Below are positions 1 through 35,677 of a stretch of 35,677 nucleotides of DNA, piece after piece. The DNA lies in contig JAKEGO010000020.1 in the NCBI GenBank assembly GCA_022615805.1, positions 1 to 35,677 on the forward strand, read 5' to 3'. Made by a program: the position numbers and the translations under genes. The notes beneath the pieces were generated by a model. That model had not been told where the DNA came from. It made no database searches and worked only from the letters and a program-made list of their open reading frames with translations. The DNA is from Thermoplasmata archaeon. Lineage in GTDB: Archaea; Thermoplasmatota; JAKEGO01. Within the stretch, counting starts at the first letter, position 1; every line of letters begins with the position of its first letter.

Positions 1-1759
1 CGATGCGGTCGTAGTCAGCCTCGTTCCTGAAGGTCAGCGGGAGGATCCCGAAGTTGATCAGGTTGTCCGTGTGTATCCTCTCGAAGGACTTGGCGATGAC
101 GGCCTTCACGCCCATGAACATGGGGCACAGCGCCGCGTGTTCCCTCGAGGAGCCCTGGCCGTAGGAGACCCCGCTCACGATGACGTTGTGTTTGCCGGAA
201 TCCCTGACCTCCTTCGCCCGCTCGTAGAACTTCGGATCGACGACCTCGAACAGGTATTTGGAGTACTCCGGCACGTTCGACCGGAACTTCATCCGGGCTC
301 CCGCCGGGATGATGTGGTCCGTCGTGATCTTGTCCCCGACCTTGATCGTGGCCTTGCCCCTTATCGAATCGGGCATCCGGTCGTTGCGCGGGGGGTCGCC
401 GATGTTGGGTCCCCGGAGGATCTTCACGGAGGCGGGGTCCTTCGGCGGCGGGATCACCATCGAGTCGTCGACGAGGAACCTCGCGGGCATTCGCACCTTC
501 GGGTACTCCATGCCGAGGTCCCTCGGGTCGGTGATCCTGCCAGTTATCACGGCGGCGGCCGCCGTTTCCGGGCTGACCAAGTAGGCCTGAGCGTCCTTCG
601 TGCCTGACCTCCCCTCGAAGTTCCGGTTGGATGTCCTGAGGGAGACGCCGGTCGACTGCGGCGACTGGCTGTTCCCGATGCAGAAACCGCAGGCGTTCTC
701 CGCCACGCGGACGCCGCACGCCAGCAGGTCCGAGAGCGCGCCGTTCTCGGCGATCATCTGCAGCACCTGCTTTGAGCCGGGCGCCATCACGAAGCTGACA
801 CCGGGGTGGCACCTTCTCCCCTTGAGGACCTTGGCGATGACCATCAGGTCGCGGTACGACGAGTTGGTGCAAGACCCGACGCAGACCTGGTTGACCTCCT
901 TCCCTGCCAGAGACCGGACGGTCGCGATGTTGCCGGGGCTATGTGGAGTGGCTGCGAGGGGTTCGATGCTGGAGAGGTCGATCTTGACGACCCTTGAGTA
1001 CTCCGCGTCCGGGTCGGCGCCGAGCTCGACCCAGTCGGACTCCCGGCCCTGCGCCTCGAGGAACCGGTGGGTCACCTCGTCGGATGGGAAGATCGAGGTC
1101 GTGACACCGCACTCGGCACCCATGTTCGTGATCGTGGCGCGCTCGGGCACCGACAGCGTCTTGACGCCGGCGCCAGCGTACTCGAACACGCATCCGACGT
1201 TGCCCTTGGTGGTGAACGTCTCGAGGACCTTCAGGATGACGTCCTTCGCGCTGCACCATGGCTTCAGCCTTCCCTTGAGATGGACCTTGATCACCTGGGG
1301 GCACGTGAGGTAGAACGGCGAGCCGCCCATGGCCAGGGCGACATCCAGGCCCCCCGCGCCGATGGCGATCATGCCTATTCCGCCGCCCGTGGGAGTGTGG
1401 CTGTCGCTCCCCAGCAGCGTCCGTCCGGGACGTCCGAACCTCTCGAGGTGGACCTGGTGACAGATGCCGTTGCCCGCCCGGGAGTAGTGTATCCCGTACT
1501 TGGCGGCCACGGATTGTAGGTACCTGTGGGCGTCCGCGTTCTCGAAACCTATCTGGACCGTGTTGTGGTCCACGTAGCTCACCGACAGCTCGGTCTTGAC
1601 GCGCTGTATCCCCATGGCCTCGAACTGAAGGTAGGCCATGGTGCCCGTGGCGTCCTGGGTCAGGGACTGGTCTATCCTGATCCCTATCTCGCTGCCGGGG
1701 ACGTACTCGCCGCTGACAAGGTGCTCTTCCAGTATCTTCTGCGTCAGGCTTTTGCCCAT
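1..1759 (-). CDS. acn: Aconitate hydratase (aconitase family). N-terminal ~586 codons are present; the C-terminus runs off the window at position 1
   Basis: Absent from the supplied ORF track because there is no stop codon inside the window. My own translation of the minus strand from the ATG at 1759 gives an uninterrupted frame beginning MGKSLTQKILEEHLVSGEYVPGSEIGIRIDQSLTQDATG. Aconitase hallmarks are present: GSDSHT, VGSCTNSS, ACGFCIGN, NRNFEGRSG, SYGQGSSREHAA. Confidence 0.9.
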   Translation of the reverse strand, partial: MGKSLTQKILEEHLVSGEYVPGSEIGIRIDQSLTQDATGTMAYLQFEAMGIQRVKTELSVSYVDHNTVQIGFENADAHRYLQSVAAKYGIHYSRAGNGICHQVHLERFGRPGRTLLGSDSHTPTGGGIGMIAIGAGGLDVALAMGGSPFYLTCPQVIKVHLKGRLKPWCSAKDVILKVLETFTTKGNVGCVFEYAGAGVKTLSVPERATITNMGAECGVTTSIFPSDEVTHRFLEAQGRESDWVELGADPDAEYSRVVKIDLSSIEPLAATPHSPGNIATVRSLAGKEVNQVCVGSCTNSSYRDLMVIAKVLKGRRCHPGVSFVMAPGSKQVLQMIAENGALSDLLACGVRVAENACGFCIGNSQSPQSTGVSLRTSNRNFEGRSGTKDAQAYLVSPETAAAAVITGRITDPRDLGMEYPKVRMPARFLVDDSMVIPPPKDPASVKILRGPNIGDPPRNDRMPDSIRGKATIKVGDKITTDHIIPAGARMKFRSNVPEYSKYLFEVVDPKFYERAKEVRDSGKHNVIVSGVSYGQGSSREHAALCPMFMGVKAVIAKSFERIHTDNLINFGILPLTFRNEADYDRI

Positions 1760-1842
1760 GGGATCCCCCCATCATTCGCTCTCCGGTGCCAAGTCGCGAG
1801 TGCCCACCCGGATCCCGCCCCGGGGAACGATGTGCGTGAGGC

Positions 1843-3204
1843 TCAATTCTCGAGTTCGTCGATGAAAGCGCCCGTAAGCGCGGCGAAGTCCCGGAAGTCG
1901 TCCGTCCAGTCGTACCGGGGATCGAGCTCGCGCCTGTGGAGGCGGTCGTGGCTCGAGAGGAACCGGTCCTGATGGCGCTTCCACCGCTCCTTAGACGTCA
2001 ACCTCAGGGTCCTCAGCTGGTTCGAAACGTCATACGACTCTATCCCCGCCATCGTGTCGAGGACGGACCGTCCGAAGTTCTGCGCGGCCTTCCGAGACTC
2101 GGCGAGAGCGGAGACGAGCAGGTCGTCCTTCCCGAGGGAGTAGCAGAGGTAGGTGAGGTAGAAGTTCCCCGGGAGTTCCGATCCGACGATGTTCGCGCGT
2201 ATCGACTGGTACCTGCCCGGCTCGCCCCTGATGCTGAAGAGGAAGCGGTAGAGCTCGTCCGGGTGTCCCTTCGGCAGGAGGAAGTATGTCGGTTCCACGA
2301 GGGGGACGGTCCGGGTCTTGCGGACGTTCTGCATCGTCGCGACGTTCTCGACGAGGACGTCCTTGAGGCCCTCGAAGTTGCTCGTCTCGAAGATGACGGT
2401 GATGTAGTCCTTGTCCTCCTGCTGGGATGCGTAGAGCGGCACGAGGTCCTCGGTCTCGAATCCGGGTATCCTCGCCTCTATGTCCTCCCAAAGGGCCTGA
2501 ACGTCCTTCTTCGCGAAGAGGCGGACGAAGACGGTCATGGTCGCCTTCTCCTTCATGTACGCTTCGTGTTCGGCCCTGTTGGCGATCTTGCCCCCCTCTC
2601 CAGCGGGTTTCGTCCACAGGAACCGGTCCTTGTGTGCCTGGAGCTTCGCGGGGGGCAGGAGGGGGATCGTCCGGATGACCCTCGAAATGTCGTACGACAC
2701 GACGCCCGGTATCTTCATTATGCGCTTCTCGACGAAGCCGGTCGCCGCCTCGCGGTCCTTGGCCATGACGTTCAGGATGATGTCGTCGTCGCCGAAGGAG
2801 TACGAAAGGTAGCGGGTATGGATGCCCTTCGCTGGCTTGGTCTCCAGGATCCTCTGGTAGGACGACTGGTAATGCTCGGGGGACACGCGGAGGTAGACGA
2901 GGTAGCTCACAAGATCGGTGGCATGATCCTCCGGCACCGGGAAGTATATCGGGCTCATTATCGGGATGGTCCGTGTGTCTTTGACCGTGGCCATCGTGTT
3001 GACGTTCTTCACGAATACCTTCATGACCGCGTCGAGGTTTTTCACGTCGAGGAGTATGCTGACGTACTTCTTGCCCTCCTGCGTTATCGCGTATAGCGGT
3101 TGAACGTCCTCCCAGTAGAGGTTCCTCTTCTCGGATTCTATCGCCGTGCAGAGATTCGTCAGTCCCCCCTTAGGCGAGAGCCTCACAAGTACCAGCATCT
3201 TCAA
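1843..3204 (-). CDS. Hypothetical protein with an internal tandem duplication. Each half holds two Lrp/AsnC-type RAM (ACT-like) ligand-binding domains, and there is no HTH
   Basis: 453-aa ORF. The N-half (VLVRLSPKG...PLYAITQEGKKYVSILLDVKNLDAVMKVFVKNVNTMATVKDTRTIPIM...YLSYSFGDDDIILNVMAKDREAATGFVEKRIMKIPGVVSYDISRVIRTI...HKDRFL) aligns by eye with the C-half (VFVRLFAKK...PLYASQQEDKDYITVIFETSNFEGLKDVLVENVATMQNVRKTRTVPLV...YLCYSLGKDDLLVSALAESRKAAQNFGRSVLDTMAGIESYDVSNQLRTL...HQDRFL). The codon at 3204 is TTG. The ATG at 3198, preceded by GGGGG, may be the real start. Confidence 0.75.
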   Translation of the reverse strand: MKMLVLVRLSPKGGLTNLCTAIESEKRNLYWEDVQPLYAITQEGKKYVSILLDVKNLDAVMKVFVKNVNTMATVKDTRTIPIMSPIYFPVPEDHATDLVSYLVYLRVSPEHYQSSYQRILETKPAKGIHTRYLSYSFGDDDIILNVMAKDREAATGFVEKRIMKIPGVVSYDISRVIRTIPLLPPAKLQAHKDRFLWTKPAGEGGKIANRAEHEAYMKEKATMTVFVRLFAKKDVQALWEDIEARIPGFETEDLVPLYASQQEDKDYITVIFETSNFEGLKDVLVENVATMQNVRKTRTVPLVEPTYFLLPKGHPDELYRFLFSIRGEPGRYQSIRANIVGSELPGNFYLTYLCYSLGKDDLLVSALAESRKAAQNFGRSVLDTMAGIESYDVSNQLRTLRLTSKERWKRHQDRFLSSHDRLHRRELDPRYDWTDDFRDFAALTGAFIDELEN

Positions 3205-3239
3205 TTCCCCCTTCTCGTCTCGGCGCTGTAATCGGCGGG

Positions 3240-3249
3240 TAAATATAAG
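3240..3249. promoter_or_regulatory. TATA-box-like element (TAAATATAAG) in the divergent intergenic region between the RAM-repeat gene and sucC
   Basis: It lies in an AT-rich island within otherwise GC-rich DNA. It is ~36-46 nt upstream of the minus-strand start at 3204/3198 and ~130 nt upstream of sucC. Confidence 0.35.
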
Positions 3250-3377
3250 AATCTTATCATGCTTCTGAGGGCTCTAGCCGATGTCGTTTATCGATATCGC
3301 AACGCCCGGCCCGTGGGGGATGGCGACAACGTTATGTAGGCCGCCGGCATTTTGCTGGAATAGCGTGGGGGAACGTC

Positions 3378-4544
3378 ATGAAGATACACGAATACCAGGC
3401 AAAGGAGCTGTTCCGAAGGTACGGGATCCCCGTCCCCGCGGGGGGCGTGGCATCGACCCCGGAGGAGGCACGGGCCATAGCCGAGAGAATCGGCGGAAAG
3501 GTCGTCGTAAAGGCGCAGATCCATGCGGGCGGTCGCGGGAAGGGCGGCGGGGTGAAGCTCGCGAACGGGCCCGGCGAGGCCGAAACGGCGGCCAGGGCCA
3601 TCATCGGGATGAGCCTCGTCACGCACCAGACGGGGCCCGGCGGTAAGAGGGTCCACAAGGTCCTCGTGGAGGAGGCCTCGCCGATAGCAAGGGAGCTTTA
3701 CATCGCCATCGTGCTGGACCGCGAGACGTCCCGCCTCGTGATAATCGCATCATCCGCCGGGGGGATGGACATCGAGAAGGTCGCGGCAGAGACCCCGGAC
3801 AGGATATTCAAGACGTGGGTGGACCCGGCGCTCGGCCTCATGCCGTTCCAGGCGAGGCGGGTCTGCTTCAAACTGGGGCTGTCGGGGCAGGCGTTCAAGG
3901 ACGGCGTGGACGCGGTGACGAACCTCTATCGACTGTTCGAAGGGGAGGACGCGACGCTCGCCGAGATCAATCCCTTCATCGTCAGGACCGACGGCGGCGC
4001 CATGGCCATCGACGCGAAGGTCAACCTCGACGACGACGCCGGTTTCAGGCATCCCGAACACGCCGCGTTGCGGGACCTCACCGAGGAGGAGCCCCTGGAG
4101 ACGGAGGCCAAGAGGTACGGGCTGAACTACATCAAGCTCGGTGGGTCGGTGGGGTGCATGGTCAACGGCGCAGGGCTCGCCATGGCGACGATGGACCTGA
4201 TCAAGCTCTGCGGGGCTGAGCCCGCCAACTTCCTCGACGTCGGCGGCGGCGCATCCGCCGAGGGGGTCGAGAACGCCTTCCGCATCCTCATGGCCGACCA
4301 GAACGTCCGGTGCGTCCTCATCAACATCTTCGGGGGGATCGTGCGCTGCGACCGCGTCGCGCAGGGGGTCGTGGAGGCGGTCATGAACCTGGGGGAGGTC
4401 GACGTTCCCATCGTCGTCCGCCTCGAAGGGACCAACGCCGCCGAAGGGATGCGGATCCTGAAGGGGTCCGGTCTCGACTTCCACGCCGTCGTCGGCTTCC
4501 ACGAGGCAGCGCAGAAGGCCGCGGACCTCGCGGGGGGCGATTGA
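3378..4544 (+). CDS. sucC: Succinyl-CoA synthetase (ADP/GDP-forming) beta subunit
   Basis: 388 aa beginning MKIHEYQAKELFRRYGIPVP (ATP-grasp N-terminus). Also GGRGKGGGVKL, GCMVNGAGLAMATMD and NIFGGIVRCD. The stop abuts the sucD start. Confidence 0.95.
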   Translation: MKIHEYQAKELFRRYGIPVPAGGVASTPEEARAIAERIGGKVVVKAQIHAGGRGKGGGVKLANGPGEAETAARAIIGMSLVTHQTGPGGKRVHKVLVEEASPIARELYIAIVLDRETSRLVIIASSAGGMDIEKVAAETPDRIFKTWVDPALGLMPFQARRVCFKLGLSGQAFKDGVDAVTNLYRLFEGEDATLAEINPFIVRTDGGAMAIDAKVNLDDDAGFRHPEHAALRDLTEEEPLETEAKRYGLNYIKLGGSVGCMVNGAGLAMATMDLIKLCGAEPANFLDVGGGASAEGVENAFRILMADQNVRCVLINIFGGIVRCDRVAQGVVEAVMNLGEVDVPIVVRLEGTNAAEGMRILKGSGLDFHAVVGFHEAAQKAADLAGGD

Positions 4545-5414
4545 ATGGCCGTCCTGCTGACGGAGGACACCCGGGCAATCGTCCAGGGCCTCGGGAAGGA
4601 GGGGCAGTTCCATACGGAGCGGATGCTCCAGTACGGGACGCGGATCGTGGGCGGCGTGCGCCCGGGAAAGGCGGGGGAGGAGGTCCTGGGCCTGCCGTCC
4701 TTCGACACGGTCGAGGACGCGCGGGACGGGACGGGCGCGAACGCGTCCATCATCTTCGTCCCGTCGCGCTTCGCCGCGGACGCCGTGATCGAGGCCGTGG
4801 ACGCGGAGCTCGACCTCGTCGTCCTCATCACGGAGGGCATACCCCCGCTCGACATGATACGGGTCAAGGACCGGCTGAAGCGCTCTTCGACGCGAATGAT
4901 CGGCCCTAACTGCCCCGGGATCATCACTCCCGGGGTCGGCAAGCTCGGCATCATGCCCACGGAGATCTTCGAGGCGGGCCGCTGCGGCGTGATATCGCGC
5001 TCTGGCACCCTGACGTACGAGGTAGCCGCCCAGCTGACGGCGGCGGGCATCGGACAGTCGACGTGCATGGGCATCGGGGGCGACCCTATCATCGGCACCA
5101 AGCACCGCGACGCGCTCGAGCTGTTCAACGCGGACCCCGACACCGAGATCATCGCGCTCATAGGAGAGATCGGCGGGAACGACGAAGAGCTCGCAGCAGC
5201 CTACATAGCCGATCACTGCGACAAGCCGGTGGTCGCTTTCATCGCGGGGAGCACCGCCCCACCGGGAAAGAGGATGGGGCATGCTGGAGCGATAATCGCG
5301 GGGGGCAAGGGGACCGCCGCCGAGAAGAAGGCCGCCCTGCGGGCGGCGGGCGTCACGGTCTGCGACTCGCCTGCGGCGATAGGTACCACCACGAAGAGGA
5401 CTCTCACGGGCTGA
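4545..5414 (+). CDS. sucD: Succinyl-CoA synthetase alpha subunit
   Basis: 289 aa with [44 protein letters not shown] and the phosphohistidine loop [11 protein letters not shown]. Confidence 0.95.
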
Positions 5415-5495
5415 GATCATCGGGTCGCGGGCCCGCTACATCGCGGCGAAGGACTGGACGGCCGCCGGCATCCGGAGTGGACACGATGAAGGGGG

Positions 5496-5798
5496 TCACT
5501 CCTCCTCTTCCTTCTCGGGGGCTTCCTCCTCGGCCTCGGGCTCGGCGGGCGCCTCTTCGCCCAGCTCCTCGGCCACCGCCGCCGCTGCCTTGGCCGCAGC
5601 GGCCGCCGCTGCGGCGTCCAGGCGCATCTGCCGGAGCTTCGCCGCCTTCAGCTCCTCCCTCTGGTGCGCGACCTCGGTCAGCGCTGCGAGCTTGATGTCC
5701 GCGCTGGCCGGTTCCCTGTTGCACCTCTTGCAGAGCCCGGCGTAATTCAGGAGCTTGCTGACGCCGCAGAGCTTGCACCTTCCAAGCGTCTTGGGCAT
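5496..5798 (-). CDS. Small zinc-ribbon protein with a poly-Ala coiled segment and an acidic tail
   Basis: 100 aa. It has CKLCG...CKRCN (CxxC-x13-CxxC), then AAAAAAAAKAAAAVAEELGEEAPAEPEAEEEAPEKEEEE. Its GC3-biased codon usage resembles that of neighbouring genes. I recognise no family. Confidence 0.5.
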   Translation of the reverse strand: MPKTLGRCKLCGVSKLLNYAGLCKRCNREPASADIKLAALTEVAHQREELKAAKLRQMRLDAAAAAAAAKAAAAVAEELGEEAPAEPEAEEEAPEKEEEE

Positions 5799-5964
5799 GA
5801 GTGTACACCACCTTGCGGCCTCGGACGTCCAGACCTCCAGGCGACCCGGAGGGCTCCGTCCCTGCCGCGCAGGTCGGTGATGTCAGGTACCGCTATTTAT
5901 AGGCATCGAGTGCCCCCCGAACCGGCATCGGGACCCGACGATAGGATTAAAGGGCAAAGCGGCG

Positions 5965-6522
5965 ATGGCCACGGGGGATGCCATGGAAACGGAGTTCAAG
6001 GGCGTCACGGTCGAGGTCGTGCGAGGGAACATCGTGGCGCAGCCGGACCTGGACGCGATCGTGAACGCTGCAAACGCCCAGCTGCGCATGGGCGGCGGCG
6101 TGGCCGGTGCGATCCACCGCGCCGCCGGCCCCGGCCTGGAGGCCGAGTGCCGGCCCCTCGCCCCCATCGGGCCTGGCGAGGCGGTCATCACCGGCGGCCA
6201 CGGGCTCCCGAACGCGCACGTGGTCCACACCCTAGGGCCCGTCTACGGGCGGGACCAACCGGAGGCCGGACTGCTGGCCGAGTGCTATCGCAATTCGCTC
6301 AGGGTCGCAGACGAGGCGGGCGTGCGCTCGATCGGCTTCCCCGCCATATCGACGGGCGTCTTCGGCTACCCGGTGGAGGAGGCGGCGGAGGTGGCGTTCA
6401 CGGCGATAAAAGAGGCCGTACCAGCGCTGAGGAACGTCAGGTCTGTTCGCATGGTGCTCTACGGGGAGCACGACCATGCGGTGCACGTCGGGGCATTCAG
6501 AAAGGTATTCGGACCGAAGTGA
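5965..6522 (+). CDS. Macro-domain protein (O-acetyl-ADP-ribose deacetylase / ADP-ribose-binding, YmdB-like)
   Basis: 185 aa with GNIVAQPDLDAIVNAANAQLRMGGGVAGAIHRAAG, HVVHTLGPVY and SIGFPAISTGVFGYP, which are typical macro-domain motifs. Confidence 0.9.
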   Translation: MATGDAMETEFKGVTVEVVRGNIVAQPDLDAIVNAANAQLRMGGGVAGAIHRAAGPGLEAECRPLAPIGPGEAVITGGHGLPNAHVVHTLGPVYGRDQPEAGLLAECYRNSLRVADEAGVRSIGFPAISTGVFGYPVEEAAEVAFTAIKEAVPALRNVRSVRMVLYGEHDHAVHVGAFRKVFGPK

Positions 6523-6611
6523 ACGAGGGGTATGGGCCGGGAGAGCAAATCAGCGAAGCGGTGAAGGACTGAGGACACGGGCGCGTCGAGCGTTCCCGGG
6601 TCCGGGGCGGC

Positions 6612-7043
6612 CTACTTCTTCGCGGCAGACTCGTCGATCTCCTTCTTCAGCCACGGCGCGATTGCCGCTCCGGTGACGAGCGCCCGATCCTCGCCGGCGA
6701 GGTCCGCCGGGCGCAGCTTCATTATCCATCCTTTGCCGTAGGGATCGGTGTTGATGAGCGTCGGATCGTCCTCCAGGGCCTCGTTGACCGCAATGACCTC
6801 GCCCGACAGCGGCGCGACGAACTTGCCGACCCACTTCGCGGACTGGATCTTCCCGCAGGTCTCGCCCTGGGAGACATCGTCGCCCTCGAAAGGGAGGTCT
6901 ATGTACGTCGTGTCGCCGGCGCTCTTCTGGTAGAAGTCGTTCATCCCGACCGTGACCGTCCCGTCTCCCTCGACCTTCACCCACGCGTGCTCCTCGTGGT
7001 AGTGCAGGTCGTCCGGCATGTCGTACCCGTGATACACACCCAT
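6612..7043 (-). CDS. gcvH: Glycine-cleavage H-protein-like lipoyl carrier protein. It is an orphan, with no gcvT or gcvP nearby
   Basis: The real start is taken as the ATG at 7043 (MGVYHGYDMPDDLHYHEEHAWVKVEG...), preceded by GAGG. The track ORF extends to 7151 through an Arg-rich leader. The lipoyl-lysine region CGKIQSAKWVGKFVAPLSGEVIAVNEAL aligns with the canonical ESVKAASDxYAPxSGEV. Confidence 0.85.
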   Translation of the reverse strand: MGVYHGYDMPDDLHYHEEHAWVKVEGDGTVTVGMNDFYQKSAGDTTYIDLPFEGDDVSQGETCGKIQSAKWVGKFVAPLSGEVIAVNEALEDDPTLINTDPYGKGWIMKLRPADLAGEDRALVTGAAIAPWLKKEIDESAAKK

Positions 7044-7084
7044 GATCTCGCCTCTGACCTCGTGATGACCTCGATGGCGGGGGC

Positions 7085-7094
7085 GATATTTACG
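7085..7094 (-). promoter_or_regulatory. TATA-like element (minus strand CGTAAATATC) upstream of the gcvH-like gene
   Basis: AT-rich motif 42-51 nt upstream of the ATG at 7043, between the glycosyltransferase stop (7141) and the gcvH start. Confidence 0.3.
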
Positions 7095-7140
7095 TTTTTC
7101 CCCTCCTCTGGCCGCCCCGGATGCCCGGCGGGGTGCGGCC

Positions 7141-8274
7141 TCATCTCCCATTCGGGGAGGCTGAATCGAGGATCGCCCTCTCGTAGGCCTCGCCCGCGTT
7201 CTCGTACGATCGGGCCTCCGCGAACGTCCTGCCGAGGCCGCCCATCCTTCGCCTCTCCTCCGGGTCCCCGAGGAGCCGGACCACCGCCTCCGCGAGAGCG
7301 CCAGGATCGCCGGGCGGGACGAGGATACCCCGGCCGTCCGCGAGCATGTCGCGGACGTTGTCGATGTCCGTCGAAACGATCGGCCGGCGCGCGGCCATGT
7401 AGTCGAGCAGCTTGAGGGGGGAGTAGAAGAACCCCCGCTCTGCCAGTGCCGGCTCGCGGGACGGGTCGAAGGGGGCCACGCAGACGTCGCACGCCGCCAG
7501 CAGCCCGGGCATCTCCGCGTAGGCCACGCGGCCGGGGAGGAGGAGCGCGTCGGGCCTCCCGGCGGCGCTCGCCGCCGCCCTGAGCCCCTTCAGGAGCGCC
7601 CTGGCCTCGGGCGTCGCGCCCTCCCCTGCGACCAGGATGGCCGCCTCGGGGACCTCCTCGAGGACCATTGGGAGCGCGGTCGCGAGGTCCTCGATGCCGT
7701 GCCACGCGAGGAGGCTGCCGGTGTAGCCGATGACGGGCCGCCCCTCCGCCCCCGGGATCGTGGCGGGGGTCGCGCCATCGAAGTGGGCGGCGTCGACGCA
7801 GTTGTGCATGAACGCTGTCTTGTGATGGTACCTCTCCGGGACGACGGCCCTCGACGAGCCGGTGATGGAGAGGATGCGCGATGCGCGTTCGAGGGAGGAA
7901 CGGTGCCACCAGCCGTCGTTCACCTCGACCACCAGGGGCAGCCGGAGCAGCGCGGCGGCCACGGCGCCGGCGCCGAGAGAGCTCTCGCGCTCGTAGATGA
8001 CGTCCGCCCGGAACGCCCGGGCAATCCGCGCCGCCCTCAACCCGTGGGTCCACCGCTGCACTGCCTGGAAGGGCCAGAGGTCCCTGTTCCGCCACCGGAA
8101 CCTGTGGACGGGCACGCCGTGCACGGGCTCTTCCCGCAGCCCGGGTCCGTCGCTGGCGCAAAGCGCGACCTCGTGGCCCCGCCGACGGAGCTCGCCGACC
8201 ACGCCCCTCACGTGGATGGACCCGCCGCACTCGCGGGGGTACGGGATGTTGGTGGCAACGACGAGTATCCGCAT
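7141..8274 (-). CDS. Glycosyltransferase, GT-B fold (family 4-like)
   Basis: It begins MRILVVATNIPYP. The C-terminal motif is GFFYSPLKLLDYMAARRPIVSTD...GILVPPGDPGALAEAV. The ATG at 8274 is preceded by GGAGG. The track start at 8292 is a TTG. Confidence 0.85.
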   Translation of the reverse strand: MRILVVATNIPYPRECGGSIHVRGVVGELRRRGHEVALCASDGPGLREEPVHGVPVHRFRWRNRDLWPFQAVQRWTHGLRAARIARAFRADVIYERESSLGAGAVAAALLRLPLVVEVNDGWWHRSSLERASRILSITGSSRAVVPERYHHKTAFMHNCVDAAHFDGATPATIPGAEGRPVIGYTGSLLAWHGIEDLATALPMVLEEVPEAAILVAGEGATPEARALLKGLRAAASAAGRPDALLLPGRVAYAEMPGLLAACDVCVAPFDPSREPALAERGFFYSPLKLLDYMAARRPIVSTDIDNVRDMLADGRGILVPPGDPGALAEAVVRLLGDPEERRRMGGLGRTFAEARSYENAGEAYERAILDSASPNGR

Positions 8275-8304
8275 CGGTCGGCCTCCGGCCAAGAGGGCTT
8301 CGGG

Positions 8305-8312
8305 ATTATTTA
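8305..8312 (-). promoter_or_regulatory. TATA-like element (minus strand GGTAAATAATC) upstream of the glycosyltransferase
   Basis: AT-rich motif ~34 nt upstream of the ATG at 8274. A short T-run on the minus strand (plus strand 8337-8340) follows the osmC stop. Confidence 0.3.
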
Positions 8313-8373
8313 CCGTTTGTCATGTCGCTAGGACCTAAAAGCGCCTGCCTTTGGGATCGCCTCAGCCGCCCTT

Positions 8374-8823
8374 TCAACCTGGAGGCTCGACGACGACCTC
8401 GCGCTCGACGACGACCTCGCAGGTCACCGACTTCAGCACGAGGCAGTAGTCGCGCACCTCGTCGAACAGGCGGTCGACCCGCTCGACCGTCGCGGCGTCG
8501 GGGACGCCGACGCGCGCCCTCACTCTGACCAACGTGAAACGCAGGGCGCCCCCCGACATCGTCGCCAGCCCCTCGGCCTCGCTGCGGTAGGAGACGAGCG
8601 GGAGCCGGCGCCGCTCCGCTAGCCACAGGAATGTGGACATGGTGCAGTGCTCGATCGCCGCCACGAAGATGTCCTCCGGCGTCCAGTAGCCTTCGTGGCC
8701 GCCGAACTCGGGGCCGCAGGCGACGGGCCATTCCGGCTTCCCCGGGGACGACAGTACCCCCTTCCGCGCCCCGGTCCACGTGATCGACGTCCTGTACCTG
8801 TGCTCCATCGGCTCTCCCTTCAT
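8374..8823 (-). CDS. OsmC/Ohr-family protein (putative thiol/lipoyl-dependent peroxidase fold)
   Basis: 149 aa with TWTGARKG...PEDIFVAAIEHCTMSTF...VRDYCLVLKSV. The two Cys positions typical of OsmC-like proteins are present. The start lies 1 nt after the larA-like stop. Confidence 0.75.
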   Translation of the reverse strand: MKGEPMEHRYRTSITWTGARKGVLSSPGKPEWPVACGPEFGGHEGYWTPEDIFVAAIEHCTMSTFLWLAERRRLPLVSYRSEAEGLATMSGGALRFTLVRVRARVGVPDAATVERVDRLFDEVRDYCLVLKSVTCEVVVEREVVVEPPG

Positions 8824-8824
8824 C

Positions 8825-10081
8825 CTACTCGCCTCCGACGGTCGGAACCGTCGACGTCCCGTCCGGCATGACCAGCACCCTGGGCTCGCGGCCTCTCTCC
8901 CGCATGACGGCCAGCGCCGCGCCGACAGCCTCCTGGATATCGGCGAAGGGCATCATCCTCGCCCCGTACACCGCCTCGTCGTCCACGCCCATGACGGTCC
9001 ATATGTCGGCGCGCTCCAGCGTGCGGCAGATGAGGTGGGCCTTGTGGTCGCTCAATCGGTATCCCCCGGCGAGCGACGCCTCGACGTCGGCCACGCCGTT
9101 GGCGTCGTGGAGAAGGCGGAGGAACCTGTCGTCGCCAACACCCCTGCGGCACGCGGAGACCCAGATGACGATGCCGCCGTCCGCAAGCGCGGCCGCGGCG
9201 TGCTCCAGCGCGTGCTGCGACTGGTACATGTTCAGGTCCTTCGGCGGCGGGACGCAGGTGACGATGACGTCGAAGCGCCCCTCCACGGGCACGCCGAAGA
9301 GGCGGCGGGCGGTCTCGGCGGCCCGCCCGAAGGCGCCGTGCAGGTCGCCCGCCGATGCCTCGATGACGCGCCTCTCCGCATCGAGCACGACCTGCACCGT
9401 CGTGATGCGGCGCCCGTCCATGAACCCCACGATCTCGACCATGTCCTCGTGGACCGGGTTGCCATCGAGCGCCAGGGACGCGACGCCCTCCTGCAGGGCG
9501 AGCGAGTGGTTGGCCTCGATGGTGGCACGCCCCGCGAGGCCGATGGCAAGGCCCTTCCTGCCGCCGGAGAGCCCGGCGAAGTAGTGGGGCTGGACACTTC
9601 CGATGAGCAATATCCGCGACGCCTCCACGGCCCTGCGGTCGATAAGGACCGGCGTGCCGCGGGTAGTCTCACCCAGGCGGACATGCCCCGCGTCGTCGTC
9701 GGCGTCGTGGACCGCGAGCCGGCCGCGGACCTCTGGGAGGAGGTCGCCGAAGATCCCTTCGAGCCCGGACCGGTCCGGAGGCCCGTGCGCGCCCGTCGCC
9801 ACCATGAACGTCACTTCCTCGACCCCCGATATCGCGGGCCATACGGCCTCGAGGACGGCAGCCGTCGGCGTCGCCCTCGTGGCGTCGTTGACGACGACGA
9901 GCAGGTCGTTCGCGCCGGCGAGGAACTTGGACAGCGGCGGCTGGCCGACCGGGGTGCAAAGGGCTTGCCCGATGGCCCCGCGGGCATCGATGCCGTCGAT
10001 GGTCCCGGGGGCGACGACCGTGCAATCGGCGTCGACAACGACATCGACCATATCGTCACCGTAGGGCAATCGGACCCGCAT
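8825..10081 (-). CDS. larA: LarA-family nickel-pincer-dependent 2-hydroxyacid (lactate) racemase/epimerase (DUF2088)
   Basis: 418 aa with VVVNDATRATP, MVATGAHG, QPHYFAGLSGGRKG and DGNPVHEDM, which match the LarA signature regions. Confidence 0.85.
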   Translation of the reverse strand: MRVRLPYGDDMVDVVVDADCTVVAPGTIDGIDARGAIGQALCTPVGQPPLSKFLAGANDLLVVVNDATRATPTAAVLEAVWPAISGVEEVTFMVATGAHGPPDRSGLEGIFGDLLPEVRGRLAVHDADDDAGHVRLGETTRGTPVLIDRRAVEASRILLIGSVQPHYFAGLSGGRKGLAIGLAGRATIEANHSLALQEGVASLALDGNPVHEDMVEIVGFMDGRRITTVQVVLDAERRVIEASAGDLHGAFGRAAETARRLFGVPVEGRFDVIVTCVPPPKDLNMYQSQHALEHAAAALADGGIVIWVSACRRGVGDDRFLRLLHDANGVADVEASLAGGYRLSDHKAHLICRTLERADIWTVMGVDDEAVYGARMMPFADIQEAVGAALAVMRERGREPRVLVMPDGTSTVPTVGGE

Positions 10082-10102
10082 ACTGATTGGGATACAATGA
10101 GA

Positions 10103-10112
10103 AGTATATAGC
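10103..10112 (-). promoter_or_regulatory. TATA box (minus strand GCTATATACT) for the larA-osmC unit, implying a leaderless or very short-leader mRNA
   Basis: It is centred ~26 nt upstream of the larA ATG at 10081, in the 102-nt gap after the flxA-like stop. No Shine-Dalgarno sequence lies in between. Confidence 0.4.
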
Positions 10113-10183
10113 GATGTCAGACGTGCCGCTGTGACCGTCCGGATCGCGCGGCCGTTCCCCGTGACACCGGATCTGAAGCGACC

Positions 10184-11230
10184 CTAGAACTCGTTCACCA
10201 TCCTCTTGACTTCCTCGTAGGTGAAGACCGGCCCGTGCTTGCAGACGTATATGTCCCCGATGTTGCAGCGGCCGCACTTGCCGATGCCGCACTTCATCCG
10301 GTTCTCGAGGGTGGTGTAGATCTGCGACGGCGTCCAGCCGAGCTTCGCAAGCGCCTGGGTGATGAACTTGATCGCGATCGGCGGGCCGCAGGTGACGACG
10401 ATGGCGTTCTCCGGCGACGGCTTGACCACCTCGACGAGCTGCGGCACGAAGCAGGTGAAGCGACGTTTCCCCTCAGGCACGACCGTTTCGCCGGGAGCCT
10501 TCATGTTGATGGCCGGCCATCCCGGCTGCGCGTCGCCCTCGATCGGCCCCTTCGGGCCGAAGGCCCAGTCTATGCAGAGCCAGAGGTCCACGTCGTCGCG
10601 AGCCTCGATGGCGGCGAACTCCTCCTTGTACGCCAGGTCGGCCGGGGTGCGCGCACCGTAGATGAGTGTGACGTTCCCGTAGTCCTTCCGGTGGTCGGGG
10701 TGCAGGACCCACTGGTAGACGCTCCTCACGGGCGAGACGCCGATGCCAGCGCCGATGAAGACCATGTCCTTCCCCTTCCACGCGTCCACTGGGAAGTCGT
10801 TGCCGTACGGTCCGCGGAGGCCGACCTTGTCCCCGACCTTGAGCTCGTGCATCTTGCCGGTCACGTTGCCGACCTTCATCGCGGAGACCTGGATGACCCC
10901 GTCGGCGTTGGGGAACGACGAAATGGCGAAGACGCTCTCCCCGGTCCCGAACTGGCTCACTATGATGAACTGCCCGGGCCTGTGGAGGAAGCGGGCGTGC
11001 TCGGCGGGGGCGTCGATCTCGAAGGTGAAGGTCCGGATGGGCCGCGCGCCGCCGGCCTCGAGCTCGATCTTCGTCACGGTCGCGGTGACCGGTAGATAGA
11101 CGTTGTGCTCCTGCGCGGCGTGAACCTTGGCCGAAGCGCCATCGGGCCCGCCGCGCCCTCCGACGGGCCTCGGGGCCTCCGCGGGGCCGACGCCTTCCGC
11201 CTTGCCTCGCTTCCTGGTACCCTTGGACAT
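10184..11230 (-). CDS. FAD/NAD(P)H-binding oxidoreductase with a C-terminal [2Fe-2S] site (FlxA-like; sulfhydrogenase gamma / AsrB / PyrK family)
   Basis: 348 aa with RPGQFIIV, MVFIGAGIGVSPVRS and the C-terminal CGIGKCGRCNIGDIYVCKHGPVF. The ATG directly abuts the upstream stop. Confidence 0.85.
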   Translation of the reverse strand: MSKGTRKRGKAEGVGPAEAPRPVGGRGGPDGASAKVHAAQEHNVYLPVTATVTKIELEAGGARPIRTFTFEIDAPAEHARFLHRPGQFIIVSQFGTGESVFAISSFPNADGVIQVSAMKVGNVTGKMHELKVGDKVGLRGPYGNDFPVDAWKGKDMVFIGAGIGVSPVRSVYQWVLHPDHRKDYGNVTLIYGARTPADLAYKEEFAAIEARDDVDLWLCIDWAFGPKGPIEGDAQPGWPAINMKAPGETVVPEGKRRFTCFVPQLVEVVKPSPENAIVVTCGPPIAIKFITQALAKLGWTPSQIYTTLENRMKCGIGKCGRCNIGDIYVCKHGPVFTYEEVKRMVNEF

Positions 11231-12304
11231 TCAGGCAGCCCCCTTCGCATCCGCGCCGGCGCCCTCGCGCCTGGCCTCGGCACACGTCTTCGTCCCCTCG
11301 GCCACCTCGATGATGTCGATGTTCACCGGGCAGTTGGCGATGCAGCGGCCGCAGCCGACGCACCCGACGATCCCGAGGTTCCTGTCGATGTAGAGGAACT
11401 TGTGGTAGAGCCGGTTCCGCTGGCGGTGCTTCTTCCCCGGCCTGGGGTTGTGCCCCGACGCGTGCAGCGAGTAGTACGCCGCCTGACAGGTGTCCCACGT
11501 GCGTTCGCGCCTGCCCTCGCCCTTCCGGACGACGTCGTTGATGTCGAAGCAGTGGCACGTGGGGCACAGCAGGGTGCATATCCCGCACCCGAGACAGGGC
11601 TCGGAGACCGTGTCCCAGTACGGGTCGTCGAAAAGGCACTCGAGGGCGGCGGCGACGCCCTCGCGGTCGAAGCGCCTCGTGATGCGCTCGTCCGCGGCGG
11701 CCTTGACCTCCTTCGCGGCGCCGGCGTCCTTCTTGCCGGCCTTGCCGAAGGCGTCCCCGCCCGCCGACAGGATGGCCTCACCCTTGGGGGTCAACGCCTC
11801 GACGTAGTAACTGTCACCGAGGTCGGTCCAGAGCATGTCGGCCCCCTCCGTGCCGGACGGGCTCCCGTCCATCGACGGGCAGAAGCATTGCTCGTTGGGC
11901 ATAGGCCCGGTGCAGGTGAACGATATGACCGTCGCCCTCTCGCGCTTGTCGACGTAGTACGGGTCGATGTAATCCCACGTGAACAGCCTGTCGAGGAACG
12001 TCGCGGCGCGGACGTCGCATGGCCTGCCGCCGAGGAGGAGGATCTTCCTGGCAGCCCTCTCCGGTTCCCGCGCCCCCACGAACCGGTGCCCGGTCCCGTC
12101 CTTCTCGAACTCCATCATGGTCTCCGTCTGCGGGAAGAATATCGATTTGGGCGGCACCCTCGAGTTCGTGAAGCCGGGCGGCGGCGGGCCGGTCACCCTG
12201 CGGTAGAGGAAGACGCCGTCCTCCTCCACAGGACCGTAGACGTCGTAGTCGGTCAGGCGCGAGACGAGCTGGGCGATCCTGTCCTTCCGTATCGTGTTTG
12301 CCAT
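11231..12304 (-). CDS. Iron-sulfur protein, FlxB-like (sulfhydrogenase beta / AsrA family)
   Basis: 357 aa with two ferredoxin motifs, CLGCGICTLLCPTCHC and CVGCGRCIANCPV. GGAGG lies upstream of the ATG. Confidence 0.8.
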   Translation of the reverse strand: MANTIRKDRIAQLVSRLTDYDVYGPVEEDGVFLYRRVTGPPPPGFTNSRVPPKSIFFPQTETMMEFEKDGTGHRFVGAREPERAARKILLLGGRPCDVRAATFLDRLFTWDYIDPYYVDKRERATVISFTCTGPMPNEQCFCPSMDGSPSGTEGADMLWTDLGDSYYVEALTPKGEAILSAGGDAFGKAGKKDAGAAKEVKAAADERITRRFDREGVAAALECLFDDPYWDTVSEPCLGCGICTLLCPTCHCFDINDVVRKGEGRRERTWDTCQAAYYSLHASGHNPRPGKKHRQRNRLYHKFLYIDRNLGIVGCVGCGRCIANCPVNIDIIEVAEGTKTCAEARREGAGADAKGAA

Positions 12305-12316
12305 GTCATCGCCTCC

Positions 12317-13246
12317 CTACCAGATGAACTCCTCCGGGTCGTCGACGTCGCACGAGCCGAACGTCGGGGCGTCCTCGGCGCTCCTTCCGGCCTCGACGCC
12401 GTATCGCTCCTTCGCCTTCTTCTCGAGGTACCGGTTCAACTTCCGTATCGGGATGTCCATCGGGCACACACGCTCGCACTCGCCGCAATCGATGCATCGG
12501 CCCGCGAGGTGCATCGCCCTGACCGCATGGTACCAGAGGTTCTCGGGCAGCTGCACGGTCCGCTCGTTCCACCGGTACGGCTTCTCGCGGTCGAACACGC
12601 ACTCGGCGCAGTAGCAGAGCGGGCAGACCTCTCGACAGCCGTAGCAGCGGACGCAGCGCGAGAGCTGGCGCTCCCAGTACGCCCACCTCTCCTCCGGCGA
12701 CATCGCCTCGATCTCGGCGACGTCGGAGTAATCGTCCTCCACCGTCTCGGGGACCTCGTCGCCGACGACCTCGTCGGCCATGAGCGGGTTGTGGAGCCTG
12801 CACACGGTGCACTTGTCGGCGATCGTGTCGGCCGTCACCGCATGTGGCCCGACCTCGGTACCCACGAGCTTCTTCGGGTCGCAGACGCCTTCGCACGTGA
12901 GGCCGATGACCCGGACGCGCGCCGGGTCGACGATGTGCTCCTTCACGAGCTCGACGACCGTCTTCGAGTCGCAGGGCTTCACCACGATGCCGATCGGGCG
13001 CGGGTCGGGCTTCTCGCCCTTCGCGAGCTTTCGAAGCATCTCCTCCCGGAGGAACAGCGTCAGGTTGTTCACGCACGTCGGGTTCCAGATGAGGCGGTCG
13101 GCGTCCCCCGCCCTCCGGACGAAGGCCGCTCGGGCGACGTTCCCGCGGCCCGCGGCGTAACCTATCACGTAGCGCACCTCGCCGGATGCCAACCATCGGC
13201 GCGCGATGTCCCGGACCTGCGCCTCCTTGGCTGACGCGTCGGGCAT
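12317..13246 (-). CDS. Iron-sulfur protein, FlxC-like
   Basis: ~309 aa with CVRCYGCREVCPLCYC and CIDCGECERVCPM. The N-terminal part (IGIVVKPCDSKTVVEL) is paralogous to FlxB (LLLGGRPCDVRAATFL). The ATG at 13246 overlaps the mvhD stop by 1 nt. A GTG at 13249 is an alternative start. GGAGGTGAG lies upstream. Confidence 0.75.
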   Translation of the reverse strand: MPDASAKEAQVRDIARRWLASGEVRYVIGYAAGRGNVARAAFVRRAGDADRLIWNPTCVNNLTLFLREEMLRKLAKGEKPDPRPIGIVVKPCDSKTVVELVKEHIVDPARVRVIGLTCEGVCDPKKLVGTEVGPHAVTADTIADKCTVCRLHNPLMADEVVGDEVPETVEDDYSDVAEIEAMSPEERWAYWERQLSRCVRCYGCREVCPLCYCAECVFDREKPYRWNERTVQLPENLWYHAVRAMHLAGRCIDCGECERVCPMDIPIRKLNRYLEKKAKERYGVEAGRSAEDAPTFGSCDVDDPEEFIW

Positions 13247-13677
13247 CACGCCTCACCTCCGGTGAACTTCGTCTGCGGGCCCAGGGCCTTCACCTGCTCC
13301 GTGAACCTTGTCACGACCTCGGCGAACTTGTGGCCCTCGGACGCGGAGACCCACGACACCTGGAACCGCCCCGGGTCGATGCCCATGTAGTCCATCAGGT
13401 CGTGCAGCAGGGTCAGTTTCCTCCTGGCGTGGTAGTTCCCCTTGATATAGTGGCAGTCCCCGGGGTGGCAGCCGGAGACGAGCACGCCGTCGGCGCCCTC
13501 CTGGAAGGCCTTGAGTATGAACTGCGGGTTCACGCGCCCGGAGCACATCACCTTGATGACCCGGATGTTGTGCGGGTACTGGAGCCTCGACGTCCCGGCG
13601 AGGTCGGCGCCGGTGTAGCTGCACCAGTTGCAGAGGAAGCCTATGATCTTCGGTTCCCAGCTGTCGTTCTCGGCCAT
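13246..13677 (-). CDS. mvhD: MvhD/FlxD-type [2Fe-2S] electron-transfer subunit (F420-non-reducing hydrogenase delta-like)
   Basis: 143 aa with [77 protein letters not shown] lies upstream. Confidence 0.9.
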
Positions 13678-13745
13678 GTCAGATCACCTCGGGGGACGCG
13701 TGCGGCAGCGCGGGAGGGTGCCGGCCACGATCGGGTCCCTTCATG

Positions 13746-16700
13746 TCATACCACCTCGTGCAGCGCGCCCTTTATCATGGAGAGTATCTGGTTGTCGTTG
13801 AAGCCCCTCTGCTGGATGGCGCCCGACCGGCATGTCGCCGAGCAGAGGCCGCACCCCTTGCAAAGGGCGTTGTTGACGACCGCCTTACCGTCCTGGAGGT
13901 CGATGGCCACGTAGGGGCACGCGGCGACGCACAGCCCGCAGCCGACGCACGTCTCCTTGTCGACGCTCGCGGTGATGCCCTCCAGGACGAGTCGCCCCTT
14001 CATGATGGGTATGGCGGCCCTGGAGGCGGCGCCCTCGGCCTGGGCGATGGTGTCTGCGAGGTTCTTCGGGTAGTGCGCGGAGCCGCAGAAGTACACGCCG
14101 TCGGTGGCGAAGTCGAGCGGCCTTATCTTCGCGTGCGCCTCGATGAGGAAACGCCCGGGCCCGGAGGGTATCTTGAACATCTCCATGAGCCTATCCACCG
14201 AAACGGAGCCCTCTGTCTGGGCGGTGAGGACGACGAGGTCGGCGGGGATCTCGAGGTCGTCACCGTAGATCTCGTCGTGGACGCGCACCATCACATTCCC
14301 GTCGCCGTCCACCGAGACCTCAGGAGCCCTGTCGAGACCGTACCTGACGATCTTCACCCGCTTGTTCTCGATGACGTCGGTGAAGTACTCCTCCTCGTCC
14401 TTCCCGAACATGCGGATGTCGCGGTAGAGGATGTGGACGTCCGCGCCGGGATTCCTCTCCTTCAGGAGGCGGGCGTTCTTTATCGAGACGCCGCAGCCCA
14501 CGCGGCAGCACCATGGCCTCTCCGGCTCCATGGCGCCGGCGCAGTTGATCATCACCACGCTCCTCACCGGCGGCAGGTCCCCGGCCTTCAGGCGCTCCTC
14601 CAGCTCGGTCTGGGTCATCACCCTGTCGCTGGAGCCGTAGCCGTACCTGCCGGTGAGGTCGATCTCGTCGAACCCGGAGGCGATGACGGCCGTCCCGAAC
14701 GGGATGGTGCGCTCGCCCAGGGGCGTGCTGATCCGCGCCTCGAAGTTGCCGATGAAGCCGTCGACCTCATCGAGGGTGCTGCTGGTCAGCACCTCGATGT
14801 ACTCGTTGTTCCACACCCGGTCGGCCAGGGGGCCGATGACTTGGTCCGCCTCCAGATCGAGGGGGAAGAGAGTGTGCAACCGGCGTAGGATCCCGCCGAG
14901 CTCCGGTTCCTTCTCGACGACATACGACCGGACGTGCATTTCCGCCAGGGCGAGGGCCGTGCGCATGCCGGCCAGTCCGCCGCCGACGATCAGCACCGCG
15001 GGCGTGACCGAGACCTCCTCCTGCGTCAGAGGCTCGAGGAGGGCGGACTTGTGCACGGCCATGCGGACCAGGTCCCTGGCCTTGGCGGTCGCCGTGCTCC
15101 TGTTCCCCGAGTGCACCCATGAGCAGTGCTGCCGAATGTTCGCGAACTCGAAGAGGTACTTGTTGAGGCCTGCCTCGACCAAGGTGTCCTGGAAGAGGCC
15201 GCCGTGGGTGACGGGCGAGCACGCCGCTACGATGACGCGGTTGAGCCCCTCCTCCCGGACCTTGTCGCGGATGCTCTTTATCGTGTCCTCGGAGCAGGCG
15301 AACATCACGTCCGTCGCGAAGTCGACGTAGGGGAGGTCCCGCGCGTACGCTGCGACCGCCTCGGTGTCGAGGAAGCCGTGGATGTTCTTGCCGCAGTGGC
15401 ACACGAAGACGCCCACGCGCGGCGTCTCTCCGGTGACCTGACGCTCCACGGGCAGGGGAGCGGGCTCGGCCTTCTCCCTGTCGACTATGGCCGCCATCGC
15501 CTTCGCGGCGGCGCCGCTCGCCATCGCCACGCTGTCGGGGATGTCCTTGGGGCCCTGGTCGCAGCCGGCGAGGAAAACGCCCGGCCGGGAGGACTGGATG
15601 GGGTCCTCCATTATCGAGCCGGTCTCGAAGAACCCGCTCTCGTCGACGCCGATGCCGAGGACGCCTGCGAGGCGCGCGTTCTCCTTCGACGGGATTATAG
15701 CTGTGCTGAGGACGAGGAGGTCGACCGTCCTGTCCTTCACCTCTCGGGTGTGCGTGTCCATGTACCGTATCGAGATGCTCCCGTCGTCGTTCTCGAACAC
15801 CGAGCTCGGGCGCGCGCGGATGTACTCGACGCCGGCGTCCTTCGCCTTGTCGTAGTACTGCTGGAAGTCCTTGCCGTAGGCCCGGAGGTCCATGTAGAAG
15901 ATGCTGACGTCGATATCGGGGTCCGCCTCCTTGGCTATCGCCGCCTCCTTGGTGGCGTACATGCAGCAGACCCTGGAGCAGTAAGGGAACCCGAGCTGCT
16001 TGCTCCTGGAACCGACGCACTGGATCCACGCCACGCTCTTTGGCCGCTGGCCGTCGGACGGGCGCTTCACCTTACCCTCGGTCGGGCCGAAGGACGACAG
16101 GAGGCGCTCGAATTGCATAGCGGTGATGACGTTCGGGTACTTCCCGTAGCCGTACTCCTTCCGCATCTCGAGGGGCTCGAACAGCTCGTAGCCGGTGGCG
16201 ACGATGACGCTGCCGACGTGGACCTCGATGTCCTCGGACTTCTCGAGGAACGAGATCGCGCCCGGCTCGCACACGCGCTCGCACGAGCCGCAGCCGACGC
16301 AGTTCTCGTAGTCGATGGTGTAGACGATCGGCACGGCCTGCGGGAACTCGATGTAGATCGCCTTCCGCCTCGAAAGGCCCTCCTCGAAGCCGCTCACGAC
16401 CTCGACGGGGCAGACGGGGACGCAGTCGTCGCACCCGGTGCATTTCTCCGGATCGACGTACTTGCTCTTCCGGAACACGTGCGCGGTGAAGTTGCCGGTC
16501 TCCCCCTCGAGGGACTGTATCTCGGTGTACGTCATCAGCCTGATGTTCGGGTGCCTGGATACCTCCACCATCTTCGGGGCGGAGGTGCATATCGAGCAGT
16601 CGTTCGTCGGGAAGGTCTTGTCGAGCTTGACCATGTTCCCGCCGATGGTCGAGGTCTTGTCGAGCAGGACGACCCTGTAGCCCTTGTCGGCGATGTCGAG

Positions 16701-16970
16701 CGCGGCCTGCATGCCGGAGATGCCGCCGCCGACTATGAGGACGTCGGCGTCGATGCGCCTTCCCGCCCTGCGAAGCTTGTACTCTGCGACGACTTCGGGC
16801 TCCGCCTCCCCGTGCATCGCGTCTTCGAGCATCGTCAGCTCGGGGACCTGTATCAGGTAATCGTCTTCCAGGGGCACATCGTCGTAGTACTGCGGTATGA
16901 CGTCGGTCCCTTCCATCACGTCCACGGGGGTCTCGCACTCCCCGGCCTTCGTCTCACCGGGAAAGGGCAT
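13746..16970 (-). CDS. hdrA: Giant two-module HdrA-like flavoprotein (heterodisulfide reductase subunit A family), paralog 1
   Basis: 1074 aa. Module 1 has VLIVGGGISGMQAALD, DKTFPTNDCSIC, an inserted ferredoxin (CTGCDDCVPVCP / CVGCGSCERVCEP) and CVGSRS..YCSRVCC. Module 2 has VGVFVCHCGKNI (N-domain cluster), VLIVGGGLAGMRTALALAE, NCAGAMEPERPWCCRVGC and a C-terminal ferredoxin (CVGCGLCVAACP / CKGCGLCSATCRSGAIQQRGF). Confidence 0.9.
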   Translation of the reverse strand: MPFPGETKAGECETPVDVMEGTDVIPQYYDDVPLEDDYLIQVPELTMLEDAMHGEAEPEVVAEYKLRRAGRRIDADVLIVGGGISGMQAALDIADKGYRVVLLDKTSTIGGNMVKLDKTFPTNDCSICTSAPKMVEVSRHPNIRLMTYTEIQSLEGETGNFTAHVFRKSKYVDPEKCTGCDDCVPVCPVEVVSGFEEGLSRRKAIYIEFPQAVPIVYTIDYENCVGCGSCERVCEPGAISFLEKSEDIEVHVGSVIVATGYELFEPLEMRKEYGYGKYPNVITAMQFERLLSSFGPTEGKVKRPSDGQRPKSVAWIQCVGSRSKQLGFPYCSRVCCMYATKEAAIAKEADPDIDVSIFYMDLRAYGKDFQQYYDKAKDAGVEYIRARPSSVFENDDGSISIRYMDTHTREVKDRTVDLLVLSTAIIPSKENARLAGVLGIGVDESGFFETGSIMEDPIQSSRPGVFLAGCDQGPKDIPDSVAMASGAAAKAMAAIVDREKAEPAPLPVERQVTGETPRVGVFVCHCGKNIHGFLDTEAVAAYARDLPYVDFATDVMFACSEDTIKSIRDKVREEGLNRVIVAACSPVTHGGLFQDTLVEAGLNKYLFEFANIRQHCSWVHSGNRSTATAKARDLVRMAVHKSALLEPLTQEEVSVTPAVLIVGGGLAGMRTALALAEMHVRSYVVEKEPELGGILRRLHTLFPLDLEADQVIGPLADRVWNNEYIEVLTSSTLDEVDGFIGNFEARISTPLGERTIPFGTAVIASGFDEIDLTGRYGYGSSDRVMTQTELEERLKAGDLPPVRSVVMINCAGAMEPERPWCCRVGCGVSIKNARLLKERNPGADVHILYRDIRMFGKDEEEYFTDVIENKRVKIVRYGLDRAPEVSVDGDGNVMVRVHDEIYGDDLEIPADLVVLTAQTEGSVSVDRLMEMFKIPSGPGRFLIEAHAKIRPLDFATDGVYFCGSAHYPKNLADTIAQAEGAASRAAIPIMKGRLVLEGITASVDKETCVGCGLCVAACPYVAIDLQDGKAVVNNALCKGCGLCSATCRSGAIQQRGFNDNQILSMIKGALHEVV

Positions 16971-17493
16971 CCTTACCAGCCTCGTATCCCTTCTTGAACG
17001 CGTTCACGTTGAGCTCGGCGAACCTCTTGGGGACGCTGTCGAGCACCGCCTTCCTCATGGCATCCTCGTCGAACAGGTCGTATATGCCGGTCATCGCCCC
17101 CACCATGGCGATGTTGGTCACTATCTTGTTCCCGAGGTCCTCTGCGATCTTCTGGACCCGCACCTCGAAGACCGGACGCCCTAGGTCGTGTTTCGGCACC
17201 AGGTCCGGATCGACGATGACGACCGTGTCGGGCCTCACGTCCCCCTTGTAGGTGTCGAACGCCTCCTGGGCGATCGCCACGAACAGGTCGACGCCGGTCG
17301 GGCGGGGGTAGCCGATCGGTTCGTCCGAGATTATGACCTCCGAGCGGGCGGCGCCGCCCCTGGCCTCCGGGCCGTACGATTGGCTCTGCACGGCGTTGTA
17401 CGGGCCGAACACGCATGCCGCCTTCCCGACGATGAACCCCGCGAGGATGACCCCCTGGCCACCGAACCCGGCGATCCTGATCTCGCGCTTCAT
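16954..17493 (-). CDS. 2-oxoacid:ferredoxin oxidoreductase gamma subunit (kor/por type)
   Basis: It begins MKREIRIAGFGGQGVILAG. The ATG at 17493 overlaps the beta-subunit stop (ATGA). The 3' end overlaps the hdrA start by 17 nt. Confidence 0.9.
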   Translation of the reverse strand: MKREIRIAGFGGQGVILAGFIVGKAACVFGPYNAVQSQSYGPEARGGAARSEVIISDEPIGYPRPTGVDLFVAIAQEAFDTYKGDVRPDTVVIVDPDLVPKHDLGRPVFEVRVQKIAEDLGNKIVTNIAMVGAMTGIYDLFDEDAMRKAVLDSVPKRFAELNVNAFKKGYEAGKDALSR

Positions 17494-18377
17494 TCCGCAC
17501 CACCCCCGCCCCACTTCGCGTCATCGTTGGCCATGAGCTTCTTCACCATCCGGTCGTATGCCTCGAAGAAGCCGGGCTTCTCGGCCTTCTGGAAGATACC
17601 GATGAGGAACTTCTCCTTCACCGCCGCCTTCTCCTCCTCGGTCCCGTACCTCATCGTCTTCTCGTAGTCCTCGATGAGGATGGTGTTCTGCTCGTACCAG
17701 GCCCAAAGCTGGTCGATCTCCCCCAGCTTGTTGCGACGCCCGTAGGCGGTCGGGCAGGGGGACATGAGCTCTATGAGCGCGAACCCTGGGGTCTGTATCC
17801 CCTCCTTGATCGACTTGATGGGCTGGTAGGGGTAGAATATCGGCCACCGTGCGACGTATGCGGCGCCCAGGGCCGTCGCGAGCTCGCTGATGTTGAACGG
17901 CTGCTCGATGTTCCCGTAAGGGGCGGTGGTCGCGATGCTCCCCTTCGGCGCCGTCGGCGCGAGCTGCCCGCCCGTCATCCCGTAGATGAAGTTGTTGAGC
18001 AGGATGACGGTCATGTCTATGTTGCGCCGCGCGGCGTGGATGAAGTGGTTGCCGCCGATGCCCGTGCAGTCGCCGTCCCCCGTGAAGACGATCACGTGCA
18101 TGTCGGGGTTCGCGGCCTTGATCCCGGTGGCGAAGGCCAGCGCCCTCCCGTGCGTCGTGTGGAGGCCGTCGGCGTTGATGTAACCCGGGATCCTCGACGA
18201 GCACCCGATGCCGGAGGCGAGCGCCACGTCGTCCATGTTTATCCCGAGCTCCTCTATGGCCCAGAAGGTGTAGTCGATGGCGTTCCCGTGGCCGCAGCCG
18301 TTGCAGAATATCGTCGGGAGCATCCCGTCCCGAAGGTATTTCCTCCGGATCTCGTTGGCGTCGATCATCTCGCTCAT
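17490..18377 (-). CDS. 2-oxoacid:ferredoxin oxidoreductase beta subunit (TPP-binding)
   Basis: It begins MSEMIDANEIRRKYLRDG. It has CNGCGHG and the TPP motif VIVFTGDGDCTGIGGNHFIHAARRNIDMTVILLNNFIYGMTGGQ. An ATGA overlap joins it to the alpha-subunit stop. Confidence 0.9.
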   Translation of the reverse strand: MSEMIDANEIRRKYLRDGMLPTIFCNGCGHGNAIDYTFWAIEELGINMDDVALASGIGCSSRIPGYINADGLHTTHGRALAFATGIKAANPDMHVIVFTGDGDCTGIGGNHFIHAARRNIDMTVILLNNFIYGMTGGQLAPTAPKGSIATTAPYGNIEQPFNISELATALGAAYVARWPIFYPYQPIKSIKEGIQTPGFALIELMSPCPTAYGRRNKLGEIDQLWAWYEQNTILIEDYEKTMRYGTEEEKAAVKEKFLIGIFQKAEKPGFFEAYDRMVKKLMANDDAKWGGGGAE

Positions 18378-19558
18378 GTCCTCACCCCCAGGTACTCCGC
18401 CAGCTCGTGCGGCAGGTGCATCTCGCCCCCGATCTTTGGGGCCATTACGACCTCGCAGGCCTGGTCGGTGTACTCCCGGATCGGATGGTAGATCTGCCCC
18501 AGGTTCATCTCGGGGACGATTATCCGCTCCACCTTCTTGGACACTGCCATTATCTCGTCGCGCGGGAACGGCCACACCGTTTTAAGGCGGAGCATGCCTG
18601 CCTTTATCCCCGCCTTGCGCGCATCCATGACGGCGCTCCTCGCGGGCCTCGCGGACGCGCCGTACGTGACGAAGGCGACCTCGGCGTCGTCCATCATCAC
18701 CTCCTCGATGTTGACGAACCGCTTCCTGTCGTCGGTTATCTTCTCGATTATCCTCATGACGAGCCTCTCGTGGTCAGGCTGCTTGTCGGTCCTCGGGAAG
18801 CCCTTCTCGTTGTGCGTCAGGCCCGTGACGTAGGTGTGATACCCCGTGCCGAAGGCGGCGAAGTCCGGGACCTTGCTGCCGTCGATCTGCGAGGGGGCGA
18901 ACGGGAGGAACTCGCCAGGCGGCAACTTCGGCGTCCGTCGCTCGACGAGCTCGATCTCGTCCTCGTCGGGTATCACCAGCTTCTCGCGGAGGTGGCCGAT
19001 CTCGCCGTCGGTCATCACGCAGACCGGGTGGCGGTACCTCTCCGAGAGGTTGATCGCCTCGATGGTCATGTCGAGGCACTCCTGGACCGTGCTCGGGGCC
19101 AGAGCGATGGCCTCCATGTCGCCATGGGAGCCCCAGCGGACCTGCATCATGTCCCCCTGTGCGCCGAGCGTCGGCTGACCGGTTGACGGGCCCGTCCTCT
19201 GAACGTTGGCGATGACGCACGGCGTCTCCGTCATGATCGCGTATCCGTAGTTCTCCATCATCAGCGAGAACCCGGGCCCCGAGGTGGCGGTCATGGCCTT
19301 GACGCCGCCCCACGCCGCGCCGATCACGGCGGCGATGCTGCCGATCTCGTCCTCCATCTGGATGAATGTGCCGCCGACGCGGGGGAGCAGCCGGGCCATC
19401 CCCTCCGCTACCTCCGACGCTGGCGTTATCGGGTATCCCCCGAAGAAGGAAACGCCGGCCACGAGCCCGCCGTAGGCCACGGCCATGTCGCCCTGGATGA
19501 ACTGCACCTTGTCTCCCAGAACCTTCCTGATGCGCACGGGGTCGCGTTGGTATTTCAT
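18374..19558 (-). CDS. 2-oxoacid:ferredoxin oxidoreductase alpha subunit
   Basis: It begins MKYQRDPVRIRKVLGDKVQFIQGD. It has FFGGYPITPASEV, MTATSGPGFSLMMEN and VQRTGPSTGQPT. An ATGA overlap joins it to the delta-subunit stop. Confidence 0.9.
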   Translation of the reverse strand: MKYQRDPVRIRKVLGDKVQFIQGDMAVAYGGLVAGVSFFGGYPITPASEVAEGMARLLPRVGGTFIQMEDEIGSIAAVIGAAWGGVKAMTATSGPGFSLMMENYGYAIMTETPCVIANVQRTGPSTGQPTLGAQGDMMQVRWGSHGDMEAIALAPSTVQECLDMTIEAINLSERYRHPVCVMTDGEIGHLREKLVIPDEDEIELVERRTPKLPPGEFLPFAPSQIDGSKVPDFAAFGTGYHTYVTGLTHNEKGFPRTDKQPDHERLVMRIIEKITDDRKRFVNIEEVMMDDAEVAFVTYGASARPARSAVMDARKAGIKAGMLRLKTVWPFPRDEIMAVSKKVERIIVPEMNLGQIYHPIREYTDQACEVVMAPKIGGEMHLPHELAEYLGVRT

Positions 19559-19812
19559 CGCGCCACACCTCCTAGGATGAGCTTCTGCTTCTGGACCCGC
19601 TCCTCGCCCGCCTCCTGGGTCACCGTGATGGCGAAGTCGGGACATATCAGCTCGCAGAGGCGGCAGAAGTTGCACTCGTTCTCCTCCTTGAGCCTTGGCG
19701 GGTAGACCCCTTTCTTGTTAAGGTCCTTCGACTTCTCGAGCGAGCTGGTCGGGCAGCGATTGATACAGAGCTCGCAGCCCTTGCACCAGTCCTCGATGAT
19801 CGTTATGGTCAT
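19555..19812 (-). CDS. 2-oxoacid:ferredoxin oxidoreductase delta subunit (2x[4Fe-4S] ferredoxin)
   Basis: 85 aa beginning MTITIIEDWCKGCELCINRCP, with a second motif CNFCRLCELICP. GAGGTG lies upstream. Only the last 85 codons of track ORF 19555..20916 are real. Confidence 0.85.
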   Translation of the reverse strand: MTITIIEDWCKGCELCINRCPTSSLEKSKDLNKKGVYPPRLKEENECNFCRLCELICPDFAITVTQEAGEERVQKQKLILGGVAR

Positions 19813-19823
19813 CCTTCGCCACC

Positions 19824-21470
19824 TCACAGTATGTCCAGGGCCCTCGCGAGGGCTTGATGGCCCCGGTACTCGGGTAGTATCATCGGGGCCGTCCCCTTCG
19901 GGGCGATCCCGGCCTCGTCGAGCATCCTGTTGTACTCGTCTATGTGCTTCAGGCTGAGCCTGCCGACCTTGCGCGTCCTCACGTACTCGGCGGTCCGGAT
20001 GCCCGCCCGTCTGCCGAAGACGTTGAAGTCGAGCAGCGAGTTCCCCATGAGCCTGTTCTTCCCGTGGACCCCGCCCGTCACCTCCCCCGCGCCGAAGAGC
20101 CCGGGTATCCGGGTCTCGGTCCGATCGTTCGTCTCCACGCCGCCGTTCTGGTAGTGGAGGGTTGGGTAGACCAGTATCGGGTGCTTCGTCATGTCGATGC
20201 CGAAGCGCTTGAACTTCCTGACCTCGCCTGCAAGCTTCCTCTCGATCGTCCCCTTTCCGTGTATCACGTCGATCATGGGCGAGTCCAGCCATACGCCGGG
20301 CATGCCCGTCGGGGTGACCAGGCCGCGGTCCTCCTCGCACTCGCGGATGAAGGACGCGGATTCGACGTCCCTTGGCTCGAGCGGGAACACGAAGGGGTCG
20401 CCGAACCTGTTGAGCGGCTTGGCCCCGAGGCCCCTCACCTTCTCGGTCGTGAGGATGCCGACCACGGCCTCCGGGTAGGCGTCCCCGGTCGGGTGGATCT
20501 GGATCGTGTCGAGGTCGAGCAGGTTCGCGCCGACGTGGTACGCCATGACGAGGCCGTCGCCGGTTGCGCCGTAGTGGTTGGTCGTCGGGTAGTTGCTCAG
20601 GTGGAGTCGCCCCGAGCCGCCCGTCGCGAGGATGGTCGCCTTCGCCCTGATGACATGGTGCTCCTTGGTCTCCAGGTTGAACGCGACCCCGCCCGCCACC
20701 GCCCCCTTGTCGTCGAGGAGCAGCTCCACGACCGGGCAGAATTCGAGGACCGGGATCTCCAGGTTGCGCGCGTGGTCCCTTATGTTCCTCATCATCTCCA
20801 TGCCCGTGTAGTCCTTCGCACTGTGCATCCTGTTCCTCGACGTGCCGCCGCCCGAGAGCTCCTGGAACTCGCCGTCGTCCATGCGGTCGTACATGACACC
20901 GAGGTCGAGGTGCCACCTCAGTATCTTCGGGGCGTCCATTGCGAGGGCACGGGCCATCTCCGGCTTGTTGGTGAAGTGGCCGCCGCCGTAGATGTCCAGG
21001 TAGTGGATCAGCGGACTGTCCACGCCCCTGTCGGCGGCCTGGATGCCCCCCTGGGCCATCATCGAGTTGGCGTCGCCGTGGCGGAGCTTCGTCGCGATGA
21101 GTATCCTGTCCACCGGGACGCCCGATTCGTGGGCGAAGATCGCGGCGACCGTCCCGGCGCCGCCGCCGCCGATGATGAGGATGTCGACATCGTGGTCGAT
21201 GTGACCGAGGTCGACGGCCCGAGGGTCGAGGACGGGGCGCGCCTCGAGGAGGTCGACGATGCCATTGTACATGAGAAGGCCCGCATCCGTGCCGACGCGC
21301 ACCTCGCGGCGGGTGCCCTCCATGTAGTCGGGGTGGAACCTCCTCAACATGTCCTCGCGCTGCTCCATGGACATGGGTTCGATGGCCCGCTCGATGTTCT
21401 CGGCCCGCTTCTCCTCCACGAGCCGGATCGAATCCATCATGTATTCAGGGTAACCGCTCTCGAGCTTCAT
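19824..21470 (-). CDS. SdhA/FrdA/NadB-family FAD flavoprotein (fumarate-reductase-like) with a ~110-aa N-terminal extension
   Basis: 548 aa with DILIIGGGGAGTVAA, SMMAQGGIQAA, IQIHPTG, TTEKVRGLGA, TLHYQNGGVETN and GLFGAGEVTGGVHGKNRLMGNSLLDFNVFGRRAG. Confidence 0.85.
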   Translation of the reverse strand: MKLESGYPEYMMDSIRLVEEKRAENIERAIEPMSMEQREDMLRRFHPDYMEGTRREVRVGTDAGLLMYNGIVDLLEARPVLDPRAVDLGHIDHDVDILIIGGGGAGTVAAIFAHESGVPVDRILIATKLRHGDANSMMAQGGIQAADRGVDSPLIHYLDIYGGGHFTNKPEMARALAMDAPKILRWHLDLGVMYDRMDDGEFQELSGGGTSRNRMHSAKDYTGMEMMRNIRDHARNLEIPVLEFCPVVELLLDDKGAVAGGVAFNLETKEHHVIRAKATILATGGSGRLHLSNYPTTNHYGATGDGLVMAYHVGANLLDLDTIQIHPTGDAYPEAVVGILTTEKVRGLGAKPLNRFGDPFVFPLEPRDVESASFIRECEEDRGLVTPTGMPGVWLDSPMIDVIHGKGTIERKLAGEVRKFKRFGIDMTKHPILVYPTLHYQNGGVETNDRTETRIPGLFGAGEVTGGVHGKNRLMGNSLLDFNVFGRRAGIRTAEYVRTRKVGRLSLKHIDEYNRMLDEAGIAPKGTAPMILPEYRGHQALARALDIL

Positions 21471-22229
21471 TCAATGGCCCCCCTTGACATCGTCGCCGCT
21501 GGCCTCGATCTTCAACGCCTTGTAACGCCGCCTCAACTCCGCCTCGTCCATGTTGACGAGCTCGTCCATGTCGGCGTCGTACTTGCCTGACTCGATCTCG
21601 CGGAGGCGCGCCTCCAGGTCCCTGGACGGCGGGTCCAGGTACTTGCCGTTGAGCCTGCGCGCGAGCTGCGCGACGTGGTAGTGCTTGATGTCCGCCGGGC
21701 ACCGCATCGCGCACATGCCGCACTGTATGCAGTCGAAGGACAGCTCGGCGGCGCGCCTGATGTTCCCTCTGAGGGCGTTCTGTATGTACATCATCACCTG
21801 GATGTCCTGGGGGCATGACTTGGTGCACGTGTTGCAGGAGACGCAGCGGGCGATCTCGGGGTATATCGACAGTATCGTCGATTCCTCGGGCCTCACCTCG
21901 TCGATGTCGTACATCGCTTTCGAGGCCGGCACGAACGGTATCTGCACGAGGTACATGCCCTCCTCGACCAGCTGCTGGCATGCGAGGGCGAAGTGCAGCT
22001 TCTGCTCGTCCTCCTTCCTGTAGATCGTCGAGCAGGCGCCGCAGAAGCCGGCCCTGCAGCCGCAGCTCCTGATGAACTGGTACCCGGCGTACTCGATGGC
22101 CTTCATTATCGTGAACCCGACGGGGACGTCGTACTTCTTCCCCATGATGAAGATCTCGTAGGTGGGCGCCCCCTCCGGCGCCTCCGTCCCCTTTCCCGAA
22201 CGCGCTGCCGATGATCCGCTCTCGTACAT
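21471..22229 (-). CDS. SdhB/FrdB-like iron-sulfur subunit ([2Fe-2S] N-domain plus two CxxCxxCxxxCP motifs)
   Basis: 252 aa with RSCGCRAGFCGACS...LAC (SdhB-type Cx4Cx2C...C), CVSCNTCTKSCP and CIQCGMCAMRCP. The stop directly abuts the flavoprotein ATG. Confidence 0.8.
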   Translation of the reverse strand: MYESGSSAARSGKGTEAPEGAPTYEIFIMGKKYDVPVGFTIMKAIEYAGYQFIRSCGCRAGFCGACSTIYRKEDEQKLHFALACQQLVEEGMYLVQIPFVPASKAMYDIDEVRPEESTILSIYPEIARCVSCNTCTKSCPQDIQVMMYIQNALRGNIRRAAELSFDCIQCGMCAMRCPADIKHYHVAQLARRLNGKYLDPPSRDLEARLREIESGKYDADMDELVNMDEAELRRRYKALKIEASGDDVKGGH

Positions 22230-22247
22230 CCTACCACCTCTCGCCGA

Positions 22248-23126
22248 TCACGATATGACCCCCTTCTCCCGCAGGAGGGGGATCGGGTCGACCGCGTGGG
22301 TCTCGAAGCCGCAGCTCCCGGTCCCGAGGCCGAATGCGACGGCCATGAGCTGCGTGTAGTACATGACGGGCACCTGGGAATAACCGTCGATGAGCTCCTC
22401 CGCCTCCTTGCCCCGGACGTCGAGGTTGAACCGGCAGAGAGGGCAGGAGAGCATGATGGCGTCCACTCCGCGCCCGAGGGCGTAGCTGGCGATCTTGCCG
22501 GCGCGCCTGGCGGTGGACTCCCTCTGCTCGATGGTCCGGTACGTGCCGCAGCACTCGACCTTGTACGGGTTGTCGACGACCTCGCCGCCGAGCGCGACGA
22601 TGAGGTCTGCAAGGATGCGCGGCTCCTCGGCATCGTCGATCGCGACCTCCCTGGGCCTCAGGAGCATGCACCCGTAGTAGGGCATGATCCGCATCCCCTT
22701 GAGCGGCCTCTTGACCTTCTTCCTCATGACGTCGAAACCGACCTCGTCCCTCAGGAACTCGAGGAGGTGCTGGACCTTAACCGTTCCTTTGTAATCGTTC
22801 TCACGGTCCATGAAGGCGTTGAGGGTGTCGAGGTCCGCCTTTCGCGCCTTGACCCTCGTGTCGGTCTGTTTCAGGGTGTTGGAGCACATGTCGCAGATGA
22901 CGACGACGCGCTGGTGCCCCTGGTCCTCGACATGGACGAGGTTCCTCAGGGGTGCGACGTGGTGCATGAGATCGTCGGTGGTGAGGGAGGATGCGACGCC
23001 GCAGCAGTTCCACTCGTCCATCTCCCTGAGCTCGTGCCCGAGGGCGCGGAGGACCGCGACCGCGGAGGACTCGAGGTTCTTCGCGGACGTCTTCATCGTG
23101 CAGCCGGGGTAGTACAGCAGTTCCAT
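22248..23126 (-). CDS. hdrB: HdrB-like heterodisulfide reductase catalytic subunit (two CCG domains)
   Basis: 292 aa with YYPGC...WNCCGVAS...ICDMCSNTL and PYYGC...VECCGTYR...LSCPLCRFNL. Confidence 0.9.
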   Translation of the reverse strand: MELLYYPGCTMKTSAKNLESSAVAVLRALGHELREMDEWNCCGVASSLTTDDLMHHVAPLRNLVHVEDQGHQRVVVICDMCSNTLKQTDTRVKARKADLDTLNAFMDRENDYKGTVKVQHLLEFLRDEVGFDVMRKKVKRPLKGMRIMPYYGCMLLRPREVAIDDAEEPRILADLIVALGGEVVDNPYKVECCGTYRTIEQRESTARRAGKIASYALGRGVDAIMLSCPLCRFNLDVRGKEAEELIDGYSQVPVMYYTQLMAVAFGLGTGSCGFETHAVDPIPLLREKGVIS

Positions 23127-23130
23127 GGTA

Positions 23131-23562
23131 TCATCCGACGTTCTTCCTGAAGAGGCAGACGAAAGCCAGCTGCGGTATGCTGCGCTTCTCCTCCTCGGTG
23201 AGCCCGGTCATGTCCGTCTCGTCGATGTTGCTCCGGAGGACGATCTGCCGCAGGGCCTCCATGATCTTCGTGATGTTGAGGTCGCGGGGGCACCTCTCCG
23301 CGCACGTGAAGCAGGATGCGCACAACCATATCGTCTTCGAGCGGAGCACTTCCTTCCGGTCCATGATCACGTGTCGGAGGACCTCGTCGGGGGTCAGGTC
23401 CATCTCGTCGATGAAGGGGCACCCGGCGGCGCACGTGCCGCACTGGTAGCAACCGAACACGTTCTCGTCGCAGAGGTCCTGCAGCTCATCGATGAGAGTG
23501 CCCGATAACCTCGGGACCTTCTCCTGTGCGGCCTCCTCGCTCCTCCTGGATTCGGTCGCCAT
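23131..23562 (-). CDS. hdrC: HdrC-like 2x[4Fe-4S] subunit
   Basis: It starts at the ATG at 23562 (MATESRRSEE...), preceded by GGAGGG. It has CYQCGTCAAGCP and CASCFTCAERCP. Confidence 0.85.
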   Translation of the reverse strand: MATESRRSEEAAQEKVPRLSGTLIDELQDLCDENVFGCYQCGTCAAGCPFIDEMDLTPDEVLRHVIMDRKEVLRSKTIWLCASCFTCAERCPRDLNITKIMEALRQIVLRSNIDETDMTGLTEEEKRSIPQLAFVCLFRKNVG

Positions 23563-23863
23563 GATAGCCCTCCGTAATCGAATGGTGCAACAGCCCCTTC
23601 GCTGCCGTAGCAACCTGGATACCGTTTTTCCGTTATAAGGATTTGACGGTCGCGAACTGGTCCGATTTTGACATTTAATTGATATTTTTCAAAAAAAGGT
23701 ATCACATTGGCCAGTACCTGAGACCCGTTTTACCATTTTGCGAGTTATTACGGGTCGAATTCTCCCTCTCGGACGGAGACCCCCCCGCCAGTCGGCGGCT
23801 GAAGCGCCGCCCGCGGGACACGTAGCGGTGCATTGATGCGCCCGGGTACGGCGTACGCCGCGT
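23563..23863 (-). promoter_or_regulatory. Inter-operon region holding a probable oligo-T terminator for the upstream unit and TATA-like promoter elements for the hdrC-...-flxA unit
   Basis: This is the only gap over 100 nt between 35677 and 10184. The minus strand reads ...ACCTTTTTTTGAAAAATATCAATTAAATGTCAAAATCGG...GTCAAATCCTTATAACGGAAAAACGG... It has a T7 run (plus strand 23691-23697), AT-rich boxes (plus strand ~23672-23690 and 23629-23638) and two TTTGAC copies (plus strand 23642-23647 and 23667-23672). A GGCGGC/GCCGCC hairpin lies at 23794-23811. Confidence 0.4.
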
Positions 23864-26800
23864 TCATAGCACCTCGCATATCGCCCCCTTGATGAGGGAG
23901 AGGATCTGCTGGTCCTTGAAGCCCTTCTGCTGTATGGCCCCGGAGCGGCAGGTGGCGGCGCAGAGGCCGCACCCCTTGCAAAGGGCCTCGGTGACGGCTG
24001 CATGGCCGTCCTTGAGCTCGATGGCGTTGTAGGGGCACGCGGCGACGCACAGACCGCAGCCGACGCACATCGCATCGTCGACCGCCGAGACCGTGGCCTC
24101 GGCCTCGAAGTGGTCCTTCGAGATGATGGTGCAAGCCCTGCTTGCCGCGGCGTAGGCCTGGGCGATGGTCTCGCCTATGAACTTGGGGGAGTGGGCCATG
24201 CCGGCGAGGAAGACCCCCTCCGTGCTGAAGTCCACGGGCCTGAGCTTGACGTGCGCCTCGAGGAAGAACCCGTCCGAGTTGAGCGGGACCTTGAGGAGCT
24301 TGCCCAGTGCCTCGTTTCCGTCGGGGGGTGCGATCGCGGGGGACAATACCACCCTGTCCGCCGATATGTCGATGTCCTCGCCGAGTATCGGGTCCCGGAC
24401 TCGCACCTCGAGGCCGCCGCCGGTCCGGGCGACGACGGGCTTGCGGTCAAGGTCGTACCGGACGAAGATGACGCCCTTCTCCCGGGCCCGTTCGTACAGG
24501 GTCTCGTTGAAGCCGTACGTGCGCATGTCGCGGTAGAGGACGAACACGCGGGCGTCGGGGTAGCGTTCCACCACCCGCAGCGCGTTCTTCACCGCGTTCG
24601 TGCAGCATATCCTGCTGCAATATGGCCGGTGGTCCTCCCTCGAACCCACGCACTGTATCAGCGCCAGCGTCGAACCGGAGAGGTCGGCCCCCTCCGCCAG
24701 CATCCGCTCCAGGTCCGTCTGAGTGACGACGTCGGGGTCCTGGCCGCACAAGTACTCCGTCGGGACGGACTCGACCGCTCCTGTCGCGACCACGACGACG
24801 CCGTGCTCGATGACCGTCCCGGAACCGCCATGGTCGAGGGTGGTACGGTAGTTGCCGACGTACCCCTCGATGGTCGAGATGGCCGCGCCCGTATGGACCC
24901 GGACCCGCCCGTCCGCCTCGACCCGCGCCGTCAGCCCCCGGAGGAAGGCCTGGACGTCTGCCCCGTCCGCCGTCGTGTGGATGTGGTTCAGGTTGCCGCC
25001 GAGCCGGGAGTCGCGCTCGACGATGTCCACGTCGTAGCCCTGCTCCGCGATGGCGAGGGCCGCCGTCATCCCTGCGAGGCCTCCGCCGACGACCAGCGCT
25101 GACTGCGTCACGCCGAGCCTCACCTTGGACAACGGCTCGATGATCTGCGCCTTCGAGACCGCCATGCGGACGAGGTCGCGGGCCTTGGCTGTGGCGCTCG
25201 CCCTCTCGCCCATGTGGACCCACGAGCACTGGTCGCGGATGTTGGCCATCTCGAACAGGTGGGCGTTGAGCCCCGCCTCCCGCAGGGTCGACTGGAACAG
25301 CGGCTCGTGCGTGCGGGGCGTGCACGACGCCACGATCACGCGGTTGAGGTGGTGCTCCTGGATCGTCTCCACGAACCGCTTCTGCGTGTCCTGCGAGCAC
25401 GTGTAGAGGTTGTCCTCCGCGTGGACGACGTTCGGCAGGCCGCGGGCGTAGGCGACGAGCCCGGGCACGTCGATGTAACCGCCGATGTTGATCCCGCAGT
25501 GGCAGATGAAGACGCCGATCCGCGGAGCATCCCCCCGGACGTCCGCCTCGGCGGGGAGGGCCTTGCCGCCCACGAGGGTGTCCCTCGCGCTCGCTATCAG
25601 CCCGCTGGCCCTCGCGGCCGCCCCCGATGCCTCCATGACCGTCTCCGGGATGTCCTTCGGCCCCGCGAAAGAGCCGCAGACGAAGACCCCCTCGCGGGAC
25701 GTGCTGACGGGGTCGAGGCCGTCGACGGCGCAGAACCCCCTCTCCGTGAGTTCGACGCCGACGCGTTCGGCGAGCCGGCGGGCGCCCTCGCTCGCCGTGA
25801 AGCCCACAGAGAGCACGACGAGGTCGAACCTCTCCTCTTCGATGTGGCCATCCTCGGTCTCGTACCTTATCAGGAGGTCGTTGGTTTCCGGGTCCTCTTC
25901 GACCCTGGAGACGCGGCACCGCAGGAACCTGACCCCGTACTCGTCCCGCGCCCTGTCGTAATAGGCCTCGAAGCCCTTCCCGAAGGTGCGCATGTCCATG
26001 AAGAATATCGTCGGCTCGATGGTAGGGACGTGCTCCTTTGCGATCACCGCCTCCTTGATCGCATACGTGCAGCAGACGGACGAGCAGTAGTCCCTCCCGC
26101 AGCCGAGGTCCCTCGAGCCCACGCACTGCAACCACGCTATGCGCCGGGGCTGGACGCCGTCCGACGGCCTCAGGACGTGGCTCCTGAAGGGGCCGCTGGC
26201 GGAGAGGATGCGCTCGAACTCGATGCTCGATACGACGTTCGGGAAGCGCCCGTGGCCGTACTCGGGCTTGAGCGCCGGGTCGAACTCCTCGAAGCCCGGG
26301 CAGAGGATCACGCTGCCGACCCGCAGCTCCACAATCTCGTCCTTGTCGTCGTACCGGATCGCATTCGCGAGGCACAGGTTCTCGCACAGGCCGCAGCCGA
26401 TGCACCTCTCCCGGTCGATGGCGAAGGCGAGCGGGACCGCTTGCGGGTAGAGGAGGTAGATCGCACGCCTCTCGTTCATCCCCTCGTTGAAGGAGTTGAT
26501 GGCGTCGATGGGGCACTCCCTCGCGCAGACGCCGCAGCCGGTGCAGGCCTCGGGGTCCACGTAGCGGGCCTTTCGCCTGATCCTCACGCGGAAGTCGCCC
26601 GGCGTGCCCTCGAACCCCTCCACCTCGGAGTAGGTGACGAGCTCGATGTTCGGGTGGCGGCCGACATCGACGAGCTTCGGTGCCATTATGCACATGGAGC
26701 AGTCGTTGGTCGGGAAGGTCTTGTCCAGCTGGGCCATCGTGCCGCCGATGCCGGGCGCCGTGTCGACGAGGTAGACCTTGAACCCGGAGTTCGCTAGGTC

Positions 26801-26875
26801 GAGGGCCGCCTGCATGCCGGCGATGCCGCCGCCCACCACGAGGACCGCACCCACGGCATCGGGCGTCACCGACAC
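23864..26875 (-). CDS. hdrA: Giant two-module HdrA-like flavoprotein, paralog 2
   Basis: 1003 aa with VLVVGGGIAGMQAALD, DKTFPTNDCSMC, CTGCGVCARECP / CIGCGLCENLC, CVGSRDLGCGRDYCSSVCC, IGVFICHCGINI, ALVVGGGLAGMTAALAIAE, CVGSREDHRPYCSRICC and CVGCGLCVAACP / CKGCGLCAATCRSGAIQQKGF. The start is a GTG at 26875 (or the GTG at 26869), overlapping the upstream stop. Confidence 0.9.
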   Translation of the reverse strand: MSVTPDAVGAVLVVGGGIAGMQAALDLANSGFKVYLVDTAPGIGGTMAQLDKTFPTNDCSMCIMAPKLVDVGRHPNIELVTYSEVEGFEGTPGDFRVRIRRKARYVDPEACTGCGVCARECPIDAINSFNEGMNERRAIYLLYPQAVPLAFAIDRERCIGCGLCENLCLANAIRYDDKDEIVELRVGSVILCPGFEEFDPALKPEYGHGRFPNVVSSIEFERILSASGPFRSHVLRPSDGVQPRRIAWLQCVGSRDLGCGRDYCSSVCCTYAIKEAVIAKEHVPTIEPTIFFMDMRTFGKGFEAYYDRARDEYGVRFLRCRVSRVEEDPETNDLLIRYETEDGHIEEERFDLVVLSVGFTASEGARRLAERVGVELTERGFCAVDGLDPVSTSREGVFVCGSFAGPKDIPETVMEASGAAARASGLIASARDTLVGGKALPAEADVRGDAPRIGVFICHCGINIGGYIDVPGLVAYARGLPNVVHAEDNLYTCSQDTQKRFVETIQEHHLNRVIVASCTPRTHEPLFQSTLREAGLNAHLFEMANIRDQCSWVHMGERASATAKARDLVRMAVSKAQIIEPLSKVRLGVTQSALVVGGGLAGMTAALAIAEQGYDVDIVERDSRLGGNLNHIHTTADGADVQAFLRGLTARVEADGRVRVHTGAAISTIEGYVGNYRTTLDHGGSGTVIEHGVVVVATGAVESVPTEYLCGQDPDVVTQTDLERMLAEGADLSGSTLALIQCVGSREDHRPYCSRICCTNAVKNALRVVERYPDARVFVLYRDMRTYGFNETLYERAREKGVIFVRYDLDRKPVVARTGGGLEVRVRDPILGEDIDISADRVVLSPAIAPPDGNEALGKLLKVPLNSDGFFLEAHVKLRPVDFSTEGVFLAGMAHSPKFIGETIAQAYAAASRACTIISKDHFEAEATVSAVDDAMCVGCGLCVAACPYNAIELKDGHAAVTEALCKGCGLCAATCRSGAIQQKGFKDQQILSLIKGAICEVL

Positions 26876-27639
26876 TCACCCCCGGTCCCCGCGAGAACGT
26901 AGAGCGGGGAGTCGCCGTCCATCCCGCCCGAGTGGACGATCCCCCGGTCCTCCAGGTCGACGATGATGCGGAGGACGTCGCGCGGCGGCATGTCGAGGGC
27001 GCCCGCTATGGTCCCGACGGTCATGGGGCCCTTGCCGAGCTCGGCGCGGACCCGCTGCCGGAAGTGCTCGACCGAGATGTTGCGCCAAAGAACCTCGCGG
27101 AAGGCGTCGGCGTCGAGGACCTCCCCGTACGCGTTGCCGGCCTCCACGAGCTCGCGCTCCTTGCCGACCAGCCAACGGAGCCGGTCGCTCGCAGCGATCC
27201 CCTCTCCCACGGCGGCCCTCTCCGAGGCCCCCGGGACGCCGGACAGGGGCCCGAGGGCGCGCACCCGCCCGACGAAGCACGTGATGACCTCGCCGAAACG
27301 CTGGCCTTCCGCGGCCGAGACCCAGTCCAGGAGGAGGCGCTCGGGCTCGATGCCGACCTCCTCCAGGATCCTGCTCGCCATCGCCATCTTCCTTTCGGCC
27401 TGGTAGTTCCCGGTGAGGTAGTGGCAGTCGCCGGGGTGGCACCCGAGGACCGCAACGCCGTCTGCGCCGCCTCTGAAGGCCTCCAGCACAAGTACCGGGT
27501 CCACGCGGCCGGAGCACATGACGCGGATGACGCGGACGTTGGGAGGGTACTGCACCCGGGAGACGCCGGCGAGGTCGGCGCCGGCGTAGGCGCACCAGTT
27601 GCAGAGGAAACCCAGTATGCGTGGCTCCCAGGAGGTCAT
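26866..27639 (-). CDS. mvhD: MvhD-like [2Fe-2S] subunit fused to a ~120-aa C-terminal extension with a winged-helix-like segment
   Basis: It starts at the ATG at 27639 (MTSWEPRILGFLCNWCAYAGADLAGVSRVQYPPNVRVIRVMCSGRVDP...[10 protein letters not shown]), with an ATGA overlap to the hdrA stop. The extension ends ...GPMTVGTIAGALDMPPRDVLRIIVDLEDRGIVHSGGMDGDSPLYVLAG. Confidence 0.85.
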   Translation of the reverse strand: MTSWEPRILGFLCNWCAYAGADLAGVSRVQYPPNVRVIRVMCSGRVDPVLVLEAFRGGADGVAVLGCHPGDCHYLTGNYQAERKMAMASRILEEVGIEPERLLLDWVSAAEGQRFGEVITCFVGRVRALGPLSGVPGASERAAVGEGIAASDRLRWLVGKERELVEAGNAYGEVLDADAFREVLWRNISVEHFRQRVRAELGKGPMTVGTIAGALDMPPRDVLRIIVDLEDRGIVHSGGMDGDSPLYVLAGTGGECR

Positions 27640-30600
27640 GGCCGCACCCCCCCGAAGGCGTCGATCTGCGCCCCGATCTCGTCGTCCGTGAAGTGCCGCA
27701 TGGTGATCGCGAGCTTCGGGCACGAGGCGCCGCAGACGCCGCACCCCTTGCACGATGCCGATATGACCGTGGCCTTCCGGCCCCCCTCCATCAGCGATAT
27801 GTCGATCGCCTTGAAAGGGCACAGGGAGGCGCAGAGGCCGCATCCGATGCAGAGGTCGCGGTCGACGACCGCGACGGCGGGGTCCACGGTCACCCGCCCC
27901 TTGGACAGGAGCGTGGCGGCCCTCCCGGCCGCGGCGCAGGCCTGCGCGATCGACTCGTCAATCGTCTTCGGCGAATGGGCCATTCCGGCGAGGAAGACGC
28001 CGTCGGTGGCGAAGTCCACCGGCCGGAGCTTGACGTGGGCCTCCAGGAAGAAGCCGTCGGCGTTCCGCGGGACCTTGAGCATCTTCGCAAGGGCCATGCT
28101 GTCCTCCCTCGGCTCGATGGCGGGGCTCAGCGCGAGGAGGTCGGCGTCTATGACGATGTCCTCGCCGAGGATGGGCTCGCGGGCCGTTATCCTGAGGCGG
28201 CCTGCCTCGGAGGTCACGACCGGTGGTCCCTCCGGGTCGAACCTGATGAAGATGGCGCCGAGCTCCCGCGCCCTCTCGTAGGCGACCTCCCGCGTGCCGT
28301 AGGTGCGGATGTCGCGGTAGAGGACGAACACCCGGGCGTCGGGGAAGGTCTCGAGGATGCGGACTGCGTTCTTCACGGCGTCGATGCAGCACACGCGGCT
28401 GCAGTACGGGCGGGCCGTGTCGCGCGAGCCGACGCACTGTATCATCGCGACGGTCCTGCCGGACAGGTCCTCGCCATCGGCCACCATCCGCTCGAGCTGG
28501 CGCTGGGTGACGACGCGCTCGTCCATGCCGTACATGTACGCGTCCGGGACGGACTCGACGGCGCCGGTGGCGACGATGACGGCGCCGTGCTCGACGGCCG
28601 TCGTCGAGCCGGCAGCCTCGAGGACCGTCCTGAAGTTCCCGACATAGCCTTCGATGGACGCGATCGCGGACGAGAGACGGAGGTCGATGAGCGGGTGGCC
28701 CCGGACCCGCGAGACGAGCTCCGCCAGGTAGGACGGGACGTCGTCGTTCTCGAGCGTGTAGCGGGTGTGGAGGAGGTTGCCGCCGAGGCGGTCCTCCCGC
28801 TCGACCAGGGTCGCGGGGAATCCCTGTCCCGCGAGGGCGAGTGCGGCCGTCATGCCGGCGAGCCCGCCGCCGATCACCAGGGCGCGGGGGTTGACGTCGA
28901 GCGTCACCTCCTCGAGGGGCTCGATGAGGAGTGCCTTCGCCACGGCCATGCGCACCTGGTCGCTCGCCTTCGCGGTGGCCTCCTCGGGCGCGTTCATGTG
29001 GACCCACGAGCACTGGTCGCGTATGTTCGCCATCTCGAACAGGTGCGGGTTCAGCCCGGCCTCGCGGAGGGTCTCCTTGAAGAGGGGCTCGTGCGTCCGG
29101 GGCGTGCACGAGGCGACGATGACGCGGTTCAGGCCGTGCTCGCGGATCCGCTCCACGAGCGAGCGCTGGGCGTCCGCCGAGCACGTGTAGAGGCTGTCCT
29201 CGGCGAGGACGACTCCGGGCAGGCCCCTCGCGTACTCGACCACCGCCGGGACGTCGACGTAGGCGCCGATGTTGATGCCGCAGTGGCAGACGAAGACGCC
29301 CACCCTCGGCACCTGGCCACGGACGTCGATCTCGGCGGGGTGCTCGGCCCGGGTCACCAGGGCGCCGCGCGAGCCGGCGATGAGGGCGCCCGCCCTGGCG
29401 GCGGCGCCCGATGCCTCGATGACCGTCTCCGGGATGTCCTTTGGCCCCGCGAAGGCCCCGCAGACGAAGACGCCGGGGACGCTCGTCTCCATGGGCGACG
29501 TCTCGCCGGTCACGCAGAAGCCGAAGCGGTCCGTCTCGACGCCGACGAGGGACGCGAGGTCCCGGGCCGTCCGTCCGGGCTCGAGCCCGACCGAGAGGAC
29601 GACCATGTCGAACCTCTCCTCACGGAGGCTGCCGTCCTCCGCCTCGTACCTGACCACGAGGTCGTGGCTCCCGGGGGCCTCCCTGACGTCCGCGACGCGG
29701 GAACGGATGAAGCGGACGCCGTGCCTGTCCCTGGCGGCCGTGAAGTACTCCTCGAAGCCCTTGCCGAAGGTGCGCATGTCCATGTAGAACATCGTCGGCT
29801 CGATGCGCGGGTCGTGCTCCCTCGCGATGACGGCCTCCTTTATGCCGTAGGTGCAGCAGACGGACGAGCAGTACTCGTTGCCGCACCCCCGGTCCCGCGA
29901 GCCGACGCAGTTGATCCATGCGATGCGCCGCGGCTCGGCGCCGTCGGACGGGCGGCGCACGTGCCCCTCGTACGGCCCGCTGGCCGAGAGGATGCGCTCG
30001 AACTCGAGGCTCGTGACGACGTTCGGGAAGTTCTCGTATCCGTACTCCCCCTTCAGGCGAGGATCGAACCCCTCGAAACCGGGCGCGAGGACGATGGCCC
30101 CGACCTCGAGGACGCGCTCCCTGTCCTCCATGTCGAGGTCGACCGCGCCCGCAGGACAGACGGAGACGCACTTCTGCACGCACTTCCCCTTCGTGACCTG
30201 GAGGCAGCGCTCGGGGTCGACGACGTATCGCATCGGCACGGCCTGCGGGTACGGGATGTATATCGCCCCGCGCCTCGAGAGCCCCTCGTCGTAGTCGTCT
30301 GGGAACCTTCCCGCGAGGACGCACGCCTCGGCGCAGAGGCCGCAGCCCACGCAGGCTTCGGTGACGCGGCGGGCGCGCTCGCGCACCTTGACCCGGAACG
30401 CTCCGGCCTCGCCCTCCACAGCGACCACGTCGGCGTTGGTCGCGAGGTCGACGTTCGGGTGCCTCCCGATGTCGACGAGCTTCGGGGAGAGTATGCACAG
30501 CGAGCAATCGTTCGTGGGGAAGGTCTTGTCGAGCTGCGCCATGACGCCGCCGATGGCCGGCGAGCCCTCGACGAGGTGCACGCGGAAGCCCGCCTCCGCG

Positions 30601-30827
30601 AGGTCGAGCGCGGCCTGTATTCCTCCGACGCCCCCGCCCACGACGAGCGCGGCGCCGACCGGGGCGCGCGCTCCCGTCGCCCCGGGAACGCTTCCGCCGG
30701 ACGCACCGGGTTCGGATGCGCCGCCTCCAGCTGCCCTCGCTGCCTCGGGCACGCCCGGACCGGATACGGGGGTGGCGCCATCGTGACCGCAGGCGCACCC
30801 CTCCGTCCCCGCCGGCCTCGGGCTCAT
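27636..30827 (-). CDS. hdrA: Giant two-module HdrA-like flavoprotein, paralog 3, with a low-complexity CxC-containing N-terminal extension
   Basis: 1063 aa with ALVVGGGVGGIQAALD, DKTFPTNDCSLC, CVGCGLCAEAC, CVGSRDRGCGNEYCSSVCC, VGVFVCHCGINI, ALVIGGGLAGMTAALALAG, CVGSRDTARPYCSRVCC and CIGCGLCASLCP / CKGCGVCGASCP. The ATG at 30827 overlaps the hdrB stop (ATGA). Confidence 0.9.
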   Translation of the reverse strand: MSPRPAGTEGCACGHDGATPVSGPGVPEAARAAGGGASEPGASGGSVPGATGARAPVGAALVVGGGVGGIQAALDLAEAGFRVHLVEGSPAIGGVMAQLDKTFPTNDCSLCILSPKLVDIGRHPNVDLATNADVVAVEGEAGAFRVKVRERARRVTEACVGCGLCAEACVLAGRFPDDYDEGLSRRGAIYIPYPQAVPMRYVVDPERCLQVTKGKCVQKCVSVCPAGAVDLDMEDRERVLEVGAIVLAPGFEGFDPRLKGEYGYENFPNVVTSLEFERILSASGPYEGHVRRPSDGAEPRRIAWINCVGSRDRGCGNEYCSSVCCTYGIKEAVIAREHDPRIEPTMFYMDMRTFGKGFEEYFTAARDRHGVRFIRSRVADVREAPGSHDLVVRYEAEDGSLREERFDMVVLSVGLEPGRTARDLASLVGVETDRFGFCVTGETSPMETSVPGVFVCGAFAGPKDIPETVIEASGAAARAGALIAGSRGALVTRAEHPAEIDVRGQVPRVGVFVCHCGINIGAYVDVPAVVEYARGLPGVVLAEDSLYTCSADAQRSLVERIREHGLNRVIVASCTPRTHEPLFKETLREAGLNPHLFEMANIRDQCSWVHMNAPEEATAKASDQVRMAVAKALLIEPLEEVTLDVNPRALVIGGGLAGMTAALALAGQGFPATLVEREDRLGGNLLHTRYTLENDDVPSYLAELVSRVRGHPLIDLRLSSAIASIEGYVGNFRTVLEAAGSTTAVEHGAVIVATGAVESVPDAYMYGMDERVVTQRQLERMVADGEDLSGRTVAMIQCVGSRDTARPYCSRVCCIDAVKNAVRILETFPDARVFVLYRDIRTYGTREVAYERARELGAIFIRFDPEGPPVVTSEAGRLRITAREPILGEDIVIDADLLALSPAIEPREDSMALAKMLKVPRNADGFFLEAHVKLRPVDFATDGVFLAGMAHSPKTIDESIAQACAAAGRAATLLSKGRVTVDPAVAVVDRDLCIGCGLCASLCPFKAIDISLMEGGRKATVISASCKGCGVCGASCPKLAITMRHFTDDEIGAQIDAFGGVRP

Positions 30828-31714
30828 TCGGCCCCCCCGGCGCCCCCGAGCTTCGCCATCAGCTCGGTGGGCTTTACCTTGTTAAGCCTGAAGCCGAGCT
30901 CCTTCGGGTCGACGCCGTAGGCGAGCCCCAGGACCTGCGGGTAGTACAGAACGGGGATGCCGTACGTCTCCCCGAACTCCTGCTCGATCTTGCGCTGGTT
31001 GTCCTCGTACATCACGGTGCAGAACGGGCATATCGAGACCAGGGCGTCGACGCCCGCCTTCCTGACCGACTCGAGCTTCGCCTTCGACATCCGGAGGGCG
31101 ATCCCCTGGTCCACGCCGAGGATGGCGCCGCCGCAGCAGTCGAGCTTTCCCTCGTAGTCGACCCATTTCGCGCCCGTGACGGAGACGAGCTCCTCCACGG
31201 TATGCGGGTCCTCCGGGTCGTCGAACCCCTCGTATATGTGCGCCGGCCGCAGGTAGTGGCACCCGTAATGGACCGCGAACCTGAGCCCGCTGAGGTCACG
31301 CACGACGGGCTCCTTCAGACGCTCGAGCCCGACGTCCTCGTACAGCACCCTCGAGAAGTGCTTCACCTTCACGCCGGGGCGGTACTCCCTGTCGACGAGC
31401 GCGAGCCGCCCGTTGACGCGGGCGAGGACGTCCGGATGGGCGTCCAGCTCCTTCTGCGCCTCGGTCAGGACCCCGGTGCAGGCGCTGCAGAGGGTGCAGA
31501 CGTCGAGCCCCATTTCCCCCGCCACGGCCAGGTTGCGGGCGGCCATCGCCATGGCGTCCTCCCTCGATGTCGACTTCATGGGGTAGCCGCAGCACGAGAA
31601 CGGCTCGACGTCGACGAATTCGATGCCGAGCTTCGCAGCCACGGCCCGGGCGCTCAGCTCGTAGTTCAGGCCCCGGACCGGTATCGTGCACCCGAGGAAG
31701 AGCGCGTACCTCAT
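30824..31714 (-). CDS. hdrB: HdrB-like subunit (two CCG domains)
   Basis: 296 aa from the ATG at 31714 (MRYALFLGCTIPVRG...FSCCGYPM...CTLCSACTG; HYGCHYLRP...LDCCGGAIL...SICPFCTVMY). Only this part of track ORF 30824..32116 is real. An ATGA overlap joins it to hdrC. Confidence 0.9.
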   Translation of the reverse strand: MRYALFLGCTIPVRGLNYELSARAVAAKLGIEFVDVEPFSCCGYPMKSTSREDAMAMAARNLAVAGEMGLDVCTLCSACTGVLTEAQKELDAHPDVLARVNGRLALVDREYRPGVKVKHFSRVLYEDVGLERLKEPVVRDLSGLRFAVHYGCHYLRPAHIYEGFDDPEDPHTVEELVSVTGAKWVDYEGKLDCCGGAILGVDQGIALRMSKAKLESVRKAGVDALVSICPFCTVMYEDNQRKIEQEFGETYGIPVLYYPQVLGLAYGVDPKELGFRLNKVKPTELMAKLGGAGGAE

Positions 31715-32205
31715 CCCGTGGTCACCTCCTCGAGTACCGGGTCCCTGCATATCTCTCGCACCTCGGGGATCTCCTTGCGGACCGGCGGGAGGCCCATCTT
31801 CTCGCGCTTCTTGTTGTCGAAGTCCTCGACCTCGTAGAGCCTTCCGTGCGCCATCAGGAGCCGCGCCTGCTCCCTGAAGGACGGGTGGACGTGACCCTCG
31901 CGCATCGCGATGTTCTTCAGCGCCGCCATGATGTCGGTGAGGCAGACGTCCTGGGGGCAGCGGTCGTAGCACGTGTAGCACGTGCTGCAGAGCCATATGA
32001 AGTCGGACGAGAGCACCTGCTCCCGCATCCCGAGGAGGACCATCCGGATGATCTTCCGGGGGTTGTACCTGTCGTCGATCTCGCGGACAGGGCACCCGGC
32101 GGTGCAGGTGCCGCACGCGAAGCAGCGGGAGATCTCCTTGCCGCCAAGCTCCGCCGCGACCTCGCGCCAGAAGCCGGCGTCGAGCTCGCTCGTCCTTATG
32201 GTCAT
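31711..32205 (-). CDS. hdrC: HdrC-like 2x[4Fe-4S] subunit
   Basis: 164 aa from the ATG at 32205 (MTIRTSELDAGFW...CFACGTCTAGCP...CSTCYTCYDRCP). Only the tail of track ORF 31711..33225 is real. Confidence 0.85.
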   Translation of the reverse strand: MTIRTSELDAGFWREVAAELGGKEISRCFACGTCTAGCPVREIDDRYNPRKIIRMVLLGMREQVLSSDFIWLCSTCYTCYDRCPQDVCLTDIMAALKNIAMREGHVHPSFREQARLLMAHGRLYEVEDFDNKKREKMGLPPVRKEIPEVREICRDPVLEEVTTG

Positions 32206-33254
32206 CACTTCGCCTCCATTACAGCCTTCTTCACGTCCTCCGGGGTGACCCCGGGGGCCTCGATGCCCGACGATTCGTAGAAACCCTCGACGGCCGAGAC
32301 GACCTCGGAGCCCTCGCGCTCCACGTCGCGCAGGGAGTCCTCCAGCCCGGAAAGCTCCTCCTTCGGGAGCATGGTGAAGTCCCCGGTGATGCCGATGTCG
32401 GCGATCCGCCGGCCGCGCACCTCCTGGGCCGTGCGGACCAGGCCGCCCCGGGCCTTGTACAACCCGTAGAGGATCTCGACGCCCTCGGCTATCTTGACGC
32501 CCCTGGGCATCCTCGGCACCTTCCGGTACAGGAACTCGGGGGAGTCGAACCACGCCGCCAGCTCGGCCATCTTCGCCACGACGTCGTCCGACAGTGCGAC
32601 GGGGATCAGCGGTCCCAGCAGCTCCCCGAACCTGCGGTGAAGCGCGCGGGTTATCTCTCCCCGCGGGGGCAACGCGTCGAGCTCGCGCCTCATCGTCGTG
32701 ACGTGCTCCTCGATGGTCTTGAAGACCTTGTCCCGGAACTTCTCGTCCGGTACCCTGACCGCCCTCGCCATGGCGCCGTAGTCGAAGTCCATCATCATGG
32801 AGCCGACGAACACCATCGATCCGTCGATGTTCGCCCCTCCGAGGCCGCCGATCTTCCTGCCTTCCGCGGTCACGATGTCGTTGACCTCGCGGAACCTCGT
32901 GTCGATGCCGAACTCGCCGTAGGCCTCGATCGGCGGGGCCGAGAGGTGACGGTAGATGTCCCTGACCCCCTTCGGGAACGCCGGGTTCCCGCGGTCCCAG
33001 ATCACGTGGAAGAATATCTGGTCGCGGTCGAGGTAGACCGTCCCGCCGCCGACCTCCCTCCGGAACAGCGGCAGGCCCTCGCGCTCCATCTGCGCGAGGT
33101 CGACCTCCTGCGAGGGGTCCTGGAAGTAACCTATGCTGATGAAGGGTCGGTCCGGGGAGACGGTCACGACCGCCTCGACGCCCATGCGGGCGAGGGCGTG
33201 GAATATCAGCATCGACTGCTTCCACGGCCTGACGCCGAGGTCGAGGAGGTACAT
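32205..33254 (-). CDS. lplA: Lipoate-protein ligase A-like protein (BPL/LPL catalytic domain plus C-terminal accessory domain)
   Basis: 349 aa with PFISIGYFQD, FRREVGGGTVYLD and NDIVTAEGRKIGGLGG. The last matches the GxKxxG catalytic-lysine motif of LplA. The stop overlaps the hdrC ATG by 1 nt. Confidence 0.85.
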   Translation of the reverse strand: MYLLDLGVRPWKQSMLIFHALARMGVEAVVTVSPDRPFISIGYFQDPSQEVDLAQMEREGLPLFRREVGGGTVYLDRDQIFFHVIWDRGNPAFPKGVRDIYRHLSAPPIEAYGEFGIDTRFREVNDIVTAEGRKIGGLGGANIDGSMVFVGSMMMDFDYGAMARAVRVPDEKFRDKVFKTIEEHVTTMRRELDALPPRGEITRALHRRFGELLGPLIPVALSDDVVAKMAELAAWFDSPEFLYRKVPRMPRGVKIAEGVEILYGLYKARGGLVRTAQEVRGRRIADIGITGDFTMLPKEELSGLEDSLRDVEREGSEVVSAVEGFYESSGIEAPGVTPEDVKKAVMEAK

Positions 33255-33311
33255 CTTGTCCCCGGTCAGGTCATCGCCCCCTGGCCGGTCTTTCGCCCGC
33301 GCGTTCGTCGG

Positions 33312-34373
33312 TCATTTCACCGCCTTCCATATGATGTCCTCGATGCTCCTGACCTGGAGAACCCGCTCGCCCTTCGCCGCCGCGGCGTTCGCCGCCTTCC
33401 TCAGGACGGTCTCGCACGTGGGGCAGGCCGTCACGATGGTGTCGGCGCCCGTGTCGAGCGCCTCGCGGACCCTCGCCATGGCGATGTCGTCCGACAGCGC
33501 GGCGTCGGACATGAGGATGCCGCCGCCGCCCCCGCAGCACATGGACCCCTTGCCGTGGTGGGTCATCTCGACCACCTCGCAGCCGAGCCGCCGGAGTATC
33601 TGCCGGGGCTCGTCGATGATGCCGAGGGTGCGGGAGAAGTCGCAGGGGTCGTGGTAGGTCACCTTGAGCCCCAGATCGGCCTCGGGGAGGCGCCCGAGGA
33701 TGGCCTGGAGGACGTGCCTCGCCTCGACCCCGTGGCCCTCGCGGAGGAAGACCGTGCAGGTCGGGCAGAGCGCTATCGCCTCGCCGCCGGCGCCGAAGGC
33801 CTCGCGGAACCGTTCCTTGTGCCCCTCGAAGTCGTCGACGAAGCCCATGACCTCCATCGGGAAGCCGCAGCAGACCTCGTCCACGACCTTCGGCTGGATG
33901 CCGAGGGCCTCCAGGATGCGGACGAACTTCTTCACGTTGTTGGGGCGCGACATGTACTGGCACCCGAGGAAGAGGGGGACCTCGCCGTCGCGGACGGGCG
34001 CCCTGACGTCCGCGTCGCCGTATATGTTCCCCGTGGCCTTCACGTTCTCGATGACGCGCCGGTGGACGTCGCTCGCGAAGCCCGCCCGGACGAGGTCGGC
34101 CCTCGCCGCGGCAACGATGCCCATTATCTCGACGTTCGCGGGGCACTTGGACATGCAGTCCCTGCAGGTCGTGCACTGGAAGAGCTTCATGGCCACCGCC
34201 GCGGAGGGCTCGATCTCGCCCTTGAGCAGGCCGTACGAGAGGATCACCTTTCCGCGGGGCCCGTCGGTGTCCCACCCTGTCCTGAGCCGAACGGGACACT
34301 CCTCGAGGCAGTAGGCGCAGCGGATGCAGACGTACATCTCGTTCTCGATCCTCGACAGCTCCCGGGCCTCCAT
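33312..34373 (-). CDS. HdrD/GlcF-like Fe-S protein (2x[4Fe-4S] ferredoxin domain plus two CCG domains)
   Basis: 353 aa with CIRCAYCLEECP and CTTCRDCMSKCP. CCG domain 1 is FLGCQY...VCCGFPM...LCPTCTVFL. CCG domain 2 is YHDPCDF...MCCGGGGG...TACPTCETVL. The ATG lies 1 nt after the upstream stop. Confidence 0.85.
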   Translation of the reverse strand: MEARELSRIENEMYVCIRCAYCLEECPVRLRTGWDTDGPRGKVILSYGLLKGEIEPSAAVAMKLFQCTTCRDCMSKCPANVEIMGIVAAARADLVRAGFASDVHRRVIENVKATGNIYGDADVRAPVRDGEVPLFLGCQYMSRPNNVKKFVRILEALGIQPKVVDEVCCGFPMEVMGFVDDFEGHKERFREAFGAGGEAIALCPTCTVFLREGHGVEARHVLQAILGRLPEADLGLKVTYHDPCDFSRTLGIIDEPRQILRRLGCEVVEMTHHGKGSMCCGGGGGILMSDAALSDDIAMARVREALDTGADTIVTACPTCETVLRKAANAAAAKGERVLQVRSIEDIIWKAVK

Positions 34374-34374
34374 G

Positions 34375-35677
34375 TCACCGGCCCCCTATGGTGTAACGGA
34401 GGGGCGTCGCCGTCCTCCAGTCGTCCGGGGCGTCCTGGAGCTTGTGCGGGTTGAGGATCCCCTTCGGGTCGAGCGCGGCCTTTATCGACCGGAACAGCTC
34501 GAGCTGGGCCGCCTTCTCGGCCTTCCACATGGGGGCCTTCGAGAGCCCGATGCCGTGCTCGCCGGAGGTGGTCCCGCCGACCTCGCGGACGTGGGCGTAG
34601 AGCTCTTCCATCGCCCGCGCGGCCGCGGCCCACTGCGCCTCGCTGGCGGTCTCCATCAGGATCTTCGTGTGGATGAGCCCCGCGCCGCAGTGGCCGTAGG
34701 CGCTCATCACGATGCCGTGCCTGTCGGCGACCTCGTGGACCTTCCTCACGGTCTCGGCTATCCTCGAGACGGGGACGGCCAGGTCGTCGGCGAGCGACGT
34801 CGATACGATCCCTTCCCGGTACCGGGAGAGGGAGGGGAAGAGCTTCTGGCGGCCAGCGTAGATGCGGGCCATCTCCTTCGGGTCCGTGCTCACCTCGATC
34901 CCGTGGCCGCCGTTCGCCTCGAAGACCCGGGACACCTCGCCGATCTCCCTTTCGACCTCCTCGCGGGTCATGCCGTTGCACTCGAACATGATGATGGCCG
35001 CCGCTTCGCGCAGACCGAGGCCGAGGGAGGTGTTGACGGCGCGTATCGCGATGTCGTCCATCAGTTCCATCATCGACGGCCTGAGGCCGGTGGTCACGAC
35101 CGCCGTGATGGCCGAGCCGGCCTCCTCGAGGGTGTCGAAGTGCGCTATGCCCATGGCGCGGTCCTTCGGGAGCGGCGCTAGGAGCAGTGTGGCCTCGGTC
35201 ACCACGGCCAGGGTGCCCTCCGATCCAACGATGAGCCGGTGGACCTGGTAGCCGGACGACTCGACGCGGGTCCTGCCCCCGAGGTCGACCGCCTCGCCGC
35301 TCGCGAAAACGACCTTCATGCCCAGCACGGCATCGCGGGTGGCGCCGTACTTGACGGCACGGTTCCCCGACGCGTTCGTGCCTATCATTCCGCCGATCGT
35401 GCAGATGTTACCGGAGCTCGGCGTGGGCGGGAAGAAGAGCCCGTGGGGCTTCAGCTGCCTGTTGAGCTCGTCGTTGACGTCCCCCGCCTCGACCCTGCAG
35501 AGCATGTCGCCCGGGCTGATCTCCAGGACGCGGGACATGCGCTTCATGTCGAGGACGATGCCGCCGTCCACGGGGACCGCCTGGCCGGACATGGCGGAGC
35601 CCGCTCCGCGCGGAATGACCGGGACGCCGTTCCCGTTCGCGTACCTCAGTATCCCCTGCACCTCCTCCGTGCTCCCG
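34375..35677 (-). CDS. FAD-linked oxidase, GlcD / D-lactate dehydrogenase family. The N-terminus lies beyond the window end
   Basis: The frame stays open to 35677 (..GSTEEVQGILRYANGNGVPVIPRGAGSAMSGQ...). It has the FAD-binding PCMH-type segment GGMIGTNASGNRAVKYG and the C-terminal GGTTSGEHGIGLSK...DPKGILNPHK. The track start at 35661 is an internal GTG. Confidence 0.9.
   Translation of the reverse strand, partial: GSTEEVQGILRYANGNGVPVIPRGAGSAMSGQAVPVDGGIVLDMKRMSRVLEISPGDMLCRVEAGDVNDELNRQLKPHGLFFPPTPSSGNICTIGGMIGTNASGNRAVKYGATRDAVLGMKVVFASGEAVDLGGRTRVESSGYQVHRLIVGSEGTLAVVTEATLLLAPLPKDRAMGIAHFDTLEEAGSAITAVVTTGLRPSMMELMDDIAIRAVNTSLGLGLREAAAIIMFECNGMTREEVEREIGEVSRVFEANGGHGIEVSTDPKEMARIYAGRQKLFPSLSRYREGIVSTSLADDLAVPVSRIAETVRKVHEVADRHGIVMSAYGHCGAGLIHTKILMETASEAQWAAAARAMEELYAHVREVGGTTSGEHGIGLSKAPMWKAEKAAQLELFRSIKAALDPKGILNPHKLQDAPDDWRTATPLRYTIGGR

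Follow-up and report, generated by a model that had tools for sequence, protein, structure and literature searches.

The closest described system to the locus analysed here is the cluster frdB-frdA-hdrC-hdrB-korD-korA-korB-korC-hdrA-flxD-flxC-flxB-flxA found in tubeworm symbionts and Thioflavicoccus mobilis by Rubin-Blum et al. (2019; PMC6315080), who proposed for these Gammaproteobacteria the same direct-bifurcation complex that we consider below. Co-expression data for the gammaproteobacterial cluster, including intergenic coverage, were provided by Mitchell et al. (2024), and a 2026 survey has followed up the cluster. In Hdr-Fmd/Fwd assemblies (7bkb; PMC13518236), the low-potential branch of Hdr is hard-wired to a CO2-reducing enzyme, a precedent for the hard-wiring of Hdr to a 2-oxoacid:ferredoxin oxidoreductase (OFOR) proposed here.

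The window, i.e. the whole 35.7-kb stretch of DNA that was analysed, derives from a Thermoplasmata archaeon and carries the same gene set as the gammaproteobacterial cluster, a likeness judged from gene content. The initial annotation knew of no described system with an SdhAB-like pair and an OFOR between hdrCB and hdrA-flx; Rubin-Blum et al. provide one, and the operon belongs to an already described, only hypothesised type of complex. The gene assignments were upheld by Pfam and NCBIfam searches, with refinements (a Frd/Tfr-like "sdhA", a 2-oxoglutarate-type OFOR and a fused HdrA). The features are as follows:

23607-23767, minus strand: AT-rich region upstream of hdrC, one of three stretches in the window at ≤40% GC
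23131-23562, minus strand: hdrC-like gene, 143 aa, two CxxCxxCxxxCP motifs for [4Fe-4S], Fer4_17/Fer4_8; 4 nt to hdrB
22248-23126, minus strand: hdrB-like gene, 292 aa, two complete CCG motifs (C..CCG..CxxC), PF02754 twice; 18 nt to sdhB
21471-22229, minus strand: SdhB/FrdB-like Fe-S subunit, 252 aa, Fer2_4 and Fer4 dicluster matches; abuts sdhA (0 nt, 21471/21470)
19824-21470, minus strand: Frd/Tfr-like flavoprotein ("sdhA"), 548 aa, FAD_binding_2 only; 11 nt to ofD
19555-19812, minus strand: OFOR delta (KorD-like, ofD), 85 aa, Fer4, two [4Fe-4S], best NCBIfam model OGOR_delta (62 bits); 4-nt ATGA overlap with ofA (19555-19558)
18374-19558, minus strand: OFOR alpha (KorA-like, ofA), 394 aa, POR_N and PFOR_II, PRK08659 549 bits (cut-off 411); 4-nt ATGA overlap with ofB (18374-18377)
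17490-18377, minus strand: OFOR beta (KorB-like, ofB), 295 aa, TPP_enzyme_C, TPP-binding with GDG...NN motif; 4-nt ATGA overlap with ofG (17490-17493)
16954-17493, minus strand: OFOR gamma (ofG), 179 aa, PF01558, PRK08537 208 bits; 3' end shares 17 nt with hdrA (16954-16970)
13746-16970, minus strand: fused tandem HdrA, 1074 aa, profile and motif evidence; 68 nt, GC-rich, to mvhD (13678-13745)
13246-13677, minus strand: MvhD/FlxD-like [2Fe-2S] adaptor, 143 aa, PF02662 195 bits, VhuD 133 bits; 1-nt overlap with flxC (TGATG), or 4 nt with a GTG start
12317-13249, minus strand: flxC-like Fe-S protein, 309-310 aa, Fer4_8/Fer4_17, weak FrhB_FdhB_C; 12 nt to flxB
11231-12304, minus strand: flxB-like gene, 357 aa, Fer4_22, sulfhydrogenase beta/AsrA-like; abuts flxA (0 nt, 11231/11230)
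10184-11230, minus strand: flxA-like NAD(P)H:FAD oxidoreductase, [2Fe-2S], 348 aa, FAD_binding_6, NAD_binding_1, DHODB_Fe-S_bind
3378-5414, plus strand: sucC-sucD (succinyl-CoA synthetase), outside the operon

The 13 genes have the layout of one operon. All CDSs lie on the minus strand between 10184 and 23562 with an intergenic spacing of -17 to +68 nt, and reading of the junctions bore out the 68-nt maximum gap, the three ATGA overlaps, the 17-nt overlap and the two abutting stop/start pairs of the initial annotation. GGAGG-type ribosome-binding sites lie just upstream of the chosen ATGs (GGAGGG for the hdrC ATG at 23562), and third-position GC is 0.82-0.94 for the 12 listed ORFs of the cluster, ofD being below the length of the ORF list. 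The longest ORF of the flxC region (12306-13256) was rejected as off-frame, the real gene being 12317-13246/9. Internal promoters and terminators were also looked for: the 68-nt gap contains no TATA-like element, the cluster contains no oligo-T run of ≥6, and its five terminator-like matches represent no excess over shuffles (6.1 ± 3.0 expected). When 40-nt windows at ≤40% GC were scanned over the whole window, three AT-rich stretches were found (3224-3282, 10076-10125 and 23607-23767), of which the latter two bracket the cluster after flxA and upstream of hdrC, as had been claimed. The upstream stretch contains a TATA-like TTATAA at 23633-23638, 71-76 nt upstream of the hdrC start codon, and a minus-strand T7 run at 23691-23697 that follows the preceding hdrA2 gene and is likely its archaeal terminator. 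After flxA, a LarA-like gene has TATATA (10105-10110) 24-29 nt upstream of its ATG.

Every subunit retains its cofactor and catalytic motifs intact. The HdrC-like protein matches TIGR03290 HdrC below cut-off (76.5 bits), as does the HdrB-like protein each of its models (TIGR03288 HdrB, 153 bits; MFR SdhE, 147; C-terminal part of TfrB, 43). HdrB is the only CCG protein of the cluster; in methanogens, its two CCG motifs are where disulfide chemistry takes place. In HdrA, half 1 (~70-500) comprises an FAD domain with DCSIC (C125/C128) and an inserted ferredoxin domain, and the protein is a fused, self-complementary tandem, predicted to be internally heterodimeric, its complementary loss matching the pattern described for fused HdrA (PMC9012536). 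No NCBIfam model was found for the FlxC-like protein. The FlxA-like protein is sulfhydrogenase gamma/AsrB-like with a low-complexity N-terminal linker, and its sequence would accommodate a preference for either NADH or NADPH. In a 99.92%-identical MAG contig, the flxB stop TGA is changed to CGA, giving a single 706-aa FlxB-FlxA protein.

For all four OFOR subunits, 2-oxoglutarate-type models outscore Por/Vor/Ior models (OorA 349 versus PorA 100 bits for alpha; 2-oxoglutarate ferredoxin oxidoreductase beta 273 versus PorB 65 bits for beta). Three of the four score below curated NCBIfam cut-offs, and the enzyme is best described as a putative 2-oxoglutarate-type, KorDABG-like OFOR whose substrate specificity is not fixed by sequence.

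The "sdhAB" pair is SdhA/SdhB-like, as annotated, but it is not canonical SdhAB. The A protein belongs to a family of ~548-aa Frd/Tfr-like flavoproteins whose N-terminus carries a conserved extension of ~93 aa and which lack the Succ_DH_flav_C domain, and it scores far under every NCBIfam cut-off (TfrA, 306 versus 718 bits), with NadB models also matching (234 bits). Its AF2 model (pLDDT 81.7) has E. coli FrdA (1KF6_A) as the best fold match (E 1.7e-26). Residues H326, R346, H439 and R473 are invariant across 240 homologues, as is the Asn (N135) at the position of the covalent-FAD His. The SdhB-like subunit carries a CRAGFCGAC...C 2Fe-2S motif and two CxxCxxCxxxCP motifs, matches SdhB (6lum_B) weakly and contains no CCG domain by motif reading or domain search. 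Both TfrB and SdhE models match the cluster's proteins, which identifies SdhB-like and HdrB-like modules as known partners.

In archaea as well as bacteria, the OFOR, HdrA, HdrBC and SdhAB-like genes stay linked across at least four different gene orders. The window order (type A) recurs in L002, L028 and L040. Type B (sdhB-sdhA-ofDABG-hdrA-hdrC-hdrB-mvhG-mvhA) occurs in 20 Thermoplasmatota contigs, and type C (ofDABG-hdrA-mvhD-(flxCBA)-hdrC-hdrB-sdhB-sdhA) in Chitinivibrionales, Vulcanimicrobiota, a 7.6-Mb bacterial contig and Heimdallarchaeota. In L066, hdrA-mvhD::flxC-flxB-flxA separates the OFOR alpha gene from the beta gene. Among 23 well-flanked loci (≥8 kb on both sides), OFOR is present in 21, HdrA in 20 and HdrBC in 21, and sucCD lies ≤10 kb from the sdhA-like gene in 13, these counts not being independent events, as the sampled loci are mostly from one archaeal order. 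Four loci (L043, L058, L062 and L063) have the core without a donor module nearby, a point against the single assembly proposed below. Overall, the comparison strongly supports a functional unit. Aconitase, GcvH-like and lipoate-ligase genes are further recurring neighbours.

We consider the chances about even that the products of the 13 genes make up one soluble flavin-based electron-bifurcating assembly serving the reductive TCA branch. FlxA (FAD, [2Fe-2S]) would oxidise NAD(P)H, and FlxB/FlxC and the MvhD-like adaptor would relay the electrons to the FAD in the fused HdrA. The exergonic branch would run from HdrA through HdrC and the noncubane CCG clusters of HdrB to the SdhB-like subunit, the non-covalent FAD of the Frd-like flavoprotein and fumarate; HdrB would take the role of the CCG half of TfrB, making a CoM/CoB-type thiol shuttle unnecessary. 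In the endergonic branch, the ferredoxin domains of HdrA would reduce the delta subunit of the OFOR, docked directly or through a closely held ferredoxin, for carboxylation of succinyl-CoA to 2-oxoglutarate. The two redox reactions would be connected by succinyl-CoA synthetase, which catalyses the intervening step and is encoded nearby. The textbook potentials are -320 mV for NADH, +33 mV for fumarate and about -520 mV for succinyl-CoA/CO2, from which we calculated about -30 kJ/mol for 2 NADH + fumarate + succinyl-CoA + CO2. The initial proposal of bifurcation at HdrA, with fumarate on the high-potential and the OFOR on the low-potential side, is the best-supported reading, given that linkage persists across several gene orders, in both archaea and bacteria and with either of two input modules. 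Gene content, cofactor motifs, tight coupling and conserved linkage are what the sequences show; from these we infer bifurcation, physical association, direction and substrates.

A rather unlikely alternative, put first of two options by Rubin-Blum et al. (PMC6315080) and Mitchell et al., is a co-regulated pathway operon of separate enzymes, in which a conventional FlxABCD-HdrABC complex would split NADH electrons between free ferredoxin and a soluble disulfide (on a DsrC-like protein, a lipoyl protein or a small thiol), a separate Tfr-like enzyme would oxidise the thiol and reduce fumarate, and a free-standing KOR would use the ferredoxin pool. The ferredoxin-like delta subunit is still present in the OFOR, which makes coupling through free ferredoxin conceivable and counts against hard-wired coupling. 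Both complete CCG motifs are kept in HdrB, GcvH-like and lipoate-ligase genes recur close by, and SdhAB-HdrBC without HdrA or without OFOR (L004, L064 and L065) indicates that the parts can work in other combinations. The differential expression of Endoriftia tfrAB, unlike that of the rest of the cluster, also suggests partial uncoupling (Mitchell et al. 2024). However, with one CCG protein per cluster and an SdhB-like subunit lacking this domain, there is no second site for thiol re-oxidation, and no ferredoxin or DsrC-like gene is present inside the operon. Moreover, co-regulation alone does not easily explain the position of hdrA-flx in L066 or the ofG-hdrA overlap, which, with the hdrA frame open across the ofG stop, is found in all loci checked (33/33).

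The direction and substrates may also differ from those proposed. In a confurcating mode, 2-oxoglutarate oxidation by the OFOR (low potential) and succinate oxidation (high potential) would converge on HdrA, where NAD+ (protons in the case of the Mvh variant) would be reduced. A peptide-degrading fermentative archaeon with no respiratory chain could then operate the oxidative TCA segment. Thermoprofundales are described as degraders of peptides and amino acids with an oxidative Kor and a TCA cycle read as oxidative (PMC6461988). Bifurcating enzymes are reversible in principle, and the hydrogenase variant could release H2 when H2 pressure is very low. Nevertheless, we regard this mode as improbable rather than, as initially suggested, equally possible: in E. 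coli FrdA/SdhA, covalent flavinylation is required for succinate oxidation and not for fumarate reduction, and the invariant Asn together with textbook potentials favours fumarate reduction. By our calculation, the reaction with NAD+ would be uphill by about +30 kJ/mol under standard conditions, and the closest characterised relatives (Tfr and soluble Frd) are fumarate reductases. The sub-cut-off scores of the flavoprotein and of three OFOR subunits, the NadB matches and the unusual domain layout of the flavoprotein would also suit a general fermentative electron sink acting on another enoate or aspartate and/or other amino-acid-derived 2-oxoacids. Such a role is very improbable, as both of the His/Arg pairs that bind fumarate through its two carboxylates are invariant, an SdhB-like partner is typical of Frd/Sdh and not of NadB, 2-oxoglutarate-type models prevail for each OFOR subunit, and sucCD and aconitase are recurring neighbours.

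In the bifurcating assembly, the mid-potential donor module would be expected to be exchangeable, and the input is indeed either Flx (NADH) or an MvhAG [NiFe] hydrogenase. In Thermoprofundales, a sister lineage, MvhAG is present in place of the Flx module, so that H2 would replace NADH. This hydrogenase variant appears to be new, as does the wide archaeal occurrence of the cluster, including Thermoprofundales MAGs reported to be without frdAB.

The 13 minus-strand coding sequences (CDSs) at 10184-23562 (hdrC-hdrB-sdhB-sdhA-ofDABG-hdrA-mvhD-flxC-flxB-flxA, where ofD, ofA, ofB and ofG encode the delta, alpha, beta and gamma subunits of a 2-oxoacid:ferredoxin oxidoreductase, OFOR) are real genes, as indicated by their high third-position GC content (0.82-0.94 in the 12 ORFs listed; genome GC, 66%). 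With starts placed at ATGs that have ribosome-binding sites close by, the junctions from hdrC to flxA measure +4, +18, 0, +11, -4, -4, -4, -17, +68, -1, +12 and 0 nt, in agreement with the 13 same-strand CDSs and the junction coordinates of the initial annotation. The longest-ORF starts of hdrC (TTG at 23613), ofD, ofA, ofB and ofG were rejected because the extra upstream sequence translates off-frame into R/G/P-rich peptide, whereas ATGs with ribosome-binding sites close by are available. The flxC gene is located at 12317-13246/9; the ORF at 12306-13256 is an off-frame longest ORF.

Stretches with at most 40% GC over 40 nt occur in the window only at 3224-3282, 10076-10125 and 23607-23767, and the latter two bracket the cluster, so that the AT-rich DNA initially noted upstream of hdrC and after flxA was recovered. 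The region upstream of hdrC contains TTATAA at 23633-23638 and a T7 run, plausibly the archaeal terminator of the preceding gene, and a TATATA sequence follows flxA, 24-29 nt before the ATG of the next (LarA-like) gene. Inside the cluster, the 68-nt gap between hdrA and mvhD is GC-rich, no oligo-T runs were found in a sequence scan, and terminator-like hairpins show no excess over expectation. The counts from a bacterial promoter/terminator scan were no higher than in shuffled sequence, and since the host is archaeal no further weight was placed on them. The window contains no tRNA or Rfam matches.

The cluster flavoprotein is 100% identical to a protein from a Thermoplasmata archaeon metagenome-assembled genome (MAG), and a second assembly (GCA_974434885.1) shows 99.92% identity over 14.9 kb. 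The TGA stop codon of flxB, which abuts the flxA ATG in the window (11228-11233), is CGA in this 99.92%-identical MAG (locus L001, 13450-13480), where FlxB-FlxA is a single 706-aa protein. The C-terminus of FlxB and the N-terminus of FlxA are of low complexity and linker-like. The split may represent a recent nonsense change, which would be tolerated because an ATG follows at once.

The 548-aa sdhA-like flavoprotein has an N-terminal extension of approximately 93 aa and matches only FAD_binding_2 in Pfam (PF00890, 214 bits). Its best NCBIfam model is that of TfrA (NF004900; 305.6 bits over model positions 7-421 of 546), and it misses the equivalog cut-off of 718. The AF2 model (pLDDT 81.7) has E. 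coli FrdA (1KF6_A; E 1.7e-26, TM 0.64) as the best Foldseek match, and the HPTG, RG, HYxxGG and NRLxGNS motifs align with those of solved SdhA/FrdA chains. Residues H326, R346, H439 and R473 are invariant in 240 family members, all of which (240/240) have Asn135 in place of the covalent-FAD His. The protein belongs to the Sdh/Frd superfamily, as it combines the FAD_binding_2 fold with the dicarboxylate-site His/Arg pairs, and two features of canonical complex II are missing: 8-alpha-histidyl FAD and the C-terminal Succ_DH_flav_C domain (PF02910, no match in Pfam). Non-covalent FAD is typical of fumarate reduction, not of succinate oxidation. Two other identities, an L-aspartate oxidase and a canonical succinate dehydrogenase, were rejected: the protein has an Fe-S partner, Asn invariably replaces the covalent His, and the NadB models score lower.

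The Fe-S partner, the SdhB-like subunit, carries two complete 4Fe-4S motifs in addition to a 2Fe-2S motif (CRAGFCGAC...C), and no CCG domain was detected in it by motif and Pfam reading. HdrC has two CxxCxxCxxxCP motifs, and HdrB has two complete CCG motifs and scores 147 bits with the SdhE model (NF042965), far under the cut-off of 500. The cluster does not encode a single-polypeptide TfrB (2Fe-2S, 2x[4Fe-4S] and two CCG domains); instead, the functions of TfrB are split over sdhB-like, hdrC and hdrB, each of which yields 30-43 bits with the TfrB model.

HdrA is a fused tandem protein of 1074 aa that aligns to methanogen HdrA (8RVU, 5ODC) in three pieces (E ~1e-214), namely residues 73-447 (the FAD domain with the inserted ferredoxin domain), 509-693 (the N-terminal Fe-S domain and the beginning of a second FAD domain) and 934-1072 (the C-terminal ferredoxin domain). 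The first half carries the DCSIC motif (C125/C128), and judging from the alignment offset, C128 would be the equivalent of Cys197; the second half lacks both this motif and the insert. The elements of the methanogen-type bifurcating HdrA are therefore each present once, spread over the two halves. Chadwick et al. (PMC9012536) described the same pattern of complementary loss in fused HdrA proteins, each of which would act as its own heterodimer partner.

MvhD is canonical (195 bits), FlxA has FAD, NAD(P) and [2Fe-2S] domains in Pfam, and FlxB and FlxA are similar to sulfhydrogenase beta/gamma and AsrA/B. The FlxABCD-HdrABC gene set is thus complete (FlxA, the Fe-S proteins FlxB and FlxC, an MvhD-like FlxD, HdrA, HdrB with two CCG motifs and HdrC with 2x4Fe-4S). 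The OFOR is encoded by four adjacent but separate genes for the delta (2x4Fe-4S), alpha (POR_N and PFOR_II), beta (TPP-binding) and gamma (POR) subunits. The alpha subunit passes the cut-off of PRK08659 (549 versus 411 bits). Models of the 2-oxoglutarate type rank ahead of Por, Vor and Ior models for the delta and beta subunits and, among specific models, for alpha, with scores under the models' own cut-offs.

On its 3' side, the cluster is followed by genes for a LarA-like protein, OsmC, a glycosyltransferase, GcvH, a macro-domain protein, sucD-sucC, an AsnC-like regulator and aconitase. The window thereby covers three consecutive steps of the reductive TCA branch (fumarate reductase, succinyl-CoA synthetase and 2-oxoglutarate synthase) in addition to aconitase, and the sucCD neighbourhood supports a probable specificity of the OFOR for 2-oxoglutarate/succinyl-CoA. 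A full cycle is not implied, because aclAB, idh, pntAB and rnf are all absent from the window.

The LarA-like gene (8825-10081, minus strand) has the Ni-dependent malate racemase LarAH6 as its best model (313 bits versus a cut-off of 500) and scores better as a malate racemase than as a lactate racemase. A homologue occupies the same position in L002, a locus from another Thermoplasmatota MAG, and lies close by in L041; the enzyme may feed D-malate into the malate/fumarate pool. The GcvH-like lipoyl-carrier gene (6612-7151) adjoins the macro-domain gene (5965-6522), and GcvH-like genes are also found near the sdhA-like cluster in L025, L027 (beside sucD) and L059 (directly after sdhA). The 453-aa protein encoded within 1843-3282, divergently from sucCD, has only a short match to the AsnC/Lrp ligand-binding domain and is a candidate regulator of the TCA genes. 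The AT-rich spot at 3224-3282 lies between its gene and sucCD, and a TrmB/MarR-like regulator gene is in the corresponding place in L012, between sucC and sdhB.

A second Hdr-rich cluster (23864-35676, minus strand) lies on the 5' side and consists of the following genes:

34375-35676, minus strand: GlcD-like FAD oxidase, cut by the window end
33312-34373, minus strand: GlcF/HdrD/TfrB-like protein (Fer4+CCG)
32205-33254, minus strand: LplA-like lipoate ligase
31711-~32205, minus strand: hdrC2, concealed in a longer off-frame ORF
~30824-31714, minus strand: hdrB2
27636-30827, minus strand: tandem hdrA3
26866-~27630, minus strand: mvhD2
23864-26875, minus strand: tandem hdrA2

The stretch from hdrB2 to hdrA2 is kept in L002. 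This second cluster is possibly a 2-hydroxyacid-linked bifurcating or confurcating system. The LplA-like gene, together with the GcvH-like gene on the other side of the main cluster, is reminiscent of the lipoate-binding proteins of sulfur-oxidising Hdr-like systems.

When genomes were scanned with the flavoprotein, 59 loci were obtained, to which exact-protein look-ups added six, and the loci were typed by tblastn with the window proteins and by Pfam. The initial annotation had suggested gene-neighbourhood searches for OFOR genes beside hdrA and sdhA-like genes, and this linkage was found in archaea and bacteria in several gene orders. Type A, the order of the window, is present in L002 (78% identity, with the upstream Hdr cluster and LarA kept too), L028 and L040. 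Type B was identified in 20 Thermoplasmatota contigs, including SG8-52-3, M9B1D, M11B2D, Guaymas MAGs and complete MAG chromosomes, and has the order sucD<-sucC ... sdhB-sdhA-ofDABG-hdrA(tandem)-hdrC-hdrB followed by genes for the small and large subunits of a [NiFe]-hydrogenase. The replacement of Flx genes by these hydrogenase genes, which suggests that H2 would replace NAD(P)H as the donor in type B, was seen in L005, L007, L009, L010, L012, L014, L016-L021, L024, L030, L033, L036, L037, L045, L047 and L052; no separate mvhD was seen within the flanks of such Thermoprofundales-type loci. Type C has the order ofDABG-hdrA(single)-mvhD-(flxCBA)-hdrC-hdrB-sdhB-sdhA(-sucCD) and occurs in Chitinivibrionales, Vulcanimicrobiota, a 7.6-Mb bacterial contig, a second Thermoplasmatales copy and Heimdallarchaeota.

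Among the 23 loci flanked by 8 kb or more on both sides, which are not independent samples, OFOR genes are present in 21, HdrA in 20, HdrBC in 21, Mvh in 12, Flx in 3 and sucCD in 13. The hdrA frame crosses the ofG stop codon in all of 33 loci (33/33). In L066 (1-11638; ofA-hdrA-mvhD::flxC(fused)-flxB-flxA-ofB-ofG-hdrC-hdrB-98 aa-sdhB-sdhA), which its clostripain-like peptidase neighbours suggest to be from a Firmicute, the Hdr/Flx genes separate the OFOR alpha gene from the beta gene, an interleaving that is hard to reconcile with two independent enzymes. Several loci are less complete: L064, from a Methanofastidiosia MAG, contains only hdrC-hdrB-sdhB-sdhA, possibly a split thiol:fumarate reductase; L065, from Desulfofundulus sp. 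TPOSR, contains OFOR, sdhBA, aconitase and hdrCB but no HdrA; L004 lacks Hdr; and the Chloroflexota loci lack OFOR. Together with the three types, these exceptions indicate a modular architecture with an SdhAB-HdrBC core (split Tfr) to which HdrA-MvhD, OFOR and Flx or MvhAG may be added. In L065, the order sdhB-sdhA-aconitase-hdrC-hdrB is accompanied by genes for a TRAP dicarboxylate transporter, PrpF and Iso_dh. Desulfofundulus sp. TPOSR is cultured and might be used for experiments on the core enzyme.

Contrary to the initial view that no such system had been described, the same 13 gene families were reported in tubeworm symbionts (Ca. Endoriftia and the Escarpia symbiont), Thioflavicoccus mobilis and an aquifer gammaproteobacterial MAG, in the order frdB-frdA-hdrC-hdrB-korD-korA-korB-korC-hdrA-flxD-flxC-flxB-flxA, and direct bifurcation to 2-oxoglutarate:ferredoxin oxidoreductase (OGOR) and fumarate reductase was proposed (Rubin-Blum, Dubilier and Kleiner 2019, PMC6315080). 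Both clusters lie on one strand, with kor between the hdrB/hdrC pair and hdrA and flxDCBA last, and the mechanism proposed for each is the same and putative. The likeness rests on gene families and order: no Gammaproteobacteria occur among the 120 matches listed for each query (the window protein and its homologues from Chitinivibrionales and Deltaproteobacteria). The window differs in its archaeal (Thermoplasmata) host and in having hdrCB before rather than after frdBA. Its HdrA is a fused tandem, and it contains aconitase and sucCD without aclAB or idh; the gammaproteobacterial cluster is regarded as linked to the reductive TCA cycle. Mitchell et al. (2024, PMC11636981) observed co-expression, including that of intergenic regions, with tfrAB behaving differently, and listed the function of the complex as unknown; in a 2026 survey of autotrophic bacteria, Endoriftia was the only carrier of the arrangement, and the complex was again called 'suggested'.

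The domain set of FlxABCD-HdrABC of Desulfovibrio vulgaris matches the cluster, which differs in its tandem-fused HdrA and in the embedded genes for a Frd-like AB pair and a four-subunit OFOR. In the summary of Ramos et al. (2015) given in PMC6315080, the proposed high-potential acceptor of that complex is the DsrC disulfide and the linked enzyme is an alcohol dehydrogenase. Hydrogenobacter thermophilus FrdABCDE (Miura et al. 2008, as described in PMC13147460) resembles the predicted system as a soluble, NADH-dependent, irreversible fumarate reductase of the reductive TCA cycle with an SdhA-like A subunit; it differs in having five subunits, and neither an OFOR nor bifurcation has been reported for it. 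In the type E succinate:quinone reductase/methylmenaquinol:fumarate reductase SdhABE, the HdrB-like CCG protein SdhE partners SdhAB without thiol chemistry; unlike the predicted system of the window, these enzymes are membrane-associated and quinone-linked and lack HdrA, Flx and OFOR.

The combination of MvhAGD-HdrABC, TfrAB and KorABDG in methanogens follows the same redox logic as the scheme proposed here. H2 is bifurcated at HdrA, the high-potential electrons pass to fumarate and the low-potential electrons to 2-oxoglutarate synthase. The methanogens use three separate enzymes with diffusible CoM-SH/CoB-SH and ferredoxin between them (for their reductive partial TCA pathway, see PMC9012536), and their TfrB is one polypeptide, whereas the window has an SdhB-like subunit plus HdrB (and HdrC). 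The donor also differs, being Flx/NAD(P)H in the window, although the Thermoprofundales variant carries mvhGA as in methanogens. A precedent for the proposed link to the OFOR comes from the Hdr-Fmd/Fwd super-assemblies of methanogens (PDB 7bkb; Hdr-Vhu-Fwd, PMC13518236), where the low-potential branch of HdrA leads directly to an enzyme that reduces CO2 at the ferredoxin level, and free ferredoxin is not needed. There, the partner is formylmethanofuran dehydrogenase, reached via a polyferredoxin; the cluster described here encodes no polyferredoxin, and the partner proposed is a TPP-dependent OFOR.

The most economical reading of the cluster would be a bifurcating NAD(P)H:fumarate/2-oxoglutarate-synthase assembly, and to the model of a single such assembly we assign an even chance, all functional steps and the physical association of the proteins being predicted from sequence. 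Electrons would pass directly from HdrB to the SdhB-like subunit: the cluster has a single CCG protein, a CCG domain is missing from the SdhB-like subunit, the two modules are naturally fused in TfrB, and SdhE is an HdrB-like partner of SdhAB. A heterodisulfide shuttle between HdrB and the Tfr-like enzyme ranks lower because of the single CCG protein; alternatively, a lipoyl protein may be the HdrB substrate. A close link to the OFOR is favoured by the interleaved genes, by the overlap of ofG and hdrA in every locus checked and by the precedent of Hdr-Fmd/Fwd. The reverse, confurcating direction had been regarded as equally possible, but it is less likely, because the reaction of 2 NADH with fumarate, succinyl-CoA and CO2 would release approximately 30 kJ/mol (~-30 kJ/mol, our calculation from textbook potentials), making its reversal uphill, and the FAD is non-covalent.

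A more far-reaching version is tentative, and we consider it rather improbable: a hard-wired super-complex free of thiols and ferredoxin, uniting the methanogen scheme of Tfr, Mvh-Hdr and Kor in one particle, in which a self-heterodimeric fused HdrA would send electrons from NADH (from H2 in Thermoprofundales) partly to a fumarate reductase of split-Tfr type and partly to a 2-oxoglutarate synthase docked to the complex, and which would be the main route of the reductive TCA branch in MBG-D, Asgard and Theionarchaea, cosmopolitan sediment archaea reported to lack fumarate reductase.

The interpretation of the cluster is reasonable but not original, and the cluster is of a kind that is still hypothetical. 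The archaeal clusters are not described in the literature searched, and useful additions are their breadth among archaea, the variant with a hydrogenase, the fusion of HdrA and the gene order with interleaving. The comparative data extend a hypothesis so far confined to a few sulfur-oxidising Gammaproteobacteria to Thermoplasmatota, Heimdallarchaeota and several bacterial phyla. The same linkage is present in the Thermoprofundales reference MAGs M9B1D, M11B2D and SG8-52-3, in which the variant is predicted to be driven by H2. In the founding paper of the Thermoprofundales, frdAB was not found and the TCA cycle was read as oxidative only (PMC6461988), yet type B clusters are present in two of its MAGs, M9B1D (L033) and M11B2D (L019), and carbon-flow models for these abundant sediment archaea may therefore need revision. 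If the proposal is true, the two thermodynamic and kinetic bottlenecks of the reductive TCA branch, namely the need for a soluble donor for fumarate and for electrons at approximately -500 mV for succinyl-CoA carboxylation, would be removed together. The fumarate step would pay for the carboxylation, for which methanogens use three enzymes and two diffusible carriers, and the assembly would be a further HdrA core hard-wired to a CO2-fixing enzyme, after Hdr-Fmd/Fwd.

Follow-up and report, generated by a model that had tools for sequence, protein, structure and literature searches.

The window, meaning here the whole 35,677-nucleotide stretch of Thermoplasmata archaeon DNA that was analysed, carries three large HdrA-like genes, hdrA1, hdrA2 and hdrA3, encoding A1, A2 and A3, among genes for candidate electron-transfer partners (Table 1). 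The coordinates, strand and lengths of A1–A3 agree between the ORF list and the translations, and these two sources, together with regular-expression motif searches and phmmer mapping, concur with the original prediction that all three are real two-module HdrA-like ORFs. A1, A2 and A3 are genuine 'fused-dimer' forms, of a known type, of HdrA, an electron-bifurcating flavoprotein. A 983-residue version of A2, present in the protein collection, would lose the first GxGxxG motif; the N-terminal ~58 residues of A3 are of low complexity.

Table 1. The three HdrA-like genes, their modules and neighbouring genes in the window.
Feature	Position (nt)	Strand	Length	Remarks
HdrA paralog 1 (A1)	13746..16970	-	1074 aa	type II (fused) HdrA
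A1 module 1	about 15441-16970	-		
A1 module 2	about 13746-15440	-		TrxR cluster motif variant (C810, C821, C822, C826)
HdrA paralog 2 (A2)	23864..26875	-	1003 aa from GTG 26875	type II HdrA
A2 module 1	about 25544-26875	-		
A2 module 2	about 23864-25543	-		
HdrA paralog 3 (A3)	27636..30827	-	1063 aa	type II HdrA
A3 module 1	about 29328-30827	-		
A3 module 2	about 27636-29327	-		
FlxCBA-like NAD(P)H-input module	10184..13249	-		
FAD/NAD(P)/[2Fe-2S] protein (FlxCBA-like module)	10184-11230	-		
ShyB/AsrA-like Fer4_22 protein (FlxCBA-like module)	11231-12304	-		
18-Cys Fe-S protein (FlxCBA-like module)	12317-13249	-		
MvhD/FlpD	13246..13677	-	143 aa	directly downstream of hdrA1; E = 4e-58
KorA, KorB, KorG (2-oxoacid:ferredoxin oxidoreductase)	16954..19675	-		directly upstream of hdrA1
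TfrA/SdhA-like fumarate-reductase flavoprotein	19824-21470	-		TfrA model 306 bits, below cut-off 718
[2Fe-2S] + 2x[4Fe-4S] protein	21471-22229	-		
HdrB/SdhE-like, two CCG domains (HdrB2)	22248..23126	-		
HdrC-like (HdrC2)	23131..23562	-		downstream of hdrA2
Long MvhD/FlpD-like [2Fe-2S] adaptor	26866..27642	-	about 258 aa	FlpD E = 8e-55
HdrB-like, two CCG domains (HdrB3)	30824..31714	-		stop overlaps hdrA3 start
HdrC-like di-cluster protein (HdrC3)	31711..32205	-		translationally coupled to HdrB3

The long MvhD-like gene lies between hdrA3 and hdrA2, overlaps both, and encodes a C-terminal tail of ~125 residues; the ORF listed at 26876-27595 is a wrong-frame artefact, the true gene there being the MvhD-like one. 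The window contains MvhD genes and HdrC/HdrB pairs, two of each, and a single HdrD-like gene, and the surrounding genes encode lactate, TCA-cycle and NAD(P)H enzymes. Assigned by gene order alone, the partners of A3 would be its own HdrC/HdrB and the long MvhD, those of A2 HdrC/HdrB and the TfrA-like fumarate-reductase pair, and those of A1 MvhD, the FlxABC-like NAD(P)H module and the adjacent 2-oxoacid:ferredoxin oxidoreductase. Gene order likewise points to KorABG as a ferredoxin-linked partner near hdrA1, and the pair at 19824..22229 may serve the HdrA2 complex as a high-potential acceptor module.

The mutual identity of A1, A2 and A3 is 43-61%, and from one pair of paralogs to another the module 1 identities rise and fall with those of module 2, which makes the fusion older than the paralogs. 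The three are old duplicates that, within one conserved string of genes, have different candidate partners; the window is nearest to a Thermoplasmatota MAG (77%), and a Thermoplasmatota MAG also has the three-copy cluster in synteny. The same domain order is found in at least 598 species genomes, with relatives in Bathyarchaeia, Asgard archaea, Firmicutes and Desulfobacterota. Among 80 related loci sampled, each of at most about 23 kb, MvhD is nearby in all 80, HdrC in 61-64, HdrB in 55 and FlxABC in 27-28. The occurrence of three copies within 17 kb had been considered unusual, which is true in part: 3 of the 80 loci contain three two-module HdrA genes, multiple copies are nonetheless common (two or more in 23), and single archaeal assemblies with as many as six fused HdrAs are described in the literature. 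Some relatives, 1450-1720 residues long, resemble the Moorella protein in having an extra GltD domain.

Both the phylogenetic spread and the metabolic context of the neighbouring genes make it very improbable that A1–A3 are subunits of an ordinary CoM-S-S-CoB heterodisulfide reductase from a methanogen or methanotroph. The top NCBIfam matches are indeed to HdrA2 and HdrA models, each of which matches A1–A3 in three stretches, and HdrB and HdrC homologues adjoin. The scores, however, are below the cut-offs for NF040770 (HdrA2; 1013-1021, cut-off 1100), NF041778 (HdrA; 733-769, cut-off 1400) and NF041891 (HdrA; 662-753, cut-off 1300), those of the neighbouring HdrB and HdrC are far under theirs, and the neighbours that were scanned yielded no methanogenesis gene.

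Every motif listed in the original prediction was found by regular expression in A1–A3. In all three, module 1 is a TrxR-like FAD domain into which a di-cluster ferredoxin is inserted and which has a Cys pair and a [4Fe-4S] site of its own; as in an A6-like half, N-domain and C-terminal ferredoxin are absent. Module 2 consists of the N-terminal cluster domain known from HdrA, then a second FAD domain, in which neither Cys pair nor inserted ferredoxin was found by regular expression or alignment, and then a C-terminal di-cluster ferredoxin. Each protein has two Pyr_redox_2/FAD domain matches and two GxGxxG motifs (A1, 81 and 663; A2, 15 and 597; A3, 64 and 653), a single DKTFPTNDCSxC, in module 1 only (117, 51 and 100 in A1, A2 and A3), a single CHCGxNI, in module 2 only (524, 458 and 514), and CxxCxxCxxxC motifs, two within module 1 and two C-terminal. 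A2 and A3 have the CVGS...YCSxVCC motif in each of their modules; A1 module 2 has CAGA...WCCRVGC instead, with its four Cys residues kept and their spacing altered. In A3 the second motif of the inserted ferredoxin is non-canonical (C208-x7-C216-x3-C220-x3-C224), a nuance absent from the earlier description.

Comparison of A2 with HdrA (5odc_A) by phmmer against PDB chains gave a match far beyond chance (E = 1e-222), in which A2 residues 11-375 align to HdrA 146-511 (TrxR and inserted ferredoxin), 450-607 to 3-160 (N-domain) and 828-998 to 475-649 (the end of TrxR and the C-terminal ferredoxin). At residue level, both halves of A1–A3 align to the TrxR domain of 5odc_A. A canonical single-module HdrA (N-domain, TrxR with inserted ferredoxin, C-terminal ferredoxin, about 650 residues) was considered and rejected, the domains of A1–A3 being permuted and duplicated.

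An AlphaFold2 model has a pLDDT of 85.9 and a pTM of 0.89, the latter implying a confident predicted inter-domain arrangement. Foldseek aligned about 420 columns with the HdrA core chains 8rwn_A and 8rvu_a (TMt 0.93-0.94, 49% identity) and about 650 columns with the whole HdrA chains 5odc_A, 8rvu_A and 7bkb_A (TMt 0.77-0.78, 36% identity). This is a single-chain comparison reported without aligned query ranges; from identities and lengths, the core-chain matches are attributed to module 1 and the whole-chain matches to module 2, and the hits are consistent with one class per module.

The GxGxxG motif, the acidic residue ending β2 and the equivalents of Glu356 and Lys409 are kept in both FAD domains; in A2 the flavin-signature residues are E221 and K274 in the first FAD domain and E723 and K763 in the second (TrxR2), and the Cys pair is Cys59/Cys62. 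The Glu and Lys of both modules, plus all ligand Cys residues, are invariant across 50 homologues, and 82 of 105 related two-module ORFs have Lys in both modules. Since the signature is kept in both, the objection that module 2 has no FAD pocket fails at the level of sequence. That module 2 is a flavin-free ferredoxin/NAD-binding accessory domain, with no pseudo-dimer, can hardly be credited. Its TrxR region is more diverged, phmmer against the PDB skipping residues about 607-828 of A2, and GPKDI is changed to (S/Y)PK(F/T/N)(I/L), but besides the signature residues the EAHxKxRPxD motif is kept, the whole-HdrA Foldseek matches are those attributed to module 2, BamE TrxR2 binds FAD experimentally, and two FAD have been measured in Moorella HdrA.

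The reading we prefer, with a probability of about 0.8, is that each A1, A2 or A3 polypeptide is by itself an asymmetric HdrA dimer, like Geobacter BamE and the HdrA of acetogen MetFV-Hdr. The covalently fused pseudo-heterodimer originally proposed gains support from the complementary split of clusters between modules, which follows exactly the division then described (Cys pair and inserted ferredoxin in module 1, N-domain and C-terminal ferredoxin in module 2). Each module is 42-49% identical to canonical HdrA versus 26-33% to the other module, which favours the fused-dimer reading, and each fused chain is predicted to bind 2 FAD and 7 [4Fe-4S]. What the analysis itself shows is the content of domains, the conservation of the cofactor ligands, the co-occurrence of partner genes and a fold predicted with confidence.

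As to the FAD at which bifurcation takes place, what the substrates are and in which direction electrons flow in A1–A3, we infer a scheme in which module 1 (TrxR1) would be the working bifurcation core, its FAD flanked by the Glu356 and Lys409 equivalents, with the Cys194/Cys197 pair also in this module. The TrxR1 cluster would pass the high-potential electron to HdrC/HdrB-type partners, and the inserted di-cluster ferredoxin would be the low-potential exit to ferredoxin. Module 2 would provide the second protomer's share of the canonical (HdrABC)2, its N-terminal domain acting as the 'shuttle' cluster domain and its C-terminal ferredoxin docking the MvhD [2Fe-2S] adaptor, together forming a mobile arm, with TrxR2 mainly a structural pseudo-partner. 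However, TrxR2 keeps its Glu, its own four-Cys site and its Lys, for which BamE has Gln768, so that in this subfamily the second FAD may not be purely structural.

It may be instead that catalysis takes place at both FAD domains, so that each chain would have two sites for bifurcation or electron transfer and perform two coupled reactions, with TrxR2 and its own cluster feeding a second HdrBC/HdrD-like or other acceptor module. This possibility was raised for type II HdrA by Lyu 2025 (PMC12054007), and the invariant module 2 signature, the prevalence of Lys in both modules and the several CCG-domain acceptor proteins at the locus are in its favour. We nevertheless consider it unlikely: with neither Cys pair nor inserted ferredoxin in module 2 and a single N-domain/MvhD arm per chain, the second site would be left without a low-potential exit or entry arm; in the sole solved fused HdrA, BamE, the second FAD lies outside the branching path and is termed structural; and Sporomusa ovata HdrA keeps Glu and Lys in one of its two domains only.

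The suggestion that the fold itself might not be new has been borne out by literature of 2022, 2025 and 2026; the fused architecture and its reading as a single-chain heterodimer are already published and widespread, and the finding is in this respect an ordinary one. All domains and ligand motifs of A1–A3 are homologous to those of the canonical HdrA homodimer (PDB 5ODC, 7BKB, 8RVU), in which the FAD of each HdrA is served by the other protomer's MvhD cluster and N-domain shuttle cluster (HA3), a cross-protomer wiring that is the template for the fused design. By contrast, canonical HdrA (650 residues per chain) forms a symmetric dimer in which two bifurcation units are each complete, whereas in the fused HdrA one complete cluster set is split over two FAD domains. 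The HdrA of the Desulfovibrio FlxABCD-HdrABC, which we take to be of canonical length, differs from the fused HdrA here. That complex is an NADH dehydrogenase/heterodisulfide reductase (Ramos 2015); it resembles the present locus, where hdrA1 is followed by mvhD (FlxD-like) and FlxC-, FlxB- and FlxA-like genes, but the gene order differs.

HdrA with two FAD domains has prior art in acetogens (Kremp 2022, Mock 2014), in the MetFV-HdrABC-MvhD methylene-THF reductases of S. ovata (HdrA 101 kDa) and Moorella thermoacetica (163 kDa). Like A1–A3, these have two TrxR-like FAD domains and are associated with HdrBC and MvhD, and their C-terminal half comprises N-domain, TrxR and C-terminal ferredoxin, with no inserted ferredoxin. 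They differ in that five clusters are predicted for S. ovata HdrA, in the GltD domain (NAD(P)H) of the Moorella protein, and in MetFV, which is absent here.

The proposal that HdrA forms its own heterodimer was made in 2022 for ANME HdrA3/4 (Chadwick 2022, PMC9012536) and Moorella HdrA, and 'type II HdrA', a fusion of A6 and A12, was formalised in 2025 (Lyu 2025, PMC12054007). A1–A3 resemble type II HdrA (classes A3/A4) in joining an A6-like half to an A12-like half, with complementary Cys197 and N-domain features and, in most members, Lys409 and Glu356 in both halves. The type II HdrAs of those studies are from mcr-containing archaea, in clusters with FdhB and molybdopterin proteins, a gene context from which that of the Thermoplasmata window differs. 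The text of Chadwick 2022 gives the opposite half order, whereas here the Cys-pair half is first in all 105 two-module ORFs examined.

BamE, of the class II benzoyl-CoA reductase of Geobacter metallireducens, is a fused HdrA dimer described in a cryo-EM preprint (10.64898/2026.04.10.717634; PDB 29QY, 29RC, 29RN), with 2 FAD, in both TrxR domains, and 7 [4Fe-4S] (E1-E7) measured. Only the first FAD bifurcates, this B-FAD lying in TrxR1, which bears the inserted ferredoxin, with Lys280 at flavin N5 and Cys59-Cys62; the NB-FAD of TrxR2, a domain with a cluster of its own, is structural, electrons arrive at the C-terminal ferredoxin, and the partners are an MvhD-like adaptor and an HdrBC/HdrD-like subunit (10.64898/2026.04.10.717634). 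The A2 Cys pair has the same numbers as that of BamE, and A2 Lys274 is close to Lys280; the matching domain layout and near-identical residue numbering suggest that BamE and A2 share an architecture. Unlike BamE, with Gln768 at the N5 of the second FAD, A1–A3 have Lys; no selenocysteine adaptor is evident here, and in place of BamBC and BamGHI the neighbours are HdrBC, Flx-like, TfrA-like and Kor proteins.

The three HdrA paralogs (A1, A2 and A3) each carry two HdrA modules in one chain: a Cys-pair FAD half with an inserted ferredoxin (module 1, TrxR1), followed by an N-domain, a second FAD domain and a C-terminal ferredoxin (module 2, TrxR2). The ORFs are present exactly as in the original prediction, encoding 1074 (A1), 1003 (A2) and 1063 (A3) residues, and regular-expression searches recovered all the motifs it listed, with one copy per expected module. 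In the same searches the second inserted-ferredoxin motif of A3 is Cx7Cx3Cx3C rather than CxxCxxCxxxC, and the module-2 cluster motif of A1 keeps its four cysteines with shifted spacing. Pfam identifies two FAD/Rossmann regions per protein and up to four 4Fe-4S ferredoxin stretches: four in A1, four in A2 and, with the plain Fer4 model, one in A3. The NCBIfam HdrA and HdrA2 models match each protein in three separate stretches, with totals under the curated cut-offs (HdrA2, 1013-1021 vs 1100; HdrA, 733-769 vs 1400). An N-terminal CACGHDG in A3 bears a superficial likeness to CxCGxNI, but lies in a low-complexity extension without the remainder of the N-domain and was treated as chance.

The form of HdrA2 in the protein collection (P0001, 983 aa) begins 20 codons downstream of the GTG at 26875, and with that start the first GxGxxG FAD motif would be lost. 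The GTG start overlaps the upstream MvhD stop by ~10 nt, and this longer start is likely the true one.

In a phmmer search of all PDB chains, A2 matches 5odc_A, HdrA of the Mvh-Hdr complex (E = 1e-222), onto which it maps in permuted order, residues 11-375, 450-607 and 828-998 of A2 corresponding to HdrA residues 146-511, 3-160 and 475-649, respectively. When the six half-proteins are aligned with 5odc_A (MAFFT; 5odc_A numbering), module 1 retains GxGxxG, Cys194, Cys197, the inserted ferredoxin, Glu356, all four cluster cysteines (386, 399, 403 and 404), Lys409 and GPKDI. Module 2 retains the N-domain cysteines, GxGxxG, Glu356, the cluster cysteines, Lys409, EAHxKxRPxD and the C-terminal ferredoxin, and is without the Cys pair and inserted ferredoxin. 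The ligands of both modules, including Lys and Glu in each, are invariant or nearly so in 50 homologues that share 58% identity or more, and the predicted cofactor complement, from these ligands, is two FAD and seven [4Fe-4S] clusters.

An AlphaFold2 model of A2, with a homologue alignment as input, has a mean pLDDT of 85.9 and a pTM of 0.89. Two classes of HdrA match it in Foldseek searches of the PDB: core chains (8rwn_A, 8rvu_a; ~420 columns, 49% identity, TMt 0.93-0.94) and whole chains (5odc_A, 8rvu_A, 7bkb_A; ~650 columns, 36% identity, TMt 0.77-0.78). Judging from identities and lengths, the core-chain matches are assigned to module 1 of the model and the whole-chain matches to module 2, a full HdrA protomer except for the inserted ferredoxin. 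Neither phmmer nor Foldseek found a solved chain with two HdrA modules among the PDB chains searched, a set without BamE entries.

Sequence, predicted fold and literature all back the proposal that these proteins are fused pseudo-heterodimers. The same architecture has, however, already been described and characterised structurally, which makes the interpretation a rediscovery. HdrA homologues of >1000 aa have been reported to be fusions of two HdrA genes, in which presence of the N-domain and of Cys197 is complementary (Chadwick et al. 2022, PMC9012536). The 'type II HdrA' is a fusion of class A6 (without N-domain and C-terminal ferredoxin) and class A12, with Lys409 and Glu356 in 75% of sequences (Lyu et al. 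2025, PMC12054007). HdrA proteins with two TrxR domains are known from Sporomusa ovata and Moorella (Kremp et al. 2022), two FAD having been measured in the Moorella subunit, and a 2024 survey found up to six fused double-HdrA copies per archaeal assembly.

Database searches with A2 give >8000 relatives with E <= 1e-20. Among the best 120 of these, identity to A2 is 57-77%, and length is either ~1000 aa or, where a GltD-like domain has been added, 1450-1720 aa; entries with a source name are from Thermoplasmatota, Bathyarchaeota, Euryarchaeota and Chloroflexi and bear labels such as HdrA-family protein, FAD-dependent oxidoreductase or 4Fe-4S ferredoxin. A species-level genome scan confirmed at least 598 relatives, including ones in Asgard archaea, Bathyarchaeia, Methanomassiliicoccales, Desulfotomaculum-type Firmicutes and Desulfobacterota. 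Within 80 loci compared from related genomes, the Cys-pair half comes first in all 105 two-module ORFs, 82 of which have Lys at both Lys409 positions; 23 loci have two or more fused copies, and three have three. The closest genome among the matches listed, a Thermoplasmatota MAG (locus L001, 77%), has the same gene string, including all three paralogs.

With respect to origin, the two modules could have arisen by internal duplication, but each is closer to canonical HdrA (42-49% identity) than to its sister module (26-33%), which rules this out and is in line with the A6 + A12 fusion already published (Lyu et al. 2025, PMC12054007). Recent tandem duplication as the source of the three copies is likewise ruled out, the paralogs being only 43-61% identical (A1-A2 47%, A1-A3 43%, A2-A3 61%). 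Between paralogs, the identities of module 1 rise and fall with those of module 2, so the fusion is older than the paralogs. In many Bathyarchaeia and Asgard loci (L005, L016, L021-L023, L028, L030 and others) a stand-alone ~565-aa HdrA, with the N-domain motif and without the Cys-pair motif, is encoded beside the fused one, ~2.5 kb upstream of the match. From these motifs it is possibly an A12-like unfused class, hinting that heterodimeric and fused forms coexist in these loci.

The minus strand holds nearly all real genes of the region. Their order along it is GlcD-like FAD oxidase, HdrD/GlcF-like protein, LplA-like ligase, HdrC3, HdrB3, HdrA3, long MvhD, HdrA2, HdrC2, HdrB2, [2Fe-2S]/[4Fe-4S] protein, TfrA-like flavoprotein, KorA, KorB, KorG, HdrA1, MvhD, FlxC-, FlxB- and FlxA-like proteins and LarA. 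Neighbouring genes often share a few bases at their ends, as would fit co-translation; in this otherwise tightly packed string, ~250-300 nt lie between the end of hdrA2 and the beginning of hdrC2, compared with only ~95 nt in L001. As the sequence is high in GC (62-71% in the window), it also contains long Arg/Pro/Gly-rich ORFs that are wrong-frame artefacts of 65-70% GC sequence; the true genes beneath them use different frames of that strand and encode the FlxC-like Fe-S protein, KorG, the long MvhD and HdrC3 (with HdrB3). The flanking SucCD, LarA and GlcD-like/HdrD-like genes point to lactate and reductive-TCA metabolism as a theme of the locus.

Features of the HdrA region, with positions counted from the window start
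Feature	Positions	Strand	Remark
SucCD, succinyl-CoA synthetase	3378-5414	+	upstream of the string
LarA-type lactate racemase	8825-10081	-	flanks the Hdr string
Long ORF	12306-13256		rejected as a gene
hdrA1	13746-16970	-	
Long ORF	16973-17524		rejected as a gene
HdrC, HdrB/SdhE-like CCG protein, [2Fe-2S]+2x[4Fe-4S] protein, TfrA/SdhA-like flavoprotein	19824-23562	-	follow hdrA2
hdrA2-hdrC2 gap	23563-23863		
hdrA2	23864-26875	-	
Alternative hdrA2 starts	26815-26875		
Long MvhD/FlpD protein	26866-27642	-	between hdrA3 and hdrA2
Long ORF	26876-27595		rejected as a gene
hdrA3	27636-30827	-	
ORF with artefactual N terminus	30824-32116		N-terminal 134 aa (31715-32116) rejected as coding
Lipoate-protein ligase (LplA/B catalytic domain)	32205-33254	-	directly upstream of hdrC3-hdrB3-hdrA3
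GlcD-like FAD oxidase and HdrD/GlcF-like partner	33312-35661	-	flank the Hdr string

The constant partners across the 80 loci are MvhD (80/80), HdrC (61-64/80) and HdrB (55/80); Flx-like genes are found in roughly one locus in three, and TfrA-like and Kor genes only in the closest relatives. The genes following hdrA2 resemble a fumarate-reductase-type module coupled to HdrA. The flavoprotein scores 306 bits with the TfrA model, under its cut-off of 718; its gene is present in only three of the 80 loci and that of the adjoining Fe-S protein in two, L001 among them. The long MvhD (~258 aa) has a ~125-aa C-terminal tail that, judged by eye, resembles a winged-helix domain; the protein is reminiscent of BamF, the elongated adaptor of BCRII, and 78 of the 80 loci have a homologue that spans half of it or more. 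The lipoate-protein ligase gene sits downstream of the GlcD-like/HdrD-like pair, an arrangement kept in L001 (71%) and in a second related locus, L065 (54%). Its position beside hdrC3-hdrB3-hdrA3 recalls the sHdr systems of sulfur oxidisers, which are linked with a lipoate-binding protein; none was identified among the window ORFs scanned.

Anaerobes carry out flavin-based electron bifurcation mainly with HdrA modules, so the wiring of the fused form helps in predicting the energy metabolism of uncultured archaea. In the canonical HdrA dimer, as seen in Mvh-Hdr-Fmd structures, a rotating mobile arm carries the cluster of MvhD and HA3, the 'shuttle' cluster of the N-domain, those of one HdrA serving the FAD of its partner; the TrxR cluster is the exit for the high-potential electron, which goes on to HdrC and HdrB, and the low-potential electron leaves the shuttle cluster for the inserted ferredoxin of the partner. 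Transposed by homology to the fused HdrA, TrxR1 (FAD, Cys pair, TrxR cluster and inserted ferredoxin) would be the bifurcation core, with module 2 providing the mobile arm and TrxR2 acting as pseudo-partner, in agreement with the report on BamE, the fused HdrA of Geobacter metallireducens. It is quite improbable, in our estimation, that in the Lys/Glu-retaining subfamily the TrxR2 FAD is redox-active, rather than a BamE-like structural relic, and connects, together with its private [4Fe-4S] cluster, to a second acceptor module, the conserved gene string then encoding a new bifurcating system. If so, three fused HdrAs, two HdrBC pairs, the TfrA-like fumarate reductase, KorABG and the Flx-like NAD(P)H module, near which SucCD lies, would couple the oxidation of NAD(P)H and the reduction of fumarate, or of an unknown disulfide, to the ferredoxin-dependent synthesis of 2-oxoacids.

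Insight into the fused wiring already exists, in the description of type II HdrA and the cryo-EM structure of BamE; the window contributes one more instance and, in Thermoplasmatota, a neat, conserved operon with three paralogs, the partner enzymes of which (TfrA-like, Kor and Flx-like) could steer biochemistry on non-methanogenic Hdr complexes. BamE has FAD in both TrxR domains and clusters E1-E7, with the bifurcating FAD in TrxR1, together with Lys280 and Cys59-Cys62, and a second FAD (Gln768) that is non-bifurcating and essentially structural (10.64898/2026.04.10.717634). Cys59, Cys62 and Lys274 of A2 have nearly the same numbers, which, in a comparison of residue numbers from the preprint, suggests that the two layouts are the same. 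By contrast with BamE, TrxR2 here keeps the Lys/Glu signature and its own cluster, the sole, and mild, departure from the solved example, and one for which Lys/Glu retention in TrxR2 of archaeal type II HdrA had already been noted (Lyu et al. 2025, PMC12054007).

Follow-up and report, generated by a model that had tools for sequence, protein, structure and literature searches.

A lipoate ligase gene within an archaeal glcD-hdrD-hdrCBA-mvhD operon suggests a protein-bound lipoyl link between a dehydrogenase and a fused-HdrA complex

A contig of 35,677 nucleotides from an uncultured Thermoplasmata archaeon (JAKEGO010000020.1, the whole of which is called the window below) carries, in one direction on its minus strand, a single operon of eight genes, as read from the list of open reading frames and their translations. 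We propose, with about an even chance of being right, that its products form an HdrABC-MvhD complex for flavin-based electron bifurcation or confurcation and a D-2-hydroxyacid dehydrogenase, GlcD-HdrD, the two being joined via protein-bound lipoate. From first to last, the genes are:

34375..35677, minus strand: GlcD-like FAD-dependent D-2-hydroxyacid dehydrogenase (Pfam FAD_binding_4, 3.4e-42, and FAD-oxidase_C, 1.2e-57)
33312..34373, minus strand: HdrD/GlcF-like iron-sulfur protein (Pfam CCG twice, 1.3e-27, and Fer4_8; 2x[4Fe-4S] ferredoxin domain)
32205..33254, minus strand: LplA-like lipoate-protein ligase, catalytic domain and LplB-like C-terminal part (Pfam LplA-B_cat, 2.4e-33)
31711..32205, minus strand: HdrC, 2x[4Fe-4S] electron-transfer subunit (Fer4 dicluster; TIGR03290, 123.2 bits, cut-off 160)
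30824..31714, minus strand: HdrB, catalytic disulfide-reductase subunit with two CCG domains (TIGR03288, 275.6 bits, cut-off 345)
27636..30827, minus strand: fused (type II) HdrA, 1063 aa (NF040770 HdrA2, 1021.6 bits over three stretches)
26866..27639, minus strand: MvhD, 257 aa, [2Fe-2S] FlpD domain and C-terminal winged-helix extension (Pfam FlpD, 7.8e-55)
23864..26875, minus strand: second fused (type II) HdrA, 1003 aa, GTG start (compared with M. wolfeii HdrA, 5odc_A)
23614..23863, no strand given: operon boundary spacer, 250 nt (AT-rich at 23671-23697; minus-strand run of at least six T at 23691-23697)

The genes are separated by a 1-nt gap between the GlcD-like and HdrD-like genes (34373/34375) and a 57-nt gap before the ligase gene (33255-33311), while all other neighbours overlap: by 1 nt at LplA-like/HdrC (32205), by 4 nt at HdrC/HdrB (31711-31714), HdrB/HdrA (30824-30827) and HdrA/MvhD (27636-27639), and by 10 nt between MvhD and the second HdrA (26866-26875). 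A preliminary description of this DNA had reported eight co-directional, tightly coupled coding sequences, and we recovered all of its junctions at identical coordinates. Its view of a single coupled unit also holds, as the 57-nt gap is GC-rich and is shorter in relatives (1-15 nt in L002, L003 and L014, 10 nt in L094 and 42 nt in L091), and an AT-rich stretch with a T-run is found only past the last gene. That stretch and that run are the sole strongly AT-rich stretch and the sole minus-strand run of six or more T in the operon half of the window; across the whole window, the scan returned 3239-3252 and 23671-23697 and no others. The same eight-gene order occurs in L002 (a Thermoplasmatota MAG, 60% GC) and on contig L094, and the glcD-hdrD-lplA-hdrC-hdrB core in at least 20 further loci, which argues against a chance arrangement. 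The GlcD-like frame runs off the end of the window, with neither a stop nor a start codon at the edge, and comparison of its 433 aa with relatives of 476-487 aa indicates that some 45-50 N-terminal residues are missing; the window ends before it reaches these codons and the promoter. In L094, an intergenic region of 509 nt separates glcD from a divergent gene upstream.

We think that the lipoate ligase is the key gene of the operon and, together with a GcvH-like carrier, its most informative part. The ligase is a member of a tight family of 349-aa proteins, with 1972 homologs found at E ≤ 1e-10 and the top 120 all at least 60% identical. Among PDB entries, T. acidophilum LplA (2ars, 2.4e-19) matches it best, and both the RRxxGGGxVYxD lipoate-binding loop and the catalytic Lys (K134) align. 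The fold modelled for the catalytic domain is that of LplA (TM 0.82 between the AF2 model and 3r07_A); the C-terminal domain of the model is poor, with pLDDT < 50 at residues 269-301. Across the whole family, Leu takes the place of His in the canonical ...VYHD motif. We saw no gene for a lipoyl synthase (LipA or LipS1/S2) in the window. The preliminary description had named the ligase as an item in a list, without interpretation.

The proposed target of the ligase, which is also the proposed dithiol/disulfide substrate, is encoded 25 kb from it:

6612..7043, minus strand: GcvH-family lipoyl-carrier protein (Pfam GCV_H, 2.6e-39; NCBIfam GcvH, 137.2 bits, above the cut-off of 117)

Its lipoyl-Lys lies in a QSAKW motif and aligns with that of M. 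tuberculosis GcvH (3ift). As it passes the GcvH equivalog cut-offs, this protein could be an ordinary glycine-cleavage H protein, and the genes could be co-located but functionally separate: GlcD-HdrD would stand alone, HdrABC-MvhD would act on a small-molecule or other protein disulfide, and LplA and GcvH would serve general lipoylation or glycine cleavage, grouped in a redox 'supercluster' for regulation. The ligase family is not exclusive to Hdr contexts, since about one third of its members with long flanks have neither a CCG nor a GcvH neighbour and some bacterial members adjoin DsrE/TusA/DsrH/NifU or Nitro_FeMo-Co genes, and the contig is dense in redox and TCA genes, which could inflate neighbourhood signals. 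We nevertheless consider such a separation quite unlikely. No gcvT or gcvP lies beside the GcvH-like gene of the window, and none was found beside the GcvH-like genes examined in related and reverse-test loci. Moreover, the 1-nt overlap of lplA with hdrC implies translational coupling, which argues for stoichiometric co-production.

The conserved neighbourhood also speaks against separate functions. Among 88 loci with a member of the LplA family, drawn from archaea and bacteria and spanning 30-67% GC, lplA is followed directly by hdrC-hdrB in 39 and directly preceded by them in 3 more, and glcD-hdrD precedes lplA in at least 20 complete cases and 9 interrupted by contig ends. When the set was restricted to 50 non-identical genes with at least 6 kb of flank, a CCG protein was found within 10 kb in 33 and a GcvH-like protein in 16, every one of these 16 together with a CCG protein. 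Orthologs of the carrier (42-68% identity) lie within or beside LplA-Hdr clusters in 17 loci, in orders such as lplA-hdrC-hdrB-hdrA-gcvH (L055, L065, L074, L078), LarA-glcD-hdrD-gcvH-hdrD2-(NarI-like)-lplA (L042, L046, L056, L068) and GcvH-LplA-fumarase-HdrA-HdrC-HdrB' (L086/L088/L089, with SdhB next in L088 and L089 and SdhA in L089; L086 stops at HdrB'). In the reverse direction, four GcvH-like homologs selected solely for long contigs all lie beside Hdr genes, three of them with glcD-hdrD-lplA within 8 kb as well; one of these loci is a bacterial (Stahlbacteria) operon of the order NiFe-hydrogenase-glcD::hdrD-lplA-hdrC-hdrB-hdrA::mvhD-gcvH. Gene content, motifs, folds and a neighbourhood conserved across both domains are what these comparisons show.

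The preliminary description had also recognised two complete CCG catalytic proteins, rightly so: the C..CC..CxxC motif is intact in both CCG (noncubane-cluster) halves of the HdrD-like protein, as read from its translation, and in both halves of HdrB, where 10 of 10 Cys are present. The top NCBIfam match of the HdrD-like protein is TfrB, under its cut-off. HdrB matches methanogen HdrB structures over its full length (9sfi_C, 2.3e-72; 5odc_B, 6e-69), a likeness as expected for a CoM-S-S-CoB enzyme, and a small-molecule disulfide is possible; HdrC orthologs, 60-86% identical, lie 3' of lplA in related loci. A lipoate ligase and a GcvH-like carrier would give a reason for two CCG proteins per operon, one loading and the other unloading a shared dithiol carrier.

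It is also conceivable, if unlikely, that GlcD-HdrD docks on HdrABC-MvhD with Fe-S wiring only and without a thiol shuttle, as an Etf-independent confurcating D-lactate dehydrogenase of the kind suggested in the preliminary description, the ligase being a passenger or serving unrelated housekeeping lipoylation. The tight coupling of all eight genes would fit such docking, as would the best solved relative of the GlcD-like protein, LctD (7qh2_C, 1.9e-71), the D-lactate dehydrogenase subunit of the confurcating Ldh-EtfAB complex. GlcD-HdrD is kept with HdrCBA in at least 20 loci, and the Stahlbacteria locus L092 encodes GlcD and HdrD as a single fused protein. In several relatives, as in the window, the GcvH-like gene is remote from the operon. 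However, a passenger would not stay in place between hdrD and hdrC in genomes of both domains that differ so much in GC content, and docking leaves two complete disulfide-reducing CCG sites and a recurrent in-operon GcvH-like gene without a role. To our knowledge, judging from HdrB, the CCG sites of known enzymes work on thiol/disulfide substrates and are not simple wires.

Two HdrA paralogs of about 1000 aa with an MvhD variant between them had been described, correctly, and this arrangement recurs in L002, L031, L034, L035, L059, L093 and L094. The two proteins are 61% identical. The suggestion that they form a hetero-oligomeric core was not supported, as each HdrA is already a fused pseudo-heterodimer, in which the half with Cys197 lacks the N-terminal domain and the other half has it. 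The 1063-aa chain has two thioredoxin-reductase-like FAD domains and one NDCxxC (Cys194/197), confined to its first half. In the second HdrA, residues 11-375 correspond to 146-511 of 5odc_A (FAD domain and inserted ferredoxin, Cys194/197 present), 450-607 to 3-160 (N-terminal domain) and 828-998 to 475-649 (C-terminal ferredoxin). Such 'fused HdrA' or type II proteins are a class already described (PMC9012536; PMC12054007). As for the winged helix assigned to MvhD, many homologs of about 256 aa match TrmB, HTH_5 (ArsR), IclR or MarR, but the match of the operon's own protein is weak (DprA_WH, 0.0014).

In the lipoate-linked mechanism which we favour, the ligase would load the carrier with lipoate (or octanoate) at its conserved lysine, and the lipoyl disulfide/dithiol of the carrier would be the substrate of both CCG-type proteins. 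On one side, HdrB and HdrC would join the carrier to the fused HdrA proteins and their bifurcating flavin; ferredoxin would serve as low-potential partner, and MvhD would be the link to a hydrogenase or NAD(P)H module. On the other side, the carrier would connect through HdrD and the FAD of GlcD to a 2-hydroxyacid/2-oxoacid couple. Relatives have a GltD/NfnB-like NAD(P)H module inserted into HdrA, or else a Mvh-type NiFe hydrogenase at the start of the operon; either would be the source of the mid-potential donor. The net reaction could be donor + ferredoxin(ox) + 2-oxoacid -> ferredoxin(red) + 2-hydroxyacid, or the reverse, a hydroxyacid-driven confurcation comparable to that of Ldh-EtfAB. 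Midpoint potentials are about -290 mV for lipoamide and about -190 mV for lactate/pyruvate. The reduction of a 2-oxoacid would therefore be downhill at the thiol step, and lactate oxidation uphill at the HdrD step, free lipoamide being about 100 mV the more negative. That the carrier is lipoylated, that HdrB and HdrD act on it, which substrate GlcD takes and which way the reaction runs are all inferred.

As to this substrate, the GlcD-like protein scores 362.8 bits against TIGR00387 (glcD, NCBIfam), under the cut-off of 567.9, and glycolate oxidase (9qgz, 6.5e-70) stands beside LctD among its best solved relatives. The preliminary description had proposed a 2-hydroxyacid (D-lactate) dehydrogenase with a LarA-type racemase funnelling L- and D-lactate:

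8825..10081, minus strand: LarA-family nickel-pincer 2-hydroxyacid racemase homolog, closest to malate racemases

The kinship with LctD makes D-lactate plausible, but the racemase scores and the TCA-cycle genes around the operon leave lactate no more than a candidate. The LarA homolog, under every cut-off, scores higher with NF052593 LarAH6 (312.7 bits, cut-off 500) than with lactate racemase NF033504 (229.1 bits, cut-off 460), so that the funnelling role finds no support. LarA homologs lie beside GlcD-HdrD(-GcvH)-LplA in L042, L046, L068 and L093; malate-racemase models score higher in three of four related-locus homologs, the fourth matching best the LarAH10 2-hydroxyacid racemase model. Upstream of glcD, L003 has a gene for an NAD-dependent malate dehydrogenase, and L094 has a gene of the Ldh_1 family at the same place. 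D-lactate/pyruvate is plausibly the leading candidate couple, with D-malate/oxaloacetate as a serious alternative. Around the operon, the window holds redox and TCA-cycle genes, including the next transcription unit:

19824..23562, minus strand: HdrC'-HdrB'(SdhE-like CCG)-SdhB-like-SdhA/TfrA-like (Pfam)

Its best NCBIfam scores (TfrA, 305.6 bits; HdrB/SdhE-like, 153/147 bits) are all under the cut-offs. The unit resembles a thiol:fumarate reductase, and its products may be a second set of enzymes that use the proposed dithiol carrier.

Known systems of related kind are Mvh-HdrABC and the sHdr of sulfur oxidisers; the latter requires the lipoylated GcvH-like protein LbpA and its own LplA (PMC6067878), and is a precedent for the link proposed here. 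Since sHdr-LbpA, a system of sulfur oxidation, is alone among Hdr-lipoate systems in having experimental backing, it raises the slim possibility that the lipoyl carrier holds sulfane sulfur (persulfide/trisulfide) which the CCG enzymes reduce or oxidise, in a cytoplasmic sulfur/polysulfide reductase or oxidase tied to bifurcation; bacterial members of the LplA family do lie beside DsrE-TusA-DsrE-DsrE-DsrH, NifU and cysteine desulfurase genes (L006/L007). However, DsrE, TusA and rhodanese genes are absent from the window and the archaeal operons examined, and in place of a short sHdrA there is a large, bifurcating HdrA accompanied by MvhD. LbpA has two conserved Cys, whereas the carrier of the window has one, with none near either terminus, and the constant partners are enzymes of carbon metabolism (GlcD, LarA, fumarate reductase, OFOR). 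The lipoyl-carrier idea was in part anticipated by the suggestion that GcvH may carry the unknown disulfide for HdrB in Culexarchaeia (Kohtz et al. 2022, PMC9723716).

These comparisons of genes and their neighbours suggest that a lipoylated GcvH-like protein may be the long-sought disulfide substrate of such Hdr enzymes in non-methanogens, where it would take the role that CoM-S-S-CoB has in methanogens.

The eight consecutive reading frames of the operon lie on the minus strand, from 35677 to 23864, and the ORF list and translations reproduced exactly the junctions of the preliminary description. The genes, which include those of the heterodisulfide reductase (Hdr) type, are:

34375 to window end, minus strand: GlcD-like dehydrogenase, 5'-truncated reading frame
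33312-34373, minus strand: HdrD/GlcF-like protein
32205-33254, minus strand: LplA-like lipoate-protein ligase, positioned between hdrD and hdrC
31711-32205, minus strand: HdrC
30824-31714, minus strand: HdrB
27636-30827, minus strand: first HdrA, 1063 aa
26866-27639, minus strand: MvhD with a C-terminal extension
23864-26875, minus strand: second HdrA, 1003 aa

The window is a complete 35,677-bp NCBI contig (66.6% GC) from a Thermoplasmata MAG, and exact protein matching for a longer source sequence returned just one 2.8-kb Logan contig, so that the missing 5' end of glcD was estimated from the sequences of relatives (loci from other genomes and metagenomes, designated L002 to L094). In L094, the closest relative with upstream sequence, a 509-nt spacer and then a divergent gene for an Ldh_1-family (malate/lactate-type) dehydrogenase precede glcD, which is therefore the first gene of the operon. 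The 57-nt gap between hdrD and lplA is GC-rich in the window; it measures 1-15 nt in L002 (a 60%-GC Thermoplasmatota MAG), L003 and L014, 10 nt in L094 and 42 nt in L091. Because the host is an archaeon, we scanned for AT-rich stretches and T-runs in place of sigma-70 promoters and terminators. Just two strongly AT-rich stretches were found in the whole window (3239-3252 and 23671-23697), of which the second lies directly 3' of the last operon gene and holds the sole minus-strand T-run of at least 6 nt in this half of the window. Given this position, the eight genes look like one transcription unit, and the HdrC'-HdrB'-SdhB-SdhA genes that follow look like a separate one. The full eight-gene order was found again in L002 and L094. 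Across these 35.7 kb at 67% GC, there are only two segments of at least 10 nt with at least 90% A+T, both intergenic and each where a transcription unit begins or ends.

All eight assignments hold at domain level in Pfam and NCBIfam, and every equivalog score falls below its curated cut-off. The operon does encode two complete CCG enzymes, as had been described, since HdrB and the HdrD-like protein each carry two intact CCG motifs. HdrB has two Pfam CCG domains and aligns full-length to 9sfi_C and 5odc_B with its cysteines conserved, and MvhD has an FlpD domain (Pfam, E = 7.8e-55). When tested as CoB-CoM heterodisulfide reductase, HdrB (275.6 against 345.15 bits), HdrC (123.2 against 160) and HdrA (1021.6 against 1100) all failed the equivalog cut-offs. 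Every domain of 5odc_A is matched in HdrA, spread across a fused two-half protein. Specifically, residues 11-375 of the second HdrA correspond to the FAD domain of M. wolfeii HdrA with its inserted ferredoxin and Cys194/Cys197 motif, residues 450-607 to the N-terminal cluster domain, and residues 828-998 to the end of the second FAD domain and the C-terminal ferredoxin domain. Each HdrA of about 1000 aa is therefore a fused pseudo-heterodimer, of a class described from ANME and Moorella (PMC9012536) and named type II HdrA (PMC12054007). This removes the reason for reading the two giant HdrA proteins as a hetero-oligomeric core, as previously suggested, because a single chain is already such a pseudo-heterodimer. 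As in the described proteins (ANME HdrA3/4, Moorella MetFV-HdrABC-MvhD), there are two thioredoxin-reductase domains per chain, with Cys197 and the N-terminal domain complementary between the halves; in contrast to them, the Cys197 half comes first, followed by the half with the N-terminal domain, and two copies flank an MvhD with a winged-helix extension.

Identity between the two operon copies of HdrA is 61%, and each shares 43-47% with a third copy, encoded at 13746-16970. The HdrA that comes first after hdrB is longer in relatives, at 1466-1654 aa, owing to a GltD/NfnB-like NAD(P)H module within the type II fused protein. The HdrA proteins of the window lack this insertion, and L014 has it twice; the long proteins are:

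L003, 7545-11945: long HdrA with NAD(P)H module
L014, 12416-17380: long HdrA with NAD(P)H module
L031, 12475-17220: long HdrA with NAD(P)H module
L061, 11081-15697: long HdrA with NAD(P)H module
L065, 10838-15271: long HdrA with NAD(P)H module

The winged helix proposed for MvhD is weak in the window protein itself (E = 0.0014) and gains its support from many homologs of about 256 aa with TrmB, ArsR, IclR or MarR matches. MvhD with this C-terminal extension belongs to an extensive family, with no fewer than 120 clusters at or above 50% identity and a length of about 256 aa in each, and is usually encoded between fused HdrA genes; one locus, L093, has three HdrA-MvhD repeats. In the protein at 26866-27639 a putative fold of DNA-binding type would be attached to an electron-transfer subunit.

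The informative gene of the operon is the ligase. The protein matches PF21948 (E = 2.4e-33), and its best solved relative is LplA of Thermoplasma acidophilum, with the catalytic lysine (K134) and the RRxxGGG loop (RREVGGGTVY) aligned. The catalytic domain is modelled confidently by AF2 as an LplA fold (Foldseek TM 0.82 to 3r07_A), and the C-terminal region has a pLDDT below 50. The score for the ligase equivalog (TIGR00545, 111 against 280) and those for the accessory region (LplB, 55.9 against 65; Lip_prot_lig_C, 18.1 against 24) fall below the cut-offs, and the histidine of the canonical ...VYHD motif is replaced by leucine across the whole family. This family comprises 1972 homologs, of which the best 120 share at least 60% identity and nearly all have 349-352 aa; its hosts are archaea and bacteria, including WOR-3, Hydrothermota, Cloacimonas-like and other lineages. 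No lipoyl synthase gene was seen within the window.

In order to examine the neighbourhood of the ligase, we collected 2 genome and 80 metagenome loci, which together with earlier ones gave 88 loci holding a family member. The genome-contig scan with a single protein returned just two loci because its peptide patterns are narrow, and the alignment-based metagenome scan was far more productive. Adjacency was counted by probing the 88 loci with the proteins of the window by tblastn, since simple ORF calling gave errors for hdrC and hdrD where GC is high, as in L002. hdrC, or hdrC-hdrB-hdrA, directly follows lplA in 39 of the 88 loci, hdrC-hdrB directly precedes it in three, and glcD-hdrD stands before lplA in at least 20 complete cases, with nine more cut by contig ends. 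The 88 loci range from 30 to 67% GC, and gene order has therefore been kept across very different genomes. Of the lplA genes flanked by 6 kb or more, 50 are non-identical; ORF clusters placed a CCG protein within 10 kb of 33 of them and a GcvH-like protein within 10 kb of 16, all 16 of which also had the CCG protein; given the mis-calls in high-GC loci, these figures are lower bounds. The genes, motifs and folds are established, as is the conservation, in both domains of life, of a neighbourhood made up of LplA, a GcvH-like carrier and a CCG enzyme.

About one third of the long-flank family members have no Hdr neighbours, and some bacterial ones among these adjoin DsrE/TusA/DsrH/NifU genes, which hints at a link with sulfur relay or Fe-S metabolism outside Hdr contexts. 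One such string, DsrE-TusA-DsrE-DsrE-DsrH-LplA-DUF1858-NifU-cysteine desulfurase, lies at 8138-12958 in L006/L007 (also in L038-L040), with a bacterial LplA member at 62% identity and, upstream in L006/L007, several genes for Nitro_FeMo-Co proteins and MinD-type Fe-S ATPases. Two further loci, L061 and L063, each hold two paralogs of the LplA family (333-338 aa and 350 aa), one adjoining a GcvH-like gene and two UbiA-like membrane proteins, the other between hdrB and hdrA.

The candidate substrate of the ligase emerged from clustering the ORFs around the lplA loci, where a GcvH-family protein of about 144 aa was found in 17 loci, with its lipoyl-lysine in an (E/Q)S(A/G)KW motif. Its counterpart in the window is:

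6612-7043, minus strand: GcvH-family lipoyl carrier

This protein meets the GCV_H fold and profile (Pfam, 2.6e-39; NF002270, 137.2 against 117; TIGR00527, 127.3 against 115.85) with the lysine aligned; it passes ordinary GcvH cut-offs, and its gene lies 25 kb from that of the ligase. It is 68% identical to the copy in L003, which comes just after hdrA. Elsewhere the carrier gene ends the order lplA-hdrC-hdrB-hdrA-gcvH (L055, L065, L074, L078) or sits within LarA-glcD-hdrD-gcvH-hdrD2-(NarI-like membrane protein)-lplA (L042, L046, L056, L068), and a bacterial operon, from Stahlbacteria (L092), reads NiFe hydrogenase-glcD::hdrD-lplA-hdrC-hdrB-hdrA::mvhD-gcvH. In L090, the closest relative, GcvH ends a co-directional string OFOR-HdrA-MvhD-x-Fer4_22-NAD-binding-LarA-OsmC-GcvH that corresponds to the other Hdr module of the window. 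That module is:

10184-16970, minus strand: fused HdrA (1074 aa), MvhD (143 aa), a 316-aa protein, a sulfhydrogenase beta-like protein (Fer4_22) and a gamma-like protein (FAD/NAD)

Its 316-aa protein (12306-13256) has no Pfam or NCBIfam match, and in L090 the string of this module runs on, on the same strand, into LarA-OsmC-GcvH. The reverse search, starting from the carrier, used four homologs picked solely for their long contigs: Hdr genes adjoin all four, and glcD-hdrD-lplA lies within 8 kb in three. Moreover, neither gcvT nor gcvP adjoins the GcvH-like genes in the window or in the examined loci, where the neighbours are Hdr, LplA, LarA and OsmC genes.

A 383-aa ORF (7141-8292, minus strand) separates OsmC from the GcvH-like gene in the window, and from reading its sequence we take it to be a putative glycosyltransferase; L090 lacks it at the same position, as if it had been inserted locally into a gene order that is otherwise conserved. 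On the other side lies a Macro-domain gene (5965-6522, plus strand). A variant without HdrCBA is found in L042, L046, L056 and L068 (about 3500-11050), in the order ABC transporter-LarA-GlcD-HdrD-GcvH-HdrD-like (396 aa)-NarI/HdrE-like-LplA, which suggests a membrane-bound, quinone-linked form of the carrier system.

The tie between CCG Hdr proteins, a GcvH-like lipoyl carrier and an in-cluster LplA-type ligase recalls the sHdr-LbpA system of sulfur oxidisers (Hyphomicrobium denitrificans, Thioalkalivibrio, Aquifex and Sulfolobales), whose membership criteria we took from Cao et al. 2018 (PMC6067878) and whose cluster ligases are of archaeal type (PMC10332631). That system has the order hdrC1B1A-hyp-hdrC2B2, a short (about 350 aa) non-bifurcating HdrA and an LbpA with a conserved lipoyl-lysine and two conserved cysteines, near the N- and C-termini (PMC6067878), as well as LipS1/S2 radical-SAM genes and DsrE/TusA transferases, and serves aerobic or microaerobic sulfur oxidation. 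The present cluster shares the dedicated LplA-type ligase and the conserved lipoyl-lysine. In contrast, its order is glcD-hdrD-lplA-hdrC-hdrB-hdrA-mvhD-hdrA, its HdrA proteins are of the fused bifurcating type (1003 and 1063 aa, with ferredoxin domains), MvhD and GlcD-HdrD are added, and the GcvH-type carrier lacks the LbpA-type cysteine pair, having a single cysteine (in GETCGKIQSAKW) and none near either terminus. Sulfur transferases are likewise missing, in an anaerobic carbon/TCA context: no DsrE, TusA, rhodanese or LipS1/S2 was found among the Pfam matches of the scanned ORFs of the window, nor in L091, L092 and L094. On the grounds of gene order, HdrA type, carrier cysteines and the lack of sulfur transferases among the scanned ORFs, we rejected an assignment to the sHdr-LbpA system.

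The cluster is made of the parts of the methanogen MvhADG-HdrABC complex (5ODC, 8RVU, 9SFI): HdrB, HdrC, the HdrA domains and MvhD align full-length with all cluster ligands, and relatives encode an Mvh-type NiFe hydrogenase in the same operon. The present cluster differs in its sub-cut-off equivalog scores, in having the type II two-flavin HdrA twice and an MvhD with a winged helix, in the embedded ligase and hydroxyacid dehydrogenase, and in its candidate disulfide, the lipoyl carrier.

D-lactate dehydrogenases of the GlcD-HdrD/Dld type are known from Archaeoglobus, sulfate reducers, Bathyarchaeia and Methanomethylicia, and a possible lactate:heterodisulfide link has been raised in several MAG papers. 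The pairing or fusion of an FAD-containing GlcD-like dehydrogenase with an HdrD-like CCG Fe-S protein is shared, whereas here the pair is translationally coupled to lplA-hdrCBA-mvhD-hdrA. The GlcD-like protein has the FAD_binding_4 and FAD-oxidase_C architecture and scores 362.8 bits against the 567.9 of the glcD equivalog; its closest solved relative is LctD of the confurcating Ldh-EtfAB complex (LctBCD, Acetobacterium woodii, 7QH2; 1.9e-71, 244 bits), followed almost level by a glycolate oxidase (6.5e-70, 239 bits). The overall proposed reaction could be shared with LctBCD (hydroxyacid and reduced ferredoxin to 2 NAD(P)H or H2), but EtfAB is lacking; HdrA would carry the bifurcating flavin, with a CCG protein and the proposed lipoyl carrier as the connection.

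The preliminary reading of the operon, as an Etf-independent, Hdr-based D-lactate dehydrogenase, is supported in part, and the LarA homolog cited in favour of lactate does not lend that support. It scores 229.1 against 460 as lactate racemase (NF033504), and its best model is malate racemase LarAH6 (312.7 against 500). LarA homologs linked to the clusters are:

window, 8825-10081, minus strand: LarA homolog
L002, 1922-3157: LarA homolog
L042, 3531-4817: LarA homolog
L090, 8248-9489: LarA homolog
L093, 12329-13582: LarA homolog

LarAH6 is the best model in three of the four homologs from related loci and LarAH10 (2-hydroxyacid racemase) in L042; lactate racemase is best for none of those tested, with all scores below cut-off. 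The malate-racemase scores point the same way as the dehydrogenase genes upstream of glcD (NAD-dependent malate dehydrogenase in L003, the Ldh_1-family gene at the same position in L094) and the TCA genes around the operon (OFOR, SucCD and fumarate reductase in the window; fumarase, aconitase and IDH in relatives). The foremost candidate substrate is still D-lactate, and D-malate or another D-2-hydroxyacid is also possible.

Downstream of the operon, with its own AT-rich spacer in front, is a further unit:

19824-23562, minus strand: HdrC'-HdrB' (SdhE-like CCG)-SdhB-like-SdhA/TfrA-like

Its best NCBIfam match is TfrA, with all scores below cut-off, and it resembles thiol:fumarate reductase in its predicted proteins. 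Like methanogen TfrAB it would use a dithiol as electron donor for fumarate, but its CCG and ferredoxin portions are divided between different proteins, and the thiol would be a lipoyl carrier rather than CoM-SH plus CoB-SH. This choice of thiol is suggested by loci of the type gcvH-lplA-fumarase-hdrA-hdrC-hdrB'-sdhB-sdhA (L086, L088, L089), in which the related HdrB' set comes after gcvH-lplA-fumarase-hdrA, and the same lipoyl carrier may therefore serve fumarate reduction too.

In the mechanism we propose, the ligase would lipoylate the carrier, whose lipoyl disulfide/dithiol would be the substrate of HdrB. HdrC would link HdrB to HdrA, whose bifurcating flavin would have as partners ferredoxin and a donor connected via MvhD. 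The same lipoyl group would be the substrate of HdrD, itself tied to the FAD of GlcD, and such sharing would explain why one operon has two complete CCG enzymes. The logic is that of CoM-S-S-CoB in methanogens, where Hdr makes the thiols and Tfr or Mcr remakes the disulfide, and of LbpA in sHdr. Textbook midpoint potentials are about -290 mV for lipoamide, -190 mV for lactate/pyruvate, +30 mV for fumarate/succinate and -450 to -500 mV for ferredoxin. Transfer from the reduced carrier to a 2-oxoacid or fumarate would then be downhill at the thiol step, and the complex could use H2 or NAD(P)H to reduce ferredoxin, the 2-oxoacid or fumarate being the final high-potential acceptor. The opposite direction, the lactate-driven confurcation first envisaged, would be possible too, though with an uphill step at HdrD that product ratios would have to drive.

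It is conceivable, if on balance somewhat doubtful, that CCG enzymes of non-methanogenic anaerobes in both domains have as their general 'heterodisulfide' a GcvH-like protein that is lipoylated by its own LplA-family ligase. Such enzymes would include HdrABC, HdrD-linked dehydrogenases, Tfr-like fumarate reductases and membrane HdrDE-like complexes, and hydroxyacid oxidation, fumarate reduction, hydrogenases and bifurcation-based ferredoxin reduction would be connected by the carrier, a redox currency in the form of a protein-bound thiol.

Parts of Mvh-HdrABC, the fused HdrA class, the tie between Hdr and lipoate in sHdr and the idea of GcvH as possible carrier of the HdrB disulfide, raised for Culexarchaeia (PMC9723716), are known already. 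A literature search with most subscription journals outside its scope found neither a lipoate ligase in a bifurcating-type hdr operon nor a glcD-hdrD-lplA-hdrCBA-gcvH cluster, nor any paper joining lipoate with glcD and hdrD, a negative that holds for that scope. We regard the cluster as a widely conserved new variant that combines two known kinds, bifurcating HdrABC-MvhD and Hdr-lipoate systems.

HdrABC-MvhD genes occur widely among archaea and bacteria that are not methanogens and do not produce coenzyme M or coenzyme B, and the substrate of the complex there is routinely called an 'unidentified heterodisulfide' (e.g. PMC11291895, PMC9723716). By combining the catalytic HdrB with a further CCG enzyme, a lipoate ligase of its own and, in many cases, a GcvH-like carrier, the conserved operon provides a concrete candidate for this disulfide, testable with recombinant proteins. 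Should the model be wrong, the cluster would still be a well-conserved, apparently undescribed variant of Hdr-linked hydroxyacid dehydrogenases. If it is true, the unusual function that lipoate has in the sHdr of sulfur oxidisers would extend to anaerobic carbon and hydrogen metabolism, the clustering of CCG-subunit hydroxyacid dehydrogenases and fumarate reductases with Hdr would be explained, and models of energy conservation would change for Thermoplasmatota and several candidate bacterial phyla.

Follow-up and report, generated by a model that had tools for sequence, protein, structure and literature searches.

The long MvhD encoded on the minus strand of the window, which is the whole 35,677-nucleotide stretch of Thermoplasmata archaeon DNA that was analysed (contig JAKEGO010000020.1), is probably a structural docking adaptor of the BamF type. 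MvhD is the universal plug by which electron donors are coupled to flavin-based electron-bifurcating enzymes of the HdrA type, which lie at the core of energy metabolism in methanogens, sulfate reducers, aromatic degraders, and many uncultured archaea. The N-terminal [2Fe-2S] MvhD core would bind an HdrA-type flavin-based electron-bifurcating subunit, which here would be a fused-dimer, BamE-like HdrA of ~1000 aa, and relay single electrons, and the C-terminal module of ~125 aa, consisting of a helical segment and a winged helix, would act as a protein–protein docking arm. By fastening a second redox module to the MvhD–HdrA unit, the arm could bring the clusters within electron-transfer distance. 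For the gene in the window this is mostly a clarification, in that its product would be a subunit and not a regulator, and long MvhDs of the BamF type are known but barely studied.

The long MvhD gene and its operon

The presence of an MvhD domain with an extension in a single protein is real and far beyond chance. The gene, its core, and the short MvhD taken as comparator are as follows:

26866..27639, (-): long MvhD gene, 257 aa plus stop, with an MvhD core and then a helical and winged-helix extension (translation)
27250..27618, (-): MvhD/FlpD [2Fe-2S] domain, residues 8-130, with Cys13, 16, 42, 67, and 72 (Pfam, PDB, Foldseek)
13246..13677, (-): short stand-alone MvhD, 143 aa, belonging to a third HdrA/Flx-like module (Pfam FlpD, 4e-58)

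The Pfam family FlpD/MvhD (PF02662) spans residues 8-130 with its whole model (1-123 of 123; E 7.8e-55, 184.6 bits against a cut-off of 22.3), and the MvhD chains 5odc_D (9e-54), 9sw2_D, 8rvu_F, and 7bkb_F found with phmmer in the PDB match residues 1-132 only. Foldseek likewise recovered the MvhD fold for the core (5odh_D, TM 0.93; 8rvu_F, TM 0.97; rmsd 0.8-1.9). The five conserved cysteines are all present, namely C13 and C16 (CNWC), C42 (MCSG), and C67 and C72 (GCHPGDCH), and they align in 5odc_D with the [2Fe-2S] site and the neighbouring redox-active Cys (CxxC...C...CxxxxC). Canonical short MvhD, VhuD, and FlxD proteins (PF02662; 5ODC chain D of HdrABC-MvhAGD) correspond to residues 1-132 from end to end at 54-60% identity and TM 0.93-0.97, with the same cluster cysteines and likewise an hdrA-adjacent gene; however, they end at ~140 aa, whereas the long MvhD runs 127 aa further (residues 131-257). 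The first-pass annotation had described an MvhD domain of ~135 aa, close to the stand-alone MvhD and followed by ~120 additional residues, which agrees well with the core at residues 8-130, its 60% identity to the short MvhD of the window over 135 aa (E 2e-67), and the 127-aa extension. Unlike the MvhD that serves as a subunit of the MvhAG [NiFe] hydrogenase, the long MvhD has no hydrogenase adjacent to it, and NiFeSe_Hases ([NiFe] large subunit) had no match in the window or in its own genome (74% complete).

The long MvhD gene lies in an operon with the order glcD-hdrD-lplA-hdrC-hdrB-hdrA-mvhD_long-hdrA, in which the following neighbours were recognised:

34375..35677, (-): FAD-linked oxidase resembling GlcD, a candidate D-lactate/glycolate dehydrogenase truncated by the end of the window (Pfam FAD-oxidase_C 1e-57, FAD_binding_4 1e-39)
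33312..34373, (-): HdrD/GlcF-like protein with Fer4_8 and two CCG domains (Pfam)
31711..32205, (-): HdrC-like ferredoxin, start ATG 32205, relatives of 158-162 aa (Pfam Fer4_8)
30824..31714, (-): HdrB-like protein with CCG domains, start ATG 31714 (Pfam CCG 3.8e-26)
27636..30827, (-): upstream double (fused-dimer, BamE-like) HdrA, 1063 aa, with two FAD Rossmann units at ~61 and ~649 (Pfam and NCBIfam)
23864..26875, (-): downstream double HdrA, 1003 aa, whose start overlaps the mvhD stop (Pfam, NCBIfam)

The two flanking HdrAs score 1021 and 1013 bits with NCBIfam HdrA2 and are 61% identical to each other. Both ends of the long MvhD gene overlap these hdrA genes, as had been reported at first pass: the ATGA at 27636-27639 holds both the stop of the upstream hdrA and the start of mvhD, and at the other end the stop of mvhD (26866-26868) overlaps the start of the downstream hdrA, either GTG 26875 or the GTGA at 26869. 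Such translational coupling places the long MvhD gene as one for an enzyme subunit. Judged by gene content, its complex would comprise two BamE-like HdrAs together with GlcD, HdrD, HdrCB, and LplA, a set uncharacterised as a complex. A GcvH-like gene is also present in the window, and the LplA gene is inside the operon.

Fold and conservation of the extension

27037..27249, (-): linker and helical part of the extension, residues 131-201 (AF2 secondary structure)
27121..27183, (-): most conserved family motif, residues 153-173, R-x-R-W-L-x-G-K-E...L-x-E-x-G-N-V-Y-G-E, here RLRWLVGKERELVEAGNAYGE (column conservation, alignments A2 and A3)
26890..27036, (-): winged helix-turn-helix (wHTH), residues 202-250, with S1 at 206, H2 at 208-215, H3 at 219-231, and the wing hairpin at 235-249

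The AlphaFold2 (AF2) model of the long MvhD, built with a 143-sequence MSA, reached pLDDT 96.1 and pTM 0.92; with a single sequence the pLDDT was 57, which is uninformative. In this model the extension has helices at 138-149, 152-167, and 177-201, a strand at 206, helices at 208-215 and 219-231, and a hairpin at 235-241/244-249, and its C-terminal part is predicted, with pLDDT above 95, to be a canonical H1-S1-H2-H3-S2-wing-S3 winged helix, which bears out the helix-turn-helix-plus-wing pattern read earlier from the letters at the protein end. Column conservation, measured on alignment A2 of 143 sequences, is strongest in the helical part of the extension, outside the recognition helix, and residues 131-201 match no Pfam or NCBIfam model. 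Within the wHTH, hydrophobic or structural residues (V, L, G, P, Y) account for most of the conserved positions, with a conserved Ser as well; the extension family alignments contain no conserved cysteines, and neither a ligand-binding motif nor conserved pocket residues were identified in the extension. By its conservation, the extension is a conserved, uncurated domain and no mere linker, and a linker or low-complexity tail is ruled out by conservation together with pLDDT.

According to one reading put forward at first pass, the long MvhD would be a redox-sensing transcription factor whose winged helix binds an operator, with the [2Fe-2S] state switching the binding and the hdr cluster thereby autoregulated. 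The wHTH fold of the AF2 model is real, and the family profile matches ArsR/SmtB winged helices in the PDB at E 5e-7 to 1e-5 over ~55 residues; the long MvhD alone scored above the gathering score of none of the Pfam HTH models (best DprA_WH, 19.0 bits against 22.9, E 1.4e-3). Fold and profile similarity are thus shared with the ArsR/SmtB repressors (PH1932, NmtR, HlyU, CzrA, SmtB), but the dimerisation helices and metal sites of these repressors are absent from the extension, which, unlike them, comes as a fusion with redox subunits or is encoded alongside them, and has an acidic surface. Charge can be cited on both sides, as the wHTH averaged across the family is slightly basic (median +1), whereas the window extension is acidic (net -5; recognition helix H3 -1; wing -2, pI 4.2), which weighs only weakly against DNA binding. 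A spacer of ~250 bp (23614-23863) downstream of the operon and the label 'predicted transcriptional regulator', given to some family members by JGI pipelines, also fit a regulator; the search of the spacer region 23540-23880 for inverted repeats or palindromes gave none, again as weak evidence only. The Foldseek winged-helix neighbours of the long MvhD are Z-alpha, DsrD, CzrA, and SmtB, and a Z-DNA-binding role after the Z-alpha matches was dismissed as generic wHTH similarity (E about 0.02).

Relatives of the extension and homology to BamF

The first-pass annotation had given the lack of a wHTH fold and poor conservation in orthologs as grounds against its proposals; neither applies, because the winged helix is real (AF2; ArsR/SmtB profile matches) and the extension is conserved, with at least 185 clusters at 50% identity reaching E<=1e-3 in a full HMMER scan. 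A word-indexed search with the extension alone returned 1 relative only, a false rarity, and the full HMMER scan and profile search far more. The first-pass annotation had also proposed a database search for the same fusion, which brought up hundreds of MvhD-extension fusions of ~258 aa; the best 120 profile matches are all of about this length, with 95-98% coverage. The extension was found in Thermoplasmatota (7 of 41 genomes), Desulfobacterota (84 of 301 genomes), Bathyarchaeia, Clostridia, and Cloacimonadota; the count for Desulfobacterota includes weaker partial matches, among which may be unrelated wHTH proteins. Three arrangements are seen, in which the extension follows MvhD in one protein, follows HdrA-MvhD in a longer one, or is encoded by a neighbouring gene of its own, these stand-alone copies adjoining hdr genes. 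The fusion types comprise HdrA-MvhD-ext, Fer4-MvhD-ext, and MvhD-ext-GltD/NfnB. Two proteins, P0085 (a NACHT protein) and P0124, were left out of the family because their matches cover the generic wHTH part only.

A 2026 cryo-EM preprint describes BamF of Geobacter metallireducens as an MvhD adaptor that exceeds the usual length by more than 100 aa and belongs to the tungsten-containing, ATP-independent class II benzoyl-CoA reductase (BCRII) complex Bam[(BC)2DEFGHI]2, in which BamE is a fused HdrA dimer and the BamF winged helix interfaces with BamI, docking the electron-input module (bioRxiv 10.64898/2026.04.10.717634). The earlier statement that no characterised MvhD-wHTH fusion was known is therefore out of date. 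Like the window protein, BamF combines a [2Fe-2S] MvhD core, an extension of more than 100 aa bearing a winged helix, and a fused-dimer HdrA partner.

Related loci were searched with a 10-sequence alignment. Gene clusters of the bam type (bamBCDEFGHI-type) hold AOR, Fd, double HdrA, a long MvhD with Sec19, NuoE, NuoF, and Fer2/Fer4, and their long MvhDs surfaced among the weaker, partial profile matches, in 236-aa frames cut by Sec. The BamF-like comparators (loci L030-L032) are proxies picked by gene context and Sec19, not Geobacter BamF itself. Profile comparison of A3 with the extensions of the three proxies (hhalign; 98.35%, E 1.1e-14, 110 columns, whole extension length) established that the extension of the long MvhD is homologous to the BamF-like extensions over its full length. 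In addition, the long MvhD is 38% identical to a BamF-like proxy over 242 aa in BLASTP (E 1e-56), and the upstream double HdrA shares about 46-52% identity over ~930 aa with the BamE-like ORFs of these loci. In the MvhD-core tree (135 columns), the grouping of the long MvhD with BamF-like proteins is weakly supported (SH-aLRT 82), and the resolution of the tree is too low for it to prove that long MvhDs arose only once.

Several differences from BamF were also found. The BamF-like proteins of L030 and L032 have U19, whereas the window protein has Cys16 (TGC, no in-frame TGA), and the RWLxGKE...GNVYGE motif of the window subgroup is replaced in the BamF-like subgroup. For BamF two Rossmann-fold domains are described (bioRxiv 10.64898/2026.04.10.717634), whereas the model of the long MvhD has one alpha/beta core plus helices. 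The BamF context contains BamGHI (NuoE/F/G-like) and BamBC (AOR), while the window has a second double HdrA downstream and GlcD/HdrD/HdrCB/LplA-like genes in the operon; no BamGHI-like module stands next to the long MvhD gene, AOR genes are lacking from the window, and a NuoF-like gene occurs only on another contig of the genome. Seven further clusters, chosen because AOR or NuoF genes were co-located with the extension (G255:C4, G161, G226, G285, G073, G112, and G344), proved to be other Hdr/Flx/GltD-type clusters and not bam clusters.

Gene context, docking, and the competing readings

The gene upstream of a long MvhD is HdrA in all of the ~24 cases with a readable upstream gene, and the gene downstream encodes a double HdrA (n=18), a GltD-like protein (n=3), or NuoE/NuoF/ferredoxin (n=3). 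The hdrA-mvhD_long-hdrA arrangement is kept across archaea and bacteria, and a conserved cassette runs from double HdrA, long MvhD, and double HdrA to a short MvhD, HdrCB, and a donor. At loci of the Bathyarchaeia type, it is the short MvhD that neighbours the MvhGA hydrogenase, and the long MvhD is flanked by two double HdrAs.

Between the two functions offered at first pass, a DNA-binding autoregulator or a dock bridging the HdrA paralogs, docking is favoured because the extension constantly accompanies MvhD and HdrA in both archaea and bacteria, because it sits inside enzyme polypeptides (HdrA-MvhD-ext, MvhD-ext-GltD), and because its homology to the extension of BamF-type proteins covers the full length, the winged helix of BamF being described as an interface with BamI. 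The autoregulator gained no positive support, and the observations above that speak against a transcription factor, namely a gene translationally coupled to an hdrA on each side in an arrangement conserved in archaea and bacteria, extensions within larger redox polypeptides, wHTH conservation that is mostly hydrophobic or structural with the strongest conservation in the helical part, and a homologous winged helix in BamF that is a protein interface, leave such a role very improbable. We infer that the arm would bind protein rather than DNA, and DsrD offers a precedent for a winged helix with the role of a protein effector on a redox enzyme, being an allosteric activator of dissimilatory sulfite reductase DsrAB that works via protein contacts (PMC8794893). 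DsrD is a fold neighbour of the extension (1wq2_A, TM 0.74, rmsd 2.2, Foldseek); however, no sequence relationship between them is detectable, the enzyme system is different, and DsrD occurs on its own instead of being fused to MvhD.

The extension might instead work within its own module, folding onto the MvhD core or the upstream double HdrA and replacing the MvhAG or second-MvhD contacts of (HdrABC-MvhAGD)2, so as to stabilise a fused-dimer HdrA with only one MvhD. The pTM of 0.92 implies fixed packing of the extension against the core, the upstream HdrA is the invariant neighbour, the top conserved motif (RWLxGKE...GNVYGE) is common to the subgroups with GltD-type and HdrA-type downstream partners, and one long MvhD (L033, 535-1302) ends its operon without a downstream partner gene. 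Such a clamp is nevertheless unlikely, as the BamF winged helix touches BamI, the input module, and the MvhD-ext-GltD order has the extension separating the core from the donor module; since short MvhDs, too, are found as partners of double HdrAs, the extension is not something that a double HdrA as such requires.

As a further alternative to a static anchor, the winged helix could sense a ligand or protein state and control an MvhD swing that gates electron transfer. The allosteric action of DsrD and its fold similarity would suit such a module, as would the rotation of the BamFGHI arm by ~28 degree between BCRII states (bioRxiv 10.64898/2026.04.10.717634). Against it, no ligand-binding motif or conserved pocket residues were identified in the extension, which has no conserved cysteines, and gating is considered very improbable, with the proviso that sequence data alone hardly tell gating from docking.

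For the docking adaptor, the most likely target in the window is the second double HdrA, which is directly downstream and translationally coupled; this is a guess, because the partner differs from that of BamF and no BamGHI-like module adjoins the gene. Going further, long MvhDs may daisy-chain HdrA-type modules, the core sitting on one double HdrA and the arm gripping the next, to give a serial super-complex with two bifurcation sites. In the window this speculative arrangement, which we hold to be possible but doubtful, would wire together a GlcD/HdrD-type 2-hydroxy-acid dehydrogenase, HdrBC, and possibly a lipoyl carrier, the last in view of the LplA gene inside the operon and the GcvH-like gene. 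To our knowledge, a daisy-chained HdrA super-complex with GlcD/HdrD and HdrBC has no characterised counterpart.

The winged-helix arm of BamF style is not peculiar to benzoyl-CoA reductase but a widespread, uncurated domain that is always tied to HdrA, and the annotations 'hydrogenase subunit' and 'transcriptional regulator' for long MvhDs are corrected by this finding. Moreover, the extension marks gene clusters in which at least two bifurcating modules are probably physically joined.

The long MvhD and its C-terminal extension

The gene between two of the window's three hdrA genes encodes a long MvhD, for which the first-pass annotation described a normal MvhD domain close to the stand-alone MvhD, about 120 further residues and overlaps with both neighbouring hdrA genes; domain matches, tail length and gene overlaps confirmed this description in every detail.

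26866-27639, minus strand: long MvhD, 257 aa by translation, N-terminus MTSWEPRILGFLCNWCAYAGADLAG
27636-30827, minus strand: upstream HdrA, two FAD-binding units
23864-26875, minus strand: downstream HdrA, two FAD-binding units
13746-16970, minus strand: third HdrA, two FAD-binding units (the three HdrAs span about 1000-1074 aa)
13246-13677, minus strand: stand-alone short MvhD, 143 aa

The FlpD/MvhD domain is complete at residues 8-130 of the long MvhD (Pfam; E 7.8e-55, 184.6 bits) and is 60% identical to the short MvhD; NCBIfam matches, over residues 5-131, were limited to VhuD and the MvhD-like C-terminus of HdrA2. Phmmer matches in the PDB were MvhD chains from Hdr complexes of known structure (5odc_D, 9e-54; 9sw2_D; 8rvu_F; 7bkb_F), always confined to residues 1-132. 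Beyond the domain lies an extension of 127 residues, for which curated libraries gave only a sub-threshold DprA_WH match (19 bits). An ATGA contains both the start of the gene and the stop of the upstream hdrA, and at the other end the gene's stop and the downstream hdrA start overlap; the two flanking HdrAs, each of about 1000 aa, are 61% identical.

Modelling of the long MvhD with AlphaFold was poor from the single sequence (pLDDT 57) and reached pLDDT 96.1 and pTM 0.92 with a 143-sequence alignment. In the model, the alpha/beta core of MvhD (8-129) is followed by helices 138-149, 152-167 and 177-201 and by a last part (strand at 206, helices 208-215 and 219-231, beta-hairpin 235-241/244-249) that, as modelled, is a canonical winged helix-turn-helix. 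In the PDB, Foldseek matched the core to MvhD chains (TM 0.93-0.97) and the tail to Z-alpha domains, DsrD, CzrA and SmtB. Moreover, a 51-sequence extension profile independently matched ArsR/SmtB-type sequences in the PDB (PH1932, 5e-7; NmtR, 4e-6; HlyU, 1e-5) over profile positions of about 52-113, and the winged-helix fold proposed earlier for the extension was therefore correct.

Distribution and gene neighbourhoods

With only the extension as query, a word-indexed search gave one relative (63% identity); far more emerged when 1.84 billion cluster representatives were scanned exhaustively by HMMER with a two-sequence profile, 185 clusters matching at E<=1e-3 and, of these, 46 at E<=1e-10. 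The extension, whose conservation in orthologs the first-pass annotation had set as a test, is thus conserved. The matches include stand-alone extension proteins (about 100-130 aa), MvhD-extension fusions (about 240-270 aa, in many cases metagenome fragments that are cut short), HdrA-MvhD-extension fusions (P0010, P0125), ferredoxin-MvhD-extension fusions (P0074, P0106, P0029) and a single MvhD-extension-GltD/NfnB-like fusion (P0087). The same fusion, which a database search had been suggested to reveal, was recovered with a full-length-alignment profile in at least 120 proteins of about 258 aa (query coverage 95-98%, about 50% identity); those that carry a name are annotated as 'hydrogenase iron-sulfur subunit' if from Bathyarchaeia, or as 'coenzyme F420-reducing hydrogenase delta subunit/predicted transcriptional regulator'. 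Conservation is strongest in the helical part (R-x-R-W-L-x-G-K-E...L-x-E-x-G-N-V-Y-G-E, residues 153-173 of the long MvhD), and the C-terminal part keeps a winged-helix hydrophobic pattern.

The whole string glcD-hdrD-hdrC-hdrB-double hdrA-long mvhD-double hdrA, in which a double HdrA is a fused dimer, is kept in Thermoplasmatota (the phylum of the window's genome), Methanomassiliicoccales and one 'Methanobacteriota' MAG. Bathyarchaeota, Clostridia, Cloacimonadota and uncultured bacteria share the triplet of double HdrA, long MvhD and double HdrA, in some loci as HdrA-long-HdrA-long-HdrA. Two long metagenome contigs, probably from Bathyarchaeia (L033 and L034), carry double HdrA, long MvhD, double HdrA, short MvhD, HdrC, HdrB, MvhG, MvhA and HycI, so that the short MvhD adjoins the hydrogenase and the long MvhD lies between two HdrAs. 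In addition, L033 carries a divergent operon of HdrC, HdrB, split HdrA and, last, a long MvhD.

In Desulfobacterota, the extension domain was found in 84 of 301 sampled genomes, a count whose weaker partial matches may include unrelated winged-helix proteins. Arrangements there include HdrA, long MvhD with an in-frame TGA and GltD/NfnB-like genes followed by a 270-aa protein; NuoF-like ... HdrA, long MvhD, double HdrA, short MvhD, HdrCB and Flx-like genes; HdrA-MvhD-extension triple fusions adjoining NuoF-like genes; and stand-alone extension ORFs between hdrB and an HdrL-like gene of about 1490 aa. One locus (L029, G344:C28) has two tandem pairs, in each of which a NuoF-like gene of 636-638 aa stands with a triple fusion of 824-837 aa, and in two others (L024, G161:C298; L026, G285:C134) the stand-alone ORF encodes 128-175 aa and a short MvhD follows the HdrL-like gene (about 1490 aa). 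The in-frame TGA codons of Desulfobacterota long MvhDs (L020, L023, L025, L030-L032) probably encode selenocysteine, usually in C-x-W-U; in L023 (G255:C4) the TGA lies instead within the cluster-ligand motif GG-U-HPGECHY.

For the roughly two dozen (about 24) long-MvhD genes whose neighbours could be read, HdrA lies upstream in every case and the downstream position varies (double HdrA 18, GltD-like 3, NuoE/F/ferredoxin 3, none 1).

Relation to BamF and proposed role

In class II benzoyl-CoA reductase, a cryo-EM preprint describes BamF as joining the BamGHI input module to BamED, with Sec19 present in BamF and BamE being 'a fused HdrA dimer' (bioRxiv 10.64898/2026.04.10.717634). PDB sequence and fold searches gave no BamF chain, and the comparison was made through BamF-like proteins of bam-type clusters, which appeared among the weaker extension-profile matches in Desulfobacterota. 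At three loci NuoE- and NuoF-like genes follow the long MvhD within 1 kb; L031 reads AOR (AFOR_N/AFOR_C, 652 aa), ferredoxin, double HdrA (936 aa), long MvhD, NuoE-like, NuoF-like and a Fer2_4/Fer4 protein (Pfam). The long MvhDs of L030 and L032 contain ...FVCHW-U-AYGAADLAG with an in-frame TGA at residue 19, in agreement with Sec19 of the preprint.

BamF-like extensions align over their full length with the extension-family profile (hhalign probability 98.35%, E 1.1e-14, 110 columns), and one BamF-like protein is 38% identical to the window's long MvhD over 242 colinear residues (E 1e-56). The window's HdrAs, which share the fused-dimer architecture of BamE, are 46-52% identical to BamE-like HdrAs of bam-type loci over about 930 residues. 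In the MvhD-core tree, the long MvhD groups with the BamF-like clade (SH-aLRT 96) and GltD-type long MvhDs, apart from most short MvhDs, in a group with weak support (82); this is consistent with, but not decisive for, common ancestry with BamF-like proteins. The window protein is a BamF-type long MvhD in a different, uncharacterised complex.

Of the two functions offered by the first-pass annotation, that of a docking domain is favoured over that of a redox-sensing DNA-binding autoregulator, given the BamF-like homology and the fusion order. The extension is probably a docking arm for a second redox module: the MvhD core would bind the upstream double HdrA, as in solved MvhD-HdrA complexes, and the helical and winged-helix arm would hold the second module, as BamF holds BamI. 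The downstream double HdrA is a tentative candidate for this partner. The domain order of the MvhD-extension-GltD fusion fits an adaptor between core and donor, and so does the pairing of short MvhD with hydrogenase and of long MvhD with the HdrA-HdrA junction. The extension might instead clamp its own HdrA within one module, which seems unlikely, or act allosterically or as a gate, as does the winged-helix protein DsrD on a redox enzyme (PMC8794893), a precedented role that we regard as quite improbable here.

DNA binding is highly improbable, since it demands moonlighting as a regulator by an enzyme-embedded, translationally coupled subunit; moreover, the extension of the window protein is acidic, with a net charge of -5 overall and -1 in the recognition helix and a pI of 4.2 for the wing, family conservation lies mostly outside the recognition helix, and no inverted repeat was found in the 23540-23880 spacer. 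Its probability is kept above zero by the resemblance of the family profile to ArsR proteins and a slightly basic family median charge.

Own genome and remaining modules

The own genome (74% complete) holds a single copy of the extension and one NuoF-like gene on a different contig, and no [NiFe] hydrogenase large subunit was detected in it, so that the long MvhD is not literally a hydrogenase subunit. Other modules of the window are as follows.

32205-33254, minus strand: lipoate-protein ligase (LplA-B_cat, 2.4e-33), inside the operon between hdrD and hdrC
23131-23613, minus strand: HdrC-like
22248-23126, minus strand: CCG protein
21471-22229, minus strand: SdhB-like
19824-21470, minus strand: SdhA/Tfr-like flavoprotein
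17490-19675, minus strand: KorA/KorB 2-oxoacid:ferredoxin oxidoreductase
within 8825-13677, minus strand: Flx-like module (short MvhD, 316-aa ORF without Pfam match, Fer4_22 protein, FlxA-like NAD-binding protein)
8825-10081, minus strand: LarA-like lactate racemase homologue, after the Flx-like module
6612-7046, minus strand: GcvH-like lipoyl carrier (PF01597, 2.8e-39)

Sulfur-oxidising sHdr systems contain lipoate-binding proteins and dedicated ligases, and the ligase within the operon and the GcvH-like gene recall them. The locus is of interest because two bifurcating HdrA modules may be coupled in series and these lipoate-related genes are attached to the operon. The same insert of about 1 kb between hdrD and hdrC is also present in a genome of the same family (G001). 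The second module between the Hdr units (17490-23613, minus strand) suggests, from its gene content, a thiol:fumarate-reductase-like output adjoining a ferredoxin-generating enzyme, and the LarA-like homologue, Flx-like module and GlcD/HdrD hint at 2-hydroxy-acid (lactate) metabolism.

What the first reader, a model, noticed from the sequence alone, without database searches (positions are those of the whole stretch)
32205..33254. Lipoate-protein ligase gene embedded between the hdrD-like gene and hdrC
Seen directly: a full-length LplA-like ORF with the catalytic-lysine motif (EGRKIGGLGG) has a stop codon that overlaps the hdrC ATG. It is almost certainly co-translated with Hdr subunits. Established knowledge: in the sulfur-oxidising sHdr systems of bacteria and archaea, hdr-like genes are linked to GcvH-like lipoate-binding proteins (LbpA) and a dedicated lipoate ligase (sLpl(AB)). 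The lipoylated carrier is essential there. This cluster differs from sHdr. There is no dsrE/tusA/rhodanese in the window. The HdrA proteins are giant two-module forms, and MvhD and a GlcD-type dehydrogenase are present. Inference: a lipoylated carrier protein, whose dithiolane is a disulfide, could be the physiological thiol/disulfide substrate of the HdrB/HdrD CCG sites in a carbon-metabolism context rather than a sulfur-oxidation one. Neither 2-oxoacid:ferredoxin oxidoreductase nor any other enzyme in the window needs lipoate, except the orphan GcvH-like protein at 6612-7043.
Basis: partly seen in the sequence, partly recalled or inferred. Interest (0 to 1): 0.75.

Follow-up and report, generated by a model that had tools for sequence, protein, structure and literature searches.

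The report
Lipoate ligase inside heterodisulfide-reductase operon
An uncultured anaerobic archaeon carries a lipoate-attaching enzyme inside its heterodisulfide-reductase operon, and in hundreds of other anaerobe genomes the same enzyme travels with Hdr genes, a lactate-type dehydrogenase and a special lipoate-carrier protein, which suggests that the lipoylated protein is the long-unknown disulfide these reductases act on.

Summary
Bases 32205-33254 (minus strand) encode a 349-aa two-domain lipoate-protein-ligase homologue ("LplX"). Its catalytic lysine and adenylate motif are intact. Its TGA stop shares one base with the hdrC ATG. It lies between glcD-hdrD and hdrC-hdrB-hdrA-mvhD-hdrA.

LplX belongs to a tight family found in at least 555 species genomes, all uncultured anaerobes (Thermoplasmata, WOR-3, Stahlbacteria, Desulfobacterota/Syntrophia and others). 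In 35 of 44 loci with enough flank, it lies within 5 kb of glcD, hdrD, hdrCBA or a special gcvH with a QSAKW/ESGKW lipoylation loop. The window's gcvH (6612-7043) is of that type. Searching from it led back to Hdr-type clusters in all three loci (LplX and GlcD in two), never to gcvT/gcvP.

Best reading, from gene context only: LplX lipoylates this GcvH. The protein-bound dithiolane then shuttles electrons between the GlcD-HdrD 2-hydroxyacid dehydrogenase and the bifurcating HdrABC-MvhD complex.

This is a new variant of the sHdr-LbpA-sLpl(AB) theme. GcvH as an Hdr substrate was already suggested for Culexarchaeia, and one supplementary table auto-tagged such ligases "mHdr" without discussing them.

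The parts
32205..33254 (-). LplX: 349-aa fused Lpl(AB)-type lipoate/octanoate-protein ligase homologue (catalytic domain plus LplB-like C-terminal domain)
   Evidence: Pfam PF21948 at 116 bits. Closest solved structures are T. acidophilum LplA (72.9 bits) and LplB (46.5 bits). K134, RR-x-x-GGG, L75 and V150 are invariant or nearly so in 241 relatives. AF2 model pLDDT 75.6; Foldseek top hits are all two-domain LplA ligases.
6612..7043 (-). GcvH-type lipoyl carrier of the 'KW' subfamily (loop QSAKWVGK, Cys 7 residues before the lipoyl-lysine); the probable substrate of LplX
   Evidence: PF01597 at 134 bits; TIGR00527 at 127 against 116. The same subfamily lies next to LplX/Hdr in 22 of 80 loci and in L089-L091. 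QSAKW occurs in 119 of 120 relatives.
33312..34373 (-). HdrD/GlcF-like iron-sulfur protein (2x4Fe-4S, two complete CCG motifs); likely electron-transfer and disulfide-site partner of GlcD
   Evidence: Pfam CCG x2 plus Fer4_8. CCG motifs at residues 138-206 and 244-320.
34375..35677 (-). GlcD-type FAD-linked 2-hydroxyacid dehydrogenase; N-terminus cut by the contig end
   Evidence: FAD_binding_4 plus FAD-oxidase_C. TIGR00387 at 357 bits, below the 568 cut-off. The frame stays open to the contig end.
31711..32205 (-). HdrC (2x4Fe-4S); its ATG overlaps the LplX stop by 1 nt
   Evidence: TIGR03290 at 123 bits; junction checked.
30824..31714 (-). HdrB with two complete CCG motifs (non-cubane 4Fe-4S disulfide-reductase site)
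   Evidence: TIGR03288 at 275.6 bits; motifs at residues 9-79 and 152-232.
27636..30827 (-). HdrA, 1063 aa, two-module form
   Evidence: NF040770 HdrA2 at 1021.6 bits; Pfam domains.
26866..27639 (-). MvhD-like protein with a C-terminal winged-helix-like extension
   Evidence: PF02662 FlpD at 184.6 bits.
23864..26875 (-). Second HdrA, 1003 aa, two-module form
   Evidence: Pfam domains.
22248..23562 (-). Second HdrC-like (23131-23562) and HdrB-like (22248-23126) pair, followed by TfrA/TfrB-like genes; a possible further user of the same carrier
   Evidence: Pfam and NCBIfam hits; two CCG motifs in HdrB2.
8825..10081 (-). LarA-family 2-hydroxyacid racemase (context: could supply the D-isomer to GlcD)
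   Evidence: Lar_N plus LarA_C. Best NCBIfam model is malate racemase, 312.7 bits against a cut-off of 500. LarA recurs near the cluster in L001, L088, L089.

Best explanation
LplX is a dedicated ATP-dependent lipoate (or octanoate)-protein ligase. Its target is the KW-type GcvH encoded at 6612-7043.

Proposed mechanism. The lipoyl arm of that small protein serves as a protein-bound dithiol/disulfide. It stands in for CoM-S-S-CoB, or plays a DsrC-like role, in organisms not known to be methanogens. GlcD-HdrD oxidises a D-2-hydroxyacid (lactate, malate or similar, with LarA supplying the D-isomer). It exchanges the two electrons with lipoyl-GcvH at the CCG site of HdrD. HdrB of the HdrABC-MvhD complex acts on the same carrier at its own CCG site. 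HdrA then couples this couple with ferredoxin (made by the neighbouring 2-oxoacid:ferredoxin oxidoreductase) to a third partner: NAD(H) through the Flx-like proteins here, or H2 through Mvh hydrogenase in relatives. This would be flavin-based bifurcation or confurcation.

What is shown. The ligase fold and catalytic residues; operon structure; synteny conserved across phyla; reciprocal GcvH linkage; complete CCG sites.

What is inferred. That GcvH is the ligase's target; that the lipoyl disulfide is the CCG-site substrate; the direction of electron flow.
For: Ligase competence. The fold and motifs of an active ligase are present. K134, RRxxGGG and an LplB-like domain are invariant in 241 relatives.

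Operon. The block from glcD to the second hdrA is tightly packed, with junctions of +1, +57, -1, -4, -4, -4 and -10 nt.

Synteny. Among 80 species-level loci from at least 8 lineages, 55 have a core partner within 5 kb; among loci with at least 3 kb of flank on both sides, 35 of 44 do. GlcD counts are 33 inner against 0 outer, HdrD 22 against 0. The linkage is scattered over the whole family tree and occurs in different gene orders, which argues for selection rather than shared ancestry of one operon.

GcvH. A KW-type GcvH is present in 22 of 80 loci, often directly adjacent to LplX.

Reciprocal test. Three GcvH relatives chosen without reference to LplX all lie in Hdr/MvhD/GlcD/LplA-like clusters. 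L091 reads mvhG-mvhA-hycI-glcD::hdrD-lplX-hdrC-hdrB-hdrA::mvhD-gcvH. No gcvT or gcvP was seen.

CCG sites. HdrB1, HdrB2 and HdrD each keep two complete CCG motifs.

Extra ligase. A relative genome (SG8-52-3, my L021) has a separate LipM-LipA pair, so its hdr-embedded ligase is an additional one. This matches the logic established for sLpl(AB)/LbpA (PMC6067878).

Open question. The disulfide used by Hdr in non-methanogens is acknowledged as unknown, and GcvH has been suggested for it (PMC9723716).

Thermodynamics (established values, my inference). With E0' of about -290 mV for lipoamide, -414 mV for H2 and about -500 mV for ferredoxin, H2-driven bifurcation onto a lipoyl disulfide is feasible. 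Dihydrolipoyl to pyruvate (-190 mV) is downhill.
Against: There is no biochemical evidence at all.

In this window gcvH lies 25 kb from the ligase.

About 20% of informative loci show no Hdr/GlcD/GcvH link. The family also occurs in sulfur-relay (DsrE-TusA-DsrEFH, NifU/NifS) and Nitro_FeMo-Co contexts.

Only 22 of 80 loci show gcvH within 10 kb.

The GcvH scores as a genuine glycine-cleavage H protein, so a conventional role is not excluded.

In the oxidative direction, lactate (-190 mV) to free lipoamide (-290 mV) is uphill by about 100 mV.

Two histidines near the binding site in the E. coli and T. acidophilum enzymes are replaced by L75 and V150, so the acyl substrate might not be lipoate.
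Confidence: 0.5

Rival explanations
1. A sulfur-trafficking system like sHdr. Lipoyl-GcvH binds sulfane sulfur delivered by DsrEFH/TusA and presents it to the CCG sites. The module would then serve sulfur-compound oxidation, reduction or disproportionation rather than carbon-substrate electron transfer.
For: L012/L088 and L020 read GlcD-HdrD-LplX-DsrE-DsrE-DsrH-GcvH. L047, L068, L079 and L090 have TusA/DsrE near LplX, GcvH or Hdr. [quoted passage not shown] A Cys lies 7 residues before the lipoyl-lysine in 108 of 120 GcvH relatives.
Against: The window has no DsrE, TusA or DsrH. Only 6 of 80 loci showed DsrE, although the search had limited sensitivity. HdrA here is the large bifurcating type with MvhD, not the small sHdrA. 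GlcD, LarA, malic enzyme, Ldh and OFOR neighbours point to organic-acid metabolism. The GcvH lacks the two terminal cysteines typical of LbpA (sequences).
Confidence: 0.2
2. An ordinary housekeeping or salvage lipoate ligase that serves the normal glycine-cleavage H protein and any E2 proteins, and has merely come to lie in an hdr operon.
For: The GcvH passes the NCBIfam GcvH equivalog cut-offs. In Tanabe's census many Thermoplasmatota have an Lpl without LipA (131 with Lpl, 31 with LipA plus Lpl), so a salvage ligase is plausible. The whole genome of this MAG could not be examined.
Against: The scores are far below every curated ligase equivalog. Linkage is conserved across phyla and gene orders, and is confined to the inner 5 kb. 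The reciprocal GcvH test never found gcvT or gcvP. A relative has separate LipM-LipA. Obligately anaerobic archaea generally lack lipoylation (PMC3904984).
Confidence: 0.1
3. LplX attaches something other than lipoate (octanoate only, or another thiol-bearing fatty acid), or modifies a target other than GcvH. It would then supply a novel thiol cofactor or modification for the Hdr enzymes.
For: Two histidines conserved in E. coli (H79, H149) and T. acidophilum LplA are replaced by invariant L75 and V150. This His-less signature extends through the roughly 150 nearest cluster representatives. GcvH lies within 10 kb in only 22 of 80 loci. No lipoyl synthase gene was seen next to LplX in the Pfam-annotated loci.
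Against: Where a candidate acceptor is adjacent, it is always a GcvH with the lipoyl-lysine intact. The role of the two histidines in substrate choice is my recollection, not something tested here. sLpl(AB)-type ligases also accept both octanoate and lipoate (PMC6067878).
Confidence: 0.08
4. An antioxidant or redox-buffer system. Dihydrolipoyl-GcvH, kept reduced by Hdr/GlcD enzymes, feeds a lipoyl-dependent peroxidase (OsmC/Ohr type). This would resemble the S. aureus GcvH-L/LplA2/macrodomain/SirTM stress operon.
For: In the window, an OsmC-like gene (8374-8823) and a macro-domain gene (5965-6522) lie close to gcvH. OsmC or TrmO-OsmC genes occur near LplX in L011, L018, L056, L085 and L087. 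S. aureus GcvH-L has a role in oxidative stress (PMC4518038 and PMC12440151, listed). That OsmC/Ohr proteins use lipoyl groups as reductant is my own knowledge.
Against: OsmC is rare among the 80 loci, and Macro was not found in any of them. No sirtuin was seen. The dominant partners are energy-metabolism enzymes.
Confidence: 0.07

Closest known systems
sHdr-LbpA-sLpl(AB) system of sulfur oxidisers (Cao et al. 2018, PMC6067878; Tanabe et al. 2023, PMC10332631)
   Same: An Hdr-like gene set (HdrB/HdrC with CCG sites, an HdrA flavoprotein) is genetically tied to a GcvH-homologous lipoate-binding protein and to its own LplA-family ligase of the archaeal-type fused Lpl(AB) kind. In at least one carrier genome, separate canonical lipoylation genes exist as well. 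Some related loci also carry DsrE/TusA sulfur transferases.
   Different: The hosts are strict anaerobes (Thermoplasmata, WOR-3, Stahlbacteria, Syntrophia and others), not sulfur oxidisers. HdrA is the large (about 700-1650 aa) bifurcating type with MvhD. Partners are Mvh hydrogenase or Flx proteins. A GlcD-HdrD 2-hydroxyacid dehydrogenase is the commonest neighbour. The shdrC1B1AHC2B2 or etfAB-emo arrangements are absent. No lipS1/lipS2/lipT was seen nearby. The carrier lacks LbpA's terminal cysteines and scores as a true GcvH.
MvhADG-HdrABC electron-bifurcating heterodisulfide reductase of methanogens
   Same: HdrC, HdrB (two CCG motifs), HdrA and MvhD are present in the same order. In WOR-3/Stahlbacteria relatives the MvhG/MvhA hydrogenase genes are in the same operon.
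   Different: The window shows no sign of methanogenesis or of CoM/CoB. A ligase, a GcvH and GlcD-HdrD are inserted into the operon. The disulfide substrate is therefore presumably different.
DsrC with DsrMK(JOP) in sulfate reducers and sulfur oxidisers
   Same: A small protein with two thiols on a flexible arm would act as substrate of an HdrD-like CCG protein. Desulfobacterota relatives have GlcD-HdrD-GcvH-HdrD followed by a NarI/DsrM-like membrane protein and LplX. DsrEFH sits next to the carrier in some loci.
   Different: The thiols belong to a lipoyl cofactor, not to cysteines. No dsrAB or dsrC was seen.
GcvH in the Ehe hydrogenase-HdrBC cluster of Culexarchaeia (Kohtz et al. 2022, PMC9723716)
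   Same: A gcvH gene sits inside an Hdr/hydrogenase cluster of a non-methanogenic archaeon. The authors suggested it could carry the unknown disulfide for HdrB.
   Different: That work reports no ligase and no GlcD-HdrD, makes no cross-phylum survey, and concerns a different lineage and a different hydrogenase type.
Thermoplasma acidophilum bipartite LplA-LplB ligase
   Same: It is the closest solved relative of both domains of LplX (72.9 and 46.5 bits). The catalytic lysine and the GGG motif are the same.
   Different: LplX is a single fused chain. Over the aligned catalytic domain it is about 22-27% identical in the Foldseek alignments. It has L75 and V150 in place of two histidines. It is encoded inside hdr operons, and nothing in its contexts points to the usual E2 or glycine-cleavage targets.

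Membership tests
LplA / Lpl(AB) lipoate-protein ligase superfamily | Catalytic-domain fold (PF21948/PF03099) | tested here: met
   PF21948 at 116.2 bits against a cut-off of 27. Foldseek top 30 hits are all LplA/LipL-type ligases, TM 0.5-0.7.
LplA / Lpl(AB) lipoate-protein ligase superfamily | Catalytic lysine in the G-R/K-K-x-x-G motif, and the RRxxGGGxV adenylate-binding motif | tested here: met
   K134 aligns with E. coli K133 and the T. acidophilum catalytic lysine. K134 and GGG are 100% conserved in 241 relatives.
LplA / Lpl(AB) lipoate-protein ligase superfamily | Accessory LplB-type domain, needed for acyl-adenylate formation | tested here: met
   Residues 264-348 match NF053749 LplB at 55.9 bits (cut-off 65) and PDB 3R07_C at 46.5 bits, E 2.5e-11. 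The homology is clear although the scores are below the curated cut-offs.
LplA / Lpl(AB) lipoate-protein ligase superfamily | Equivalog-level similarity to characterised ligases (TIGR00545 at 280 bits or more, or the NF0537xx models) | tested here: not met
   111 against 280; 88.8 against 550; 81 against 480.
LplA / Lpl(AB) lipoate-protein ligase superfamily | ATP-dependent lipoylation or octanoylation activity | not testable with these tools
   Needs an enzyme assay.
sLpl(AB) (sHdr-associated ligase) | Encoded in or beside an hdr-like cluster together with a GcvH-like lipoate-binding protein | tested here: met
   The window gene lies between hdrD and hdrC. Across the family, 55 of 80 loci are linked to Hdr/GlcD/GcvH and 22 of 80 carry gcvH. 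In the window itself gcvH is 25 kb away.
sLpl(AB) (sHdr-associated ligase) | The partner Hdr is the sHdr type (shdrC1B1AHC2B2, or shdrC1B1AHB3-etfAB-emo) | tested here: not met
   The order here is hdrC-hdrB-hdrA(1063 aa)-mvhD-hdrA(1003 aa), with glcD-hdrD upstream. No etfAB was seen. The definitions come from PMC11094781.
sLpl(AB) (sHdr-associated ligase) | Linked lipS1/lipS2/lipT genes | tested here: not met
   There is no radical-SAM or LipT-like gene in the window. In the Pfam-annotated related loci only one unrelated radical-SAM gene appeared, 8 kb away.
sLpl(AB) (sHdr-associated ligase) | Phylogenetic placement in clade 3, subgroup 3 of Tanabe et al. | not testable with these tools
   No sLpl(AB) sequence could be obtained, because the S2 Fig alignment is not held. 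Indirect evidence only: their pipeline's 'LplA' model hits both an sHdr-linked Sulfolobales ligase and my L021 relative.
sLpl(AB) (sHdr-associated ligase) | Accompanying DsrE/TusA/rhodanese sulfur transferases | tested here: inconclusive
   Absent from the window. Present beside LplX or GcvH in L011, L012, L020, L047, L068, L079, L085, L087 and L090.
LbpA (sHdr lipoate-binding protein) | Two strictly conserved extra cysteines near the N- and C-termini; only about 25-35% identity to E. coli GcvH | tested here: not met
   The window GcvH has a single Cys (C63), 7 residues before the lipoyl-lysine. It has no terminal Cys and reaches GcvH equivalog scores. The criterion comes from PMC6067878.
Canonical glycine-cleavage H protein | HMM equivalog score and a conserved lipoyl-lysine | tested here: met
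   TIGR00527 at 127.3 against 115.85; NF002270 at 137.2 against 117. K70 aligns with the lipoyl-lysine of M. tuberculosis GcvH.
Canonical glycine-cleavage H protein | Gene context with gcvT/gcvP | tested here: not met
   There is none in the 35.7-kb window, nor in L088-L091. The neighbours are instead Hdr/MvhD/GlcD/LplX, and this also holds around the 22 gcvH-bearing loci.
Canonical glycine-cleavage H protein | ES(V/T)K(A/S)-type lipoylation loop | tested here: not met
   The loop is QSAKW in 119 of 120 close relatives and ESGKW in the Desulfobacterota forms. M. tuberculosis has ESTKS and E. coli ESVKA (the E. coli loop is from memory).
Bifurcating HdrABC-MvhD heterodisulfide reductase | HdrB with two CCG motifs, HdrC with two 4Fe-4S, an HdrA flavoprotein, and MvhD | tested here: met
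   All scores are below the methanogen equivalog cut-offs (for example HdrB 275.6 against 345; HdrA2 1021.6 against 1100).
Bifurcating HdrABC-MvhD heterodisulfide reductase | CoM-S-S-CoB as substrate | not testable with these tools
   There are no methanogenesis genes in the window. The whole genome is not available.

The most novel reading that the evidence does not exclude
Lipoyl-GcvH, installed by a dedicated ligase, is the physiological 'heterodisulfide' of HdrABC/HdrD-type enzymes in a large set of non-methanogenic anaerobes (at least 555 species genomes across Archaea and Bacteria). That would give lipoate a new role, as a protein-bound two-electron carrier in flavin-based electron bifurcation that links 2-hydroxyacid oxidation to H2, NADH and ferredoxin. 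It would also answer what Hdr reduces outside methanogens.
Probability: 0.4. Interest if true: 0.9.

Novelty: new variant of a known kind. Interest (0 to 1): 0.75.

Why it matters
HdrABC, HdrD and MvhD genes are very common in non-methanogenic anaerobes such as syntrophs, sediment archaea and candidate phyla. Their thiol/disulfide substrate is unknown there, which blocks any quantitative model of how these organisms conserve energy.

This finding supplies a concrete, clonable candidate set: a 143-aa GcvH, its 349-aa ligase, and GlcD-HdrD and HdrABC as the proposed oxidoreductases. That turns the question into a set of in-vitro assays.

If the reading is correct, lipoate gains a role beyond 2-oxoacid dehydrogenases, glycine cleavage and sHdr sulfur oxidation. 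The sHdr-LbpA system would then be one branch of a broader and probably older partnership between Hdr enzymes and a lipoyl protein. Lactate or malate fermentation to H2 in uncultured sediment lineages would also have a mechanistic explanation.

Tried and rejected
1. Phylogeny against sLpl(AB). I could not obtain sLpl(AB) sequences, because the alignment in Tanabe's S2 Fig is not held. Placement relative to sLpl(AB) and LipM therefore remains untested. I used NCBIfam and PDB scores, plus Tanabe's HMM labels, as proxies.

2. Genome-wide census of E2, gcvT/gcvP, lipA and lipS in carrier genomes. Tanabe's species table is truncated in the held copy and lacks the rows I needed. Only the per-gene entries for SG8-52-3 were recovered.

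3. Search for a cultured carrier. A third homology search seeded with a Syntrophaceae member listed only metagenomic proteins.

4. Sharp family boundary. The exhaustive representative search shows a smooth gradient from 49% down to about 28% identity, with no gap. The L75/V150 signature marks a broad clade, not just this subfamily.

5. Macro-domain link, as in the S. aureus GcvH-L operon. It is not conserved: there was no Macro hit in the 80 loci.

6. Radical-SAM genes near LplX as possible LipS1/S2. The only recurrent one is a distant (7-8 kb) gene of AmmeMemoRadiSam / activating-enzyme type by the look of its N-terminal sequence. It was not treated as a lipoyl synthase.

7. Literature. Six searches combining lipoate/LplA/GcvH with HdrD, GlcD, MvhD, HdrABC and bifurcation terms found no description of this module.

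8. ORFs at the 5' end of the window. Three long listed ORFs had no Pfam hit and are Arg-rich shadow frames. The real gene there is a truncated aconitase on the minus strand.


Full report
**1. The observation**

The window is a complete 35,677-bp contig (66.6% G+C) from a Thermoplasmata archaeon MAG. The protein is 100% identical to a GenBank entry named 'lipoate--protein ligase family protein'.

On the minus strand, 32205-33254 is an ATG-to-TGA ORF of 349 aa. It matches Pfam LplA-B_cat at 116 bits, E 2.4e-33. The motif EGRKIGGLGG is present.

The TGA stop shares its A (base 32205) with the ATG of the next gene, hdrC. The surrounding genes all lie on the minus strand. In order they are glcD (cut by the contig end), hdrD-like, lplX, hdrC, hdrB, hdrA (1063 aa), mvhD and hdrA (1003 aa). 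The junctions are +1, +57, -1, -4, -4, -4 and -10 nt, which is the layout of a single operon.

That includes the GcvH-like gene at 6612-7043. It also includes the absence of DsrE, TusA and DsrH relatives from all stop-to-stop ORFs of at least 45 aa.

**2. What the protein is**

Its nearest solved relatives are the two subunits of the bipartite Thermoplasma acidophilum ligase: LplA at 72.9 bits and LplB at 46.5 bits. E. coli LplA scores only 26.7 bits. LplX is thus a fused Lpl(AB) of the archaeal type.

An AlphaFold2 model built from 23 family members (mean pLDDT 75.6, pTM 0.74) retrieves only two-domain lipoate-protein ligases from the PDB, with TM about 0.6-0.7.

The catalytic lysine and the RRxxGGGxV motif align with the E. 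coli and T. acidophilum enzymes. They are invariant in 241 relatives.

LplX nevertheless falls far below every curated equivalog model: 111 bits against 280 for TIGR00545, and 88.8 against 550 for NF053751.

Two histidines present in E. coli (VFHD, FHHG) and T. acidophilum (VYHD, WHAA) are replaced by L75 (100%) and V150 (99%). This His-less signature extends through the roughly 150 nearest 50%-identity cluster representatives. The family grades smoothly into more distant LplA-like proteins, with no sharp boundary. That these histidines line the acyl pocket is my recollection of the crystal-structure papers, not something tested here.

**3. Distribution and gene context**

The family is large.
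- 1,976 proteins score E ≤ 1e-5 among the scored candidates, and the top 120 are about 349 aa long and 60-76% identical.
- 3,182 proteins score E ≤ 1e-20 with a Syntrophaceae member as query.
- At least 555 of the species-representative genomes encode a relative.

All named sources are MAGs of anaerobic lineages: Thermoplasmata/Thermoplasmatota, WOR-3, Stahlbacteria, Hydrothermota, Thermodesulfobacteriota (Syntrophia, Desulfobacteraceae, Desulfatiglandales), Zixibacteria, TA06, Acidobacteriota and Clostridia.

I called genes in 80 species-level loci and labelled them by BLASTP against the window's own proteins. Of the 80, 55 have glcD, hdrA, hdrB, hdrC, hdrD or gcvH within 5 kb. Among loci with at least 3 kb of flank on both sides, the figure is 35 of 44 (80%). 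As an internal control, GlcD was found 33 times in the inner 5 kb and never only in the 5-10 kb shell; for HdrD the counts are 22 and 0.

The gene orders differ by lineage.
- Thermoplasmata: [NiFe]-hydrogenase subunits, maturation protease, mvhD, glcD, hdrD, lplX, hdrC, hdrB, giant hdrA.
- WOR-3/Stahlbacteria: glcD, lplX, hdrC, hdrB, hdrA, mvhG, mvhA.
- Desulfobacterota: glcD, hdrD, gcvH, hdrD, a NarI/DsrM-like membrane protein, lplX.
- Others: gcvH-lplX followed by an ~860-aa GlcD that is probably fused to an HdrD-like module (not domain-checked), or gcvH-lplX-hdrCBA-flxDCB.

On a neighbour-joining tree of the ligases, the linked loci are spread over the whole family, including two separate Thermoplasmata clades. 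Conserved linkage with varying gene order across domains is the classical signature of a functional partnership.

**4. The carrier**

An HMM built from GcvH-like neighbours finds such a gene in 22 of the 80 loci, often directly adjacent to lplX. These proteins share an unusual lipoylation loop, (E/Q)S(G/A)KW(V/L)GK. The window's GcvH has QSAKWVGK.

Among 120 close relatives of the window protein, 119 have QSAKW and 108 have a cysteine 7 residues before the lipoyl-lysine.

I then ran the test in the opposite direction, using three relatives of the window's GcvH on long contigs that had not been selected through the ligase.
- L089: three hdrA-mvhD pairs, then gcvH; further on, larA-ldh-glcD-hdrD and an LplA-like gene.
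- L090: gcvH near a group-4-type hydrogenase, then dsrE-tusA-mvhD and an hdrA-like gene.
- L091 (Stahlbacteria): mvhG-mvhA-hycI-glcD::hdrD-lplX-hdrC-hdrB-hdrA::mvhD-gcvH.

None of the three has gcvT or gcvP.

By sequence the protein is closer to true H proteins than LbpA is. It passes the GcvH equivalog cut-offs. It lacks the two terminal cysteines that define LbpA.

**5. Other contexts, and the contrast with sHdr**

That holds for the window but not for the family.
- L012/L088 and L020 read glcD-hdrD-lplX-dsrE-dsrE-dsrH-gcvH. L088 also has larA and a malic enzyme just upstream.
- L047, L068 and L079 have tusA/dsrE nearby.
- L085, L087 and L011 place lplX between dsrE-tusA-dsrE-dsrE-dsrH and DUF1858-nifU-nifS, with no hdr within 10 kb.
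- Hydrothermota copies sit next to a Nitro_FeMo-Co-family gene.

The Hdr side, on the other hand, is clearly not sHdr. sHdr clusters are defined as shdrC1B1AHC2B2 or shdrC1B1AHB3-etfAB-emo (PMC11094781). Here HdrA is a 1,000-1,650-aa bifurcating-type protein accompanied by MvhD, and by hydrogenase or Flx-like proteins. No lipS1, lipS2 or lipT was seen next to lplX in any Pfam-annotated locus.

**6. The rest of the window**

The other genes fit an organic-acid fermentation.
- A LarA-family 2-hydroxyacid racemase, whose best models are malate racemases.
- A four-subunit 2-oxoacid:ferredoxin oxidoreductase.
- SucCD-type acyl-CoA synthetase genes.
- A FlxABCD-like set with a third giant HdrA (1074 aa).
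- A TfrA/TfrB-like flavoprotein and iron-sulfur pair with a second HdrB/HdrC pair.
- An OsmC-like protein, a macro-domain protein, and a truncated aconitase.

HdrB1, HdrB2 and HdrD each carry two complete CCG motifs. The window thus offers three potential disulfide-reductase sites, but no obvious small-molecule disulfide pathway.

**7. Mechanism proposed**

Shown: a catalytically intact ligase, a specialised GcvH, CCG proteins and a GlcD dehydrogenase that are co-inherited.

Inferred:
- LplX lipoylates the KW-GcvH.
- The lipoyl dithiolane is reduced or oxidised at the CCG sites of HdrD (which is wired to GlcD) and of HdrB (which is wired through HdrC to HdrA).
- HdrA couples this couple and ferredoxin to NAD(H) through the Flx-like proteins, or to H2 through Mvh.

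The standard potentials, from established knowledge, are lipoamide about -290 mV, pyruvate/lactate -190 mV, H+/H2 -414 mV and ferredoxin about -500 mV. With these values, H2-driven bifurcation onto a lipoyl disulfide is feasible, and reoxidation of the carrier by a 2-oxoacid is exergonic. In the oxidative direction the first step is uphill by about 100 mV. It would need a shifted carrier potential or pull from confurcation. This is a weakness of the model.

**8. Comparison with the literature**

The closest known system is sHdr-LbpA-sLpl(AB) (PMC6067878, PMC10332631). It has the same logic: Hdr-like enzymes, a GcvH homologue and a private ligase, existing alongside the canonical lipoylation genes.

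One relative (SG8-52-3, my L021) indeed has a separate LipM-LipA pair. Tanabe's pipeline tagged its hdr-embedded ligase as 'LplA' in an 'mHdr' cluster. That tag occurs 17 times in the held part of their S5 Table (examples seen in Thermoplasmatota and Bathyarchaeia) but never in the main text.

Kohtz et al. (PMC9723716) noted a gcvH inside a Culexarchaeia hydrogenase-Hdr cluster and suggested that it might carry the unknown disulfide.

No paper in the library combines lipoate/LplA/GcvH with GlcD/HdrD/MvhD. Obligately anaerobic archaea were reported to lack lipoylation in general (PMC3904984).

**9. Verdict**

It is a conserved, multi-phylum module of ligase, KW-GcvH, CCG proteins and GlcD dehydrogenase in uncultured anaerobes. 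I class it as a new variant of a known kind, Hdr-like enzymes working with a lipoylated GcvH homologue.

The mechanistic reading remains an inference, to which I give a confidence of 0.5. The main rival is an sHdr-like sulfur-carrier role (0.2). The interest is high because it offers a directly testable candidate for the unknown Hdr substrate outside methanogens.

Noticed in passing
window 5965-6522 (+), next to gcvH at 6612-7043 (-): A macro-domain gene (PF01661, 139 bits) lies tail-to-tail with gcvH. This recalls the S. aureus/Streptococcus GcvH-L, macrodomain, SirTM and LplA2 stress operon (PMC4518038). No sirtuin was seen, and no Macro homologue appeared in the 80 related loci.
   Followed up: partly
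window 19824-23562 (-): A split set resembling thiol:fumarate reductase: a TfrA-like flavoprotein (548 aa), a 2Fe-2S/4Fe-4S protein (252 aa), an HdrB-like protein with two CCG motifs (292 aa) and an HdrC-like protein (143 aa). It could be a second enzyme using the same dithiol carrier.
   Followed up: partly
window 10184-16970 (-): FlxA-, FlxB- and FlxC-like proteins plus MvhD/FlxD, followed by a third giant HdrA (1074 aa). Together they look like a putative NAD(H)-linked Flx-Hdr module. In relatives HdrA reaches 1,500-1,650 aa (L015, L018, L022, L028, L036; L086).
   Followed up: partly
window 8825-10081 (-); L088 3141-6933; L001 1-7018: The LarA homologue scores best on nickel-pincer malate-racemase models (312.7 bits, below the cut-off of 500). 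Malic enzyme (L088) and fumarase plus Ldh (L001) lie beside LarA in relatives. The GlcD substrate may therefore be D-malate or another 2-hydroxyacid rather than lactate.
   Followed up: partly
L015 17262-18824; L032 17780-19339: A second, 520-aa ligase-like gene lies right after the giant hdrA. It is an LplA catalytic domain fused to a Cys-rich DUF116 domain (PF01976). Forms of about 520-540 aa also occur among the distant cluster representatives (P0432, P0439, P0459, P0491, P0502).
   Followed up: partly
L085 8138-12958; L087 8191-13074; L011: In these loci LplX sits in a sulfur-relay and Fe-S context with no hdr within 10 kb: TrmO_N-OsmC, DsrE, TusA, DsrE, DsrE, DsrH, LplX, DUF1858, NifU, NifS. 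MinD/CbiA-Fer4 ATPases and Nitro_FeMo-Co proteins lie upstream.
   Followed up: partly
window 6612-7043 (residues C63, K70, W71); P0121-P0240: The GcvH subfamily has a near-invariant Trp right after the lipoyl-lysine. A Cys lies 7 residues before it in 108 of 120 relatives. Either residue could tune the redox potential or form a mixed disulfide or persulfide with the lipoyl arm.
   Followed up: no
window 8374-8823 (-); also L011, L018, L056, L085, L087: OsmC-like genes, sometimes fused to TrmO_N, recur near LplX/GcvH clusters. From my own knowledge, OsmC/Ohr peroxidases can use lipoyl groups as reductant, which hints at an antioxidant side-function for the carrier.
   Followed up: no
window 2-1771 (-): A truncated aconitase-family gene runs off the 5' end of the contig. 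The ORF listing misses it and shows only Arg-rich shadow ORFs there. Aconitase and isocitrate/isopropylmalate dehydrogenase genes also flank the cluster in L089 and L091.
   Followed up: partly
window 1843-3204 (-): A 453-aa protein whose only Pfam hit is an Lrp/AsnC ligand-binding domain, with no DNA-binding domain detected. The sequence looks internally duplicated. Its function is unknown.
   Followed up: no
Tanabe et al. 2023 (PMC10332631), S5 Table: The authors' automated annotation tags LplA genes of Thermoplasmatota (including my L021 gene, LSSG01000080.1 2871-3923) and Bathyarchaeia as lying in 'mHdr' clusters. The tag occurs 17 times in the held part of the table, but the main text never mentions it. 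Bathyarchaeia may therefore carry the module too.
   Followed up: partly
L013, L026, L030, L034, L040, L048, L053 (the gene just upstream of LplX): In Desulfobacterota, a ~280-aa multi-pass membrane protein of the nitrate-reductase-gamma (NarI/DsrM/HdrE-like) family follows the second hdrD. Together they form a DsrMK/HdrED-like pair that could connect the carrier to the quinone pool.
   Followed up: partly
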